Notes under the pieces: generated by a model
Database searches by the model: none
What the model was told of the DNA's origin: nothing
What the model saw: only the letters and a program-made list of their open reading frames with translations
Assembly: GCA_905178155.1 (NCBI GenBank)
Contig: CAJINV010000010.1
Span: forward strand, 2,472,466-2,536,465
Direction: 5' to 3'
DNA: 64,000 bases
DNA from: Amoebophrya sp. A120
Lineage: Eukaryota > Protista > Dinoflagellata
Part shown: positions 1 through 64,000 of the stretch, one piece after another
How positions within the stretch are numbered: the first letter of the stretch is position 1
Layout of the letters: every line of letters begins with the position of its first letter
Translations under genes and position numbers: made by a program

Positions 1-217
1 AGAAGTCTAGCGAGCCTGTGAGTCTAGGCTGAGGCTGGTCGGTCGGTATTTTATACAGACCCCAGCCCTTCGGCCATTGGTAGCCAGGACCTGAGAACGT
101 TCCCCCAATTAAGAGACGGCAAGCCAATTCGCTTGTGAGATTCTATTTCCGTCTGTATTTCTATTATTCTCAGGTCCCAGGGAGTTACGCCCCTGCCATG
201 GTAGTAAAGAGTATTCT

Positions 218-700
218 TGTCTGGTGAGACGGGGTTGAAATTAAACCCCGGCCAGACATTATTTTCCGCTCCGGTGACCCGTTTCGGTCACTGATTAGGG
301 GCTTTATTTCATCTGGTGAGACAGGGTTGAGATTAAACCCTGGCCAGATAGTTTATTGGTTTTGTCCGGTGAGACGGGGTTGAAATTAAACCCCGGCTGG
401 ACGTGTTATTGCGAGCCCTGACCCGTTTCGGTCAGCGATTCTGGCTTCGCTTTGTCTGGTGAGACGGGGTGGGAATTATACCCCGGCCAGACTTATTATC
501 TTCCGCCCCGGTGACCCGTTTCGGTCACTGATTCCGGGCTTTATTTTATCTGGTGAGACAGGGTTGAGATTAAACCCGGGCCAGATGTTTTATTGAGATT
601 GTCCGGTGAGACGGGGTTGAAATTAAACCCCGGCTGGGCGTGTTATTGCGAGCCCTGATCCATTTCGGTCAGAGATTCTGGCGGCGCTTTGTCTGGTGAT
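218..700 (+). repeat. Tandem array (~236-bp period, 2 copies plus a stub) of covarying stem-loops
   Basis: Six large hairpins of the form (G/A)TC(T/C)GG-TGAGA-C(G/A)GGGT(T/G)-loop-ACCC(C/T)G-G-C(C/T)(A/G)GA start at ~219, 311, 364, 454, 548 and 601. Four small TGACC-CGTTTC-GGTCA hairpins lie between them. Copy offsets are 235-237 bp. Confidence 0.85.
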
Positions 701-2816
701 GTCTAGGGTTCCTGGTCACGGTCTTTGACCTGGTTCTGGGCGAGCTGTCTCTCTTTACATTTGGTTTCATCTCGCGGTCAATCTCAATGGCCTTGGTTGT
801 TTTTATCCTGACCTTTCTCGGCTGTTTGGCACTGGCGGTAAACGGGCTCCGAGCCCAATCCGTTACCCTTGCAGAGGGGGAGACTGGGATAAGAAAAGCC
901 GGGGGCTTGGTGTATTCAGTTGGGTTTATTGAGCTCCCACAGGGCTTTTTGTATCTGGCCTTTGCCAATTTTACGTTGCGAGAAAGGTCACGGATAAATC
1001 GACCAAGGTCGGCGCTATTTGGTGTCTTTGGCGCCATTGATTGCGCGCTGTTTTGAGGCTGCTACGGGTTTCGATTATATCGCCTGCCTTGCAGGCTGAG
1101 GAAGACTTCCGGTCCCGCATTACGTTGCCCACTGTGTTTTTTGCCTGGGACTTATAAATATTGCTTTCCCGCCTTCCAGGGCTCCGCGGCCTTTTCGATG
1201 GGGCGTGTTGTCCCCCAAATTCATCGCTGGGCCGCTTCGCTCCCTGCGGGTTCTTTGGGGTTGCTTCGGCGCGTGGCTCCTTCGGCGGTGGCGGGGTGCC
1301 CCATCGCGGGCGCTCATGCCCTTCCGGTGAAGACGGCTTCCCACTGGAAGCCTACGATCATCCAAAGGATGATCTATCTCTGGCTGATTCTGTATAAAAT
1401 GAAGCGGCGAGGGACGAGCCCGCAGTTTTATTCTGCCGGCCAGCGTGGAGATAGGCCCAAACGGGCCACCTTGATAGGGTTGCCAGGCATGCGCCTGGCC
1501 GTCGTTCTGTTGGTTCTGCCCTTGCTGGGCTTTGTGCTATTCCTGGGGGTGGCTGCAAGTGCAGCCACACCTTCAGAAAAGGGCAGCAGGGAGATTTACC
1601 GTCGCAGCACCGTTGCTGCGGGTTTTTCTCTCCCACCCCTCCCACCCTGTGTAGTTTGTCTTTCGGCAGAGTGTCTCTCCTCTGCTGTGGCGAGTCTTGG
1701 TTGCTCCTTTCAGCAGTGGCTTTTCGGGACGATGTTTTTCCGGCCATTTAGAGCATGTTGCTTTATGTGGCACCTTGCCAGCAGCTTGTGCTGCAGGTCA
1801 TTTCGAGTTTGCAGGCTGTCGCAGTGGTTTCCATCTCTGGCTTTATCACCTGGTAGCCTTGTGCGGGTCGCAGGTTGTTGTGCCTAGTCTCGTGCTTTTT
1901 GTCACAAGCGCACCGTAGTCGCCTTGCCGTGGCTGTCCATTCTAGGCCTCACCTGCTGAGGAAATCAGTTTTTTGCCAATATGCGCACCAGTTCAGCTTG
2001 CGGGCGACATTTGGTTTTGTGCCATCCGCCCCTGTGGGGTGGCGACGCTTTACGCCATCCCCCGTCCGGTTTGGGGGCGCAGTGAAGTGCCCGCTTTTCA
2101 GTTTAGATGTCTGCATTTTATCGCCACTGCGAGGTGTGGCGCCATGCAATGTCAGGAGCCTTTCTTGGGCGATGAGATGCCACGGGGCACAGTGATTGCG
2201 CCATTCGTCGCTGTAGTCGCGCCCATTAGCAGGCGCGCCTCCTTGCCGGGGTTTCACTTTTCTTGCGGGGAAACGCCTCGGGTTCGTCTTGAGCTACGTA
2301 CCGGCTTGCGTTGGTTGGTGGAATGAGCACGCCGTAAGCGTGCCGGGAGCAGTGCTTGCGCTGTTCTCCCGCGGCACGCGCTTTTGCAGCTTCGGGGTGC
2401 GGTTCGTCGCTTGGTCGACCTGCGATTGAGGCTTGTTGGGGGTTCCTTTGCGATGGTGTTTCTGTGTTTATGGTGCCAACCCCCCCTCGTGCGGCTTTTG
2501 GTGCCGCTTTTCGGGTTCTCGCGCTTCAGTCGAGGGTCGACTGCGCTTCGCCCCGCTCTCCGGGCGCTGCTTCTTATCGGGAGCAGACGGTGTGCCATTC
2601 TACTAGCCTGGTCGGGCATAATAAAACTCGCGCGGGAGCGGGCCCGGGGCGCCAAATCTTGCACAGGAGCAGGCGAGGGGTTGCCACGCTTCACAAGTGA
2701 GCGCATTTTTGTCCTTCGCTGGCCCTGTGGATTGCAATTATGTGCCTACCTGGCCTCATCAATCCCAATTACTGGCCCCACATGCCTGAGAAATTACAAT
2801 CGCGCGCGCCCTCAGC

Positions 2817-3520
2817 CCCATGGATTGCAATCCTGTGCGCAGCGGGCCCCGTGGATCGCAATCTTGCGCGCGGTGGCCCTGTGGATCACAATCCTGCGCG
2901 CGATGCGCCCTGTGGGTCGCGATCTTGCACGCTGCAGACCCCGTGGATCGCGATCCTGCGCGCCGCGTGTCCCGTGGATCGCGATCCTGTGCGCGTCGAG
3001 CCCCGCGGTCGCCGGTCCGTGCTCCGGGTCGCCTGTCCGCACCCGGGGTCGCCGGTCCGCGCCCGCGGTTGCCGGTCCGATCCCGCGGCCGGCGGCCCGC
3101 GCGGGAGGGGCCTAAAGGCGCCGAATCTCGCGCGGGAGGGGCCCAGGGGCGTCAAATCCCGCGCGAGAGCGGCCACCATCTGTCGAAGCTTGGGCTCAAG
3201 CGCGTCAAATCTCGCACCGGGGCGGCCCGGAGGCGTCAAATTTTGCGCACGGGCGGCCCCGGGATGTGAATTCTTGCGCGGGGGCTTCATAGGGGTATCA
3301 GACGTTGCGCGGGGGCCGCCTGGGGGCGTCAATCCTCGCGCGGCCGCGGCCCGGGGGCGCCGCAAGAGCGGCCGGAGGGCGTCAAGCCGCACGCGAGGAC
3401 GGCCGGGGGCGGGGCGTCAAACCCCGCGCGGGGGCGCGCCAAACCTCGCGCAAGGACGGCCGGGGGGAGGCGCCAGACCTCGCGCGGGGATAGCAGGGGG
3501 ACGCTAAATCTTGCGCGGGG
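2817..3520. repeat. GC-rich degenerate minisatellites (~30-31 bp units)
   Basis: CCGTGGATCGCGATCCTGCGCG-like units repeat over ~2817-3000, CCGCGGTCGCCGGTCCG units over ~3001-3090, and GGCGTCAAATCTCGCGCGGG-like units over ~3115-3520. Overlapping ORFs are artefacts of the repeat. Confidence 0.8.
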
Positions 3521-4101
3521 ACGTCTCCTTCGCCAGGGCGGCGGCCCGGGGGCGTCTCCTTCGCCAGGATTACTAACGGAGCAAGGGTAGAAGTAGAGCG
3601 CCCCTCGCCCTTCACCCGAGAAACCTGAGCGATCGTGGTCTCAAGTCATTTCAAGCCGGCCGACCGGATCCGCGAAATGACGGCCTGCGCTCTTATTTGT
3701 GCACTAGAATTAGATAAAAGAAAGCCGCCCGGCTCGCGTTGGGCAATCGCCTCGCAAGAAGTGCCTGCGATTTGTTTCGATCCGCACCACCAAGGAACGC
3801 TACGGGCCGCGGTTCCTCAGATAGTCGAGAGGCCCTCTCGGTTCGTTCGTGTCCTCGCAATAGTCTCCAAGAAGAAGAACAGTTTCAGAGTGCATTCGCG
3901 ATAAGAATATTAGTGGAGATGTTTCGGAGCTGGTCTGGAGTGAGTGAGCTTCTTGATGGAGTCCCCCTTGGCAATCGAAGTTGAGTGCAAAACGTCTTTC
4001 GCACGTGGCAACCCTTCACGCAGTCGCTTTCAGACCGTAGTAGGAACTTTTTTTTTCTCGTTGCAAGAGCACTGTTATACTGATCCCCCGCAGCCCACAC
4101 C

Positions 4102-7100
4102 ATGATCGCTTTCCGCGCGGACCCGCTGGAGCTTCTCTTCGGGAACGAGAACAGAAATCACACCGCCGCTTCGAAGCGTAGTGAGAGTTTATTTGGGAAC
4201 AACCGCGGCGGCGCTCCTTCCGATCAGGCGTTCTTTCGCCGGGCGCGGAGCAAGAGAAGCAGCGCAATCGGACAACGATCGCACCACGCGCAGCAAGGAC
4301 CACTTACGGATGAGGAAAGCTGCTTGTCTGTCGAAGCCACCACCAATGCCGGGCCGACGGGATCCGACAAGCCACGAACGCGAATTTTTTCCAAGAGAAA
4401 TCGCGAGTCGGTTGTCTATGTACTCGGGGACGCGGAACAAGAAGGAGAGGACAGCGCGGGCTACTTCGCTGCGGAAGACGGCGGTGAGAACGGAGTAGAA
4501 TTCCGGATCAACAAGAACCGAGCATCCTCAAGCAGCAATTCCACCAGTTACCAATCTTCTGAGTCTCCGCGCACAGACATCCAGGTCCCCTCGGTACTAT
4601 CTTCGGAAGACGATCGTCTGTGGAGTTTGGGCAACGGTTTCTCCGTGGTGAATGGCAACTCCGCGTTTTATTTTCCGACCAGCGGTAGCGTTCGCGGGCC
4701 GCGGCGCCGCCAAACTCCCGTTCGCGGATTCCTTCGCGCGCCGGAGCGTGTACTACTAGTTGAATCTTCCTCCTCCGACCGTGGAGACGGGAAAATGCAG
4801 ATCTTCTCTGACAAAAGCCAAACGGATATGGTCTCCTCCGGCTCGGCAAAGGAAGCTGAGCAGAGATCAGCCCCGGTTTCGGTGTTGCCAAGATCCGCAC
4901 AAGGCATCGTCGAGGGATCATGCGACGTGGACCTACTTTCATCTGCGCATCAAGAAAGCCTCAGCGAGCTCCGAGTGCCGGGGGCCGTTGCGGAACGTGG
5001 TCAGAGCACTAGCGGGTTCTTGGGAAACGACGAAAAAGCCGACAAAAGGCAACAACCCAAGTCGCGATCCTCCACGACAAGCACGACGGCGAGCGAGCAA
5101 GATGTAGACCGCAGCGTGGAAAATTTGCGAGGAGACGGGCCGCGGTTTGGTGCCACGTCAGGTATTATTAGCCCAGAGGTCGTCGTTCCAGGGGATTTCA
5201 AAACTACGGCAGGACCGACGACGACCTGTGCGTCCTGCCCGGACGAGGTGGACCTCCTTCCCGACCCGCTGTGGTTTCATATTTTTCTCTATCTCCCGGC
5301 GTCCGACTGGGTTTCGCTGTCGGCAACGAACGGCTTTTTTTACCAACTCGCGGTGACGGCGCAGGACCTGCTGGCGGCCCGGATCTCCCCGCTGCAGTTG
5401 GTGCCGAGTAGGAACAATATGGGACGAGCTGGAGGACCTGCGCCGGGTGAGCAGCATCCCTGGAGGGGTTGTGCAGCTGTGGAAGTAGATGCAAGCCTTG
5501 ATGTTAATACGAGGACACCAGGCAAGAGTACTAACTTCGCACCGGAACAACTAAGTTTATACTCTTTGCAGCGACTGGCGCGGCTGGAAGAGTGCTACGT
5601 CTTCGACGTTTTCGACCAGGTCGGGGAACCCGACTCGCAGAGGAAAGTATCCGTGGACTTCCGTGGCGACGAGGCCATTCAAGGTGTGAAGGACTTGGTG
5701 GTAAAGCACGTCCAGCACTACACTAGCAGCAGCAGCGGCCGAGGACAGGATGCTGAAACACCAGCGTCGGAGGTCGCGGACGGGAAGATCGGCTCCGGGC
5801 TTTTTGCGGGCGCGGAAGGAGGTGCGCAGTTCTGCATCCAGAGATGGAACCAGTTTCGTGCCTGGTGCCAGACGGTCGAGTGGATCGACCGGCACGCGCT
5901 GCTGGGGAACACGGCGGCGAGCGCGGCCGGGAGAGGGATTGAGAGGCTCGTCGATAAAGTAGAGAACGAACAAACGCGGGGGCCCACAGAGGAGAAGCTG
6001 TCGGGGTGTGCGACGAAAATGACGTTCTTGCCGGCGTCGTCTTCCTCGTCTTCAACTGCATGCCTGCGTTCAGCCACCTCGAGACGTTCTGGTACTGTAA
6101 GCCCTACTTCCGCGGTCGGAGAAAGCCACGAGGGAACGAAGCACAGTCATCTCTCGTCTTCGGGACAAGAAAAAGCGTTTGTTTCACCGCAACATAAACA
6201 GAGACGCACCACCCGAGAAATGACTGCAGCTACCACAACTACCGAGGACGAAATTTTCCCGCTGCACCTCCCGCCCCAGCCGCGCACTTCGTTCCTCCGG
6301 CTGCCCCTCACCCCGCGGTGCGAGTACTTCCGCCGAGTCGGACTTCCGGCCGGGGTCCTTCCGGGGCGGATCAGCGTGCGGTTCCGGCTGCAGAATTTGT
6401 TCGCGGAGGAGCGGGAGGACGGCGACCGCGGGCTCCTTCCGGCCGAAGACCACCAGCGCGGGTTGTTCACCTGCGTGTGGCGGAGCGGGGGCGCGACGGA
6501 AGTCGGCAAACTGGAGTTCCGCAACAAGCATCGTCAAGTCTTCGCGAGCATCGGGCTCCGCCGCCCGTGGCTGAAGCGGTTCGCCAAACCACGGGGAAAG
6601 GGCAGTATCTGGGGACGAAAAGCCTTTGCTTTACCGCGACTGCCCTCGATGCCGTTTCGTACGATATTAACCCGGTGCAGTAATTCTTGTGCAACGGAGA
6701 TGAAGAACCCCAACAATAAAGCAGCAACTGGTGCGGCCAGTACTATCGAAGCAGCGGCCGGGAATGGTGGAAGTAAGAATGACTCTTCCTCCGAGGGACG
6801 AGAACAACAAGAACCGGGTTATCATGATGAAGAAGCTGCTGGTACTGGTGCGCCGTCCTCGTGCGCAGACACGGATTCGTCCACCAGCGACGAGGAGCCA
6901 GACGTGACGGCGACGAAGCAGGCGTTTTTTCTGGACGTCAAGCAGTACGCGAACTTCCACTGCCGGGTGCCCGACGTGCGAAACCCCGCCGGCCCCTGGC
7001 AGGACCACTTCACAAATGACCTGCTGCTGGAGGGAACGGCCCAGCTGGAAATCACGGAGGCAGAGGAAAAGGATTGGATCGATGTGGATTTTATAAGATA

Positions 7101-7443
7101 CGATGATTTTTACGGTGCTCCGTATTTTTCGGAAGATGATGATGATGCGCGTGGTTCTTATCATCCGACGTGTACAACTACTTCTACTTCCGCACGTGGT
7201 AGTTTGTCCAAGCCCGCGTTGCAGATCTGGTGCAATAAGATGCTGGTCGCTGGCGTCTCGACGAAAGAGGCGTTCAAAAAGGTGGAGAAGCGGTTGAAGA
7301 GCCGCGTCCACCACCGCTTGGAGACCGACCTAGAAACGGTGGAGTTGCGAGGCGGCGCCGCTCCAGACCCGCAGGGACAGCAAGCGAGCCGGGCGTGCAG
7401 CGTGAATTTTGACTTGCAACACATTTTGTATGCGAGAAAGTAG
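4102..7443 (+). CDS. F-box domain-containing protein (1113 aa, single exon)
   Basis: Uninterrupted 3.3-kb ORF. LLPDPLWFHIFLYLPASDWVSLSATNGFFYQLA (~5254-5352) matches the F-box pattern LP.E....IF.YL....L..LS..C..F..L. The rest is largely Ser/Thr-rich low complexity. Confidence 0.75.
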   Translation: MIAFRADPLELLFGNENRNHTAASKRSESLFGNNRGGAPSDQAFFRRARSKRSSAIGQRSHHAQQGPLTDEESCLSVEATTNAGPTGSDKPRTRIFSKRNRESVVYVLGDAEQEGEDSAGYFAAEDGGENGVEFRINKNRASSSSNSTSYQSSESPRTDIQVPSVLSSEDDRLWSLGNGFSVVNGNSAFYFPTSGSVRGPRRRQTPVRGFLRAPERVLLVESSSSDRGDGKMQIFSDKSQTDMVSSGSAKEAEQRSAPVSVLPRSAQGIVEGSCDVDLLSSAHQESLSELRVPGAVAERGQSTSGFLGNDEKADKRQQPKSRSSTTSTTASEQDVDRSVENLRGDGPRFGATSGIISPEVVVPGDFKTTAGPTTTCASCPDEVDLLPDPLWFHIFLYLPASDWVSLSATNGFFYQLAVTAQDLLAARISPLQLVPSRNNMGRAGGPAPGEQHPWRGCAAVEVDASLDVNTRTPGKSTNFAPEQLSLYSLQRLARLEECYVFDVFDQVGEPDSQRKVSVDFRGDEAIQGVKDLVVKHVQHYTSSSSGRGQDAETPASEVADGKIGSGLFAGAEGGAQFCIQRWNQFRAWCQTVEWIDRHALLGNTAASAAGRGIERLVDKVENEQTRGPTEEKLSGCATKMTFLPASSSSSSTACLRSATSRRSGTVSPTSAVGESHEGTKHSHLSSSGQEKAFVSPQHKQRRTTREMTAATTTTEDEIFPLHLPPQPRTSFLRLPLTPRCEYFRRVGLPAGVLPGRISVRFRLQNLFAEEREDGDRGLLPAEDHQRGLFTCVWRSGGATEVGKLEFRNKHRQVFASIGLRRPWLKRFAKPRGKGSIWGRKAFALPRLPSMPFRTILTRCSNSCATEMKNPNNKAATGAASTIEAAAGNGGSKNDSSSEGREQQEPGYHDEEAAGTGAPSSCADTDSSTSDEEPDVTATKQAFFLDVKQYANFHCRVPDVRNPAGPWQDHFTNDLLLEGTAQLEITEAEEKDWIDVDFIRYDDFYGAPYFSEDDDDARGSYHPTCTTTSTSARGSLSKPALQIWCNKMLVAGVSTKEAFKKVEKRLKSRVHHRLETDLETVELRGGAAPDPQGQQASRACSVNFDLQHILYARK

Positions 7444-8439
7444 CTGCAGAGTAGCGAAAAACTTTTAGACGTTGTTTTACTAATGTAGACCAACCAAAAT
7501 GAATAATATTGTCTTACAACTACCCGGTTGTGAAGATATTTTCGGTTTCGCTGTCTGTTTCTCAGTCATTCTCCTGGAGCTTCAAATTTCATGGAAGAGC
7601 CTTGATATTGAAAGACCTTGTCGGATTTCTCCTGTTTATTCTAGAGTCAATAGCAGATTTGCCTCGCCTCTTTTCCTTGTGGCGAACCATTCCAAGAAAA
7701 CAGAACCTAGTTACTCACAACACTTCTCTGCGTGTAGTTCGCAGAACTTGAGCTTCGTTTTGTGTATACTTCTCCTACGTGACGTTGCAACCTTCGTCAA
7801 AAATCACAGAGCTTTTGCTTTAGAGGTTTGGTTTTGTTTATTTCAGGCGACGAAAAATAAATGTAGCAAAGGCAAATCAATGGAACTGATGTTTAAATTT
7901 TCTTCGTCGAATCCCCAAGAAGCTGAAGGTGATCAGGGTGCAAGCATCGCGCGGTACCGCCACTGCAGCTGGTTTGTTCTGCAGAATGGGGACTGCTGTT
8001 TCGGTGCGGCTACAGAAAAAAATGACTGCTGCACCGTGGAGGTCTCCGGGGGTGGGGATGCTTGTAAGTAGTTAGTCGGAAACTCCAAGTAAAAGTTTTG
8101 TGTTACGCATCTGATTCGATCACTCAAGATTCCGCTCTGTTTCGTCCCTCGGTCTAAATGCAAACATAACTCATGTCACGGCAACTAGTCGTCAATCTAC
8201 TGCATTCTTTATTTTTGTTTAGAAGCCGTGCCGTATTGTGCCTTTTCATTCTAGTTTTTTTCACCTGCTGTTCCCCAAATAAAATTCGCTTCGAGCTTCG
8301 AGCAGTGCCGCTTTGAATCACAAAATACCCTTGAGCTACTCGTCATGGCCACGGGGTACTCCGAAGCTGACCTGAATTGACGAACAGCTTCCAGAGCTCC
8401 GAATCTGACCTGAATTGACGACAAAAAACAGCCGCAAAA

Positions 8440-11018
8440 ATGGCCGACGCCTTCCGTCTTTTCCTGGAGTTTTGCTGTGCGAGCTTTCCGATTGTGCTGT
8501 TCTCCGCGCCCGTAACGGTGTTTTACGAGCAGAGATATGTCACGAAGCAGCCGAAGATCGACATGCCGCCCCTCCCGATTACCGGAATGATCATGCAGTG
8601 CGGGCTGTGGCTGCCGTTCTGCATTTTGAACGAGCTCCACGAGGGGACCATTCCGAACGTGTGGGGGGTCGTCGCCGGGGTCGCGTTTCTGGTGCTGTAC
8701 AAGAAGAATTACAAGTATGAGAGTGCTGCACAACTCCCCCGCCTCTCCCTCATTTGTATAGCATGAACGGCAATACAAGCGTCAGCAAGAGTGCCGGCTT
8801 TGCATGATAGATTTGCACAGGAGTGTGCGACTGTTTGGGAAGATTCCGGAGTTTGTCATGCATAATTAATAGTGACAGGAGGGACAGTCTGGAGTTGGTG
8901 TTTTGCATTAGAAATGAGAACGAGGGGGAGCTGTGCACTGTCATAACAGGCCGGAGGTGTACGGGAAGGAACTGTACTGGCAGACCATCGGCATCTTGGC
9001 GATTATTGCGAGGAAAAATCCTTCCTCCCCGTATTGAAAAGGACGTTTTTGATGCTGGATTGGTGTACACAAATCGACTTGTATTGCTAAAAGGCCAAGG
9101 GACATTGCTGTGACCACCTGAATTGCAGGCAATTTGTCATCAAGGTGTTTCCCGCTTCCACTCGCCTCCTGTCATGCGGAAGATGCAAGGCTTTCCCACG
9201 CCAGCCAGCACTACAGTCTGTCTTTTGTTCTAGCATGGCAACGTGGTAGCAAATCATGCGACACAAATCACCGCTTTAGTATGGGGAGAGGGGATTTTTC
9301 ATTTTGATAGCGATGATCTTTTCTTTACTCGTCGTCATGCTCCTCATCGCCGTCGACATTATGGATGACGAAGCGCAACAGGACCTGTTCGCAGCCACCG
9401 TCGGCTACATTGCCTGCTGCGTCTCCTGCGTGTTTCTCGCGCACCCGGTTATCGGGATGGTGCGGACCGTGTTGACGAAGAATGTGAACGTGATGGGCTC
9501 CTTCGCCATGAACCTGGTCGCGCTGCTCGCCGTATCAAATGCAAAAATGTCTGGGTCGGGGAGACTCCGAGATTTGTCATGCAGTTTTTCCAAGCTCCCT
9601 CACGTCTGGAATGCAGGGCCTAGCGTCACAGGTTCTGCAGCTCCTTGGTCATGCGTATTCTGGATGAGAAATGCACTCTCAGCATGGCCAGAAGTGGGCA
9701 CCTTTTGCACGTTTATGCATCACAGATCTTATTTGTAGTATCCGAAACACGCATCACAAGTTCGGATCCTTCCAGACCCAGACATTTTTGCATTTGATAC
9801 GCTGGCACAGTCTGGATCCTCAACGGGGCTTTGTTCGTACCCGACGAAGTGAAGGCGGTGATCATCACCCCCAACGCGTGCGCCGTCGTGTGCAACGTCG
9901 CGGCGTTTGTTGCCCGGTGGAAGCTGCGGAACGAAAAACCACTACCCGATTTATCAATTGCAAAAATGTCAGGGTCTGGGAAAATGCAAGATTTGTCATG
10001 CTTGTCTGGCATGACTGTTAATTCTGTGATGCTTAGGCGCAAAAAGATCTTCTTGCCTGTCATGCAAAAATGGAGCCTGCCATGCGGATTACGCAACACG
10101 CAGGAGCTCAAAAACTTGTCATGCGCGGTCACCGATTGCAGTGAGCTCATTGTTCACAGACTTGCATCACAAGTTTCTAGACCCAGACATTTTTGCATTT
10201 GATACGAATCTGTGTTCGACGAAAAGATTGCCGCGAGTGACAGTTTATCAACTGTAAAAATGTCTGGGTCTGGAAGAATCCAACTTGTCATGCTGATTTT
10301 GGATTCTAAAAAAATCTGTATTGCATGAGCAGCAAAGAGAGTCCAAGTTTTGCTACACGGACGGAGCATTTGTCATGCGGTATAGGCATCAGGAAGCCCT
10401 CACAAAATCTGTGATGCTAGGGCATGCATCACAGACATCAGGAGTCATGCAAAATGTGCATGACAAGCCTGGCAATCTTCCAGACCCAGACATTTTTACA
10501 TTTGATACAGTTGGCTTTTGAAGTGTCTCTTCGGGAAGGGAAAGGAGCAGGACGAGATGGCCAGCAGCGTCGTCGTGCCAACGGGGGAAGGAAGTACTAG
10601 GACAAGCGGAGGAAATAAAGTCGACGCGGGAATAGATTGTACAGCAACGGCTGTCGATCTGGAAGAAGTGGCGGAACAAGGAGGTGGTAATTCTTCAGCG
10701 TTGGGTGGAACGACTGCTCTCACGACAGCCAAGGAGGACAAGTCTTCTTCTGCGACCTTGTCAACGACGGCGGAGTATGAATTGCAAAGGTATCGCACTA
10801 ATAGAATTCTTGCAATACAAATTAGCTCAGCATGACAAATAGATTTTGTGATGCGGATTCAGCTCAAGAAAGAGATTTGTAATGCATCTAATGGAGCTCA
10901 AGAACGAACCAATTACTAGTACTACGAGTGCGATACTTTTGCAATTCATACGGAGCTCTACCAGCTATCCGCACCGGAGGAAGAATTGCAGGGAGGGGGC
11001 GACGAGGAGGCTTTGTAG
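8440..11018 (+). CDS. SWEET: SWEET/MtN3-family sugar transporter, 6 exons
   Basis: Two MtN3-like repeats: VLFSAPVTVF..TK....MPPLP....MQCGLW....IPNVWG and VFLAHPVIGMVRTVLTKNV..M....GTVWILNG....IITPNACA. Removing introners 8716-8945, 9004-9309, 9533-9799, 9952-10204, 10246-10507 and 10776-10950 (each plus one 5-bp TSD) gives one frame ending at TAG 11016-11018. That is six elements, so seven coding segments if all are introns. Confidence 0.85.
8716..8945. mobile_element. Introner family B (representative; ~210-250 bp)
   Basis: TIR TATGAGAGTGC(TGC)ACAACTCCCCC. Other copies: 36713-36961, 49235-49480, 58183-58390. Confidence 0.88.
9004..9309. mobile_element. Introner family C (representative; ~300-335 bp, ~13 copies)
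   Basis: TIR TATNNNNNGGAAAAATCCCCCCTCCCCATAT. Other starts: 23941, 27572, 29418, 37077, 38831, 43619, 45016, 45396, 47843, 50618, 52208, 53993. Confidence 0.9.
9533..9799. mobile_element. Introner family A (representative; ~250-295 bp, ~31 copies)
   Basis: TIR TATCAAATGCAAAAATGTCTGGGTCTGGAA. Other starts: 9952, 10246, 12744, 13645, 17286, 17907, 23122, 23410, 28685, 30394, 30749, 31237, 31679, 35727, 37848, 39248, 40272, 41265, 44018, 46831, 47143, 48846, 50996, 51452, 52617, 54360, 55603, 56692, 58529, 60619. Confidence 0.92.
10776..10950. mobile_element. Introner family D (representative; ~145-175 bp, 8 copies)
   Basis: TIR TATNNNNTGCAAAAGTATCG(T/C)ACTCGTA. Other starts: 19156, 31054, 40086, 44598, 46519, 51965, 63524. 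Confidence 0.9.
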
Positions 11019-11771
11019 GTGCTGCGGATTTGCAACTACAACTAGTACCTAGGGGAATCGACCAAAATAATTTTCATTGGAGAGCTGGAACTGGGTTGAA
11101 ATCCATTATTTTCCAACTAACTTGCTGGTGGATCTTGTGGTGTGCACTGCTCGCACTTGTGCACTGTTCGCACCGCAGTTCATCAATACGAACGTACATA
11201 AAGCTTTGTTTCGATTATTCTTGTACAGACATTTGAATGAATATCACAACATAGACCGCTACTAACTTTATCATTTTTTATTTTCGCTCGCAGGGAGAGG
11301 CTGGGAATGCAGCACCACCGGCCGACGGGCGCGGCATATGTAATTTTCATCTGCTACATACTTTTTTGGTCAACATCATCTCCACAGAAACATTTTCCGC
11401 GCACAGAAAGCGCCGGCTTAGACCTCGATAGAACTTGTACAGAAAGGTTTGGAATTATTGAAAACCAAAAACATAAAAAAGCGTAGTTCCCCTTTTTGAT
11501 GGATAATGGGACTACTTTTTCGTCGAGCTTTGTTCCCTCACTGCCCTGCAGCAGAAGGCATATTATTCGGACACCACAAGACGAGAGCGAGTTAAGACAA
11601 TTCTACGCCTAGTGCTAGGTACTTACCAATACAGGCACAGAGAAGTCAAAACATCAAGCCTGGCCGAAACCAAAATCAAAGAAGATGCGGTAAAATCCCA
11701 AGTCACTTACTTCCGCGCGCGGCGCGCCTTGGCGCTGCTGGGTTGTCTTTGCCTCTGCCGAGTTTGTCAGA

Positions 11772-14641
11772 ATGCGGCGCCACACGAGGAATTACCGAGG
11801 TCACTCGTCAAAGGCGGGGATTTTTACCGTTTTGGCCCTGTGGTCCAGCAACCTCGACTGCTGCTCTCCCGTCCATGCAGTGTCTCTCACCGTTGCAGGA
11901 AGAGACCACACTGCCAACTCTCTCGAGTCCGCGATCAAGACAGCAGAAAATTACCTGCAACAAAACTTCGCGTCCGACGAGTTTTTGCAGCGCTTACGTG
12001 GCACTGATGAACGGGGGACGAGATTACATGCAGCAGCAAATAGTGCTTCTAGCACCAATGCGGAACTCTACGTCGCAGCCGAGGACTTATCCGCATCGAT
12101 CGACGCTTGGCGGAGGCTGGTGTTTGGAAGGGAAAACAGCAGTTCCGTTGGCAAGCAAAACAGAAGCGTGAACACCCCTGAAGATGACCCGCGTCAGCAA
12201 CAAGTGTCGCTTCTGGAGAAGGTAGTTTCAAAAAGCGGGGATCATCAAGAAGCGCAGCAAGTAGTAAAAGGTCGCAAAAGCAAAGGCAGTGGTGTTGCAG
12301 CGGTAGGAACAACAACTTCTCCGGTGAAAAGAAAATCATCAAGCGGCCATAAAAAACAGCAAAACGAAGACGACAAGGAACAAAAGTCGGAAGGGCAGGC
12401 ACACAAGTCGCACGGAGCTCCTGCAGTTGTATCAGGGTCTTCTGCACAGACGGGACAAAAAGGCAGCAGCGCTGTGCCAACTTCTTCACAGGAAGCAACC
12501 ACGGTAATGAAGAAGGTTTCCTTCGGAACGGCCGCAACAGACTCCTCCGAGAAACAACGAGGCGCGCAGAAGAGCATGGAAATAAAGATGAAAACCTCGC
12601 CTCCAGTCACATCTTCCCCAGTTGCGAAAAAGAAGAAAACCATAATTTCCACCAAAGCTAGTCTAGCCGCGGACCTCTTGACGAAGAAACCCGCGCTGCC
12701 GGACGTGTTCCATCCGAAGAAAATGTCGGAGATGTTGGTGGAATATGCAATGCAAATATGTCTGGGTCTGGAAGAGTGCGATGCTTGTCATGCTGATTTT
12801 CCATTACCCCTGAGGTCTGGAGTGCAGGACTTAGCATGACAGATTCTGTCTCTGTGAGATCTCTATCATGCCTATCCTGCGTCAGAAACTGCGGCCCTCT
12901 CACCTTTGTCAAAATTGGGCAACTTTTGGTAATCATGCAGCACTGATTTTTCCATGATCCAGGCTCAGCATCACAAGTTGCAGCGTTCCAGACAGATTTG
13001 CATTTGATATGGAAACGGGGAAAAATAAATCACCCGCGCGAATGCAGCTCCGCGACCCGTTTTTGGACGACGGTGTAACAGCAACAGTATCTACTACTCC
13101 ATCAGCTCCTGTTCTACTTTCGGGACCGAGCGCTGCGTCGGACCGGCATGGAGAATTCCAGTCTTCCGCGTCGTTGGTTGCGACAGTTTCGAACCAGGAG
13201 GCTCCTGCGGCCTCCGGTCCCAGCGACAAGAAAGTTGTCTCTTTTCCGAAAATCGATCCCAGCACAGATGTGATTCCGATTGACGGTCGTGTGAACACTA
13301 GCAACGGCGTAAACTACAAAAGCCCGGCTGTTGTTGAGAGCAGTAGTTCGGATCCTGAAAAGACGACCACAAGAACATCTTCCACGCCAGAACAAGCTGC
13401 AATAACTCCTACCAGTACTATCGTGCCAGCAACTACACTGCCCGCACCTCCACCGGCCGGCGTGGTTTTGCTGCAATCCAGCGCGGCACTGGTGAACAAG
13501 AAAGGAAGTTATTTCACTGGGGAGGTGCAGGAGAAGGACCAACACGGTAATATTTCTCAAGCGGACCACGAAGAACCCGACCTCACCGACATGCTCGGGT
13601 TGAGTTTTTTGCAGCTCAGCAAAATGTCGTTGTCCAGTGAAGAGTATGAAAGGCGAATACGTCTGGGTCTAGAAACTTGTGATGCTGGATTGGGAATGGT
13701 GGACACACTACACTACGCAGCCAAGCATGACAAGTTCTTGAGCTGCTATGTATTGCGAGTTCTGCATAGCAAACTGCGCTTTTGCATGACAGGCAAGCGG
13801 CTCTCCTCCTGCTCATGCATCACAGAGTTAGGAGTCATGCGAGACAAGCATGACAAACTTCCAGTCTTCCAGACGCAGACACATTTACAATGCATAAAGA
13901 GCAGACAAAGAACGAAAACGCGGAGACGAAAACGCTGATCCATCACGCAGCAGCATCGCTCTTAGAAGACGCGGGTCAGAAATTGAAAGCGGCCTGGTTG
14001 TTGAAGCTGAGCAAAAATGTTTCCCTCGCACCAAAAGTATTGAACAAGGTGGAAGTTTGTCATGCGGAACGAAGAACAACTGAACATTCCTCTACGAAAA
14101 GAACCGACCAAGCAGCAGTTTTCGACACCGCATTCGCACCGCTTTTGAAATCGATCGCGTCCTCTGCATCGGAAACATCGTCCCCAGGATATCCTGAGTA
14201 AAAACGTACCCACACCAGAGTTGTAATGCAGATTTGCAAAGACAGGAAGACTTGTAATGCGCATCCCCATGAAAGCCATTTCCAATCGTGTTTTGGAATT
14301 TGTGATGCTGTGAACAGGATGAGCAGATGAATCTGTGACGCGGCTGCACTTGCTAACCTGCACTGCACTGCAGAGCGCAACTTCTCATACTTGACTCACA
14401 ACATCCCTAGGTTTGTGTTGCAAAATCCCCATCCTGACTCTGGTGTGGGTACGTTTTTACTCAGGATACAGGAGGTGCAGCAGCCGAAGAACAAATCGCG
14501 GTGGGGAAAATTTTGCTGCGCCAGATCCAACACTTCCGGAAACTCGTGGTCAAGGCGGCTGCGGAGAACCAGAAAAAATGCGTGGCGGAAGAGGCGTTCA
14601 CCGTGCTACAAACGGTGGCGGGAATGGTCGGGAGGAAGTAG
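11772..14641 (+). CDS. Hypothetical low-complexity protein with an N-terminal hydrophobic segment, 4 exons
   Basis: ORFs at 11772, 13009 and 13890 and a final exon join in frame after removing 12744-13009 (TSD TGGAA), 13645-13896 (AAGAG) and 14190-14468 (CAGGA). Stop TAG 14639-14641. Confidence 0.75.
14190..14468. mobile_element. Introner family E (representative; ~270-330 bp, ~14 copies)
   Basis: TIR TATCCTGAGTAAAAACGTCCCCACACCA. Other starts: 19821, 22746, 32038, 36361, 37495, 39658, 40977, 48238, 49564, 53262, 54759, 57148, 63747. Confidence 0.9.
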
Positions 14642-15394
14642 GGCGAAGCGGTGCCCTCGGCCGTCGTTCGTTTTGAAGTCTTCTTGACGCTGAAATTATT
14701 TTTTCCCATTTGGTCGTGTTGAAACTGAAAGTAAGTACACACTCGACGAGCAATCTACCAAAAGCGATCAGCATGTTCGTCTTGCAGCGCAACGTTGCAA
14801 TAATTATCAGCCGCGCGGCCGTGGTCCGTGTTGGCAAATGTTCTGACACTACTTGCAATTTACATTTGGCACTACTCGCAATGTCCGTCTCCTGCGTGGC
14901 TTGCGTCGGTTCTTTGGAATGTCTTTTTTTTGTAACGAGAAGCGGTCGTATCGCTATCGGTTCTGTATCGTAGAACAGCAAAAGCTGTAAGTCGGTTGAT
15001 ACTAGCCATTCGTACAAAACTTTTTCGGAAAAATAACGAGGATTTTCGTTCAAGGAACCGACAACGACATCCGTAACATCGGATAGAGTCGTGGAACATC
15101 GTACAAAAGGGCACAGCGAACCATCGTACTACGTCGCGGTCGTGCAAAGAAGTAAGGATTTTTACAGACGATCGACCGCGTACATGTTCATCCGCTTGCC
15201 TTTGAATTCGAAATCCGCATGTGGACGACTCCCTTACTACCCAAATGTGATGTTGAACCCCATTTGATGTTCGGACCGTGACCATTTTCACTTTTTCCAC
15301 TCGATTCCACCTTGTACTTGATTGTGCTGTGAAACTCAACCTAGGCAAACGAATCGGAAAAGTTTTTTCCAAAACCAACCCCCAAACTCGCAAA

Positions 15395-15502
15395 ATGGCG
15401 AAGATGATGAAGATGATGAAGGCCGCCGAGCCGGCCCCGGCCATGAAGAAGATGATGAAGATGTCCATGAAGATGAAGATGATGTCCATGAAGAAGAAGT
15501 AA
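15395..15502 (+). CDS. 35-aa Met/Lys-rich basic micro-protein, copy 1 (MAKMMKMMKAAEPAPAMKKMMKMSMKMKMMSMKKK)
   Basis: ATG in CAAAATGG context. The coding sequence is identical to 25641-25748 while the flanks diverge. The composition resembles the MK-rich N-termini of dinoflagellate DVNP nucleoproteins (inference only). Confidence 0.7.
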   Translation: MAKMMKMMKAAEPAPAMKKMMKMSMKMKMMSMKKK

Positions 15503-15576
15503 GTGGGTTTTATTTACAACCCGCTGCGGACGACACTCTTCAGTATGACGCCATTCTAGAGTGAGACGTCGGAGAA

Positions 15577-15628
15577 GCTAGCGCTCCTGGTTGTGGTGTG
15601 AATCCACAGCGGTTGAGCTGAAGCTAGC
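15577..15628 (+). promoter_or_regulatory. Conserved stem-loop downstream of micro-ORF copy 1
   Basis: CTAGC-GCTC..GTTGTGG-loop-CCACAGC..GAGC-(TGAA)-GCTAG. The homolog at 25817-25866 has a compensatory change. Confidence 0.55.
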
Positions 15629-15654
15629 GATTGTAATACAGTAATCGTCTCAAC

Positions 15655-15863
15655 TATTGAAAGAAAAAAGTTCGTCACGATCACTAAGGCGCATTTTTGC
15701 AATACAAAATTTTCTGTCATGCGTAACAATGCATCACAGCCAAACTTTACAAGGGATTTCCCTAGTGTTTCTGCAATACAAGGAAAAGCTGTGAAGATGC
15801 TAAATGAATTTGTAATGCAAAGCCTGCAAGTTAGTGACTGTGGCAAACTTTTTTCTCTCCATA
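15655..15863. mobile_element. Introner-type element in the probable 3' UTR of micro-ORF copy 1
   Basis: TAT...ATA ends and TCAAC TSD. Its TIR is related to the element at ~36033-36303. It is absent from copy 2. Confidence 0.75.
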
Positions 15864-16277
15864 TCAACACGGCAAGAGAAGACACAGAATTCGAATCGCT
15901 GTAGCATCTACAAGATTTGAAACTCAGTTTTTTTTGCCCTCGAAGAGATTACGCTTTACATAAGAAAAAAAAAGAATGCTTTTTGCCTGCTCAGGCACAG
16001 TTGGTGCCGGATTTCGGTTGCGAGAGGTTTAGCGTCCTCTGTGTTCTGGAAGTTCGTGTTACGCATATACTCTTGCGAATTGCAGCCCTCTCTGCCACCC
16101 ACAAACGTCGATCTTCTATGTCGCATGTGAGGAGAGGTCGCATGTGATGTGATTACACTGATGTGAGTTGAAAAAGATGTAACGCTGTCGCTGTCCTTGT
16201 CCCTCCTCTCGTGTTTCCTACCTGCTGCCGCTGCTGCTGTCCTTGCTGTACTTTTCCGATTTTAGCCTACGCGACCG

Positions 16278-16700
16278 ATGCAGACCATGTCCATGATGAA
16301 GACCATTACCATCCGAGTATTTCACACAGCCGCAGACAAGACCGGGAGAACACGTCTAGCCTGGGGCCGAGTACAGGGCGGCGGCGAAGATGAGTCATTC
16401 GGGGACGTCTTCGTCCACAGCTTCGACGTCCTCGGAAAAGGGTGTGACTGGAGCGGATGCGGTACTACGCCCATGATAGAAGGCACGGTTAAGGAGACGG
16501 AGCGCGCTGGAAGGTACCGGCTCACTGCGGGCAAGATGATTCGCGACTCGTCTAGTGCAGGCGAAGCTGAAGCGGAGCCCATCGCCGAAAAAGTGAAGAC
16601 CCTAGAGAGGAACATCGACGAAGTGCGGCAGTTCAATGCCGCCTGCCATGCGGAGTGGGCGAAGAACGCCTCGACTCTGTTCAAGATGACATCGAAGTGT
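16278..16700 (+). pseudogene. Probable captured or truncated gene fragment (weak cold-shock-like DVFVH motif) fused to half an introner
   Basis: The ORF runs into only the right half of an E-family introner (ends 16802). The segment sits between 39-bp direct repeats at 16038-16076 and 16810-16848. Confidence 0.35.
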
Positions 16701-17215
16701 CATGCAGAGAAAATTTTGTCATGCAGAGCTCCCAAAACTTGGAGACTTGTGTTGCTAGATTCCCAACTTGACTATGGGAGGGGGATGTTTTTGTTTAGGA
16801 TAGAGGTTTTCTGTGTTCTGGAAGTTCGTGTTACGCATATACTCTTGCAGAGCAAAGAACAGTTTTTCTGCTTTTTGTCGGAGAGGAGAACGGTACTTTC
16901 GTACTCGCACGTCCTACCTCTGTAGTAACCTGTGTTTCTTTTTGAGGTTTTTACAGTATCGCCCAACCAGCTCTTTGAGTGGTGGAAATGCCAAGTGCAA
17001 TCTTTATATCCGCGGGCCGCGTGACGTTTCATTCTAGTCCACTTGGGCGGCCACTACTAACTTCTAGATCCAAAAGGCAAGGGCCGCAGTGTTTTGGTAG
17101 GCGTTTATTCCGCAGTGCAATTTTCAAAGATGTTTTGGTAGTCGGTGGGGGCCACGCGGGTAGTAGCGGTTTAATATTTATATTTTCGCCAAATCGAAAC
17201 AAAAGTTGAAAAGCC

Positions 17216-20200
17216 ATGACCCCAACCAACGTTGTTCTCTCCGACCACATCCGCTCCCTCGCGGACGTGAGGCGGGAGGCGAAAATATCAACTGTAAAAA
17301 TGTCTGGGTCTGGAAGATTCTGACACTTGTCATGCACGTTTTGCACGAGCCATGATGTCTGTGATGCATACCCTAGCAATGCAGATTTTCTGAGGGCTTC
17401 TTGATGCCTATTCCGCATGACAAATGCCTTCTCAGTGCAGCGAAAATTGCATTCCCTTTGGTACTCATGCAATACAGATTTTTTTTGGATTCCAAATGCA
17501 GCATCACAGGTTGCATTCTTCCAGACCCAGACATTTTTACATTTGATAGAAAAAGGCTTCCGGCGCGGTCTTCTGCTGGTGGGAGGAAGCGGACCGGGCG
17601 CAGCGATGGAAGAAGACGGGTGCTGCAACGGCGGAGCAGAAGAGCAGCGCCCGTACCAGTCGCTCGCGGGCGGTGGAAAAACAACACGCACGTCGTCGGG
17701 ACCCATCTTCTAGTATGGGTTCCAGGTGGAGATCGAAGGGACAGGGAGCGACCGCTCACGGTAGTACAACTACAGAGCCGCGGCCGAATAATGCAACACT
17801 TGCAGAACAAGGACCAGCGGCCACAAGGAGTGCTGCGTTTTCTCATCTAGAAGTCGAGCAAAGCGTGTTAACTGCAGGATCGTCGCACGACGAAAGCTCG
17901 GCGTCTTATGCATTGCAAATATGTGAAGGTCTGGGTGTGCTGGAAGAAGTAGATTGCATGGCTTGTCATGCATAGTTTACTTGGCATGGACAAAAGGGTC
18001 GTTTAGACTACGGGTTTTAGTATCTTCACAAGTGTCTTAAGAAGGCTCGTCGCTGCCTAGCCTACACGAGACCTTTCGCTCTCGTACGATGACAATAAAA
18101 AGTGGGCGCGTGCAGCTCCTTATTTTGCTGGTCATGCAATACAGCTCTCTATTGTCGAGCTGATCTAGCATCACAGACCCAGCAGACATTTTTGCACCGG
18201 ATACGTCTCTGAACGAAGCAATCCAGGAGCTGATCAGAAATGAGGAGCACAACGAGTCGGAACTTGTCATGCAGACCGAGGAAGAAGATAAACATAAACC
18301 TACTCATCTACCAAACAACATCTTCCTCGATGGCAATTGCAATACAAGTTCAACATCTTTCGCTCTCGTGGACCACGCTGGACAGCAAGACTTTTCCTCC
18401 TCGTACCAAATCGACAGCGCTCTGAACGAGTCCAGGATCGATTTTGCGCTGTTGAAAAAGACGATTGCCGAGGAGCGGGAGCGAAAGACGAAGTGTGGCG
18501 CGGCCAGTCAGGTACTAGTCCGACTTCCGGCGGACGGTGAAGAAAATCAGCGGGCCAGCACAAAGATGCCATCAGCTGCAACTACTTCGTCTAGTACAAC
18601 GGCGGGTCGTGTAGCGGATGCAGCGACTGATGGTGGTACTGGCTTCAACGACGCCAGTGAAAACATGGAAAGCTTATTTCCAAAAAAGTTCATCTCGTCC
18701 GCGGTTGTTCACAGCACGGCGTTTGAACATGTTGGCTCGGGACCGCAGGAGCTCCGTGCGGAGGAAGGCAGACGGACAGGAAGAGAGGCTGCGCCTGTGC
18801 TGGTCCAGGGTATTCAGAAGAACATCAACGCAGTAGAACAACAAGGAGTGAAGATGAGAAGCGCGAATGCTTTATCGACTTCATCGTCGTCTTCGCAAGT
18901 GGCCAAAACAAGCGGCGAGACCTCCACCACGACGACAGGCGCGCTGAACAAAGTGTCTGCAACGAAATTGTCCCGGCGCAGAAGCAGTAGCTCTGCGGAG
19001 GAGCAGATAAATGCGACCCCATCTCCTGCAGCTTATTCGCAGCGCGGAATGCCACAACATGCGGCAAAGAATGCACAACAAATAACTTCTACACAGGGAC
19101 AGGACTCTAGACCCGCCACTCTGAAAAACGAGACGGATCGGCAGCAGATTCTGGATATCCTGTGCAAAAGTATCGTACTCGTATTGCAGTCATGCATTAG
19201 CATTACAAATCTTTTTCTTGAGGTAAATCAGCACTACAAATTTTTTTTCTCATGCTGAGGAAATTTGTAATGCATTTATATACACGAGTACGATACTTTT
19301 GCAATTCATACTGGACACCCTCGGCGCTCTGAACTGGTCGGAAAAGCAGGCTGGCGCATCTGCCGGCACGACGAAAAGAGATCTAGTTCATCTTCCCGAG
19401 GAAAGTAAAAACAACAAAAAATTTTACAACCCCAACAACTACGACGCGGTCGTTGATCATTATAACCCGCTCAGGTGTTACAATCTCAAACGTTACAACA
19501 GAGTCTGAGATTTGTCTTGCATCATGGGCATGATCTAGCCAACTCTCATGGGGTTGCGCATGACAAGTTCCGGAGCTCCAAACCCCACTACAATCTGGGA
19601 AAATTTGTATTGCAAAAGGTGGAACGCTGTGCGAGTCTGTCATGCCCATCATGCAAGACAAACTCCAGACTCTATTGTAACGTTTGAGATTGTAACGTTT
19701 GAGCAAGTCATAATCATGATGACAGTTTTCTCAACCTGTCCCCCGCACGGCCGGCGATGAGGACGAACGGAGGGCGGCTTGTAGTACAGCATGATCGCCA
19801 GATGAATAACGGCACCTGGTTATCCTATGTAAAAATGTCCCCACACCATAGTCAATATGGGAAGTCTGCAACACAAATCCCCAAGTTTTTGGGGTTCTGC
19901 ATGACAAAAGTTTCCATCTGCAGTGTAGTACTGGCTGGCAAGGAAAGCCGCACGACAAAGCCATTTTCTCGTCCTGTTTACAGCATTACAAATTCCAAAA
20001 GACGACTGGAAATGCCTCTCATGGAAGAGCGCATTACAAATCTTCCTGGCATTGCGCATTTGCATGACAACGGTGGGGTGGGGACGTTTTTACACAGGAT
20101 ACTGGTCCCCTCGCTACGAGGAAACGCCGACTTTGAAGCAACAGTGGGTTTTACCAGCGTATGAACAGCAGATACCGGCGGAACTAGTTTCATCCAGCGA

Positions 20201-20993
20201 GAGTCGTAACAGCATGTTGAACCATGACTGTCGTTGGCCGCAGGTTGGTCGGGCGAATGTGGATACTAAACAAGAAGTAGTCTCTCGTCATCTCGACGCT
20301 GGCCAACGGCGCGTTGCTGTCCAGGAGCAAGAGGAGGCGGAGGTAGACAAGGAGCGGCGGTTTCTTGGTCGGAATTTTGACGGTGTTGATAACTCCTATC
20401 AACAAGAAGAAGTGCTGCACTACGATAAGAAGAAGAGCCACTTCTTCCCTGCGGGGTGTAACAAAGGTGCGGCGGATCATCATGATGATGTTGATTCTCA
20501 CCTTGGTCTACTCCCTGAAGATGTAGGTGGCTGCAATCTTGAAGATGTTCCACCCACCTGGCCCTCGTCCACCTCCGTAGTCTACTTCCGGAAGCATCGG
20601 CCCCAGCCGAAAATCGCGAATTTCCTGGCGACCAGTTTCGATTATGAGAATCTGCAGGGAGGTGGAGGAGATGCGGTTTTTGCGGGTAGTACTTCTAGGT
20701 TCTTGCCGGAAGAAGATATTAAAGATGAAATGTACAGGGGTCGTCCTGCCGGACCTCCGGGCTTCGACAACTACTACAGCGGACATGATCACGACGTGAA
20801 CAAAAACAGGGTCGCAATTATGACCAGGGAAGTCGACCGGGGAGGGAGTTACAGTCAAGCAAATGAAGACCCTTTCACCTATGATTACCGTGAGGACCAC
20901 ATTAATGCAACGGAAATTATAGGAACTACTCGATCATCCCAAAAACTATCGCACTTTCACGATATTTTAGAGCGGCACGGGAGGCATAAGTAA
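17216..20993 (+). CDS. Hypothetical low-complexity protein, 6 exons
   Basis: The frame is continuous after removing 17286-17548 (GAAAA), 17907-18203 (CGTCT), 19156-19310 (CTGGA), 19461-19712 (ATCAT) and 19821-20101 (CTGGT). This joins the ORFs at 17673, 18269, 19299, 19757 and 20052. Confidence 0.75.
19461..19712. mobile_element. Introner family K (single copy)
   Basis: ~45-bp TIR containing GTTACAATCTCAAACGTTACAA and an ATCAT TSD. Its removal restores the frame. Confidence 0.8.
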
Positions 20994-21459
20994 TCTATCA
21001 CTGAGAAGCTGCACTGTCTCGGTAGTACTTAGTTCCGTATATGCAAACCACGCTAGTAGGGAAGATTTGACTTTGAACGGTTTTGGAAAAATTACGCGAA
21101 TAAACAGTTCTTGCTTTTTCTTCTAGCCTTTCTGGAGACAGCTGGAGTTGCGCTGATCATGATGAAATTCTTCTAGCGGGGGCGGTTCTTGCAATTGATT
21201 TTTGAAGTTTGTGAGATGGTGTTCGCATTCGCAACAGAAAGTTCTAGTGCTCTTATGACAAAACAGACACACTGTGATCTCCTGTGATACTTCCTCCGTG
21301 AAGACAGCCATCCCTTCGGTAATATCAAAGTGGACCGGTTTATTTCTGTGGTCTTTCTGTTTCAGAGAATCTAATCTTTAGTCGCTACGACCTTAGTACT
21401 TATCACATCTGATTTTTCGGGTTTTCATTGGTGATAACCGCCCATAGAAAAAGGAGAAG

Positions 21460-24400
21460 ATGACTACGCGCGCCGGCAAACTTGGTTCTTGTTCTGCGGT
21501 CCTCTTCCTACTCAGTGCCGCGACTGCGGTTCTGGGTCAGGGCGCCCCCGACTTTCAGACGGTTCTCGGCGGATTTTACACCGATCCCAACCACTACAAA
21601 CCGGGCACGCTGTATGATGCAAGAAGAAAAACTGTGTCAGTGTAGATTTGTGTTGCAGATTACTCGAAAAACCGTAATTAGCGGCTAAGTTGGTACGGCC
21701 CACAGAACAAGAGCAAGCGAATGAAACTTTTTCCGCACGACTGCTAGCTCCTGCATTCTCCGACTTCCCGAGCTAAGTGCTGCAGGATTTCTCTCCTTCT
21801 GCTTTTTCCCTGGGGAAAAAACCGCGCGCGTCCGTACTTGAGATTTTGCGTTTTATTCACTCGATGACGATGATGCGCAAATGCAAAAACTGTGAGGCAT
21901 AAGTTCCCTAATGGCGCGTGCCATTAGGGAACTTATGTTTTTGCATTTTCGAAAAACATAAGTTCCCTATTGGCACGTGCAACTAGGGAACTTATGGCTC
22001 GAGATTTTGGGTTTTTCTTTTTTTTCACTCCATCCTGCGAAAAGAAAACGCAAAAACTCTGAGGCATAAGTTCCCCAATGGCACGTGCCATTAGGGAACT
22101 TATGTTTTTGCATTTTCGAAAAACATAAGTTCCCTATTGGCACGTGCAACTAGGGAACTTATGGCTCGAGATTTTGGGTTTTTTTCACTCGATGATGCGC
22201 AAGTGGAAATGCAAAAACTCTGAAGCATAAGTTCCCTAATGGCGCGGGCCTTTAGGGAGCTTATGTTTTTGCATTTTCGAAAAGCATAGAAATAGATATC
22301 CTATTTGAGTGCGTAAATAGGAAGCTAGTCCTTTGATGAAGCTTTGGTTTTTTTCCGCAAAGGGAGCGCTTTGAAGCTTTGGCTTTTTTCCGCAAGAATA
22401 GAAAGGGAGCGCCTCGCCCTGGTGCAAGGGTTTTCATTTCTGCTCGTGTCATGGGGACCACGCACGGCGCGACGCAATAGCTTTCTTGTTTTGTGGCTCG
22501 GAAAGAGTTACCACTTTAGCCGCTTATTACGGTATGCCGAGTATGCGAGAGACGCTTACATTTGTCATGCTGGATAAGTAGTATGTGTTGCCACACGCTG
22601 TTTTTTTTGCATAGGTGCAGCTTTGCAGCCCCGTGCTTCCTACGCATGACAAGTTTTTTCTCTCCATACGCTGGAAGGTATCCGGTTGATGGGCTTTCCC
22701 GCCACGCCCGGTTCTAGCGAATTCGCCTTCACGGGGTCCGACGACTATCCAATGTAAAACGTCCCTACGAGGACCCCGGAGTTGTCATGCAGATTTGCAA
22801 TTACAGGAACAGTTGTTATGCGCATCCCCATGAGCAGAGGCATTTCCAGTCGTGTTTCGGCACTTGGAATGCTCCAAATAGAATGAGGAAATGTGATTGT
22901 GATGCGGCTGTCCTTGATGAACTGCACTTCTGCAGTACATAGTACAGAGAAGAACTTGTTGAATCATGCGTGACTCGTCCCAAAACTTCTTCTGGACTTG
23001 TGTTGCCAAGTTAGTACGTAGTCTCCAACATCTTGACTATGGGGTCCTCGTGGGGACGTTTTATTTACACAGGATAACGACGGGGCGAAATTTTGGAAGG
23101 CGAGCGGCAAGATTTTGGACATATCAACTGTAAAAATGTCTGGGTCTGGAAGAATGTATGTTTGTCATGCTTGTCTGGCATGACTGTATAAATCTGTCAT
23201 GCACGTTACCCAAGAGCTCTATTTTTCTGTGATGCAGAAACGCAGTTTGTCATGCAGAATAGGCAACACCTAGAAGCTCAGAAACTTGTCATGCTGAGCC
23301 AGCACTTGTGGCCTCATCATGAGACGCCACCCAGCATCACAAGTTTCCAGACCCAGACATTTTTACATTTGGTAGGACAGCGCGGAGTGGGAAACGAAGA
23401 AGCTGGTCATATCAACTGAAAATATGTCTGGTTCGGGAAGATTGCCAGGTTTGTCATGCAGGTTTCGGATCATGCCCCAGAAGGTCTGGAATACGGGTCT
23501 AGCATCACAAATCTACTTGAGAAGGCTTCTGAATGCCTAATCCGCATGACAGATTCCCTGTTTCGGTCACAAGAAATGGGCAACCTTTGCTGTCCATGCA
23601 TGAAAGATTTTCGTGTGATGTGAAATGCGCATCACAAGTTTGCATCTTTTCAAACCCAGACATAATTTTGCAATGCATAGGTCAAACTGCAAACGAACTT
23701 CCATGAGAAGGGCGCGCCGGCCGATTATCACACAGAAAAAAGCAGGCAGGGCATATTTGTTTTGCGAAATTGAAATTATAGCAGAAAAATTTGTCATGGG
23801 CGAGCTTGTAGCGTGCGGTTTATGATATGCAATACAGATTTTTTTGCTTTTTAATTTTTGAATTACAAATCTGACCTGCCTTTTTTTTTCTGTGGGATAC
23901 CGATTTTGCAGAGTTCAAGGGAACGTTTGACGGGGTCACCTATCAAAAGCAAAAATCCCCCCTCCCCATATCACAACGGAAATCTGTGATGCGGGACTTG
24001 TGTACACAAATCACATCTGTCTTGCAGTGAGGCACTGCAGGCAAAGCCCAAGCCTGTGCAGGGGTGCTTTGGCGTAGGTGCTTAGCATAGCAGAGGCCTT
24101 CCATGTATCCGTAACAGCATTGCGAATCGCCTGTATAAGTCGGCGGATTCTTTTGATCTACCCCCTTGCAAGAGAGACAGGGTTTGCGGTCACAAATCAG
24201 CATGACAACTTTTTAGGAGCATACATTTTCAGTATGGGGAGGGGGGATTTTTCCTCACAATATCACCGGAAGAATCACCTGGCAGGACGGCAATGCCTGG
24301 GTCCGGCAGAAGGAAGTGAGTTTGGACTTCGCGGGAGGGAGCAGTGGCGCGGGCTCGAGTACGGATGCTACTGCTGCTGCTGCTGCTGCAACTTTGGCTG

Positions 24401-24471
24401 AAAAGAAACAACATGACTCGATTGACAGTGTTGAGCAGAACTTTATCGCGAAAGAAAACGACAACTTGTAA
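21460..24471 (+). CDS. Secreted uncharacterised protein with motifs GFYTDPNH / GSDD..FW / NF..KGAP / ITWQDGNAW, 7 exons
   Basis: Signal-peptide-like N-terminus. The frame is continuous after removing 21613-22668 (CGCTG), 22746-23076 (ACGAC), 23122-23374 (GGACA), 23410-23679 (GGTCA), 23726-23899 (CCGAT) and 23941-24262 (TCACC). Stop TAA 24469-24471. The motifs recall an uncharacterised algal/protist family (from memory, not searched). Confidence 0.8.
21663..22541. mobile_element. MITE with TA TSD (Tc1/mariner-like) nested in an introner; carries five 40-bp palindromes
   Basis: TA|CTCG..ACCGTAATTAGCGGCTAAG at the left end and CTTTAGCCGCTTATTACGGT..CGAG|TA at the right. Palindromes CATAAGTTCCC-N18-GGGAACTTATG start at 21898, 21957, 22065, 22124 and 22226. 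Confidence 0.7.
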
Positions 24472-25640
24472 TGCAAGACAAAGAACTAGAACCCGATCAA
24501 CAGCACGGAAAAGATACAAGGAGAACAACAGTATTAGTAATTACGACCGAAGACAATGTCTCTAGCGAGCGCGCTTCTCTACCCATCTCAGCGTGCTTTT
24601 CTTTGATTCGTACTCGAGCAGGACCCTAAACCTCATGCACGCCTTCCCAGTGCAGGATAGATGATGATGATGATGATACGAATCGTCGCGACGTACGACC
24701 ATGAAGAATTGAATCTTCTTCCGACGCATATCATCTACATCAGGTCCGTTTCCCGAGGGCATGTTGGTGGGCGTTTGCTTAGCGTTGATTGTTGCCGGGT
24801 TTTTGTACTGGCGGCTGGAGAGGGGAAACAAGGCGCTGGATTAGAATTATGGTGCTCAATCAAAGATACTCACAACCGCGAATGAGCAGTCGTTTTATAT
24901 CAGAGTGAAAATTACGATGCTGGTGTAGGAGCAATAATCGTATCCACTTCTGAGTCTCGCAGATTGATGCAGGTAGGGTATGTCGCGTAGCTCTCATCTG
25001 ACCACGCAGTCGCTGTTTTGTTCATCGGAGATCATTTTCATCGATGCGCAGCACCCACTCTACACAGTTTCGGTTGCACAGCTGCGTGCTGCCATCGCAG
25101 TTATTATGTACTTTTCAATATCGGTTTGCCTTTGCCTTGCCAATTAAAAATATAAACCCTTCGTACAACTTGCTCGAATCGGCTTTCGGTCTTGCTCCCC
25201 GTCGCAGCTGCACTCGGTAGTTTCAAATACACAATCGTTGACAAAGTTGGAAAGCACGCCGTTGCATTTTTTCGTACTTTCACCACGTTTGAAAAAAGCG
25301 GCGATTCGTAAAAGGGTGTAACTAAGATCGTTTGATGAACCCTCGTGCAAACATTGAGAAAAATCGTTAGAGTCATCAAAAACGTCGAACCTGAAGGAAG
25401 AACCAATCGCATGAAAATTTTCTTTTCTATACGCTCGTCCCGCGCACCAAACTGAACCTCGCATGGTCCCCCCCTTTTGCTCTACTCGATGCTTTGACCC
25501 CGATCCATTTTCTCCACCTTGTTCCACGACCCTTGCTGACCACATTGAATTCATCTTTTGTTTCGCAAAACTATATCCGAATCTAGGCACAACAAAAAAT
25601 CGGAAAAGTTTTTTCCAAAACAAACCCCCGAACTCCCAAA

Positions 25641-25748
25641 ATGGCGAAGATGATGAAGATGATGAAGGCCGCCGAGCCGGCCCCGGCCATGAAGAAGATG
25701 ATGAAGATGTCCATGAAGATGAAGATGATGTCCATGAAGAAGAAGTAA
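25641..25748 (+). CDS. 35-aa Met/Lys-rich basic micro-protein, copy 2
   Basis: Identical to 15395-15502. It shares ~45 nt of 5' leader (AATCGGAAAAGTTTTTTCCAAAA...CAAAATG) and the downstream stem-loop. Confidence 0.7.
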   Translation: MAKMMKMMKAAEPAPAMKKMMKMSMKMKMMSMKKK

Positions 25749-26472
25749 GTGGCCAACGGACGGGCTGCTCGCTTTTCTGGACGAAATGACATCAATCTAA
25801 AATATGTCATCAACATCTAGCGCTCCCGGTTGTAGTGTAAGTCTGCAGCGGTCGAGCGAATGCTAGAATGAAAACTTTTCCAATGGCACGACATTGACTC
25901 ATTTATGTAGGCACGCTACAGAATGACGTTGTTGCAAGTGACCTGAAGAAAAGAACAAGAAAACTACTACGTCAGCACAGTGCTGTGTCAGCGCGCGGCA
26001 GCGTTGTAGTCCTGTGGAAGAACAACGACTCAGAGACTGGTGACAAACAAGCTCCTTGCCGCATTTTGTTCGTTTTGTTTCTTCAAGGAGGATCCCAAAT
26101 TGAAATTTCATATCAGCGTGATTTTACTAGTAGCTGCGCGTCGGCGGCATCAGGTCTATAGCTGTTTCTTTTTTGGTCGAAGGATGGAAGATCTGCAACA
26201 CTGCACACCGTTCAGAATCGATTCGTGCCGTTTGAGGCGAGCTCAAAAGGAGAAATTTTTACACACTGTGCGAAAAAAAATATCGCAATAAATGGTTCTT
26301 ATTTTCGTAAATTCATTCGCGAATGTCGGACCGGGCTTTGGAGTGCAAACGCTTGTATGGCAGGCTTTGGAGTGCAAACGCTTGTATGGCAAAACATTTT
26401 CTGGTTGTATGCTTCAAGACTATAAGTAGATATTAGTACAAGATCTCACTAGGGCTCGCGGCGCTTTTCGGT

Positions 26473-29400
26473 TTGATCTCCGGCTTCGCTGGTTCCACCA
26501 TCAAGTTCCTGTTGCCCTCATTTGTATCCGGCGGCGGCACAACCGCAAGAGCCTCAACATCTCCGTCGGGGGCGGATGAACAACAAGCCGGAAAAATTCC
26601 TACTCCAGCTAGCACTTCTGTGGCAGGACGACACGACCAAAAGGGGCAGGACGCGTTCCCGTTTTCCACCGAAGCCGCTGGGGAGACGACGACCGAAGTG
26701 AGAAGCCAAGCAAGTTCCTCCGCCACCACAGTCGGGGGTGCTGGAGGTTGTACAACTGCAGCTGGTGCTTCTCCGTCGTGCCCTGCTGAACAACACACGC
26801 CGGATCATCTTGTTCATGTTGACACGGAGAAGTCACCCTGCCCTCGGAACAACGGCCGAGATGATGATGCTGATGCGGCAGTGGTGACCCCACGACTGTT
26901 CTTCTCGCGCACGGCCGAGGACCACAGCGAGGACGAGTGTGCAGCAAGCCACAGTGCTGACGAGCAGGAAAGAGGATATCATAATGGCAGTTTAGTTACA
27001 ACTTCCTCTACACGACCACCGCTGCCCCCACCGCCACCGTACGAATATGTCCAGGCTGCTGGCAGAACAAACCCAGGCTCCGGTGGAGCCGGGGCCGCGG
27101 GTGCTGGTACTAATACTACCGTAGAACTGCGACATCAAGGCGGTGGGCAAACACGCCCGGCCAGCAGCCACAGCGGCATTCAACACGACCGCGCAACGAC
27201 CCAGCTGCCACGAACATCGACCTCGCCGAAGCAAAAACCGTCTGCAGCGCCGGCGCGGAACGACGGCCAGCTGGTGCACGACCACCCGGGCAGCACTTGT
27301 TCTGCGCACGGTCGTGCAGGCGCTCGACCTCCAAAGGGGAGAACAGGAGTAGGTGGAGGCGGAATTATTTTCACTGCGCGCAGAACAACAAGCGAAACTA
27401 CAGGTGGAAACCAAGGAGGCAACCATGTTGGGGTCGCGCAACCACTGTTGAAGATGCCCGGAGGTGGTGGTGGTGGTGGTATTCTAGTTGCCGGCACGGC
27501 CTCCAGCAGTGCAGCCACCCATGATCCACAGCGAGGGCCTCGGGACCACGCCGGAGCGGTAGTACCAGAGGTATCGGAAGGAAAAATCCCCCCTCCCCAT
27601 ATCGAAAAGGGACGCCTCAGAGAATTTGTGATGCTGATTTGTGACCACAAATCGTGTCTGTCTTGCAAGAAAGCAACGGCATGGGCTCCGCGCCAGTATG
27701 CAGGCGGTCTGTAATGCTGTTGGTCCTACAGCATAGAGGTTCCTCATGCTAAGCGCCTAGGCCAAAACCTCTGCGCATGGGCATGATATGGGCTTGCAGT
27801 CTTCTACTGCAAGACAAATCCAGCATCAGAAATTTCGTTTTGATGTGGGGAGGGGGGGTGTTTCATTTTGATAAGAGGGGTCAACTTGCGAGCCATTCGA
27901 TGCCGTGTGGGACCTCATATGCAAGAAAAAAACTGTGTAAGTGTAAATCTGTGATGCAGAAAATGCAAAACTGTTACATTTGTCACGCTTGACATGCATG
28001 ATCGGCTCCCTTCCTAGGTGTTTTCCCTTCCTATCTGCGCATAACAAGTTTTTCCTGTCATGGCAGACAAACTTGTGATGCAGTTTTCCAAAAAGAGTTA
28101 CACTAACACAGTTTTTTTCTTGGATACCTTATTCGGAAATACGATAGTGGACAACTGCTCTCCACCCTTTGTTCGTCCCTTCTTTCGAAGATTGATATGC
28201 GAAAGTGCAGCTTCAATCGCTGTTGCCGTTTTTTAGCCCTGTTGACTTGCATGACAAAGACCTCGTAGCTCAACACTGCGAAGAGGAGCAGCACTACAAA
28301 TCGTTCCCGAGCAGAGGTTTGTGCTGCGGAAGCTACGTTTCAACATCTGCGCGATTGTTTTTAGTTTTTGTTGCAGCTTCTCAAGCTCATACATCGCATA
28401 AGAGTTGTGAGGGACCACGAGAGGGGGAGCTGCAGGTGTCCACTAGGATAAGAAGGATCCCGGAGCGCTACAGGGAGTCAGCGAGGCTTGTCGCGACAAT
28501 TTCTACATCGTGCTGGAGGCCGTCAGGTTCGAGGAAGTTCCCAAGGCTGCTGCAACCTCCAGGGCGGATGAAAAGGAGAACTACAACGGGGAAAAATCTT
28601 CCCGCGTTTGCGTTTCGTTCGGGCTTCTCCGCTTTGCCTCGCCCCGGTTATAGGACCATCGGGACGTGGTTCTTCGCGCGGTGCTATCAAATGCAAGTAT
28701 GTCTGGGTCTGGAAATAACTTGTAATGCCGAGTTGTGAATAGTGAATGCACAGCCAAGCATGAGAAATATTTGCGCGGCTTAGTGTTGCGCTTTCGGCAT
28801 GACAAACTGCGTTTTGCGATGGCAAGCAAGAGGGTTTCTTCTTGGACACGCATCACACACTCTTCAGTCGTGTCAGACAAGGATGACAAACCTTGCATCC
28901 TTCCAGATGACCCAGACATATTTGCAATGCATAGGTGCAGCGGGTGCCGCACAACCTGCAGTTCGCCTCCGCCCGTTTGCGCGACGAGGAGGAGCTTGTG
29001 AGAACCGCTCTCGCAAACTTTGGCCCTGCTCTGGAGTTCGCGTCCGAGCGACTCCAAAGCCTCCGCCCCGTGGTCGCGTTGGCCATCGCCGGGCCCGCGC
29101 TTTTCCGGTACCACGGACACGCAAACGGTCCGTGCGTGCCCATCAGTTTCGCTGCCCCGCACCTGCGGGCGGACCGCGAGCTGGGCTTGGAGGCCGTGCA
29201 GCGGTGCGGTAGGGCGCTGCAGTTTCTCGACTTCGAATTGCGGGATGACGACGAGGTTTGCCAGATGGCGATCGCCGAGGATGCTGGTGCCTTCGCGTTT
29301 GCGTCCGACAGATTTCGGGAAGCGTATGAAGAAAGCCAGAAAACGGCGAGCATCTTGGCTTGGGCGGTCACGGGGGTTGCGTGCTTGCTCGGCGTCGCCG

Positions 29401-32400
29401 CGGTGACTCTGGCTCTTTATCAAAAGGAAAAATCCCCCCTCCCCATATCGAAAGGACATCCATCCGAAAATTTGTGATGCAGATTTGTGGCCACAAATCC
29501 TGTCTGTCTTGCAAGCAGCGGCATTCACGCTGTCCGCCACGTTATGCAGGCGATTTGTAATGCTGTAAGGCCTACAGGGTAGCCGTCTACCATGCTAGAG
29601 GCCTACACCAAAAGGCTCCTACCTAGGCTTAAGATCTGCGCGCAGTCCTCTACTGCAACACAAATCTGCTCTGTGTACTCAAATCCAGCAGCAGAAATTT
29701 CGTTTTGATATGGGGAGGGGGGATTTTTTCTTACAATACTCTTGTAGTGGTGTTTCATTTCCTGCTGGCGCGAGGACCCTGCAGTTGTTGTTGTTGGCGT
29801 ACTAGAGCGACGAGAAATTATTGCGCGGAAGAGAACTACGATGATGAAAACGGCGCCTGTATAAGTTCTAGTTCCGGCGGCCAAGTAGAAGGACCAGCGG
29901 ATGATAATTTGCTACTCGGACCACGAACAAAAGGCGCAGGTGCACCAGCAGCCGATCCAGCACTGCAAGAGTCTGGCAGTGCACCACCACCAGGGGCGGA
30001 CCACGACAGTACAGGACGACCGGCCCCCGCTACAACAAGAACTACTACGGCAAGCACTATCCGCCCACCAGCCCCGGTTGCAGCCGCCGCCGGGAAAATA
30101 CTAACGAAGATCCGATTTGATAAAAAACGCCGGCGGTTCGTTCGGGTGCACGGGTGCCTCCAAAGGCAGCAGAAGCAGACAAAAAAGGAGCGGAAGATTT
30201 TATTTCCGAATAGTACTTCATCTAAAGCGGTGACGGGTTGTAAAAGTAAAGATGCACTTGTTCCTCGTCCCGCCCGGCCCGCGCCACCGCAGCCGGTGTT
30301 TCGCACCGCCGAACACGCGCCCGCTCGGGTCCGGGTCTATGAGGCTCTGGAGCGAGGTTCCGGGGGGCCGGCGCGCGGACGCTGCTTCGAGATTATCAAA
30401 TGCAAATATGTCTGGGTCTGGAAGGTTGGAAGACTTGTCATGCAGGTTTTCCACGACGCGTGAGGTCTGTCATACATGACCCAGCATGACAGATTCTCCC
30501 CGACCTCTATCATGCCTCGTCTGCATGAGAAACCCCCTCTCAGCCTGGTCAAAAGTGGACAGCTTTTGGTAATCACGCAACACAGATTTTTGCACTATCC
30601 AGAATTAGCATGACAAGTTGCCTTCTTCCAGACCCACACATATTTGCAATGCATAGAGATCCGGATGGCGCAAGACGATCCGGAAGTTTTGCCGGCGGAA
30701 ACGCTGGCCGCGAAAAGGAGATTACTGAAGCAGGAGCAGAAGTGGCAGTATCAAATGTAAAAATGTCTGGGTCTGGAAGAGTGCATGTTTGTCATGCTTG
30801 TCTGGCATGATTCTCAAATCTGTCATGCACGTTACCCAAGAACGCCATTTTTCTGTCATGCAGAAACGCAGTTTGTCATGCAGAATAGGCAACTACACCT
30901 AGAAGCTCAAAACTTGTCATGCTGAAACAGCACTTGTGGCCTGCTCATGATATGCCACCCAGCATCACAAGTTTCCAGACCCAGACACTTTTGCAGTTGA
31001 TAGGCAGGAAAGTCGAGCAAGAACTCCCGGTGCAGCCGCGAGGACCATCCTGTTATCCTGTGCAAAAGTATCGTATTCGTATTGCAATCATGCATTACAA
31101 ATTTTCTTGTTAAGTCAAATCCGCATTACAAATTTTATTTCTAATGCTAAGGAAATTTGTAATGCATTTATACGAGTACGATACTTTTGCAATCCATACC
31201 TGTGGCAGCCGCACGAATTGGTGCAATTCCAGTCGGTATGGATTGCAAATCTGTCTGGGTCTGGAAAGTTGTGATGCTAAAATGCGCATGACGAAAACGC
31301 TCCCTCATGCAGGAGAGCATGACAAGTTATTCGCAGAACGCTTCCTCATACGCGCTCCGCATGAGAAACTGCGTTTTTGTATGACAAGCGAGGCTGTGAC
31401 TTTTGTGGGTCATGCAATACAGATCTCACAGGAATGCAAGACCAGCATTACAAGTTCCAACTTTCCAGACCCAGACATTTTTGCATTTGATAGTCGGTGC
31501 GCCCGGGCCAGTACGCGCGTGCGCTCAGCCTGGTGGACCAGGATCAGGAAGCGCTGCAGGAGGCCTGGCAGCACCTCTGCCAGCTGCAAGGGGCCGTTTC
31601 CGTGGTCGACCACGGGGACGAGAGCTTCGTCGGCCACGTGGGCGGGGGCGAAGAGATTTATGGTTCCCAGTGGTCAGATATGAATTGCAAATATGTCTGG
31701 GTCTGGAAATCTGTGATGCTGAATTGAGCATGATTGAAGCGCTTTCAATGGCAGCCAGGCATGACAAGTTTTAGAGGCGCCTGCTGATGCCTACCACGCA
31801 ACACAAATTGCGTTTTTGCATGACAAAGCAAGCTCCTCTTTTGCTGCTCATGCAACAGAGATTTTCCAGGAATGCAAGACACGCATCACAAGTTCCACTG
31901 TTCCAGACCCAGACATTTTTGCATTTGATATCAGAGCCGAGATCTATTTCTCGCGGAGGTGGTGTAATTGCTGTCGAGAACAGTGGTTGTAGTACTAGGA
32001 CTAGCCCCCGCGGCTGCCGGGGGAACACGAAGAGCACTATCCTGAGTAAAAACGTCCCCACACCAGAGTCAAGGTGGAAAATCTGCTAGACAAATCTGTC
32101 AGCTTTTGCTGTTGCGCATGACAAGTTTGGCATCGTGGTGTAATCCTGTTTAGCTAGTTCAGAAGCATTACAGATGAAGCATATCATGCTGATTCTAGCA
32201 TGACAAGTTCCCAAATACGAATAGAAAATGCTTCTTATGGGGCTCCGCATGACAAACGTTTTTGGCATGCAGATTTGCATTACAACTCTGGGGTGGGGAC
32301 GTTTTTACAAATGATAAGCACTGCGTCTACTTCATCGACGATCAGGGACGATGTGGAAGTAGTGGGTGGCGATGACGAGCAGAGCAAGCAGCCTGTGTTT

Positions 32401-32484
32401 GTGGAAGAGAAGCGTACAGCTCCCGCTGCAGTGGATCCTGTAGGCAGAAGTAGTTGTACCTCTGAAATAATTCAAAACATTTAA
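26473..32484 (+). CDS. DUF4116-repeat membrane protein, 12 coding segments; true start uncertain; one in-frame TAG at 28651
   Basis: Typical repeats ALQGVSEACRDNFYIVLEAV, LQFASARLRDEEELVRTAL, LEFASERLQ, FAAPHLRADRELGLEAVQRCGRALQF and a TM segment ILAWAVTGVACLLGVAAVTLALVVVF. The frame is continuous after removing introners starting at 27572, 27918, 28140, 28685, 29418, 30394, 30749, 31054, 31237, 31679 and 32038. Confidence 0.7.
27918..28126. mobile_element. Introner family F and relatives (representative; ~175-240 bp)
   Basis: TIR TAT(G/C)CAAGAAAAAAACTGTGTAAGTGTAA. Copies at 21613, 55069, 56424 and 60375. Related minor families start at 23726, 44336, 45719, 55303 and 63239. Confidence 0.85.
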
Positions 32485-32794
32485 TTGGCCTAGGGGGTAA
32501 AGTCAATGAAAAAGAAAATGAAATAAAGCGCCCACCTCATATAGTCTGATAATCGTTTTCTTTTCACGATAGTTGTATATTTATTGTCATTCTCAATTTC
32601 TAGTAACGCGAAGAAGAAGTTTGCGCTATACGACCCCAAAGAATTCTTGACGGATCATAGATAGTTGTACCCCTAGTATTTGATAAGCTTCCCATGATCA
32701 TGTTTTGACGTTTTGCTCCGCCATTCCAGTGATATACCAGTCGATTTGTAGTATAGAGTCAGTCCGAAGTAAAAGTAAATTCGCGTGCACGACC

Positions 32795-33748
32795 ATTTGT
32801 AGTCGGTAATCAATCGTTGCGTTCGGGCCCGGGGGGGCGACAGCCCCCCCGCCCCCCCGGGCCCGGCGAACCCGCTTCCCATTTGCGAAGCAAGGAAGCG
32901 ACGGCGGATGACCTTACGGGGGATCTAGATGGAACAAAGGGGCGCCCCCCAAAGTGGGGCAGTAGCATCGAGGGAAGGGCTTGCTAAGCTGGAACCGGGG
33001 TCGGCCGCGTGGGCGGCCAAAAGGTGCGCCAAAAACGCAGCCTCCCACCGGGGGAAGGTGCAAAAATGACGATTTTTGCGTCCATAGGCGCATTGGTATC
33101 CGAAAAATGCGAGTTTTTTTATGTCGCGAATCCCCCCGGTACGCTTGCGAAAAAGTAGCGAACTTGGGCCCTCCGTGGGTCCGCAGTAGCATCGTCTTTC
33201 GCAAGAAAAAATTGAAAAAATGAAAAAAAAATCGCCCATTTGTAATGGGCCTTGCGCTCAATCCGAAATTTGTCTTGCCGCCAAACACGGCGGCACGCTG
33301 AAAACTTAGTCAGCGTATAGTCGTGTTTAGAGGTGTAACGTTTTGCCATTTCCGGGACGGAGGCCTCCGCCTGATCAAGCGGAACAGCATCGCGTTTGAG
33401 GTGCAAAAGCGCCCTCCGCAAAAATGCAAAAAATGAACGAAAAAAAGCCGACACGAAAATGAGCAAAAATCACGCGCCCGCCATACCGTGCGGGGTAACA
33501 TTAGGCGCGACGGTATGGCGCGCCAAAATTTTTGGATTCTCGCGCGACCGCCCCCGCGCAGCCCGTGCACCGCCCGACCCGCCCCTTGAGGGGGCGGCCG
33601 AACCCGAGCCCGGCCCTCGGCTCAAGAAGAAGGCTTTGCGCCTCCCGTTTTCGCGCGGCCGCCGAAATGCGCGCGTCGCGATTTTTGCTTTGCAACACGA
33701 AGAACGCAACGATTGATTACCGTATCGCCCGACCGGGCGCGGAATTCA
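32795..33748 (+). mobile_element. Non-autonomous insertion with subterminal IR and 3' hairpin, flanked by a 43-bp direct repeat
   Basis: Direct repeat 32752-32794 = 33749-33791. Perfect 21-bp IR at 32804-32824/33702-33722. Terminal TATCGCCCGACCGGGCGCG..TTCA. A-tract-rich interior with no credible ORF. Confidence 0.75.
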
Positions 33749-34474
33749 TATAGAGTCAGTCCGAAGTAAAAGTAAATTCGCGTGCACGACCTATGTGAGT
33801 AGTTTGTTTGTTAGTACATACACATGGCAGTAAACATAGTATGAGAGGACCATCATGGGAAGAGCTGCAAGACCGTGCATCGCACGAGACGAAGTGAGAA
33901 CAATCTTTGCTGCATCAAGGAGCCGCTGCATTCTAGAAGGCTGTGTAAAATAGAGAAGAAGATGAACTACCAGTTGCTTTATCCCAGCCTCACGATAGTA
34001 CTGTTCGCAAATGCCCTCGGTTTTATGCATCTGATAGTACGCCCCTATGTTTATCGGTACGACTTCTCGGTGATCAAGATGATCTACGGTGTGTTTAATA
34101 GGTACTTAACACGCCAGCTCCTTCAAGCTCATCATCGGTCGGGCCTGGAACTGGGTTCCTGCGACATCATTTCGGAAAATTTCTGTGTCGAGTCTGTCTC
34201 CTCGTGACATGATTCCTCAATCGGTTCATCGATAGTAGAGACTCGGTTCTGCAAAAACTCTTGTATTCAGCGACTCGGTTTGCCTTGTCACAACACGGAT
34301 AGATGACGTCCTGTGGAATGTCTTGTATTTGTATTAGTTTGATGTTCAATAATGTCGGTGTGTTGATCTTCTGTAGCTCATGCATAGATAATTGTGATAC
34401 TGCTTCTGGTCTCTATCGACGACTTCAATTCGCGTTGCAAAGCGTATAATTCGCGCGTTATAAAAAATCTGAAT

Positions 34475-35401
34475 CGACGCAAACGCAGCGCGAAGGCTTT
34501 GCCGTTACCATATGGGAGGAACTCGGGGGTATGCAATCACTCGCAAAGTCGGGCATGTCCAATGCGGTTTTGCCGCCAGAGAGTGGATTTCGGAGAAGTT
34601 GGCTCATTTTTTGAAAAAGTAGAGAAATCTGCGCAGGCAGATCGGGGAGAAGGTTAAAAAAAGGACTTTTCCGGCTCCGCCCGATCTGATTCCGAAGAAA
34701 GAAGCCCGATGATTGGACGGCGCCCGATGCTATGGCGCGTTTGGTAGCAGAAATTGCGTCACGTGCAGGCCGCCGCGGCCGATCTGTATCCAAAAAAAAG
34801 AACAAGGAAAAACGCACTTTTTTACAGAATATAATGGGCCCAAAAAATCGACCGATTTTGTGCAGTGCCCAAAAGCCGATAGACATCCAAAATACAGCTT
34901 TTTTTGGAAAAATGCAACACCCGATCTGAAATGGCCGGTAAAAGACGGCTTTTGAATTTGTCACAGGCTTAATGCCGTCGTGATTGAAGGAAAAAAATCG
35001 CGTGTAGATCCTGCGGGGGTGTGTCACACGAGCACGATTCTCGTCCTCTCGGAGGTTCAAAGCGGAACCCCTTCCCCCGACTGGAAATGGCCGATTTGGG
35101 CGGCCTTAAAGGGCCGCCGAAAATGACAAAAATTGTGGAACTTTTTGAAATTTGCGTATTTCTGCTGGATAGCATGCCCTCGTGCATAAGATTATGCGCG
35201 GCGGAGTGCTGCTTGCCAAAAAACGCAGTCTTTTGCGCGCCCTTGCTTCCTGGTTAGAGGATGAGAGCGCGGCCCGAAGCGGGCTGCAGTGTTGGACCGC
35301 GGCCCTAACCAGGAAGTCAAGGGATGCGCGGTAGCCTTCGCACTGACTGGGGTGGTTCGCACGCTTTTGGTTACCAATATCGCCCTCCGGGCGCGACCTT
35401 C
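34475..35401 (+). mobile_element. Related non-autonomous insertion flanked by a ~72-78 bp direct repeat
   Basis: Direct repeat 34397-34474 ~ 35402-35473. It has the same terminal motif TTACC..TATCGCCCTCCGGGCGCG..TTCA as the 32.8 kb element. Confidence 0.7.
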
Positions 35402-36314
35402 ATACTGCTCTCTATCGACGACTTCAATTCGCGTTGCAAAGCGTATAATTCGCGCGTTATAAAAGATCTGAATGATCTCGTTCTCGACAGTCCACTCTTT
35501 TTACGCACAATATACTGTAACACTCATGTAAAATTTTCCCTCCGTTTATGGTCCTCTTGCATCGGGCCGCCCAGCATGTGGGCCCCCCTCGCCCGTTGGA
35601 CTAAAATGAAATTGATGATTCAATATTTATTTTTACACACCTCCACGACCCTACAAACATTCATCCCTCACTTGATGAAGATGCGCTCTTGCTGCAGGTC
35701 GTGGCCAGTGGTTTCTTACTGATTGATATCAATTGCAAATATGTCTTGGTCTGGAAACTTGTGATGCAAGTCAGGGATCAATGCGCGCACTGCAATTTTC
35801 TGCCAAGCATGACAAGTTTTCCGTGGTTCTGAGTTGCGTACTCTGCATGAGAAACCTCGTTTTTGCATGTGAGGCGAGGGAAGCTCTTTGCGGCCACGCA
35901 ATACAGAGCTCAGAGTCCTGCGAGACGCGCACGACAAGTCTCGCAACCTTCCAGAGCCAGACATTTTTGCATTTGATACTCCTCTCCTGCAGGCCGCGGC
36001 GCGACAGGCGGGAAATCTACCGCTTCTTTCCATGGCAAGGAGAAGTCGTGTCACTTAAAAAAAAATGTGAAGAAGTACAAGCTGGTCTTCTTCTATGGAG
36101 AGAAAAAAGCTTGTCATAGTCACTGGCTTGCAGTTTTTGCATGAGAAATTTTTTATGCATCACAGGTTTTTCTTGTATTGCACAACTACATAGAGATGAA
36201 ATCCCATATAAAATTAGACTGTGATGCAATTTTACGCATGACAGAAATTTTTGTATTGCAAAAATGCGCATGAGTGATCGTGACGAACTTTTTTTGTTCC
36301 ATATCTTCAGCAAG

Positions 36315-39300
36315 ATGAACAGCATGACTTTCACGAAGATCATAACGAGGGCGACCCAAGTATTGTGAGTAAAAACGTCCCCACCCCATAGTCAAGTTGG
36401 TAAATCTGCTAGACAAAGCTCCAAGTTTTGGGAGTCGTGCATGACAAGTTTACATCTGTAGTGTAGTGCTGTTTAGCAAGGACAACCGCATCACAAAGAC
36501 GCCTGCTGATCCTGTTTACAGCATTACAAATCCCAAAACACGATTACAGATTCCTCCCTTGCGGATGTGCATTACAGATTTTTCTGTAGATGCAAATCTG
36601 CATGACAACTCTGGGGTGGGGACGTTTTTACACAGGATACCAAGCCGTGTTCTTGCCGGCACCGTCGCGGAGTCGTCGGGGGCTATCCTACTACTTTTGG
36701 AGCAGGCGTGCATATGACAGTGCACAACTCCCCCTCGTGGTCCCCCTAATTTTCATAGCATGAACGGCAAATAAAATTAATACAAGCAGGAGCAAGAATT
36801 ATGCCGGTGCTGCGTGACAAATTTGCACTGCAGTGTAGTTCTATTTGGGCCCTACCAGAAGATCTTGTCATGCATAATAGTGACAGGAGGGAAAGAACAA
36901 GCGTGGATTCATGGTATTCTGCGTGAGAAATGAGAACGACGGGGAGTTGTGCAGTGGCATAGTGCAGCAGCAATATTCGTGATTGCATTTTCTGCATTTG
37001 ACGCTATGCAGTCTGTCGCTGGCTTGGCCATGACCGCTGCAGGAACCCGAAGAACTACTTCTACGAGCACCAGGACTATCGCGAGGAAAAATCCCCCCTT
37101 CCCATGTTGACAAGGTACGTTTTCGAAAATTTGTGTTGCTGATTTGTGACCACAAATCGCGTCTGTGTTGCAGGGAGGCACCTCCAGGGGCTCCGCGGAA
37201 TCATGCAGGCGGTTTGTCATGCTGTTGGGCAGCCTACAGTGCGGGCGTTTTTCATGCTAAGCGCCTAGGCCACAGTCTGCCTCTCTGTCTGCTCAGGCTT
37301 GCTATAGGCCTGCAGTCCACCTCTCCAGCGAGACAAATCTGATTTGTGTACGCAAGTCCAGCGTCAGAAACTTCGTTTTGATATGGGGAGGGGGGGCGTT
37401 TCCTTTTGACATCCGCCGGAGTCCGGGCCGAGGAGGTGCGGAACGTTGCTGGGCATGATGAAAAAGTCGCGGAAGATGATGATGCTGAGGCGCTTATCCT
37501 GTGGAAAAACATCCCCACCCATAGTCAAGTTGGTAAATTTGCAACACAAATCTCCAAGCTTTGGGAGTTATGCATGACAAGTTTGGCCATGGCCTCGAAG
37601 TGTAATCCTGTTTAGCTAGTGCAGCAGCATCACAGTGGTCCTAGCATATCATGCGCATTGGAGCGCGACAAACTCCGGAACGCGACTAGAAAATGCCTCG
37701 CATGGAGCTCCGCATGAGAAATATTTTCAGCATGCAGATTTGCATGACAACTCTGGCGTGGGGACGTTTTTACAAATGATAGGGCTGCCCGTTGTATTTT
37801 TAAGCAGTCCCGTTCCGTCAGCACCGGATTTGTTCTTTTCGTCGACCTATCAAATGCAAAAATGTCTGGGTCTGGAAGAATACCAACTTGTGATGTGCAT
37901 TTCAGAACACAGAAAAATCTCTCATGCATGGGTAGCAAAAGCTGCCCGCTTTCTGCCCCCAGAGTGGGGCGACATTTGTCATGCGGATTCGGCATTGCGA
38001 AAGCTTCTCGAAACCTGTAATGCTAGAGCTTTCATGCCAGACCTTCTGTGTCATGCAGAAACAGCATGACTCTTGCTCTTCCAGACCCAGACATTTTTAC
38101 ATTTGATACGACCAGAGGGAAAAGGAAAACAAGAAGAAGTAGCATGTCATCTTTCAGCCAAGAACAAGCTGAGCAGGCAAAGAGCGAAGAAGTCGTGGTG
38201 CCCGCCCACGGTGGTCAAGAAAATCTTGACATGGACGTCGTGAATGCGACCGGGTCCTCGCTATTTGAACTACGAGTACAAAGTGAAGATTATCAACACG
38301 GGGGCCCAGCAGGAGCTGGCCCAGCAGGAGCTGCGCAGCTGGCCCAGCAGCAGGAGCTGCTGCAGCAGGAGCAGCGCACCTGGCCGTTCGCATTATCTAT
38401 TATTGCTGGCCCAAAAGAAGTTGCGCACCGTCTTTTTAAAAGCAAGGCTCGACTTTTACTTGTGTCCGCCACGGCACGGCAGAGGGAGTTCGAGGGCCCT
38501 AACAATCCCGCGGGCCTTTACGTGTATTTCAATGACACTCTGGCCTCTCCGAAGGAATGGGAAGAGTTGACGGTTGGCGCACTGAAGGCCTTCCTACCCA
38601 CCGAACAACTCGGTCCTGGGTACCAAGTGTGTGCTCTGGGGTGTCATCGGGAGTTGCAGGAGAAAATGGAGGAGCGGAAGCAAGGGGAAAATGCTCCTGC
38701 CAGGGCAGATTGGAAAATGGAAAATGGGAAAATTGTCCTGCATCGGTCGGGCAGCCTTCCTGTATCGCGAATTGTGCGCAAACACATCGCAGCAGAAGAT
38801 CTGCGGCTGAGCACTGCCGGCTTCGACTGCTATCAAAAGGAAAAATCCCCCCACCCCATATCGAAAACGAAATTTGTGATGCTGTATTTGAGTACACAAA
38901 TCGACTGCTAGAAGGCTAAGCGCCGCAGTTGTGGCCTCGTTTGCAGGCAATTTGTCATGCTGTTTCCCATTTCCGGCTGCTTCCTGTCATGCTGAAGATG
39001 CAAGGCTGCCCCACGCCACCCAGCACTACAGCCCGTACCTTTTCCCTTCTAGCATGACAAAGCTGATCTGTGACTACAAATCTCATCTGCATCAAGAGCA
39101 TTTCCGTTTTGATATGGGGAGGGGGGATTTTTCTTTTTGATAACTGCCATATTGGACATGGAATAGATTGGGCTGATGTTAGTATGTCGTTGCCACATAC
39201 TGTGGCCGGTAGAACAATGAACTACTTGGCCAAGTGTGCCGAGGATTTATCAAGTGCGAATATGTCTGGGTCTGGAAGAATGCAACTTGCGATGCTCCTG

Positions 39301-42300
39301 CATTTGGATTCCAAATGCATTGCATGAGCAGCGCATGCAAATTTTTTGCTACCTACGCGGAGAGGGCATTTGTCATGCGAAATAGGCATCAAGAACCTCG
39401 CAAAAAATCTGTGATGCTAGGGCATGCATCACAGACGTCATGGCTCATGCAAAGCGTGCGTGACAAGTCTCAGAACCTCCCAGACCCATACATATTTGCA
39501 TTCGATAGGAGTTGCAGGTGAGCAAGATAATTGAGTACGGCCGGCTGGCAAGCGCAAGCTTTAGCTCGATATCTCACCCCAGAAAAATCTCGGTCCTGTA
39601 CGTGGTGCCGGCAGAAGATCCGCACGGAGGAGGAGGGAGTAGTGGCGACCGCAGCTCTATCGAAAGTAAAGAAAAACGTCCCAGCACCCCAGAGTTGTCA
39701 TGCAAATGATCTGCAAGGAGCCTCAAATGTTTCTCATGTGAAGCGGCCACTATGACGAGATGAGTCATTTATTAATGCTGTGTCTGGCAGTTTGCGATGC
39801 CAGAATCAGGAGAATCGACGATCGATCCTCGACGCCGCGGCTGCACTAGCTACACACGATTAGGAGATTTCTTGCTCGCACAAACTTGTCATGCGCGACA
39901 GCCGAAAGTTGTTGACTTGTGTAGCAAATAAATCCCCATTCCGAATGTGCGGTGGTCGGGGGTTCGTTTTTACTGAGGATAAGCTTGATATCATCCTCAA
40001 GCTACATCGACGAGAACAATGGGGACCAGCACCCCAACACGGCGCGATCGTTTTTTGAGGGACAGACCCGACTCGAAGTGGTTTCTATGAACTGCAAAAG
40101 TATCGTACTCGTATAAATGCATTACAAATTTCCTCAGCATGAGAAATTAAATTTGTAATGCTGACTTACCTTAAGAGTAAGATTTGTAATGCAAGTTTTG
40201 CATTTGTACGAGTGCGATACTTTTGCACAGGACAGTTTCCGCCATGGAGCAACCGGATCAGCGGCTCCGCGTATCACATGCAAATATGTCTCGTCTGGGT
40301 CTGGAAGAGTGCAAGACTTCTCATGCAGGTTCAACATGACGCATGGGGTCTGGAATGCAGGATCTAGCATGACAGATTCTGTGAGATCTGTACCATGCCT
40401 ATCCTGCATGACAAACTCACTCCCAACTTGGTCAAAAGTGGACAGGTTTTGGCACTCGTGCAACACAAATTTTTTCATGATCCAGATTTAGCATCACAAG
40501 CTACACCCTTCCAGACCCAGACACATTTGCATTTGATACCACGTGTATTTCAACGATACCCTGGCCTCTTATGGGGGTTTCAGGATCGAAATCGACAAAA
40601 TCGAAAAACTTGTAATGCGTAAAATGTAGGGCGCGTTGTATAGTCTCCTGTATTGGGGAGCATGCAAATAAGACCGATAATTGCAAGCCTGTTTATAGGA
40701 AGACGATGTGCAGCTGCCAGATTAGCATGACAGTAGCAGTCTTCTTTGCCCAAACAGCATGACAGACCGGATTTTGGTGCTCCCGAAATTTATCATATGC
40801 CCCTTGGCTTTAAAAAATGGCATCGATTTTATGTATATACAAGTTAATTCGATTTTGTCGATTTCGATCCTGACGCTTCCATACCTCTCCGAAAGACTGG
40901 CAAGAGCTGACGGTCGGGGCGCTGAAAGCCTTTTTACCCGGGTACCTGACCGGCGTCGTTGGGTATCAGGTTTGCGTATTCTGAGTAAAAACGTCCCCAC
41001 CCCAGAGGCGTCATGCAAATCTGCATGCTCAAAATGTTTCTCATGCGGAGCCCCATGACAAGCGTTTTCTAATCGTGTTTTGTAACTTGCAATGCTCCAA
41101 TCAGCATAATAGGCTAGAGCTGTGATGCTGCTGAACAAGCTAAACAAGATTACACTACAAAAGCAAACTTGTCATGCGAAACAGCCAAAGCTGGTTGATT
41201 TGTGAGATTTCCCATCTCTGGTGTGGGGACGATTTGGCTCAGGATATTGCGCGCGGGGGTGTCATATCAAATGTAAAAATGTCTGGGTCTGGAAGAATGC
41301 AAGATTTGTGATGCAGGTTTTCCATGACCCATGAGGTCTGGAATGCGAGACCCAGCATGACAGATTCTTTGGGGTCTCTATCATGCCTTTCCTGCGTGAG
41401 AAACTCCCTCTCAACTTGGTCAAAAGCGGACAGCTTTTGGTACGCACGCAACGCAGATTTTTGCATTTAGCATGACAACTTGTAATCTTCCAGACCCAGA
41501 CATTTTTACATTTGATATGTCATCCGCGCCTGCAGAGCCAGGTCGAAGAGAGGCACGCGAACTATGGATGTGTCAGGTTTGAAATCGTCAAAGTTGAAAT
41601 AATAGTTTGTCATGCATAAAACGGATACCAGTTAGGCCTACAGTTTGTAGTCGGTGCATGACAAATTTTCCCGGTCCTGGAAGCGAGTCTCTCATGCGGT
41701 TGAGGGCAAAAGAGCTGCCGTCTGTCATGCTAGTCAGCAGTCCAACTTTTGACCCTTACCAGGACTATAATCTGCCTCCCGTGCGTCCTCTGCAATAGAG
41801 TCACTTTTTGTATCGCATTTTATGCATGACAAATCACTTCTGTAATGCATAAAATGCATGACCCGAGGCACGTGTGTTGCAGAGCAGGTAAGTGAGGCCG
41901 ATTGCAAGCCTGTTCGGGGTTACAGCTCGAGCTGCTAAAGTAGCATGAGAAAATCGCTCTTCTTTGCCTAAACAGCATGACAAACTGGATCTAGGGACCA
42001 CCGAAATTTGTCATGCGCCACTTGAAAACTGGATTCCAACTGGCATTCATTTTATGCATGACAAATTATTTCATTTTGGCTCAAGCGCTTGGTCACCCCG
42101 GGCAAAAACAAACGAGATAAAGTCCAAGATGGGCGTCGCTATAATCCGGGACTAGGGTCTGCAGCTACCGGCGGATCGATCCAGGGCAAGCACGGCGAAG
42201 GTTCTTAACCCTGCCCTTCGGGGGGGGGCGTGCCGCAGGTTTTGACAATCTCGTGACAGAGCGGTCCTGACGGAGCGCCCACTCACTCGACTCGATCCGA

Positions 42301-45300
42301 TCTCTGCGAACTCTCGCAGAGGCTCGCTGTCCCTGTCGTCATGGTGCTCATCCTCGATCCGTAGCCAGTCGGGGACTGTCCACGCCTCCAACCCCGTCTC
42401 ATCACCACACCATCGACGTTTAGCAGATGGTCGTCAACGACTCGGCGCTATGGCGAGTGCGATAACCCGCGGCACCCGACCGCTGAGAACGACGCGCTGT
42501 GCTTAGAGCGGCATCTCTCTCTACAATTACGTCCCGGCCTCAGCGGCGCCCTGCTCTCTGCACGACGTCCTCGTGCTTGCATTCATCCGCGCAAGAGCCT
42601 TCAGCCACCTGCGGCTACACGCGCGCGGGCACCACTATGTAACTACCAATTGACAGATGAACTGAGACAGGTGGTAGTAGCGCCTCGGCTGTCCCTGATA
42701 TTTTGCCTTTGTTGGCGGGACCGCCTTTTCCTCTTTATCGCCCTCGGGGCGTCTGGCCTTTGCATCGTTTGTATTCTGCGGTCCTGCTGTGATTTTGTGT
42801 TGGACAAGACACTGATACAATGCGTCAAAGGCCGATGAGGCTGCCAGTTCTCTCGGCCCGCTCTCATCTGTCAAAACTTTTCCTGGTGCCCCGAGCCCCA
42901 GCATATCTGCGGCGATTATACTCTCTGGCGACACCTGACTGCGCGGCGTTAGGTGCATTAACCCGGACCTGCACCTCCTAATTTTACCGGACCTTTCTAA
43001 ACCTCATCGCAGACTGTATTTGTGCCTGCGGTGGCCGTTGGGTTCCGAATAGAAAATTTTCGTATGCATGGAGTCAGCTGCAGGCTGCTGCTTCCTTATA
43101 GCAGTTTGCCTGGTAGGCTCCTGCACAGTCCGTGAGCGCAATGAGTTGGTACGTTGGCGAACGTTAAACGTACTCTGTTGGCAATAAGTTGGTTTGTTGG
43201 CGAAAAGTAAGGTTTGTTGGCGAACAATAAACGCATCCGTTGGCGCAATGTAAGGATCGTTGGCGAACGTTAAACGTACTCAGTGGGCGAAAAGTTGGAC
43301 TTGTTGGCGAAAAGTATGGTTTGTTGGCGCAAAGTAAGGATCGTTGGCGAACGCTAAACGCATGTTGGCGAAGTGAGGACTGTGTGCGAAAGTAAGGAAA
43401 AGTTGGCGTAAGTGGGATCATGTGCCCGAGGATGATGGTGATGGCTTCGGTCCGCCTGACTCCACGACCTGGTGGCCGAACCATCTGCGGTGAGGTGCCC
43501 TTACAGGTTGTGTAGTGGTTTCGGTCGGTTTAGCATGACAAATCACTTCAACTTTGACGATTTCAATCCTGACAGTTCCATACGAACCCCGCAACGCTGG
43601 AGAAGAAGAACGCACTTGTATTGAAAGGAAAAACTCCCCCTCCCTATATTGAAGCGGTATGTTTCCGAAAATTTGTGTTGGTGATTTGAGGTCACAAATC
43701 ACATTTGTCTTGCAAGAAAACAAGGGCAGAAACTTCCGCCCCATTATGGAAGCGATTTGTCATGCTGTTGGGTCTAAAGGGGAGCCGTTTGCAGCCATGC
43801 TGAACAACTAGACCCATACGCCCCTACCCAGCCTGGGGATCTGGCCGCAGTGCCATCCTGCAGCACAAAGCTGATTTGTGTACACAAATCCTGCATCAGA
43901 AATTCCGTTTTGATATGAGGCGGGGGGATTTTTCCTTTCGATAACTTGAAGATAAGGAGCTGGACCGGCGCGGCTTTGACTGCCGCCCGAGCGTCCGCTT
44001 AGGTAATGCTTTGGTCATATGCATTCTTGCAACTATAGTAACGTCTGGGTCTGGAAATAAAGTGCAGAGTAGTTCTTTGTGATGCAGGTTTATTTGCATG
44101 CCCCAGAAGCAGGTCGTGATCGTGTGGAATTATGCAGGGCCTAGCGTGACAGATGTTCTGTGACTTCTTTATCATGTTGCCTATAATACTGCATGACTAC
44201 TACTGGGTCAAACATGGACAGCTCTAGGTTGTACTAGTCGCGCAACACAGTTTTTGTAGTGTGGCGCACAGGAAGATGCATGGCAAGTCACATGATCTTT
44301 GCAGACCGAGATGATATAGTATTTGCAATGCATGCTATCACAGGAAAAAATTGTCACAGTTCCACATTTGTCGGAATTTCAGCATCACAAAGTTGCCCTA
44401 GAAGGCAACGAAAACTTGTAATGCGCAGACCAGAAGGGAAGACGAAGACCCGCACGAAATGAGGCTGGCAAGCATTTTCTGCATCACAGAGGTTGTCTGT
44501 CTTGCTGGTCTTGCATCAGAGTGAGTAGCTGTGACACTTTTTCCTTGTGATACCTGGGTCACCGAGGTAGGCGAAATGGCCAAGTGTTCCGAGGATTTAT
44601 GCTCTGCAAAAGTATCGTACTCGTAGTAATTGCTATTACGCATGACAAATCTCTTTCCCAAGGTAAAACAGCATTTTACAAATTTCAATTGTAAAAATGC
44701 TAAGTGAATTTGTAATGCAAGTCATACTAGTAGGATGCTTTTGCATTTCATAGGATTTGCAGGTGAGCAAGATAATTGAAGCCAGTTTGATGCTGGCATC
44801 AAAAGCGCAGCTGCACGGTACGAGTCGTGCGTCCTCTGCCACCAGTGGTAAAAAAGAAATAATGCCCGCCGAGCGGTTGTATGTGGTGCCGCGACAGGCC
44901 GGGTTGGAGCATCTTCTTCCGGAGGTGGCTACCACCTCCGCCCTGCTTGGAAAGCCGGCGCCTGAGACCCCCCCTCCGAAAACCGCCCGGGACCTCGTGG
45001 GTTCGCAGGTTGCGCTATCGCAAGAAAAAATGCCCCCTTCCCATACTGAAAAGACATACTTCTGAAAGTTTGTGATGCTGATTTGCGGACACAAATCGTC
45101 TCTGTATTGCAAGAAGGCAAAGCCAGAGACTCCGCCGGGTTGTGCGGGCAATTTGTAATGCTGTATGGCTTGCAGAGGATAAATTTAAATCTCCCTTGCT
45201 AGGCGCCAACACCAAAAAGGCCCAGCTCAGGCTTTGTATCTGCGTGCAGTTCTCCACTGCAAGACAAAGCGGATTTGTGTACACAAATCCGGCATCACAG

Positions 45301-48300
45301 ATCTACAATCTGACATGGGGAGGGGGGATTTTTCATTTTGATATGCGCAGAAGTGGCAGCGCTTCCTGCAGGAGGAGTGGGTAAAGCAGTGGGTTTATCG
45401 AAAGGAAAAATCCCCCGACCCCATATGAAAACGAAACTTCTCATGCTGGATTTGGATACACAAATCGTGTTGCGGTAGAGGAATGCACGCAGATCCTAAG
45501 CCTAGGCAAGGGCCTGTCGGTGTAGGCGCCTAGCATGGTAGACGGCTACCCTGTAGGCCTTACAGCGTTACAGACTGCCTGCATTGCGTGGCGGAAAGCC
45601 TGCGCGTGCCTTTTTCCAAGACAGACCCGACACAAATCTGCCTCACAAATTTTCAGAAGGATGCGCTTTCAATATGGGGAGGGGGGATGTTTCCTTGCAA
45701 TAGGGTTCCAACCAGATCTATCCCACGCAGAAACTGTTTCACTGTGATGACCTTGCAAGATGATCTGCATCACAAGTTTGTTACACATGACACAGAAAAT
45801 TTGCCATGCGCGCTTCCAAAGGGAAAACACCGCTAAAGAGTCGAGGTCTTGCAGGTGTGGCAAGACAAATAGTTCTGTCTTCCATTCTATGCATCACAAG
45901 TTCACAGTGAAGCAGTCTTTTCTTGCGATAAGATCCGAATGGGAGGAGGGGGACGACGAGGTCGAGAGGGAGTATGGAACTGTCAGGATCGAAATTGACA
46001 AAATCAGAAAATTTGCGATGCACGAAATGCATGACGCGAAATACGTGTGTTGCAGAGCAGGCAAGTGAGGCCGATTGTAAGCCTGTTTGGGGTCATAGCT
46101 CGAGCTGCTAAGGCAGCATGAGAGAATCAGTTTTCTTTGCCTAAACGGCATTACAAACTGGATTTAGGCACCGCCAGAATTTGTGATGCGCCACGTAGAA
46201 ACTGGGTTCGAACTGGAATCCATTTTATGCATGACAAATCATTTCGATTTTGTCAATTTCGCTTCTGACACTTCCATAGGGAGGAGCAACTCGTGCAGAC
46301 GTGGTCGGGAGAGAATTTCTGCGACACCGGGGATGGGAGACCCAGCTGGACGGTCGAGGGCATTTACACGACGTACGACAGCAGTCGTGTAGGGGGCGCG
46401 GAGGACAAGTACGCGCCCCTCCCGCCACTGCAGGCGCTGCTGTGTCACGCCTTGTATCCGCCCCGCGTAAGCGGGCGGAGGCAACGGCCGGACAAGAATT
46501 TTGCCGAGGTACAGGGCATATTCTGTGCAAAAGTATCGCACTCGTAGTAATCGCAGTCATGCATAATTACAAATATCCTTCTTAACCTAAATCCGCATTA
46601 CAAATTCCATTTTTCATACTGAGGGAATTTGTCATGCGATTTCTACTAGTACGATGCTTTTGCATTTGATAGGGCACCTCTGGCACGTCCCCTTTCCCGG
46701 GTCAGACCCACGGCACGGCCTTCCCGAACCTGTTGTTTCTAGATGGGGCCGACATGCTCTATGACGGGAACGACCAGGATATCACCAAAGCCTCCAATTC
46801 GCACAGAAAAGTTAGGGACGCGGCGTCCCCTATCAAACGCAAGAATGTCTGGGTCTGGAAGAATGCAAGATTTGTCATGCATATTTCTCATGACCCATGA
46901 TTGTCTGTGATGTATGCCCTAGCATCACAGGTTTTTAGAACCCTTCCTAATGCACCTTTCGCATGAGAAACGCCCTGTTCGTGTAGCACAAATTGTACCC
47001 CTCTTGCTGGTCATGCATTACAAATTTTTTTAGAGTCCAAAAACAGCATGACAAGTTGCAATCTTCCAGACCCAGACATATTTGCATTTGATAGCCCCGA
47101 ATATGAAGCCGCACCTCTTCGAATTTGTGGCGCGCAACCTTGTATCAAACGCAAAAATGTCTGGGTCTGGAAACTTGTGATGCTAAAAGTGAATGGTAGA
47201 CGGACTGCAATACGCAGCTATGCATGACAAATTTTCTGGCTCCCATGTCTTACGTATTCCGCATGGCAAACTGCGTTTTTGCATGACAGGTACGAGGGCC
47301 TTTGCGTGCCTATGCAACACAGATTCTCAAGTCATGCCAGACAAGCATGACAAACTTGCATTCTTCCAGACCCAGACATTTTTACAGTTGATACCTCGAG
47401 CGGGCCAAAGACCAAAGCCGTCGCTTCAAATTCTGGCGGCAGCATATTACACTGAAAAATTACACCCCGCCCCCCCCCGAACTTGGGAGCATTTGTATTG
47501 CAAACCTTTCCGAATGAAACGCCCGCCCTCTTGCATCTATCAGCATCACAGATCTCCGATCGTGAATAGCAAAAATTTGTATTGCAAAAGATCCCAGCAA
47601 GAGCGGCGCTTGTCATGCAAGCGATGCGACACACACCTAGATCTTGCAGCAGAAAGGTTCACACTCCTTTCACGCATAGATAAAAAGTTCTTCATTTGAA
47701 AACCTTATGCATCACAAATTTTTGCAACTTTGGGGGTGGGGGCATTTTTCCCCGCGATAGAGCACGACCCCACGGACCTCCACACCGAGCGGCCGCTGCT
47801 CCAGGACGCGGAGGGGGAACAAACTGTGGGCGAGCAGATGTGTACTGTGAGGAAAAATCCCCCCTCCCCATATTGAACAGGTATGTTCCTAAAAATCTGT
47901 GATGCTGATTTGTGACCACAAAATCCTGTCTCTCTTGCAAGACGGCAAATCCAAAGAATCCGCCGCCTTATGAAGGCGGTTTGTGATGCTGTTTCACCAA
48001 CATGGCAGGCCTCTGCTTTGCTAAGCGCGTACAACAAAACACCCCTACGCAGGCTAGAGCTTTGCCTGTGGTGCCTCACAGCAAGACAGGGCTGGTGTGT
48101 GTACACAAATCCAGCAACAGAAGTTTCCGTTTCAATATGGGGAGGGGGGATTTTTCACTTTGATAATGTGGGCCATCCGAGCCCGGGCGGGGGAGTACAT
48201 GCACCGGGTTCGTTTCGCGCCAGTTGCGCCGGTCGCATATCGTATTTAAAGACGTCCCCACGACCCCATAGTTGTAGTGCAAATCTGCATGCTGAAAATG

Positions 48301-51300
48301 ATGTTTCTCATGCGGAGCCCCATGAGAAGCATTGTCTAGTCGTGTTTTGGAATTTGTCATGCCAGAATCAGCACGATATACTAGCTCTGTGATGCTGCTG
48401 AACTAGTACCTCAAACAGCACTACACTACGAGTCCAAATTTGTCATGCAAAACAGACAAAACTTGTGGACTTGTCTAGCCGATTCTCCATCTTGACTATG
48501 GTCGTGTGGGGACAGTTTTACTCAGGATATCGCAACGGAGGAAGTCACTTGGAAGCTGGTCCGGTATAGGAACAGCTCAACAGCGGTAGTAAATGATCCA
48601 GAGTTTTTATCCTCTACCCCGCCGCTGCCACCGCAGCAAAATTACACCAGTCGCGGTCGTCCAAGTGGTGCAGCTGGCCACGACTCGAGTACTTCTGTTG
48701 TAAGTTCCCTGGTAGTGACCTACACGCGGGGGCACCGACTGCATGTCGTGAAAGGGGACGCACGGAAAAAACAGTACGGCCGCGCAAATGCGACCTTGTA
48801 TATCTCGCTGGCGCTCGAGTTTCTGCTCCTTCCTGAGGACACGGCTATCAAATGTAAAAATGTCTGGGTCTGGAAACTTGTGATGCATGTCAGTGAACAG
48901 AAAGCGCCTTGTAATGCACCGCCAAGCATGACAGATTTTCTCGTGGCTCTCTGTTGCGTATTCCGCATGAGAAGCATCGTTTTTGCATGACAGACAAGAG
49001 GAGGTCTTCCGATGGCCCTACGCAATACAGAATTCACAGTCATGCCAAACTAGCATGAGAAATCTCGAAATCTTCCAGACCCAGAATTTTTGCAATCCAT
49101 AACGACTAGGAGGGAGCGATCATCGGCCCTTTCGACCACTAGTACACCTACGGATAATTTGGACGCCAGCCTTAGCAGCACAACTGGAGGCCCTAGCAGC
49201 GGAGAAGTTGTAAGAGCCCCCTTGCCGTTAGAGATATGAGAGTGCTGCACAACTCCCCCTCGTCCTCCTCATTTGTCATGCAAAATACCAATGGATCCAA
49301 GGTTTGTTCTCCAGCACTGTTTGCATCACAAGCTCTGGCAAGGAATGCCCAAATAGAAGTACACTTTTGCGCGGCAAGTAATTTGTCATGCAAAACCTGC
49401 GTTCCTGCTCACGCTTGTATTGCTGCGTATGCCATATTACAAAAGAGGGGGACGAGGGGGAGTAGTTGTGCACTCTCATAAGAGAATAGCCGACTGTGGC
49501 TGGATCGGGTGTGGCTGGAGCGGCGTTTCGCGGACGTTGAGCGGGACAGGACGACAGAAGCATTATTTTGAGTAAAAACGTCCATACCCCAGAGGTGTCA
49601 TGCAAATCTGCGTGCCAAAAAAGTTTCTCATGCGGAGACCGCCCATGAGATGCATTCTCTAGTCGTGTTTTGGAATTTGTGATGCGATAATCGGCGTGAT
49701 GTGTTAGATCTGTGATGCTGCTGAGCTACCTAGTATGTAGTGAGGTCACCGAACGGTTCTAACCAGGGAGTTTTTTTGACAGCTCCCGTGAAAAACGACC
49801 GGCAGTTTTCAAGCGACCGGAAGTGTTTTTGCACATAAAAAACTTGCAATTATCAAGCGGCCGGGGCGTTTGCGGCAAAAAAGCCCGAGCGGATTCTATC
49901 GATTCGCACTGGATAAAACGACGCAGAGGAGCCGGCAAAAGGGGCGCCCTTCTGAGGCGCCCGCCGCCTTGGTTTCTGGCGATTTGGGGCGCCCAAAAAG
50001 GGGCGCGCAAAAAACGCGCCCAAAATCAGAACAGCGAAACAGCATGGCACGGCCGCGATTTCGGAGCATTTTGGGCGGCCGCGAAAGCGGCCGCCTTTTC
50101 GCCGGTTTTAGAGCCTGGGAAGCTTTGCAAAAAGCGCCGGCGTGAAAAATAAAAACGCGAAAAAGAAAAAGCGCCCCAGACGCGCAAAGCCAATCCGAAT
50201 GCTATGGGCCCGATTTTTCTTCGCTTTTTGGGCGCCCCCCGTGGCACCCGGATCGGCCCCATAGCATGGGGGCTGGCCTTCGGAAAGGAATTTCGGGAAT
50301 TTGCCAAAATTTGCGATGTTTATCAAGCGGCCGCCATACCGTGCGGCCTAACGTTACTCACGGCGGTATGGCGAGCCCAGAAAAAGCAAAGCCGCGGCCA
50401 AGGCGATGGCCGGCAAGAAAACGCCCACGACCTCACTACCTCCGCCCCGGCGGCTATATTTGGTAAAAAGGACTTCTACACTACGGGGACAGAGGACTTG
50501 TCATGCGAAACAACCACAGCTGGTTGATTTGTCGGCAGATTTCATCCCATCTTGACTCCGGTCGTGTGGGGACGTTTTTACTCAGGATAAGAAGAAGACA
50601 AAATTTTGACGCGCGTTTATCGAGAACAAAAATCCCCCCTCCCCATATCAAAACGGAAATCTGTGATGCAGATTTGTGGCCACAAATCAGCTTTGTGATG
50701 CTAGAAGGCAAAAGATGCGGACTGTAGTGCTACCTAGCATGGGAAAGTATTGCATCTCCAGCATGACACGAGGCAACTGGAAGTGGGAAACAGCATGACA
50801 AATTGCCTGCAATTCAGGCCACAACTGCGTCGCTTGGCCTTCTAGCAATACAAGTCGATTTGTGTACTCAAATACAGCATCACAAATTTCGTTTCCGATA
50901 TGGGGAGGGGGGATTTTTCTTCTTGATAGCGTTGTCCCGCCACCGTGGCGGGTGCTGTTCTTGCAGCCGCGAGCCCTTTCCGCACGGGACGACCATATCA
51001 ACTGCAAAAATGTCTGGGTCTGGAAGATTGGCAGATATGTCATGCTTGTCTGGCATGACCAAAAAGTTTGTGATGCGTGTCCAAGAAGAGACCCTTTTGC
51101 CTGTCATGCAAAAACGCAGCTTTTCATGCGAAAAACGGAACACAAAGAAGCGCAGATATTTCTCATGCTTGCCTGTGCATTTCAGAGCAACCACTATTTC
51201 CAACGCAACATTACAAGTTTCCAGACCCAGACACTTTTGCAGTTGATAGACCAGTTTCGGCAGCAAAATCTGGACCCCGATCGCAGCGCGGTGCTGGCCA

Positions 51301-54300
51301 AAAACTGGCCTCGCCGCTTTTGCCTGGGAGGCCGCCGGCCAGAGTGCCAGATTCGCAAGTATGCAGGGCGAGCCTATGACGTGGCGAGGAATCAGTTTCT
51401 GCTAGCGGGGGAGGGACGCGTGGTGGATATGACAACCGGGCAAACTCGTTGTATGCATTGCAAATATAATGTCTGGGTCTGGAAACTTGTGATGCAAATC
51501 TACGAATTGTGGGCGCGCCGCAATATGCAGCCCAGCTTGACAAGTTTTTGCGCTGCTGTGTGTTTCGTTTTTCGCATGAAAAACTGCGTTTTTGCATGAC
51601 AGGCAGGAGGCCCTTTTCCTGCTCACGCATCACAGATCTAAGACTCATGCCAGACAAGCATGACAAGCTTGCATTCTTCCAGACCCAGACATTTTTGCAG
51701 TTGATGCGTTACCGTCCAGAGCAATATGACGCTCGCCGAGATTATGGCCAGCGTGCCGCTCCTTCCACCGGCTACCGTCCAGAGCAATATGACGTTCGCC
51801 GGGATGGCCAGCGTGCCGCTCCTTCCACCGGCCACCTTCCATCCCCCGGAAGAACGGGGGCCACGGTGACAAGATTTAATTTTCTCCGAGATAACGAACG
51901 TGACACAGGTACTAGTACGAGCTCGGAGAGGTCGTGGACAACAACATCAACGACCACCGTAGTTTATGCACTGCAAAAGTATCTTCGTGCTCGTACTAAT
52001 TGCAAACATGCATGACAAATCGCCTTCCCGACCTGTAACAGCATTTTACAAATTTTATCTGTCATGCTAAAGGAAATTTGTAAATGCAATTACTATACTA
52101 GTGCGATGTTTTTGCACTTCATATGCTTCCGCCAGGAGGAGAAGACCCCGACGTTATCAAAGAGGAGAAGACCCCTGATTCCGATCAAGAGGAGAGGAGC
52201 TCCTCGCTATCAAAGTGAAAAAAGCCCCTCCCCATATTGAAACGGAGATTTCCACTGTTGCTGGATTTATTGTGTACACAAATGATCCGGGCTGTATTTT
52301 TGCAGCAAGCGCTTGCGGGCATTTCCTGAGCCTGATTAGGTATGCAAAGAGGGCTAGCACGCAGGCATGACAGACAGGTTTGCAGTAGGCAAAATTAGCG
52401 CATGTTGACAGCTTGGCGGTGGAATGCGCCACACGGGTCGTTCCATTTGCCTCATAAATACAAGACAAAGCTGATTTGCGGCCACAAAGCTGATTTGCGG
52501 CCACAAATCCGCCTCGAAAATCTCCATTGTGAGCATGGGGATGGGGGATTTTTTCTCACGATTTTGTCCTGTTGCGCCCTTTTGTCACGATGCCGGCATT
52601 CGACTCGGAGCGGTATTATGAAATGCAAAAATGTTTGCGAATCTGGAACAAAGCAAGTTGTCATGCTAAATCTGAATCATGTAAAAATCTGTGTTGCATG
52701 ATTACAACCAAAAGCTGATGTCCACTTTTGACCTAATCGAAAGGCAGTTTATTCTCATGCAGGATTATAGGCATGATATTTTTGATAGAACTCTCACAGA
52801 ATCTGTCATGCTCTACTGTCCTACATACCAGACCTCATGGGTGGTCATGTAAAATCTGCATGACAAGTCTGGCACTTCTCTTCCAGACCCAGACATTTTT
52901 GCATTTGATAGGTATGGGCCGTCCTCCTCGTCCTCCTCGTTTCCGCTCTGGCAATCGGGGGCGTGCTGGTTTGCCTCTACTGTAGGGCGTGCTGCTTTGC
53001 CACCACTGGTGAAAGAGCAGCGGGGCAGGAGCTGCGACCGGGGCTACAAGGAAGAAGTCCTGTTGGAAGTAGTTCCCCCGCTACTCGAGAAGACCTTCAC
53101 GGCGCAGGTGGAGCAGCTGCGCCCCCGGCTGCGGGCAGGATAGTCAATTCATCGGAGACCACTGCAGCGGCACCAGTAGGAGCAAAAAAGAAGGGCGCGG
53201 CCGTGGGAAAGGAAATTCTAGGACGTCGGGGGGTTGATGATGATGACCAGCGGCAGAAAAATATCCTGAGTAAAAACGTCCCCACCCCATAGTCAAGGTG
53301 GGGATTTCGCAACACAAACCTGGAAGTTTTGGGACTCACGCATCACAAATAGCAGTCCCTAGTGTAGTGCAGGTTAGCAAGGACACACGCATCACAAATC
53401 CATCTGCTTATCCTGCTTACAGCATTACAAATGCCAAAACACGACTAGAAACGCCTCTCATGGAGATACGCATTACAAATGTTCCTGCCATTGCAAATCT
53501 GCATCACAACTCTGGTGTGGGGACGTTTTTCCTCAGGATACAGAAAAAGGAGTACCGCCGGAAGGTGGCGGAGAGGATTTTCCGCACGCCGTATTACCGT
53601 GAAAAATGCCCCCACCCCCAAAGTTGCAATAATTTGTGATGCGAAGTTTCCAAATGAAAACTTTTTGTCATGCTCATGCATGAGAGGAATATGAATCTAA
53701 TCTTTGTGATGCAGAGCCTAGGCGTATATAGCATTGCTTGCATGATGAAAAGCCCCGCTCTTGCTCGGGTCTGTTGCAATACAAATTTTCGCTATTCACG
53801 ATTGGAAATCTGTGATGCTGCTAGATGCAAGAGGGCGAGTGTTTCTCTTGGAAAGGTTTGCAATACAAATGTTCTCAAGTTGGGGTTGGGGGCGTTTTTC
53901 ATTGTGATACGCCGGGCGAGCGCCAGCAGCGACAAGAGGAAAAGCGGGCGCAAACCATGCAGGCCGCCCTGCACCGAATAGCGCGTGAAAATTATCAGAA
54001 GGAAAAATCCCTCCTCTCCATGTCGAGACGAAGTTTCTGATGCTGGATCTCCGTACACAAATGCGCACTGTCTTTCAAGACGGCATCGCAGCCAGATCCT
54101 CAGCCTAGGCAGGGGCGTGTGGGTCTAGTTGCTTAGCATTGCAAACGGCTGTCCTCTAGGCCCAGCAGCATGCCAAATCGCTTCCATAATGGCGCGGAGG
54201 CCTCTGCGCTTGTCTTCTCGCAAGACAGACGTGATCTGTGGTCTCAAATCAGCAAGACAAATTTTTGGAAGCGTGCTTGTTCGATATGGGGAAGAGGGAT

Positions 54301-57300
54301 TGTTCCACTCAATAAAAGTCCGAACCTGATCCACCGCTTCAACAAGGAGCAGCGCCGAGTATGGAATGCAAATATGTCTGGGTCTGGAAGGTTGCAACTT
54401 GTGATGCTGTCTTTGGAAGGTAGAAAAAAATCTGTATTGCATGACCAGCAAGAGGAGTGCAGTTTGTGCTACGCGGAGTGGGCGTTTCTCATGCGGAATA
54501 CGCATCAGAAGACCCGTTAAAAAATCTGTGATGCTAGGTCATGCATTGCAGGCATCACGGGTTATGCAAAATATGCGTGACAATGACAAAACTGGCAATC
54601 TTCCAGACCCAGATACTTTTGCACTTGATACCGGGTGCACAAAAGCAACTATCCGGGGGGCGGCATGCATGTGCAAGCAGATGTGGAACGGGGGGCGGCG
54701 GCGGCCCAGACATCACCAGACACGACAGCGAAAAGGGTAGTAGGTGCGGCGCGACCGATATCCTGAGCAAAAATGTCCCCACACCAGAGTCAAGATGGTA
54801 AATCTGCTAGACAAATCAACCAGCTTTGGTTGTTTCGCATGACAATTTTTCCCTCGTAGTAGGGTGCTGTTTGAGGTAGTTCAGCAGCGTCACAGATCTA
54901 GTGCATCATGCTGATTGGAGCATAACAAACTCCAAGACACGACTAGAGAATGCTTCTTATGGGGCTCCGCATGCGAAACATTTCCAGCATGCGACTTTGC
55001 ATTACAGCTATGGGGACGTTTTTGAATACGATAACCGAGGAGCCCCGTACTGGACCGCGACCAGTGGCTATCCAAGAAAAAAACGTTGGTACTGTAAATT
55101 TGTAATGCGCAGCGTGCAAATTGATTGCGCCTGTCATGCTGAGCCTGCATAGTAGGGCCCATTCAAGGGCGTCTCGCGTAGTATCTGCGCATGACAGGTT
55201 TTGCTCTCATGCCACACAGATTTGTAATGCTGTTCCTCCAAAAAAGTTACACCTACAGTCTTTTCTTCTTGGATAGTGGCTACTGATGCAAGAAACTGAG
55301 GTATGCAGAGAAAAAAGCGTTACAGTTACACACATAGTCTATGCAGACCAAGCAACAGAGACACGGTCTGTCATGCGCAAAATGCTTTCGAGTCTCATTT
55401 CATACGTGGTTTCCCTTGTGCTCTCCTTCTCTGCATGGCAAGTTTTCTCTCTCCTGCAGAAAAAGTTTGTGTTGCTGAATCGACAACAAATGTGTACTTA
55501 ACTGTAACACTTTTTTCGTGCGATATGAGGCCGCGCCGCCCCGGTGGGGGACCCCGCTGAGAAATTATCGACCACACCACGCTGGTGTTCCTGTTGCGCC
55601 ACTATCAAATGCAAAAGTGTCTGGGTCTGGAAACTTGTGATGCTGGGTGGCGTCTCATGATGAGGCCACAAATGCTGGCTCAGCATGACAAGTTTCTGAG
55701 CTTCTAGGTGCTGCCTATTCTGCATGACAAACTGCGTTTCTGCATCACAGAAAAGCGGAGCTCTTGGGTAACGTGCATGCCAGATTTAAGAGTCACGCCA
55801 GACAAGCACGACAAACATGCATTCTTCCAGACCCAGACATTTTTGCACTTGATAGCCACACATGCAGCGCCATCAAATGCCGCTGCAGGGTCAACATCAA
55901 AGTCAGCTCCTGCGTACCCGCGGTGAGAATTTGGTCGTGGTGGATACGATATCAAGTGCGCCGGACGCGTTGGTGGTCGACGCGCTTGGTGGCGGGGGGG
56001 TATTAGATGGCATGTTGGAGAACAAGTACGAGCAGAACCCCAACTATGGAAGCGTCAGAATCGAAATCGTCAAAGTTGAAATAGTTTGTCATGCATAAAA
56101 TGCAACCCACAAAATGAAAATGCCTGTCTTGCAGAGTAGGCAAGGGAGGCAGATCGTAAGCCTGTTCTTGCGGGGTAGAAATAGAGTTGCTGAAGTAGCA
56201 TGACAAAAGGCATCTTCCTTAGTACCCAAACAGCATCACCAACTGGATTTCGGTTCTACCCAAATTTGTCATTCGCCACTTGAAATAAACTAGGCGCCAA
56301 CTCCTGGTATCCGTTTTATGCATGGCAAACTATTTCAACTTTGACGATTTCGATCCTGACACTCCCATACCAACCGGACATTTGTCGAGCTTGAGGACGG
56401 CACAATAACGGGCGCAGCGGACATATCCAGGAAAAAAAGTGTGTAAGTGTAACTTTCTTTGAGAAACAGCATCACAAATTTGCTCTACATGACAGAGAAA
56501 AGCTGTCATGCGTGGCTCTATGAAAAGAGGACTTCATGGCTGTCTGGCATGACAGGTGTAACTCTGTTGCATGTTCTGCAATACAAATTCACACTTACAC
56601 AGTTTTTTTCTTGCATAGGACAAGGATCTCCAGAACAAGGATCTCCAGGACTTCCTGCGCGACGAGATGGGGTTGGGGGTTGATGTCACCGTATCAAATG
56701 TAAAAGTCCCTGGATGTCTGGAAGAGTCATGCTGTTTTTGCATGACACAGAAGGTCGTCTAGCATGGAAGCTCTAGCATCACAGGGTTCGAGAAGCTTCC
56801 GCAATGCCGAACCCGCATGAGAAATCCCCCATTTATTTGGTGACAGAAAGTCGGCAGCTTTTGCTACGTATGCATGAGAGATTTTTCTGTGTTCTAAAAT
56901 GCGCATCACAAGTTCGGACACTTCCAGACATCCAGACACTTTTGCATTTCATACACCGTGGCGGGAAGAACGAACGAGATCATGAAGACCACGACGCACA
57001 AGAGTAGAAGTACAACTTCAACTTCATCTTCCAATCGGCGGCCGCTGCAGGAAACCGCCGCTGCAGGTTTGGGATTGGAAAGCAAAGATGACGCTTTTGG
57101 CGTTTCCATGGGACCCAAAGCGAAGGCGAATTTTTCAATACCTGTGGTATCCCATTTGAAAACGTTTGAACACGTCGTGTCAAACGACACCAGAGTTGTT
57201 TTCAGATTCAGTTCTTGTGCATCAGAGATCCAGAATTTATCAGACCACGACCCTCACGCATGACGATTTATCAATTTATTTCGAGCGAGCATTTGTAAAC

Positions 57301-60300
57301 TGCTAGTGCAAGAAGTGCAGGTTATTAACTGGGGAGGAGTACACCAGCCGCATTGTGCAAATCCATCTGCTTTTTAACCTTAGTATTATCCTGACTACAG
57401 CATAATTTACAAGTGACAAAACACGACTAGAAATATTGCCTCCTATGGGAACAATGCGGATATTTGTGTTTCTGTAGAAGCTAAAATAAAAATGAAAATC
57501 TGCATGGCAACAACTGTGAGGACTTCGCGAGAATGCGTGGGGTCTCCCTCCTTTGCCCGAAGAGGTTTGAGAAGTGAAAGCCGGCCGAGTTCTCACTCCC
57601 TTCCTCGAAGGAAGCTGTTCGGAAAGCGCAGTGAAAAATCGTCGAGCTTTCGTTCCGTTTCTCGAAGCTCTTCGGGAAAGGAAACGGAGCCTCAACGAGT
57701 TTCCCGAAAAACTATCGGGAACGAAATGGAATCTCGCTGACTTTTCACTTCGGGCGAAAACTCCGCGAGCTTTCCTTTCGCTTACCGAGGGGCTTCGGGC
57801 TCCCGAAGACCTTCGACGGTCTCAAGTGATAAGTCAGCGACTTTCAAATCAACCTTCCCGAAGATATGAAAGTCAGTGCCTGAAGCTCTTCGGGCTCCCA
57901 CGCACCTTCTTCGGGAGCTTTAGAAGCACCTTCTGTGATGTTCGGGAGCGCGAATAGAAATGGTCGGGGCTTTTCACTTTTTCCACACACAGACGGAGCG
58001 CGCAACGTCGCTGACTTTCACTCTGGCTGCCCCCGAAGGTAAAAAGCGGGCACCTCGAGACCCGCTCGCCCCACCACAGCTCGCGGGCGAAGTCATTCTT
58101 GCTGCCACCCCTCGAAAGCCTTCGAAAAAGCTCTCCGGCCTTCTAAAAAAAAGCCTCCGGTGCGGCGAAATGGTCCTTCAGCTATGAAAGTGCACAACTC
58201 CCCCTGCCCCTCATTTGCATGGCCATGGGATGAACAGCAATACAAACACCAGCACACGTGGAGCCTATGCATGACAAATTTATGCACCTCGTGTAGAAGT
58301 GCTTGTTGGGCTTCGAAAATTTGTCATGCAAACAGTGCCACAGAGATTTTGCATTGCAAATGAGAAGAGGGAGAGTTGTGCACTCTCATATCAACCCCGG
58401 AGACTTGACAAAAGTGGTGTTTTGTGATGTAGAGGAGGCTGCTGTTGTCGTAGCTGCCAGTGGCCTCGGCACGCTGGTCAAAATGTCTTCCCGCGTCACC
58501 AGTCGCGAAGACGGTGCTGCTCCGCCTTTATCAAATGCAAATATGTCTGGGTCTGGAAACTTGTGATGCTGGTTGAGAAAGACGAGGACGCCTCAATTGA
58601 CTTGCAAGCATGACAAGTTTTGGAGGTGCTACAGTCTTGGCTTTTCTGCATGACAAACTGAGCTTCTGCATGACAGGAAAGTGAAGATTTTGGGTAATGT
58701 GCATGACAGACTTGAGAGTCATGTCAGACAAGCATGACAAACCTCCATTCTTCCAGACCCAGACATTTTTGCAGTGCATAGCCTTGCTGATTATACAACT
58801 GTTGTGCCCCCGCCAGGGGTTGATGCGTTGTGCCAGCGCCGTTTGGCGTCGTCTGCAAGTGCGTTTGGTTCGCGACACTAAGCTGGGGCGACATCGATGA
58901 CAGGAGTGGTTGCTGTTGCTGCTGCTGCAATTGCGGTTGCATATTAATACTTCAAGTCGAGTGTGTGACGAGGATTTTGCTTCGAAGTCGAGTGTGTTGA
59001 CGCAGATCTATTCGATTCCGAATTTGCTTCGATGAGATAAGTATAAATAAAAGCCTACATGCTGATGAATTCAGCAGGACGAAAGTGATTGGGCTTACGT
59101 TCAGGCTCTTTCCTACCTCCTACGAGAATTAGGCGATCTTGTGAAGAGGTCGCGCTCGACGTGCTGTTGTGGTGCTGATTCTAAAAGAACTGGAGTGACA
59201 AAGAAAAATGGGAACAGAATGAGGTGTATAAGCTAAAAGAAAAATGAAAATCTGCATGGCAACAACTGTGGGGTCGTCGCTACTTTGCTCGACCACACCC
59301 GCCCGCCCTTGTCTCGGTCGCCTGGGTATGACAGGCGCGCAGATCCTAGCTGCCAGACATATGACGTTTCGCAACTGCTCGAACTCGCCAACGCATGCGC
59401 CGTCGTTGCGCGCCGTTGTTGTGGCGCCCTCGTGCGGCTCTGAATGCAGTTGGTATCGGTTTCACCTCAGCCCCTTGTGTGGTGTTGGCTGTGACTCCGC
59501 CTGCGGGGAAAATCAACACTCGCTCCTCGCGGACCTCCGCCTCCCTCACACGCGCGCATAACATCCGCGGCTCGCGGACCCCGCACATACGAGCGTGCGT
59601 GCAAAGGCTCGCACGAAATCGACGGCATGGGAGGCAGCCTGCTGCCGCAGCTGCTTGCCCATGATCTGCCCTGCGGGGGGGCTCGCGGCTGGCGCTGTCG
59701 CGTCCCCATGTGCATACTGCCTTGACGTGTCGCGGATACCAAGCGCAAATGCGGATAAAGAGGGCGGATAGCTGTAGCTAGCGCTTCGCCCATATCAGCC
59801 GCTTTATCGAGTCTCGTCGAGGGTGGAAATTAACTCGTAACCACCCACCCAAGCCGATGGCTTAACTCGCAAGCAACCAGATGGCGTTACGTTTCTGGGA
59901 GATCCGGGATCCGGGGACGAGCGGGGGGTGGGCGGGCGACGCGGACAGGCCAACCAGGCCAACTTCCCATCCACCCGGCCGGGTGGATGGGAAGTTGGCC
60001 TGCAACTTCTGGTGGGAGGTTTGTTACCCCACTCTATAAGCTAAAATAAGAATGAAAATCTGCATGGCAACAACTGTGGGGTCGTCGTGGGGACGTTTTT
60101 ACACAGGATGCGTGGGAGTGGGCGGCGCTGCTGCAGTGAGTACTTCTAAGAATGCCAAGAACGCTCCTAACCACGAGGGAGGTCCGCCGGCCGTTCGCGG
60201 GAGTAAGGAAGATACTAGCAGTGCTGGCGCCTCTTCTTCTTCGGCTTTTCCAGGGTTGAGTTCATACTCACAGCAGCAGAAATTCGATTCTGCCGAAGTA

Positions 60301-61733
60301 GATCCTGTCGCGCCTGAAGTTGATGTACTACACGGCATGAAGATCATCAGGAGCCCTAGTGCACTTCCGGAAGGTATGCAAGAAAAAAGTGTGTAAGTGT
60401 AAGTCTGTGATGCAGAAAATGCAAAACAGTTACACTTGTCATGCTGGACATGCATCAGAAGCTCTTTTTGTACGTGTTTTTACGTACTAGCCGCGCATAA
60501 CAGGAGGCTCTCTCTGTCATGCAGAGAAAACTGATGCTATTCCACCGAGAAAGTGACACTAACACAGTTTTTTTCTTGGATAGAAGGGAGCAGAGGGATA
60601 TTGACCCGCCCCCCACCATATCATGTGCAAAAATGTCGGGGTCTGGAAGGTTGCAGCTTGTGATGCTGTCTTTGGATTCCAAAAGAATCTGTATTGCATG
60701 ACTAGCAAAAGGCGTCCAGTTTATTGTGCTACACGGGGAGAGCATTTCTCATGCGGAATAAGCATCAGAAAGCCTTCTAAAGATCTGGGATGCTAGGGCA
60801 TGCATTACAGACATCATGGGTCATGCAAAATGAAAATATGCAAAAATACGCCCCCTCCTCGGGGGGGGTATAAATTCGGGCGCAATGACAAAAAGAGGCG
60901 GAACGCAGCGAGGAGAGTTGCCTCGCTGACGTTACCGACCCCAAAAAGATCCGTAGCGTAGACGTGCGCACATTGCGCGAGAGATCCAGTAAGCGTATTG
61001 GATGTCCCCCCTCTATTAGATTGTCGTCAAGGATAGTAGCCGATAGCTTTACTGCATTGCCGCCTTCGCGATATTTTTTAGCGGACCCCGCACAAGATCC
61101 CTCATGCGCTTCCCACTTAGTAAGAGTAACACTATGACTAACATTGCAAACACATAGACTCCCCTCGCTTCGGCACACCTCATCTGCCTAGTCGCCCCTA
61201 GGCAGGTGCAGGAATTTTCTGTGTGGGCTTTTTCTGATTAATTATTCCGACAGGGGCTGCGTCTTTTTTTTCTGCCTTGCCAGCAGAGTATGTATGAAAG
61301 GGGGGGGCTGACGGAAGTGGAGCGAGACCTTGGTGCTGGAGCAGGGGACAAGAGTGGAAATGGTACAAACAAAACAAAAGCACCAATATACCCGCGCCAT
61401 CTGCTTAACTGTGTGAATTATTGTGTCGGCCCGGTCCTGTTTAGTCGCAGGTCGGTGTCCGTGAGATCAGAATTCACATGTTAAGTAACGCACACCGGCT
61501 CCTAGATAAAAAAAAATGATGAATTTATATGCGAATGGGGCCCAATCAAAAAAAAAAATATGCATGACAAACCTGGCGATTTTCCAGACCCAGACATTTT
61601 TGCAGTTGATACGCCATCGCACCGGCCGCCCGCCCTGGCAGCACATGATTACTCCACGTCCGCCTTTTCGCCGCCGGCGACTGCCGAGGAATGGGAAAGG
61701 CTACAGATGCTTCGCGGGTACCAAGAGTATTGA
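36315..61733 (+). CDS. Very large putative type-I membrane protein with a duplicated extracellular domain; ~50 introner introns
   Basis: The frame was traced by eye across the introners from 36361 to 60619 and ends at TGA 61731-61733; a few junctions (37077, 51965, 52208) have degenerate TSDs. Hydrophobic N-terminal stretch AAAIFVIAFSAF. Internal repeat VYFNDTLASPK(E/D)W(E/Q)ELTVGALKAFLP...GYQVC...GFDC...AKC(A/S)EDLQVSKII occurs twice. TM LGAVWAVLLVLLVSALAIGGVLVCLYC (~52600-52985). The start may lie further upstream (elements at 35727 and ~36033). Confidence 0.7.
42072..42085 (+). other. Relic dinoflagellate spliced leader (3' 14 nt: CATTTTGGCTCAAG)
   Basis: Exact match to the 3' end of the conserved dinoSL (DCCGTAGCCATTTTGGCTCAAG), located at the left junction of an insertion. 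Confidence 0.75.
43153..43412. repeat. Minisatellite, ~21-bp period, core GTTGGCG(A/C)A
   Basis: About 12 copies of GTTGGCGAA/GTTGGCGCA at roughly 18-24 bp spacing. Confidence 0.8.
45973..46278. mobile_element. Introner family G (representative; ~305-325 bp)
   Basis: TIR TATGGAA(C/G)(T/C)GTCAG(G/A)ATCGAAAT. Other copies: 40570-40883, 41563-43582 (expanded by insertions), 56046-56369. Confidence 0.88.
47445..47759. mobile_element. Introner family H (representative; ~315 bp)
   Basis: TIR TATNNCNNTGAAAAA..CCCC. The second copy, 53592-53909, is in the opposite orientation. Confidence 0.8.
49735..50476 (+). mobile_element. Non-autonomous element (subterminal IR plus 3' hairpin) nested in E-family introner 49564-50589
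   Basis: IR GTAGTGAGGTC 49737-49747 / GACCTCACTAC 50429-50439 and hairpin CCGCCCCGGCGG 50442-50453. It shares the GCCATACCG...CGGTATGGC palindrome with the 32.8 kb element. Confidence 0.65.
58143..58942 (-). pseudogene. Captured 5' gene fragment (MQPQLQQQQQQPLL...) with two intact introners, antisense within an intron
   Basis: The minus-strand frame from ATG 58942 stays open across 58529-58780 (TSD GCCTT) and 58183-58390, then stops 11 codons later in unrelated repeat sequence. Confidence 0.5.
59280..60034. mobile_element. Insertion flanked by a 53-bp direct repeat, with a perfect 48-bp palindrome near its right end
   Basis: Direct repeat 59227-59279 / 60035-60087 (2 mismatches). Palindrome at 59955-60002. 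Confidence 0.7.
60843..61554. mobile_element. Insertion nested in A-family introner 60619-61611
   Basis: Flanked by an AAAATATGCA duplication. Hairpin CCCCCTCCTCGGGGG and a 9-bp IR (60869-60877/61521-61529). A-run at the right end. Confidence 0.55.
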
Positions 61734-63171
61734 ACCGATTCAGTTTGAAATAGGCTCTTGCTTGTTGGTGCCGCTGGTACCGTGCCACTGCGCGCGGCAC
61801 TAGCGACGCTCCTACAGGTTATTTCAAGAATAGTTCTACATGATCTTTTTGCTTGATTGTATATTTTCTTACTACACGACCCGTTTACGGTTTTTTATGT
61901 TGACGCGAAGATAAGAAGCAATTCACGATTGTCACGTGACGAGTACTAGTTGTAAGGTTATAATTACTGAAAAAAAAAACATTGTTCTTGTACTTCACTT
62001 CAATTTTGTGATGCGCAACATCCAAAGTGATTGCAGCTGTGATGCTGGGCATAATGCATTGACATTGTGCTGCGTCAAGCCATTGCACATTTTTGTAGGC
62101 CGATGTTGAAAAATAAAGAAGAACAAGTTATTTTATTCCAGCATTACAACGATACTGGTCGCAATTCCGATTATTTTTCCCCTCGGTCGTTCTCTGGCTC
62201 ATTTGATGTAAACGTGTGGCAGAGCAACAGCAAGAAGCACCTTTTCGTGTTCTCACAACTACATCTCTGATAATTCAGTGCGAGCAGTCGATTATTCGGG
62301 CGCTGCGACCCGCAAAAAATCATCGAGGAACGACGTCGGTATCATTGGTTTTTTCCTGCGTGCTGATATGCACACACAGTATGAATATTTTCTTTGACAT
62401 CTACTTCTGTCATCAAAAGAATGATCGACCTTATCCACATCCTCCGCCCTGCTTGTGCAGCTGGCTTCCGCGGCCGCCCATAGAGAGTTTCATTGTTGTC
62501 GGTCAAAGAACAAGTAGTACAGAAGTTGTCGTCGAAAATCGATGGATCATTTGAGATGATCATGTTGATGACGTCGTCTCTTGCGAAGATTTATTTCGGT
62601 CTCACCTGCTAAAACTTCTCTCGGATCATCGAAGATCTTCACAGGTGATAGATGTTGCGTCAATTATTATCCTGTGTGGCCCTTTTCAGGAACTACCCAC
62701 CTGTAGTCGATGCTCGTGCAGCTATTTGTAAACTATATATCCCCCACGAAATTATAATGAACTCGAACTCGAAGCGGGACTACAGTTTCTCATGCCAGTT
62801 TGTGGCTCTGGTTCTGGAAAAATAAGAATCTGTGATGGAGGTTTTGTTTCAGTACTTACTACGGTAGTAATTTTTACCCCCGATCATTATGGACACCACT
62901 TTCAGAACATCAAAGACGTGAACAATCGTTGACCCCGGTAAAAATTCGGAAGTGCTCGGTCCTGCTCTTTCTGACATTCCCTTTATTCCTTACTCTTATC
63001 GACACTAACTTACTACCGCACTTGCTTAGCACCGAGAGAATGTTAGTCGCGGTGTAGAAGATGCGGATCCTAGTGGTATTCTCCCAATGTTGGTAGATTA
63101 ATTGCGGAAGTTGTGGGAAATCGAAATCCAAATCTTTAGCAACAGTACAACTAGAACCATATCCCCCACCT

Positions 63172-63746
63172 ATGGATCCTACTAAGCGTGGCTACAAAAA
63201 CGCGCTGGACGCGTCCTACACTGGCGGTACGTCCCAGCTATCGTGGGGAAATTTGAAACTGTCGCAGTCTCACCTTGTGATGCGGAGCGTGGTCCTTGAG
63301 ACAGTTTTTTGTCATGCTTGTTCTCGACAGGTATAAGAATGAAATGGACACTTTAAAATAAGTACTAAGTACCTGTTTTATTCATCTCTTGCATCTGACG
63401 CTGAAGGAAATGAATAATAAAATCTGTAATGCTGAACCTGCATAAGGTTTGAGACTGAGGCAGTTTTTTCGTACGATGTCCGCCCCTGTTCGATTTCAAA
63501 GCGTATTCCAACAAGACGGCACATATCAACTGCAAAAGTATCGTACTCGTATAAATGCATTACAAATTTCCGCAGCATGAGAAATAAAATTTGTAATGCG
63601 GATTTGCGTTCAGAAAAAAATTTGTAATGCATGATTGCAATACGAGCACGATAGTACTTTAGCACAGGATACCACACCCAGTCGGGTACAGGTCGTCGTC
63701 GCAAAGCGGGACCACAAGAAATTCGAACAAAACTTCGCCCGAGTTG
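63172..63746 (+). CDS. 5' part of a hypothetical gene running off the window
   Basis: MDPTKRGYKNALDASYTGGTSQPLFDFKAYSNKTAHPVGYRSSSQSGTTRNSNKTSPEL is in frame after removing 63239-63478 and 63524-63671. The next introner starts at 63747. The strand is not certain. Confidence 0.45.
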
Positions 63747-64000
63747 TATCCTGATTAAAAACTACGTCCCCACGACCCCAGAGTCAAGTTGTCAAATCTG
63801 CTACACAAATCAGCCAGCTTTGGTTGTTTCGCATGACAAGTTTGGGTTCGTAGTGTAGTAGTCCTTTTTAGCTGGTGGAGCCGCATGACAAATTGGCTAC
63901 CTGATCCTGATTCCAGCATGACAAGAAAATACCAGATAGCACCACAGTAGAAAATGGCTGTCATTGGGCTCTGCATGAGAAACATTTTCAGCATGCAGAT

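What the first reader, a model, noticed from the sequence alone, without database searches (positions are those of the whole stretch)
8716..64000. About 90 TAT...ATA transposon-derived introns from ~10 families obey one excision rule, often without any possible GT-AG
Seen: nearly every interruption in six genes is a short element with long TIRs, TAT/ATA termini and a 5-bp TSD. Deleting the element plus one TSD copy restores the frame at almost every junction traced, including within recognisable SWEET and DUF4116 domains. TSDs such as CTCTT (29418), TCACC (23941) and CCTCT (40570) contain no G, so no register gives a GT/GC donor or AG acceptor. Known: non-canonical introners with inverted and direct repeats are reported in Amoebophrya, but their removal mechanism is, to my knowledge, unresolved. 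Inference: families with dissimilar sequences share one end geometry, which suggests one transposase system and a removal machinery that reads the end-paired stem plus duplicated flank rather than splice-site sequence.
Basis: partly seen in the sequence, partly recalled or inferred. Interest (0 to 1): 0.85.

Follow-up and report, generated by a model that had tools for sequence, protein, structure and literature searches.

The report
Amoebophrya hairpin introns, fixed cut register
About 89 small transposons that interrupt six genes of the marine parasite Amoebophrya are odd introns already described in this organism; new here is that they appear to be cut out at one fixed distance from their paired ends, likely by an altered splicing machine that ignores the usual GT-AG signals.

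Summary
There are 89 TAT...ATA elements, 79 with a 5-bp duplication perfect or one letter off. Removing element plus 5 nt opens all 84 genic junctions, and 81 of 89 cannot be GT/GC-AG in any register. The window is Amoebophrya sp. A120 and these are its published introner elements (Farhat 2021), so the phenomenon is known.

Not found in the papers searched:
(1) A fixed register. At 16 of 16 informative junctions (contigs of one probable RNA run; public protein models) the cut fits 1 nt before TAT and 4 nt after ATA. TAT is then intron +2..+4, like the GTA(T) donors of six canonical introns in related DNA. Farhat called the position variable, but their Table S4 lists only NT donors for A120.
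(2) The duplicated flank is not needed: junctions with 2-4 mismatches are still joined.
(3) All but one short element carry an 8-bp motif, often 31-33 bp apart.

No transposase was found. The catalyst is inferred: altered spliceosome about 0.55, separate cut-and-ligate system about 0.3. This scan noted similar hairpin introns in other dinoflagellate genomes.

The parts
8440..11018 (+). SWEET/MtN3 sugar-transporter gene, 351 aa, with 6 elements: 8716-8945, 9004-9309, 9533-9799, 9952-10204, 10246-10507, 10776-10950
   Evidence: Reconstruction identical (351/351) to public protein P0001, Amoebophrya sp. A120; PF03083
11694..14641 (+). Gene 2, 711-aa open frame, 3 elements: 12744-13009, 13645-13896, 14190-14468
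   Evidence: an X4 contig joins 12738 to 13010 with no letters between (record 11)
17210..20993 (+). Gene 3, 836-aa open frame, 5 elements: 17286-17548, 17907-18203, 19156-19310, 19461-19712, 19821-20101
   Evidence: an X4 piece starts at 20102
21460..24471 (+). Gene 4, about 190 aa with a hydrophobic N-terminus, 6 elements: 21613-22668 (nested insert), 22746-23076, 23122-23374, 23410-23679, 23726-23899, 23941-24262
   Evidence: frame only, no transcript join seen
26437..32484 (+). Gene 5 (or two genes): frames of 459 and 590 aa with one stop at 28651-28653; DUF4116 exon 28941-29408; 11 elements: 27572-27873, 27918-28126, 28140-28450, 28685-28933, 29418-29738, 30394-30655, 30749-31002, 31054-31198, 31237-31492, 31679-31930, 32038-32316
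   Evidence: frame only
35723..61733 (+). Gene 6, one 1896-codon open frame across 53 elements (35727 to 60619-61611), exons of 11-717 nt
   Evidence: 1084 residues identical to public protein P0002 across 30 elements; 13 further elements joined in X4 contigs
37077..37411 (+). Element without a duplicated flank (4 of 5 letters differ), still removed with 5 nt
   Evidence: P0002 fits registers 4 or 5 only
39658..39981 (+). Element with a position-5 mismatch; the right copy is kept
   Evidence: P0002 fits registers 0-4, not 5
44018..44552 (+). Nested pair: 44336-44552 sits in the right end of 44018-44334; the inner one would have to be removed first
   Evidence: frame and P0002 recovered only with inner register 4 or 5
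49564..50589 (+). 1026-nt element with nested insert and mismatches at positions 3 and 5; left 3 and right 5 are kept. The public model P0002 stops here, the X4 contig continues
   Evidence: Joint 49561>50593, 1 ambiguous letter; register 5 gives a stop
51452..51706 (+). Element with a position-5 mismatch; the right copy is kept
   Evidence: Joint 51446>51707, record positions 413>414
53262..54630 (+). Register-informative elements 53262-53540 (left 1 and 3 kept), 53993-54314 and 54360-54630 (left 4 kept)
   Evidence: Joints 53259>53544, 53991>54319, 54358>54635
41563..43582 (.). 2020-nt element with a nested GC-rich insert and short tandem repeats; no Pfam hit in its 3 longest ORFs
   Evidence: removed in P0002
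57148..60110 (.). 2963-nt element holding two complete short elements (58183-58390, 58529-58780); no Pfam hit in the 5 ORFs tested
   Evidence: removal keeps the gene 6 frame
15655..15863 (.). Element outside the six frames
63239..63671 (.). Two elements outside the six frames (63239-63478, 63524-63671); a further left end at 63747

Best explanation
These are the introner elements of Amoebophrya sp. A120, short inverted-repeat insertions with a 5-bp flanking duplication that are likely cut out of the RNA 1 nt before the terminal TAT and 4 nt after the terminal ATA, likely by an altered U2-type spliceosome. Shown: elements in DNA contigs, exact joins in contigs of a probable RNA run, one register fitting 16 of 16 informative junctions, no preference for G at +1 or AG at the end. 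Inferred: an unidentified DDE-type transposase inserts them with a 5-bp stagger and binds the repeated internal 8-bp motif; in the transcript the TIRs pair; TAT supplies donor positions +2..+4; the stem rather than G+1/AG sets the 3' cut. Because 1 + 4 equals the TSD length, any insertion in either orientation restores the coding sequence exactly. Odds by step: identity with the published elements 0.97, RNA-level removal 0.9, fixed register 0.8, spliceosome as catalyst about 0.55.
For: Identity: P0001 and P0002 are named Amoebophrya sp. A120 and match 100%; ends are TAT + 7 nt + A-run as in Farhat section 11. Removal: X4 contigs join across 14 elements, each skip being element + 5; record coordinates leave no room for extra letters. 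X1 contigs run through exon/element borders at depth 26-35. Register: position 4 or lower comes from the left copy and position 5 from the right at 8716, 48846 (contig piece ends), 49564, 51452, 53262, 53993, 54360 (joints), and 8716, 9952, 37077, 37495, 39248, 39658, 40272, 44336, 46831, 47445, 48846 (public proteins). Chance of one common register under independent random registers: 0.07 for the 7 contig junctions, 0.006 for 13 junctions. Farhat Table S4: all 9 predominant A120 non-canonical pairs start GT, CT, AT or TT. For the spliceosome: six canonical introns in an Rpb1 gene of related DNA all start GTA, three GTAT, none has G at +5; U1 is undetected in A25/A120 but found in the canonical-intron strain from Karlodinium; Fritillaria is a precedent. 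Stems fold strongly (z -8.6 and -6.3), and 9 of 10 families occur in both orientations.
Against: No lariat, branch point or snRNA was tested. +1 is evenly spread (AT 23, CT 23, GT 22, TT 21) and AG ends only 8 of 89; likewise G 32 of 99 and AG 9 of 99 in related loci. No spliceosome this indifferent is known to me, and old A120 introns stay GT-AG, which suits a second machine equally well. +5 is mostly C (50 of 86). TAT may simply be the transposase end. The joins come from one run (X4), only guessed to be RNA, contigs at depth about 5-28. X3, X5 and X6 showed no exon joins in the listed rows, and raw-read runs X10 and X11 covered no junction. Register 5 is excluded by only three junctions. 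The public models may rest on related RNA data, so they are not fully independent, and aligner habits could shape Table S4. No transposase was found.
Confidence: 0.55

Rival explanations
1. Same elements and same fixed register, but removal is by a separate RNA endonuclease plus ligase that measures from the end-paired stem, as suspected for Euglena nonconventional introns, and releases circles.
For: Complete indifference to +1, -1 and -2; old introns remain GT-AG; the 3' overhang is 3 nt longer than the 5' one, like Euglena's N3 / N5-6; Euglena introns leave as circles (review).
Against: Of six possible registers the one used is the only one that puts the TIR's T at +2 and A at +3, matching the canonical GTA(T) donors in related DNA. 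U1 is missing in just the strains with these introns. The Euglena signature (N3CDG, exon purine) is not met.
Confidence: 0.3
2. The direct repeat itself drives the skip (the first reader's 'stem plus duplicated flank', polymerase hopping, or a reverse-transcriptase template-switch artefact).
For: 79 of 89 flanks are perfect or one letter off; strong hairpins flanked by short repeats are known to cause template switching (recalled).
Against: Joins occur with only 1-2 ambiguous letters (49564, 53262, 53993, 54360) and without a repeat (37077). One register fits all 16 junctions. An in vitro artefact cannot explain open frames over 53 mostly frame-shifting inserts or 29/29 identity across Rpb1 junctions.
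Confidence: 0.07
3. The elements are excised from DNA in one life stage, like ciliate internal eliminated sequences.
For: X4 is only guessed to be RNA; contigs drop rare variants; only 15 of 2170 joints were listed.
Against: X1 contigs cross the borders unchanged at single-copy depth; X4 depth varies over 1000-fold between genes and its exons are identical to the window; Farhat validated the introns with RNA-seq.
Confidence: 0.05
4. Ordinary spliceosomal removal through cryptic GT-AG sites away from the ends.
For: 8 of 89 can be read as GT/GC-AG in some register.
Against: Every listed exon join skips element + 5 exactly, with non-canonical ends, and both public proteins match the exact reconstruction.
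Confidence: 0.02

Closest known systems
Introner elements / non-canonical introns of Amoebophrya sp. A120 (Farhat et al. 2021, PMC7789003; abstract, sections 10-12 and 16, supplement part 2 and rows of Tables S4, S5, S7 read; figures not visible)
   Same: Same genome; IR starts TAT + 7 nt + A-run; 3-5-nt direct repeats (Fig. S19 legend: 5 bp); about 240 nt; RNA-supported; 29,850 copies; hairpin proposed to join the exons; U1 undetected.
   Different: The paper calls the splice position variable or unknown relative to the hairpin and sees no splice signature. Here one register fits 16 of 16 junctions, the duplication is a fixed 5 bp and dispensable, and a shared internal motif is seen.
A120 introner families in Gozashti et al. 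2025 (PMC12130899; passages, 19 of 58 A120 rows of supplement file 8; files 13-14 not searched)
   Same: Most rows seen are classed TIR DNA, unknown superfamily, mostly non-canonical splice sites; one TIR family has Copia/Gypsy-like homology.
   Different: TSD calls in the rows seen vary from 2 to 5 or are missing; no fixed register or internal motif in what I saw.
Euglena nonconventional introns (PMC12501133, passages; review PMC11282704, section 6)
   Same: TIR stem closes the intron, non-canonical ends, slidable repeats, longer 3' than 5' overhang, coexistence with GT-AG introns.
   Different: Signature N3CDG...CHG N5-6|R versus N1-TAT...ATA-N4 with no exon purine bias; circles shown there, nothing tested here.
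Fritillaria borealis non-canonical introns (review PMC11282704; bioRxiv 10.1101/2025.08.15.670264, abstract only)
   Same: MITE-derived introns with TIR and TSD, removed by an altered U2 spliceosome, while old introns stay GT-AG.
   Different: Those keep preferred ends (AG-AC, AG-AT); here +1, -2 and -1 are free.
Micromonas and Aureococcus introners (review PMC11282704, passages; PMC9860276, passages)
   Same: Non-autonomous TIR DNA transposons that become introns, one site taken from the TSD.
   Different: They need GT/GC-AG formed by element and TSD; these do not.

Membership tests
Amoebophrya A120 introner elements (Farhat 2021) | Occurs in the A120 genome | tested here: met
   P0001 and P0002, named Amoebophrya sp. 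A120, are 100% identical to window frames
Amoebophrya A120 introner elements (Farhat 2021) | IR starts TAT, seven variable letters, at least three A | tested here: met
   TAT in 87 of 89; A at positions 11-13 in 73, 78, 78 of 86
Amoebophrya A120 introner elements (Farhat 2021) | Direct repeat of 3-5 nt at the borders | tested here: met
   5 bp, perfect in 60 of 89 and one off in 19
Amoebophrya A120 introner elements (Farhat 2021) | Repeated, in families | tested here: met
   10 multi-member clusters and 7 singletons among 86
Amoebophrya A120 introner elements (Farhat 2021) | Absent from transcripts, with non-canonical ends | tested here: met
   14 elements joined across in X4 contigs (run only guessed to be RNA); 36 absent from two public proteins
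Non-autonomous TIR DNA transposon (MITE) | TIRs, fixed-length TSD, no coding capacity, both orientations | tested here: met
Non-autonomous TIR DNA transposon (MITE) | Cognate autonomous element with a transposase | tested here: inconclusive
U2-type spliceosomal intron | GT/GC...AG ends | tested here: not met
   4 of 89 at the fitted register, 8 of 89 in any register
U2-type spliceosomal intron | U at +2 and purine at +3 of the donor | tested here: met
   T at +2 and A at +3 in 89 of 89 at the fitted register
U2-type spliceosomal intron | Branch point, lariat, dependence on snRNAs | not testable with these tools
   Needs lariat sequencing or inhibition
Euglena nonconventional intron | End-paired stem with non-canonical ends | tested here: met
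   (2 elements folded)
Euglena nonconventional intron | N3CDG...CHG N5-6|R signature | tested here: not met
   N1-TAT...ATA-N4; first exon letter A22 C21 G22 T21
Euglena nonconventional intron | Released as full-length circle | not testable with these tools
   Contigs only
DNA-excised element (ciliate IES-like) | Element-free DNA in the expressing nucleus | tested here: inconclusive
   X1 contigs keep the elements; rare or stage-specific alleles would be missed

The most novel reading that the evidence does not exclude
Amoebophrya has a sequence-agnostic intron-removal mode in which a transposon's own paired ends act as a ruler (cut at -1 and +4), matched to the 5-bp stagger of one transposase whose binding sites lie three helical turns apart in all families. 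Any insertion into any exon, in either orientation, is then erased exactly from the mRNA, by a spliceosome that needs only U+2/A+3 or by a new enzyme.
Probability: 0.6. Interest if true: 0.75.

Novelty: already known. Interest (0 to 1): 0.5.

Why it matters
The elements are known, but how they are removed is an open question, and the published view is that the cut position is variable. A fixed register turns it into testable predictions: where the lariat branch or circle junction must lie, that TAT is read as donor +2..+4, and that the flank can be changed freely while the stem ends cannot. It explains why tens of thousands of copies are tolerated in exons. It also gives a simple rule for annotation: the public model P0002 stops at the element at 49564, where the transcript contig and the frame run on for about 770 codons. 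The shared, regularly spaced motif gives a handle for finding the missing transposase.

Tried and rejected
Position-4 mismatch bias: 10 of 19 single mismatches in the window fall at TSD position 4 (chi-square p 0.008), but with double mismatches p is 0.37. It did not replicate in related loci (unoriented 18/13/8/9/11; oriented 3/3/0/4/6). Rejected as chance.

Selection towards GT or AG at insertion sites: none seen.

Transposase: no Pfam hit in 9 ORFs of the nested inserts or in 6 of the other 7 unspliced window ORFs tested; no transposase family in 40 of 126 long ORFs of the loci; the longest TSD-matched TIR pair in the loci was 972 nt. The TIR pattern had 0 matches in viral contigs. Rfam: 0 matches in the window.

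No whole genome is held. No RNA holder on record was listed. Raw-read RNA runs X10 and X11 lay only on repeats and a short gene. X3, X5 and X6 gave no exon joins in the listed rows. Uncovered parts prove nothing.

A one-letter insertion near the end of one X4 contig breaks the long frame and is taken as a contig error. Junctions 9533 and 47143 are synonymous and uninformative in the proteins. The Rpb1 gene had no mismatched exonic TSD, so it could not test the register. The Rpb1 junction test printed results for 2 of 4 elements. The species of the metagenome loci was not established: best Rpb1 hit 86%, unnamed.

A bulge-helix-bulge model (recalled) was set aside because the flanks are identical, not complementary. 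The internal motif as a branch site was set aside because it occurs on both strands at regular spacing and pairs poorly with the recalled U2 sequence.
Full report
Observation. A strict scan, a library-guided scan for ends and manual closing of orphans gave 89 paired elements in 8716-63671, covering 53% of 8400-64000. 87 start TAT and 81 end ATA. The 5-bp flanks are perfect in 60, one off in 19, two off in 6 and more in 4. Five shuffled windows gave no TIR pair with a perfect flank, against 50 in the real window. The window catalogue started from a TSD-demanding scan, so I repeated the test without that demand on related DNA. One exact TIR pattern fetched 142 loci (552 kb) from metagenome contigs; the 77 rows shown all came from one assembly. 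380 elements were paired by their ends alone and 296 have perfect 5-bp flanks; among those under 450 nt no other length above 3 occurs more than twice.

Frames. Removing element + 5 nt opens all 84 genic junctions in six + strand genes, although 64 of 89 skips are not multiples of three. Gene 6 becomes one 1896-codon frame across 53 elements, including a nested pair and inserts of 1-3 kb. Random offsets never came near (max 796 against 1284 aa on the tested part). In an Rpb1 gene of the related loci +5 gives 29 of 29 identity to a homolog, +2 or +8 only 15-16, at the two junctions that printed. 81 of 89 elements cannot be GT/GC-AG in any register.

Identity. Two window exons hit only proteins named Amoebophrya sp. 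A120. My reconstructions equal them at 351 of 351 and 1084 of 1084 residues. Farhat et al. 2021 (PMC7789003) describe for A120 29,850 introner elements whose IRs start TAT + 7 nt + A-run, with 3-5-nt direct repeats, a 5-bp example, RNA-seq support and an undetected U1. The elements are therefore known. [quoted passage not shown]

Transcript evidence. X1 contigs cross exon/element borders unchanged at depth 26-35. Contigs of X4, a run only guessed to be RNA, join across 14 elements: 12744 and 49235, 49564, 50618, 50996, 51452, 53262, 53592, 53993, 54360, 54759, 55069, 55302, 56045. Each skip is element + 5. Several joints are labelled 'between: not known', but the record coordinates add up exactly (52+81+20+62 = 215 letters before the first listed piece of record 11; gaps of 42 and 40 in record 12). 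Only 15 joints were listed per call (2155 and 4 more hidden). X3, X5 and X6 showed no exon joins in the listed rows, and X10 and X11 covered no junction.

Register. Where the two flank copies differ, the joined sequence shows which copy is kept. In X4, left positions up to 4 are kept at 8716 and 48846 (inferred from where the listed piece ends) and at 49564, 53262, 53993 and 54360; right position 5 is kept at 49564 and 51452. The public proteins add 9952, 37077, 37495, 39248, 39658, 40272, 44336, 46831 and 47445 and agree at 8716 and 48846; 9533 and 47143 are silent. All 16 fit one register only: intron = N + TAT...ATA + NNNN. Eight junctions exclude registers 0-3, three exclude register 5, and register 5 also creates a stop at 49564. 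Chance under independent random registers is 0.07 for the seven contig junctions and 0.006 for the 13 that I put in the second test (44336, 46831 and 47445 were left out). Farhat's Table S4 lists nine predominant A120 pairs, all with T second and any first letter. This is what the register predicts, although aligner choice could contribute.

What the rule reads. The duplication is dispensable: 49564 and 53262 (two mismatches) and 37077 (four) are removed at the same distances. There is no pull towards G at +1 or AG at the end. Nine of ten families occur in both orientations, so the signal lies in the symmetric ends, and the two elements folded form long stems. At this register TAT is +2..+4. 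Six canonical introns in the related Rpb1 gene start GTAATT, GTATAA, GTATAG, GTATAA, GTACAA and GTAGAA and end CAG, so the elements mimic the local donor core except for G+1. From general knowledge (recalled, not from a call), +2 and +3 are read by U6/U2 in the catalytic core, while +1, -1 and -2 mainly dock the 3' site. U1 is undetected in A25/A120 but was found in the canonical-intron strain from Karlodinium. I therefore favour an altered spliceosome in which the stem delivers the 3' site (0.55) over a Euglena-like separate system (0.3). Neither was tested directly.

Shared internal motif. TGT[ACG][AT]TGC or its complement occurs 307 times in 27.9 kb of elements and 27 times in 27.7 kb outside, many of those in elements recognised later. 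81 of 82 short elements carry it. There are 289 sites against 10.5 expected, and same-orientation spacing peaks at 31-33 bp (66 of 262 pairs), in 11 of 17 clusters. In the related loci there are 1383 sites in 372 elements, with 302 of 731 neighbours 31-33 bp apart; five canonical introns have none. About three helical turns, on both strands, suggests a DNA-binding protein, likely the transposase (inference). It supports one mobilising system for dissimilar families. No transposase was found. Gozashti et al. 2025 mention an A120 TIR family with Copia/Gypsy-like homology, a lead I could not test.

Literature. Four full-text searches turned up no paper stating a fixed register or this motif. I could not see figures (Farhat Fig. 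3, S19-S25 may already hint at the register). I read 19 of 58 A120 rows of one Gozashti table and not its files 13-14, bioRxiv supplements are closed, and Roy et al. 2023 was seen only as a listing. Earlier notes of this scan report hairpin-bounded non-canonical introns in other dinoflagellate genomes (unchecked); none were listed for this genome.

Verdict. Real, and already known as a class in this genome. The additions are a probable fixed 1+4 register, independence from the duplicated flank and a shared spaced motif. They make the open question of the removal mechanism directly testable. Interest 0.5.

Noticed in passing
window 15397-15504 and 25642-25749: Two copies (98% over 155 nt with upstream DNA) of a tiny frame for a 35-residue Met/Lys-rich basic peptide. 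X4 depth there is 1200-2300, far above neighbouring genes, and X11 reads carry related versions. It may be a small chromatin-type protein (guess).
   Followed up: no
window 49564 and P0002: The public model ends by reading into the 1026-nt element, while an X4 contig joins across it and the frame continues to 61733, so the gene appears split in the annotation.
   Followed up: partly
window 32752-33791 and 34406-35473: Two inserts of about 1 kb, each flanked by a long direct repeat (43 bp perfect; 69 bp at 97%); the first has its own inverted ends. They differ from the TAT elements.
   Followed up: no
window 53254-53261 and 53541-53548: The flanks of element 53262 share 8 letters rather than 5, yet the contig join removes only element + 5.
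   Followed up: partly
window 16038-16076, 16810-16848 and 16700-16802: A 39-bp exact duplication beside a right-half element with no left end; an X4 contig of a paralog (27 differences) lies on 16167-16698.
   Followed up: no
window 28590-28653: Single stop between two in-frame ORFs of gene 5, at the end of a pyrimidine-rich stretch ending AG: possibly a short canonical intron, or two genes.
   Followed up: no
window 4084-7440: Uninterrupted 1119-codon frame with a weak F-box-like hit and no elements, next to densely invaded genes.
   Followed up: partly
window 200-700, 21860-22300, 43090-43410, 2700-3560: Tandem or near-tandem repeat blocks; two of them lie inside long elements (21613-22668, 41563-43582).
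   Followed up: no
loci; window elements: Element lengths cluster near 150, 210, 255 and 300-320 nt.
   Followed up: no
L049-L051: An Rpb1 gene with four exonic elements, six GT-AG introns, and one element nested inside a GT-AG intron.
   Followed up: yes

Follow-up and report, generated by a model that had tools for sequence, protein, structure and literature searches.

A helically phased internal site common to the examined introner families of Amoebophrya sp. A120, a predicted binding site for a mobilising protein

Introduction

The MITE Emigrant carries subterminal repeats that are bound cooperatively by pogo-like Lemi1 proteins, and the arrangement of the repeats affects binding (PMC1636448). 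In Hermes the STRs are read by the BED domains of a multimeric transposase, and their phasing to the terminal inverted repeat (TIR) has to be exact (PMC10368747). Target-site duplications of 5 bp are described for the hAT5 group (PMC12730594), and TA..TA termini together with duplications of usually 6 bp for IS3EU/GingerRoot, whose fungal members have TIRs of more than 30 bp (PMC10045372, PMC12730594).

For Amoebophrya sp. A120, introners are reported to make up about 17% of the genome (Farhat et al. 2021, PMC7789003). The same article describes their inverted repeats as TAT followed by seven variable bases and at least three A, reports direct repeats of 3–5 nt, and gives a length of about 240 nt for the non-canonical introns. 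U1 was not detected in A120, most of its introns are non-canonical, no transposase was reported from it, and for this lack a general transposase-mediated mobilisation was ruled out by the authors (Farhat et al., PMC7789003). Introner families of about 149, 209, 252–260, 278, 305 and 320 bp were listed for A120 by Gozashti et al. (2025, PMC12130899), whose table also holds a family of 730 bp. An earlier note on one stretch of A120 DNA had claimed that introner families with different ends share an 8-mer, TGT(C/G/A)ATGC, spaced in near multiples of about 10.4 bp. Here we describe this motif in the elements of that stretch and of related contigs.

Results

Delimited elements and their families

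The DNA analysed, hereafter the window, comprises 64,000 nucleotides. It contains 81 elements of 145–331 bp that begin with TAT and end with ATA, fall into 16 families and sum to 20,933 bp. Relaxed matches were added to reach this set, and false candidates at 1078, 21934 and 40101 were removed or re-bounded before the tally. The elements end in TIRs of about 30 bp and are flanked by a 5-bp direct repeat. The terminal logo (162 ends) displayed TAT, seven variable bases and AAA; the TAT/ATA ends were part of the search rule and the A run was not. An exact 5-bp target duplication was found in 58 of the 81 elements, a match at four or more of the five positions in 75, and an exact flanking repeat of 4, 6 or 7 bp in none of the 81, the boundary search having favoured 5-bp repeats. 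The elements are thus MITE-like, i.e. short, multicopy and without coding capacity, with TIRs and a target duplication, and both orientations are present within plus-strand genes. As far as can be judged from sequence, their anatomy matches that of the published A120 introners, and the family lengths in the accessible part of PMC12130899 agree with those found here. Tandem palindromic repeats that do not follow the TAT...ATA grammar were seen at 21876-22288 and 227-635. A 34-bp stretch at 35371-35404 was present in abundant reads of runs X11 and X2-X3; the flanks of these reads lie elsewhere, and the stretch is a short repeat.

A metagenome scan with the family-A TIR pattern gave 143 loci, of which 80, under one assembly prefix, were listed. 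From the listed loci 389 more elements were extracted by TIR and target repeat alone. The pooled set therefore holds 470 elements (81 from the window, 389 from related contigs) and 23 multi-member families. Sequence comparison revealed segments in common between related subfamilies. The inner TIRs vary between families; the internal site described below does not. A TIR scan of viral contigs returned three single matches.

The element at 30749, one of two cited in the earlier note, has the following features.

30749..31002, no strand: TAT...ATA element, a MITE-like introner of window family A1, 254 bp, with TIR pairing and a 5-bp duplication; 14 family members in the window
30744..30748, plus strand: left target-site duplication GGCAG, 5 bp
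31003..31007, plus strand: right target-site duplication GGCAG, 5 bp
30749..30778, plus strand: TIR of the left end, about 30 bp; complementary to the right end at 27 of 32 terminal positions
30973..31002, minus strand: right terminal inverted repeat, pairing with the left end
30790..30797, plus strand: core of site 1, its centre 44.5 bp from the left end
30821..30828, plus strand: core of site 2, 31 bp past site 1 (direct pair)
30854..30861, plus strand: core of site 3, 33 bp past site 2
30874..30881, plus strand: core of site 4, 20 bp past site 3
30915..30922, plus strand: core of site 5, 41 bp past site 4 (39 bp in 10 of 14 family members)
30962..30969, minus strand: site in inverted orientation; distance 47 bp (4.5 turns) to site 5 and 36.5 bp to the right end
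9952..10204, no strand: second cited element, of the same family and orientation as the element at 30749

All motif coordinates given earlier for the 30749 element were confirmed. In the element at 9952 exact 8-mers start at 9994, 10025, 10058 and 10117, and one lies in reverse at 10164; the forward copy at 10078 is a one-mismatch form, TGCCATGC. The two elements, which have the same orientation, are identical in 184 of 256 aligned columns. Because they are homologous members of one family, their matched spacings, put forward earlier as a feature of different families, are no cross-family proof.

A site of about 12 bp shared by the families

The exact 8-mer occurs 235 times in the 20,933 bp of the 81 elements, against 5.1 expected (maximum 11 in 100 dinucleotide shuffles). 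It is present in 78 of the 81 elements and 15 of the 16 window families, as well as in 378 of the 389 elements from related contigs. A weight matrix trained on the window detected at least one internal site in all 470 elements, so that the motif is indeed common to the element families. The 8-mer itself was confirmed as a core, but the site is longer, about 12 bp (RYYTGTVWTGCW), with two positions free to vary. Outside the elements the site is rare: the matrix detected 404 sites in the 20,933 bp of elements versus 14 in six long ORFs free of elements (17,897 bp). The remaining 43,067 bp of the window contain 34 exact 8-mers, mostly in elements with undelimited ends.

The reverse copies near the right end, observed correctly in the cited elements, are not a general feature. 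In the window, all six conserved sites of family C lie on the same strand, its pooled consensus showing one opposite site, and in families B, G, H and I the first site is reverse. The terminal 14 bp faintly resemble the site, in register beside the terminal TA (r 0.52, p 0.02); this likeness exceeds that of shuffles in just 17 of the 46 consensus ends, with a negative median score.

Clusters of sites, several of them 31–34 bp apart, were also observed outside delimited elements, at 16720-16751, 62010-62144, 63279-63428, 52368 and 28252. To judge from their sequence these are likely further or decayed elements, and the matrix can therefore detect elements missed by TIR searches.

The smallest family has six copies of 109–116 bp, each composed of a TIR, one direct pair of sites and a second TIR:

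L014 734-849: copy of the minimal family
L014 2032-2144: copy of the minimal family
L015 259-367: copy of the minimal family
L031 1008-1119: copy of the minimal family
L053 4414-4525: copy of the minimal family
L064 6738-6846: copy of the minimal family

Four elements of about 1–2 kb have the ends of short families and middles of 0.7–1.5 kb without sites. The long elements noted were:

60619..61611, no strand: element of 993 bp, ends of family A2; all sites within 190 bp of the left or 46 bp of the right end
L055 5001-5972: counterpart of the element at 60619, about 1 kb, with A2 ends; the two middles about 70% identical
41563-43582: element of 2.0 kb, duplication CGAAC, ends of family E; the first 500 bp hold ten sites, with a single further one close to the right end
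49561-50589: element of 1.03 kb, ends of family C (left end CAT); about 770 bp in the middle without a site

In the 41563-43582 element the sites are separated by about 1.45 kb without any, which includes a short tandem repeat near 43150-43420. The site-free middles may be later insertions. The pair with A2 ends, each about 1 kb long, represents either a longer family or one insert shared at a single position.

Spacing of the sites and the helical repeat

A direct pair of sites 31–33 bp apart was found in 14 of the 16 window families (2.6 under the null, maximum 8), in 18 of the 23 multi-member pooled families (null 3.6, maximum 10) and in 296 of the 389 elements from related contigs. The spacers within these pairs have no cross-family consensus (information mostly at or below 0.4 bit). 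From pair to pair, the spacings cluster at 79–85 bp.

For the lattice test on the 23 families the 31–33-bp pairs were removed from the distances and kept as blocks in the null. No spacing test used a site closer than 25 bp to an end, and weaker sites that overlapped others were omitted from the lattice tests. The residual same-strand distances had a phase of 10.1, i.e. about 0 (R 0.36, n = 70). Distances between sites on opposite strands had phases of 5.17 bp for plus/minus (R 0.58, n = 55) and 5.06 bp for minus/plus (R 0.48, n = 33). The pooled phasing score peaked at a period of 10.3–10.4 bp with opposite-strand sites half a turn off, both values being fitted on the same families that were tested; as a check on the fitted offset, the plus/minus and minus/plus classes agree on half a turn. 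When a single family was drawn per superfamily, the lattice persisted over 300 draws (median p 0.0017, maximum 0.0067), shared ancestry that escaped the clustering being a possible contribution, and the six families without window members gave only p 0.034.

The lattice is a loose one. Of 158 pairs, 77% fit within a quarter turn and 23% do not; spacings that are conserved yet out of phase measure 18, 39, 49 and 59 bp. Individually, 4 of 22 testable families were significant, and the 21 singleton elements had no lattice (mean cos -0.02, p 0.50). In the window alone the residual same-strand phasing was weak (R 0.12, n = 56). A reading of the window alone as a 32-bp pair with no 10.4-bp lattice was revised when the 389 further elements and the opposite-strand pairs were included. 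A 16-bp lattice rivalled 10.4 bp in score solely through the 32-bp pairs and was rejected. A phase trend of W/S dinucleotides in the spacers was set aside, as it was not centred for the mask. The periodicity of about 10.5 bp, which the earlier note had offered as its own check, was thus found as a 10.3–10.4-bp phase across families, but it is looser than the near multiples of 10.4 bp described there, and the dominant spacing is the 31–33-bp direct pair.

The sites are also placed in relation to the ends. The nearest inward-facing site lies 35.5–36.5, 43.5–47.5 or 56.5–58.5 bp from the end in 29 of 32 ends. With related families collapsed, the end-to-first-site phasing had R 0.75 over 15 values, so few that they fix the period loosely. 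Outward-facing first sites had no clear phasing, element lengths were not quantised (R about 0.2, p about 0.34), and indels had no clear excess at 10 bp. Pooled families with at least five members contained five insertions of more than 13 bp, of 19, 20, 21, 31 and 41 bp, near whole turns but too few to weigh; deletions of more than 12 bp in the same families had no whole-turn tendency.

Sequence constraint on the cores

The earlier note had proposed comparing the conservation of the motif with that of the spacers. Leave-one-out consensus identity in six window families, scored with a leave-family-out matrix, was 0.90 for cores and 0.90 for TIRs versus 0.72 for spacers. In pooled families with at least 10 members the same measure gave 0.90, 0.905 and 0.79, respectively, so the cores are more conserved than the spacers in both sets.

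In trees of seven families, built from the same columns as were scored, the ratio of core to spacer change per column was 0.17 on internal versus 0.46 on terminal branches. The corresponding TIR/spacer ratios were 0.46 and 0.69. Cores thus change 2–6 times less than spacers. Such a pattern would be expected if selection acts mainly on copies that later multiplied, and the terminal-branch ratio of 0.46 leaves room for a putative constraint after insertion too. Among copies sharing both flanks, which would report post-insertion change, a single usable pair (6 mismatches) was recovered, too little for a comparison.

Elements within genes and transcripts

Removal of the 30749 element and seven neighbours, with one repeat each, opens a 590-codon frame at 28654-32481. 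It is the 8-element case among the long plus-strand frames that open in the same way across 8, 11, 12 and 15 elements. Three elements behaved as if spliced. Contigs of X1, X3 and X4 (runs of one sample, presumed to be RNA) skip them along with a single repeat:

29418..29738, no strand: element of family D1; a contig from probable RNA run X1 joins 29412 to 29739 and so skips it along with one 5-bp repeat
31237..31492, no strand: family A1 element, orientation opposite to that at 30749, skipped (31230 to 31492) in probable RNA run X1
32038..32316, no strand: family C element with five exact sites, all on the minus strand, skipped with one repeat (32032 to 32317) in runs X1, X3 and X4

The copy at 30749 was spanned by no transcript contig. 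Contigs of run X5 read from flanking sequence into elements. The raw RNA runs X9-X11 consisted of short pieces, mostly of other element copies, and were uninformative on this locus. In run X2 one contig passes from 32751 to 33749; the roughly 1 kb skipped in this way does not correspond to a delimited TAT...ATA element.

Search for a transposase

A Pfam scan of 123 native ORFs of at least 230 aa from the window and the loci detected no transposase family; host-type domains were found. No autonomous partner was present in 64 kb of window and 573 kb of loci, a sample too small to exclude one. A 4.2-kb candidate at L061 5001-9208 with an 871-codon frame was rejected as an autonomous element, since it consists of two short elements around host sequence. 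The two have the same flanking 5-mer, and the frame has no Pfam match.

Discussion

From its sequence, spacing and conservation we predict that the site of about 12 bp is bound by one mobilising protein, most likely the transposase, and we consider this prediction somewhat better than an even chance. A read-out surface about 2.6 bp off the core centre, for example at the TGT triplet, would produce the half-turn offset expected for inverted copies, and all sites would therefore lie on a common face of the helix. A transposase, either multimeric or acting with a partner, would bind along this face and bend the 110–330 bp of DNA so that both ends meet, followed by cut-and-paste at a stagger of 5 bp. 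This would leave families free to drift in their spacers and inner TIRs while one enzyme moves them all, and splicing would rely on the element ends and not on the internal sites. The protein likely acts in transposition, because the sites are phased to the cut ends and are most constrained in the lineages that multiplied.

That a host architectural or chromatin protein binds the sites instead, joining the ends or escaping silencing while a transposase reads only the termini, we regard as unlikely. The sequence evidence for same-face DNA binding serves this explanation equally well. The site is unlike the termini in most families and stays constant where the inner TIRs are family-specific. One nucleosomal superhelical turn is close to 79–85 bp, the range in which the pair-to-pair spacings cluster, although dinoflagellates are described as having lost nucleosomal packaging. 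General chromatin proteins have a loose sequence specificity, quite unlike a specific site of 12 bp, and the sites are scarce outside the elements. Host bending proteins are admitted in the Hermes model (PMC10368747). The termini faintly resemble the site in register, and the transposase is therefore slightly favoured over a host factor. A broader form of the one-protein proposal appears doubtful to us: a single DNA-binding protein would read a helical grammar (12-bp site, three-turn pair, inverted half-turn offset, turn-quantised end distance) common to all the divergent A120 introner families, loop the elements and possibly mark them for the U1-less spliceosome. If true, one protein would explain the spread of tens of thousands of introns without a recognised transposase, and their tolerance.

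A role in host splicing, in which a factor marks the elements on the template in either orientation and so aids a U1-less spliceosome with introns that are not GT-AG, is very unlikely in our judgement. It would fit the undetected U1 and the mostly non-canonical introns of A120 (PMC7789003), and introns inserted either way need orientation independence. The cores are under-mutated even on terminal branches (ratio 0.46), but the constraint is about three times stronger on internal ones (0.17), phasing to DNA cut ends suits transposition better, and long elements have site-free middles of 0.7–1.5 kb. We give equally little credence to a merely historical pattern, in which one repeat-rich ancestor or module swapping left a motif and spacings that persist without current function. 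Segments are common to related subfamilies, and the 30749 and 9952 elements are homologous. Against this, the spacers of the 31–33-bp pairs have no cross-family consensus and yet cores and spacing are kept, cores change 2–6 times less than spacers, and the lattice persists with one family per superfamily.

The earlier note had left open whether the copies are same-face protein sites or pairing seeds that fold the intron RNA. The former reading survived the tests of phase and conservation; the latter was unsupported and is scarcely probable. In predicted ensembles of 87 elements in both orientations, pairing was commoner in core bases than in spacers (0.74 vs 0.60), and for 0.40 of core positions the partner was another core. 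Inverted pairs 15–17 bp apart could form hairpins, and in family F0.2 an inverted pair at 16 bp had a letter agreement of 0.38 versus 0.26 when permuted. Over 79 inverted pairs, however, the variable positions agreed as in permutations (0.340 vs 0.335; 0.620 vs 0.620), 97 direct pairs likewise agreed at permutation level, and position 4 of the outermost pair in the cited family agreed in 1 of 53 copies. The prevailing arrangement, being direct, is unable to self-pair, the 109-bp family has no inverted partner, and the period matches that of B-DNA. Moreover both orientations occur, family C with 5 and 6 copies per orientation, and its copy at 32038 is skipped. In view of the predicted pairing, the sites may still make a secondary contribution to intron folding.

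With a mobilising protein as the preferred reading, a site shared by all examined families, as constrained as the TIRs and phased to the cut ends, argues that the many 'families' are one mobile system served by one protein. The site can serve as bait for the mobilising protein and as a signature for recognising autonomous elements. Its phasing offers a precise test, shifts of 5 bp versus 10 bp, and the minimal family of 109–116 bp is the best probe for binding tests.

In the A120 literature searched (PMC7789003 and PMC12130899, in the parts available) we found no description of an internal site, a 31–33-bp pair or helical phasing; the supplements and Roy et al. 2023 could bear on this. Emigrant resembles the elements here in being a MITE with repeated internal motifs, both direct and inverted. 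Unlike in Emigrant, as far as it is described in the accessible text, the site here fills the whole short element and is common to families differing in their inner TIRs. The 5-bp target duplication is that of hAT5 in the part of the literature available, but no hAT transposase, with BED and dimerisation domains, was among the 123 ORFs here. The TA..TA termini are those described for IS3EU/GingerRoot; its usual 6-bp duplication differs from the exact 5 bp in 58 of 81 elements and 6 bp in none of the 81. In the elements examined here a conserved motif recurs near the ends, its distance and orientation being fixed relative to the TIR. Hermes, in the available account, likewise has short repeated sites near its ends in both orientations, arranged asymmetrically between the two ends; its site is 4 bp against about 12 bp here, and a 31–33-bp pair rule was not seen for it in that account. 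Internal repeats bound by a transposase are thus a known principle, while the rule set described here and its reach across families appear to be new to print.

What the first reader, a model, noticed from the sequence alone, without database searches (positions are those of the whole stretch)
32752..35473. Two adjacent ~0.95-kb insertions with 43-bp and ~75-bp target duplications and a shared 3' hairpin terminus
Seen: the interiors differ, but both end TTACC-(G/AA)-TATCGCCC-(GA/T)-CCGGGCGCG-NNN-TTCA directly before the duplicated target, which can be read as starting TA. The first has a perfect 21-bp asymmetric subterminal IR. Known: subterminal IR plus 3' hairpin is Helentron-like, but those elements make no TSD, and DDE transposons make TSDs of only about 2-15 bp. 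Inference: this may be an undescribed non-autonomous element class, mobilised either by TPRT with widely staggered nicks or by an HUH-type enzyme.
Basis: partly seen in the sequence, partly recalled or inferred. Interest (0 to 1): 0.7.

Follow-up and report, generated by a model that had tools for sequence, protein, structure and literature searches.

The report
Helitron2-like insertions with long target duplications
These are two real, gene-less jumping elements in a protist genome that have the end structure of Helitron2 rolling-circle transposons, and their long flanking duplications, a quirk already published for a green alga, likely come from repair of a two-strand break at the landing site rather than from a new class of element.

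Summary
Both inserts end in the same hairpin terminus, joined exactly to a TA. A scan found 8 more copies in one other assembly. Of 7 copies with both ends readable, 3 are full-length with no duplication and 4 carry 34–77 bp duplications; three of those four lack the 5' end. Complete copies have a 21-bp asymmetric inverted repeat (1–2 nt from the 5' end, about 26 nt from the 3' end) and hairpins at both ends. Six of 7 targets read TNATA. This is the Helitron2 anatomy. Variable duplications (up to 443 bp) around 5'-truncated Helitron2 copies are published for Chlamydomonas, so the premise that such elements make none is wrong. New here: a second lineage (an introner-rich genome that earlier scan notes call Amoebophrya A120), elements without Fanzor, and a locus (32744–33791) whose duplication includes 8 nt upstream of the junction, pointing to exact joining first and break repair second. 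The transposase was not found (no genome held), so membership is unproven. The scan noted Helitron2-like elements, without duplications, in another dinoflagellate before.

The parts
32744..32751 (+). 8 nt of host DNA just upstream of insertion site 1; copied again at 32795-32802
   Evidence: 32744-32752 is identical to 32795-32803
32752..32794 (+). Duplication 1, first copy (43 bp, begins TA)
32795..32802 (+). Re-copied upstream flank, joined to the complete 5' end of element 1; no microhomology at the junction with the first copy
32803..33748 (+). Element 1 (family A), 946 nt, full-length, non-coding; the terminal T can be placed at either end
   Evidence: 90% identical over 886 columns to L007; two of its ORFs scanned had no Pfam match
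32804..32824 (+). 5' arm of the 21-bp asymmetric inverted repeat, 1 nt from the 5' end
32824..32865 (+). 5' GC hairpin, 16-bp stem
   Evidence: z -4.8 and -3.7
33702..33722 (+). 3' arm of the inverted repeat, ending 26 nt before the 3' end
33726..33739 (+). 3' subterminal hairpin of element 1 (5-bp stem, 4-nt loop)
33749..33791 (+). Duplication 1, second copy
34398..34474 (+). Duplication 2, first copy (77 nt, begins TA, preceded by TGA)
34475..35402 (+). Element 2 (family B), 928 nt, lacks about 60 nt of the 5' end including the 5' inverted-repeat arm
   Evidence: 87% identical over 415 columns to full-length L006; alignment; two ORFs overlapping it had no Pfam match
35356..35376 (+). 3' arm of the family-B inverted repeat (its partner is lost in this copy; present in L001, L003, L006)
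35381..35393 (+). 3' subterminal hairpin of element 2 (same 5-bp stem, 3-nt loop)
35403..35473 (+). Duplication 2, second copy (71 nt; 6-nt deletion and 1 substitution against the first)
49731..50463 (+). Third element of like build (11-bp asymmetric inverted repeat about 49737-49747 / 50429-50439, short 3' hairpin), inserted before TA inside an introner-like repeat with no duplication; ends uncertain by about 2 nt
   Evidence: shares 56 bp at 82% with element 1

Best explanation
Both inserts are non-coding, multi-copy elements with Helitron2-type ends that are likely moved by a rolling-circle RepHel transposase supplied from elsewhere in the genome, and their long duplications likely arise when host repair resolves an insertion that has been cut on both strands. 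Shown: the hairpin (3') end is joined exactly to a TA in 10 of 10 copies; the target reads TNATA in 6 of 7; complete copies can insert with no duplication (3 of 4); copies lacking the 5' end carry 34-77 bp duplications (3 of 3); at locus 1 a complete element sits inside a 51-bp tandem duplication reaching 8 nt upstream and 43 nt downstream of the junction. Inferred: the transposase joins one strand, hairpin end first; if the other end is finished cleanly there is no duplication; if the opposite strand is cut tens of bases away, or the joining of the 5' end fails, the staggered ends are filled in and end-joined, which duplicates the target and often costs the 5' end. Which strand is inserted and which nuclease makes the second cut are unknown.
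For: Inverted-repeat geometry matches the Helitron2 definition (5' arm 0-2 nt from the end, 3' arm 20-30 nt from the end and upstream of a hairpin; PMC3627910): 1-2 nt and 26 nt in W1, L001, L003, 25 nt for a 12-bp core in L006. The arms of families A and B differ at 12 of 21 ungapped positions yet each pair is 21/21 complementary in W1, L001, L003. 5' hairpins: z -3.7, -3.1, -2.6, -1.4 in W1, L001, L003, L006. The search pattern fixed only the T after the terminus; the next base is A in 8 of 8 loci (window frequency of A after T 0.15). TNATA in 6 of 7 targets against a background of 0.065 equals the TNAT^A target of the Helitron2 elements FoHeli1/2 (PMC5148889). Duplications at L002 (74/71 nt) and L007 (34 nt) score 125 and 68 against shuffled maxima of 24 and 26; L001, L003, L006 stay below their shuffles. 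The same split is published for CRe-1,2,3. Summed contig depth at the family-B 3' end is 18,254 and 34,452 against about 35 and 50 on the unique flanks, and L001 is covered along its whole element in X1 and X2. A Helitron2-like RepHel is on record in the dinoflagellate Symbiodinium (PMC8788227). Tandem duplications from staggered breaks filled in and end-joined are shown in mammalian cells (PMC8355091, abstract).
Against: No RepHel gene was found: no genome is held, and ORFs of 120 aa or more in the window and 8 loci showed no Rep, HUH or Walker A motif. Farhat et al. report two putative transposases in A25 and none in A120, and no paper found names a Helitron in Amoebophrya. The inverted repeat (21 bp) is longer than the published 8-15 bp, and the target is not the TT or TTTT^T typical of Helitron2 and Helentrons. 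The link between truncation and duplication rests on 7 copies and is not significant (Fisher p 0.11-0.14). The 5' boundary of L001, L003 and L006 was placed by me to fit a common target; no empty allele was seen (none among the 9 joints). The break-repair step rests on one locus. A 39-bp direct repeat around 733 bp without this terminus (16038/16810) shows that such duplications can arise here without these elements.
Confidence: 0.72

Rival explanations
1. The elements are moved by another HUH enzyme, such as a Replitron-like Y1 Rep or an undescribed helicase-less Rep, which gives one exact end, one imprecise end and variable duplications.
For: Replitron-1 and -N1 insert beside a dinucleotide in fixed orientation, with one exact end, a fuzzy other end and variable duplications; Replitron-N1 is about 910 bp (PMC10288648). 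No RepHel was found here.
Against: No terminal direct repeat: the last 6 nt do not occur in the first 60 nt in 4 of 4 complete copies. Asymmetric inverted repeats are not described for Replitrons in the parts read. The extra 8 nt at locus 1 come from the element's own target, not from a parent's flank. Craig found no Replitron protein in TSAR clades outside stramenopiles.
Confidence: 0.12
2. The elements are SINE-like RNAs inserted by target-primed reverse transcription with widely spaced nicks, using a LINE of the same genome.
For: Exact 3' end, 5' truncation and variable duplication are hallmarks of this mechanism; Dualen and R9 LINEs make very long duplications (PMC9977147). An RT-encoding LINE lies directly upstream of a family-B 3' part in L005. 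Summed depth is about 4-6 times higher at the 3' than at the 5' end.
Against: No poly-A or simple-repeat tail in 10 of 10 copies. Three complete copies have no duplication. The LINE in L005 ends in its own (CAT)n tail inside the element and its 3' region has no similarity to either family's 3' end (scores 13 and 18). Staggered nicks with one nick at the insertion point cannot duplicate bases upstream of it, as at locus 1. A DNA inverted repeat kept perfect in two families is unexplained.
Confidence: 0.07
3. The elements insert cleanly, and the duplications are unrelated tandem duplications or later repair events at fragile sites.
For: Locus 1 is formally a 51-bp tandem duplication with a clean insertion in one copy. 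Another 39-bp repeat without the terminus exists in the window.
Against: In 4 of 4 duplicated loci the second copy starts exactly at the element's 3' junction, and 2 of 5 readable loci found without regard to duplication have one.
Confidence: 0.07
4. The duplications are assembly artefacts.
For: Only contigs, no long reads, could be laid; no listed piece spans a whole element.
Against: Junctions are bridged by contigs of two studies; the two copies of duplication 2 differ from each other; a separate assembly shows the same pattern at other sites.
Confidence: 0.02

Closest known systems
Non-autonomous Helitron2 families CRe-1, 2, 3 of Chlamydomonas reinhardtii (Bao and Jurka 2013, PMC3627910)
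   Same: Asymmetric inverted repeats at the same offsets, hairpins at both ends, 5' T, intact 3' ends with 5' truncation, no duplication around most complete copies, variable duplications up to hundreds of bases around truncated ones, occasional extra bases between duplication and 5' end.
   Different: CRe elements encode Fanzor1 and these encode nothing recognisable; CRe duplications are mostly 7-19 bp, here 34-77 bp in 4 of 4; target TTTT^ there, TNA^TA here; inverted repeat 8-15 bp there, 21 bp here; the paper's passages do not say where the extra bases come from, here they are the target's own upstream flank.
FoHeli1 and FoHeli2 of Fusarium oxysporum, and Chaetomium Helitron2 elements (PMC5148889)
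   Same: Target TNAT^A (the paper's Fig. 2 legend says TNAT^T, its text TNAT^A), start TC with an ambiguous T, asymmetric inverted repeat, hairpins at the ends.
   Different: They end ATTTT, here TTCA; no duplications reported in the passages read; autonomous copies are known.
Replitron-1 / Replitron-N1 (Craig 2023, PMC10288648)
   Same: Orientation-specific insertion beside a dinucleotide, one exact end, variable duplications, about 0.9-kb non-autonomous form.
   Different: Replitrons have short terminal direct repeats, absent here; their fuzzy end derives from the parent's flank.
Dualen and R9 non-LTR retrotransposons (PMC9977147, passage)
   Same: Very long duplications flanking the insertion.
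   Different: RT-encoding RNA-mediated elements; duplication-free complete copies and asymmetric inverted repeats do not fit.

Membership tests
Helitron2 / HLE2 | 5' inverted-repeat arm 0-2 nt from the 5' end | tested here: met
   1 nt in W1, 2 nt in L001 and L003, 1-2 nt in L006; the 5' boundary of the L loci is inferred from the common target
Helitron2 / HLE2 | [quoted passage not shown] | tested here: met
   26 nt in W1, L001, L003; 25 nt in L006
Helitron2 / HLE2 | Inverted repeat short (8-15 bp in PMC3627910; 12-16 nt in PMC11417382) | tested here: inconclusive
   Present, but 21 bp perfect in W1, L001, L003; 12-bp core plus a shifted 10 bp in L006
Helitron2 / HLE2 | 5' hairpin involving or next to the 5' arm | tested here: met
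   z -3.7, -3.1, -2.6 in 3 of 4 complete copies; -1.4 in L006
Helitron2 / HLE2 | 3' subterminal hairpin | tested here: inconclusive
   5-bp stem with different loops in the two families, but z only -1.2 and -1.7, and the stem was part of the search pattern
Helitron2 / HLE2 | 5' T and T-containing target (usually T^T; TNAT^A in FoHeli1/2) | tested here: met
   All 4 complete copies start with T; TNATA in 6 of 7 targets matches FoHeli1/2, not the usual T^T
Helitron2 / HLE2 | No duplication around complete copies | tested here: met
   3 of 4 complete copies; W1 is the exception
Helitron2 / HLE2 | Autonomous partner encoding RepHel that groups with Helitron2 | not testable with these tools
   No genome held; none in window or 8 loci
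Replitron | Short direct repeats at or near both termini | tested here: not met
   0 of 4 complete copies
Replitron | Y1 Rep transposase without helicase | not testable with these tools
   No genome held
SINE / non-LTR (TPRT) | 3' poly-A or simple-repeat tail, or 3' end shared with a LINE | tested here: not met
   No tail in 10 of 10; no similarity to the one LINE in hand
SINE / non-LTR (TPRT) | Variable duplication with 5' truncation | tested here: met
   W2, L002, L007; but absent around 3 complete copies
DDE TIR transposon / MITE | Symmetric terminal inverted repeats and a short fixed-length duplication | tested here: not met
   Repeat is asymmetric; duplications are 0, 0, 0, 34, 43(+8), about 74, about 77

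The most novel reading that the evidence does not exclude
These families are moved by a transposase not yet recognised in this lineage (a divergent RepHel or another HUH enzyme) together with a second-strand cut made 30-80 bases from the target, with no Fanzor in the element, so that about half of all insertions leave a long duplication. With likely hundreds of copies and loci like 32744-33791 that record both cut positions, this genome would give a direct test of the open question why some HUH transposons make duplications.
Probability: 0.2. Interest if true: 0.68.

Novelty: new member of a known kind. Interest (0 to 1): 0.38.

Why it matters
Craig 2023 (PMC10288648) asks why duplications and fuzzy ends of HUH transposons were seen only in Chlamydomonas reinhardtii and tentatively suggests Fanzor. 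A second, distant lineage with the same signature, in elements with no recognisable gene, would show that it is not a Chlamydomonas oddity. Locus 1 suggests an order of events: exact joining first, staggered break and fill-in second. The family is abundant enough for a genome-wide count. It is not a new class, and the enzyme is not in hand.

Tried and rejected
Whole genome: not held, so no genome-wide count or transposase search. Rfam on 32000-36200: 0 matches at E up to 1. Terminus pattern: 0 in viral contigs, 0 in prokaryote genomes. No RNA holder listed; RNA runs X8 and X9 laid 0 reads on L001, which is no test. Pfam on 16 proteins: only RVT_1 in L005 and a weak F-box in an unrelated window gene. 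The empty site read in six frames gave no ORF above 120 aa. A loose scan for inverted repeat plus 3' hairpin returned element 1 among many chance and introner pairs and missed the third element, so it is no census. Microhomology at the junction of locus 1: none; at W2 and L007 at most 1-3 nt by eye against 87-90% identical relatives, not interpretable. L004's local match above shuffle (score 35 against 21) starts 61 nt downstream of the terminus and matches inside the element, so I did not count it as a duplication. L004, L008 (contig edge) and L005 (LINE inside, 5' part absent) were left out of the count of 7. The joint 32527-35733 has a 21-nt short side in a high-copy repeat end and was not used. 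The LINE in L005 was considered as the partner and rejected (own tail, no shared 3' end). Summed contig depth is not a copy number; I use it only as 'hundreds of times the unique flank'. The 3' over 5' excess may reflect divergent 5' ends.
Full report
Observation. Duplication 1 is 43 bp and identical; duplication 2 is 77 against 71 nt with a 6-nt deletion and one substitution. The shared last 34 nt plus TA align better than any of 19,969 random window pairs. Among exact repeats of 30 bp or more lying 300-3000 apart as two-copy words, the window has 7, of which these are two. Contigs of public runs bridge the junctions at 32643-32835, 33580-33929 (a second study) and 34411-34507; none of 9 listed joints skips an element, so no empty allele was seen, and contigs drop rare variants.

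After the first copy of duplication 1 come 9 nt identical to 32744-32752. Locus 1 therefore reads: flank A (8 nt), B (43 nt), A again, complete element, B again. The element is joined cleanly to A and to B, and the 51-bp stretch AB is duplicated around it, with no microhomology at the B-A junction.

Setting. The window is eukaryotic and packed with short inverted-repeat elements of about 260-330 bp that break reading frames. This fits the introners of Amoebophrya (PMC7789003, passages); earlier scan notes on the same genome name Amoebophrya A120 (unchecked AI notes). No genome is held. The two elements lie in 1,270 nt of AT-richer DNA (GC 0.43) after a stop codon at 32484, with no ORF above 120 aa once they are removed.

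More copies. A pattern for the terminus found 8 loci, all in one assembly of the metagenome collection, none in viral contigs or prokaryote genomes. Two belong with element 1 (family A: L002, L007) and six with element 2 (family B). L007 is 90% identical to element 1 and L006 83-87% identical to element 2. All 8 are followed by TA although the pattern fixed only the T. L001, L003 and L006 are complete (1,466, 1,334, 1,045 nt), with the inverted repeat at both ends and no duplication. L002 and L007 lack the 5' arm and carry duplications of 74/71 and 34 nt that begin exactly at the 3' junction. L004 and L008 run off the contig and L005 is interrupted by a LINE, so 7 of 10 copies were scored. Element 2 lacks about 60 nt against L006, and L007 about 70 nt against element 1. 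The split (complete: 3 clean, 1 duplicated; truncated: 0 clean, 3 duplicated) has p 0.11-0.14, so it is consistent but not significant, and two of the seven were picked for their duplications. The target reads TNATA in 6 of 7 (background 0.065); for the three complete L copies this depends on where I set the 5' end, but 3 of the 4 duplicated loci show it independently. In the window's own organism the family-B 3' end is covered hundreds of times more deeply than unique DNA, interiors much less, as expected for many subfamilies sharing ends; the tool warns that this is no copy number.

A third element in the window. At about 49731-50463 a GC-rich 733-nt insert with an 11-bp asymmetric inverted repeat and a short 3' hairpin interrupts an introner-like repeat; removing it restores alignment to three intact relatives with no duplication. 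It shares 56 bp at 82% with element 1. Its 5' end does not fold above shuffles (z 0.3).

How it likely works. Shown: a fixed hairpin end at TA, clean insertion of complete copies, long variable duplications around most aberrant ones, and one duplication that straddles a clean junction. Inferred from HUH chemistry (PMC10288648): a RepHel transposase in trans joins a single strand to the target, hairpin end first as Bao and Jurka argued for CRe elements; clean finishing leaves no duplication. If the opposite strand is cut tens of bases away, or the far end is not joined, fill-in and end-joining duplicate the stretch between the cuts. Such repair is shown for staggered breaks in mammalian cells (PMC8355091, abstract only). 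At locus 1 the cuts would lie 8 nt upstream and 43 nt downstream of the junction. Which strand is inserted, and whether the second cut comes from an element-encoded nuclease or from the host, cannot be told here.

Comparison. Bao and Jurka 2013 (PMC3627910; abstract, passages of sections 3, 8, 9, and section 15) define Helitron2 by these end features and report variable duplications of 7-19 bp, also 44, 50, 93, 242 and 443 bp, mostly around 5'-truncated CRe copies. FoHeli1/2 share the TNAT^A target (PMC5148889, passages). HELIANO gives T^T as the usual HLE2 target and 12-16 nt repeats (PMC11417382, passages), which these elements do not match exactly. Replitrons (PMC10288648, parts 1-5 of 7; PMC9977147, passages) share the insertion signature but have terminal direct repeats, absent here. 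TPRT is disfavoured by the lack of a tail, the clean complete copies and locus 1; the LINE in L005 (RVT_1, E 3e-10) ends in its own tail inside the element and shares no 3' sequence with it. The elements work like Helitron2; membership awaits the transposase, which I could not search for beyond the window and 8 loci.

Novelty. Searches for Amoebophrya with Helitron (2 papers, 1 listed) and dinoflagellate with Helitron2 (1 paper, a Symbiodinium RepHel, PMC8788227, one passage) found no description of these families. The one supplement of PMC7789003 held has no Helitron hit, and none of the 18 Helitron hits in file 8 of PMC12130899 is in an Amoebophrya row (12 of 14 files searched; main-text passages). 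Searches for variable duplications with Helitrons (listings, of which I read the papers named above) led only to Chlamydomonas. The scan noted Helitron2-like elements without duplications in another dinoflagellate and nothing on Helitrons in this genome.

Verdict. Real, and best read as new non-autonomous Helitron2-like families with a published though rarely seen duplication habit: new member of a known kind, interest 0.38. The value lies in a second lineage for an open question and in one locus that suggests the order of events.

Noticed in passing
window 49731-50463: Third asymmetric-inverted-repeat element, of another family, inserted without duplication before a TA inside an introner-like repeat (about 49567-50590).
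   Followed up: partly
window 16038-16076 and 16810-16848: 39-bp exact direct repeat around 733 nt that holds a 219-codon open frame and a broken introner end, with no family terminus; origin unexplained.
   Followed up: partly
L005 4476-7655 (minus strand): LINE-like ORF of over 1,059 aa with an RT domain and a (CAT)n tail, inserted inside a family-B element.
   Followed up: partly
window 8700-64000: Dozens of 260-330 bp inverted-repeat elements of several families break coding frames; they fit the published Amoebophrya introners.
   Followed up: no
window 15352-15506 and 25598-25752: 155-bp stretch duplicated 10,246 nt apart at 98% identity, with a 21-nt tandem unit.
   Followed up: no
window 217-699, 2815-3500, 21840-22288: Tandem arrays: 237-bp unit, GC-rich 20-40 bp units, and a 167-bp unit with internal palindromes.
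   Followed up: no
window 4084-7443: Uninterrupted 1,119-codon frame with a weak F-box-like match (E 4e-05).
   Followed up: no
L001 about 780-1100: The family-B interior holds roughly 110-bp tandem repeats; internal tandem repeats in Helentron derivatives are recalled and suggested by a listing, not tested.
   Followed up: no
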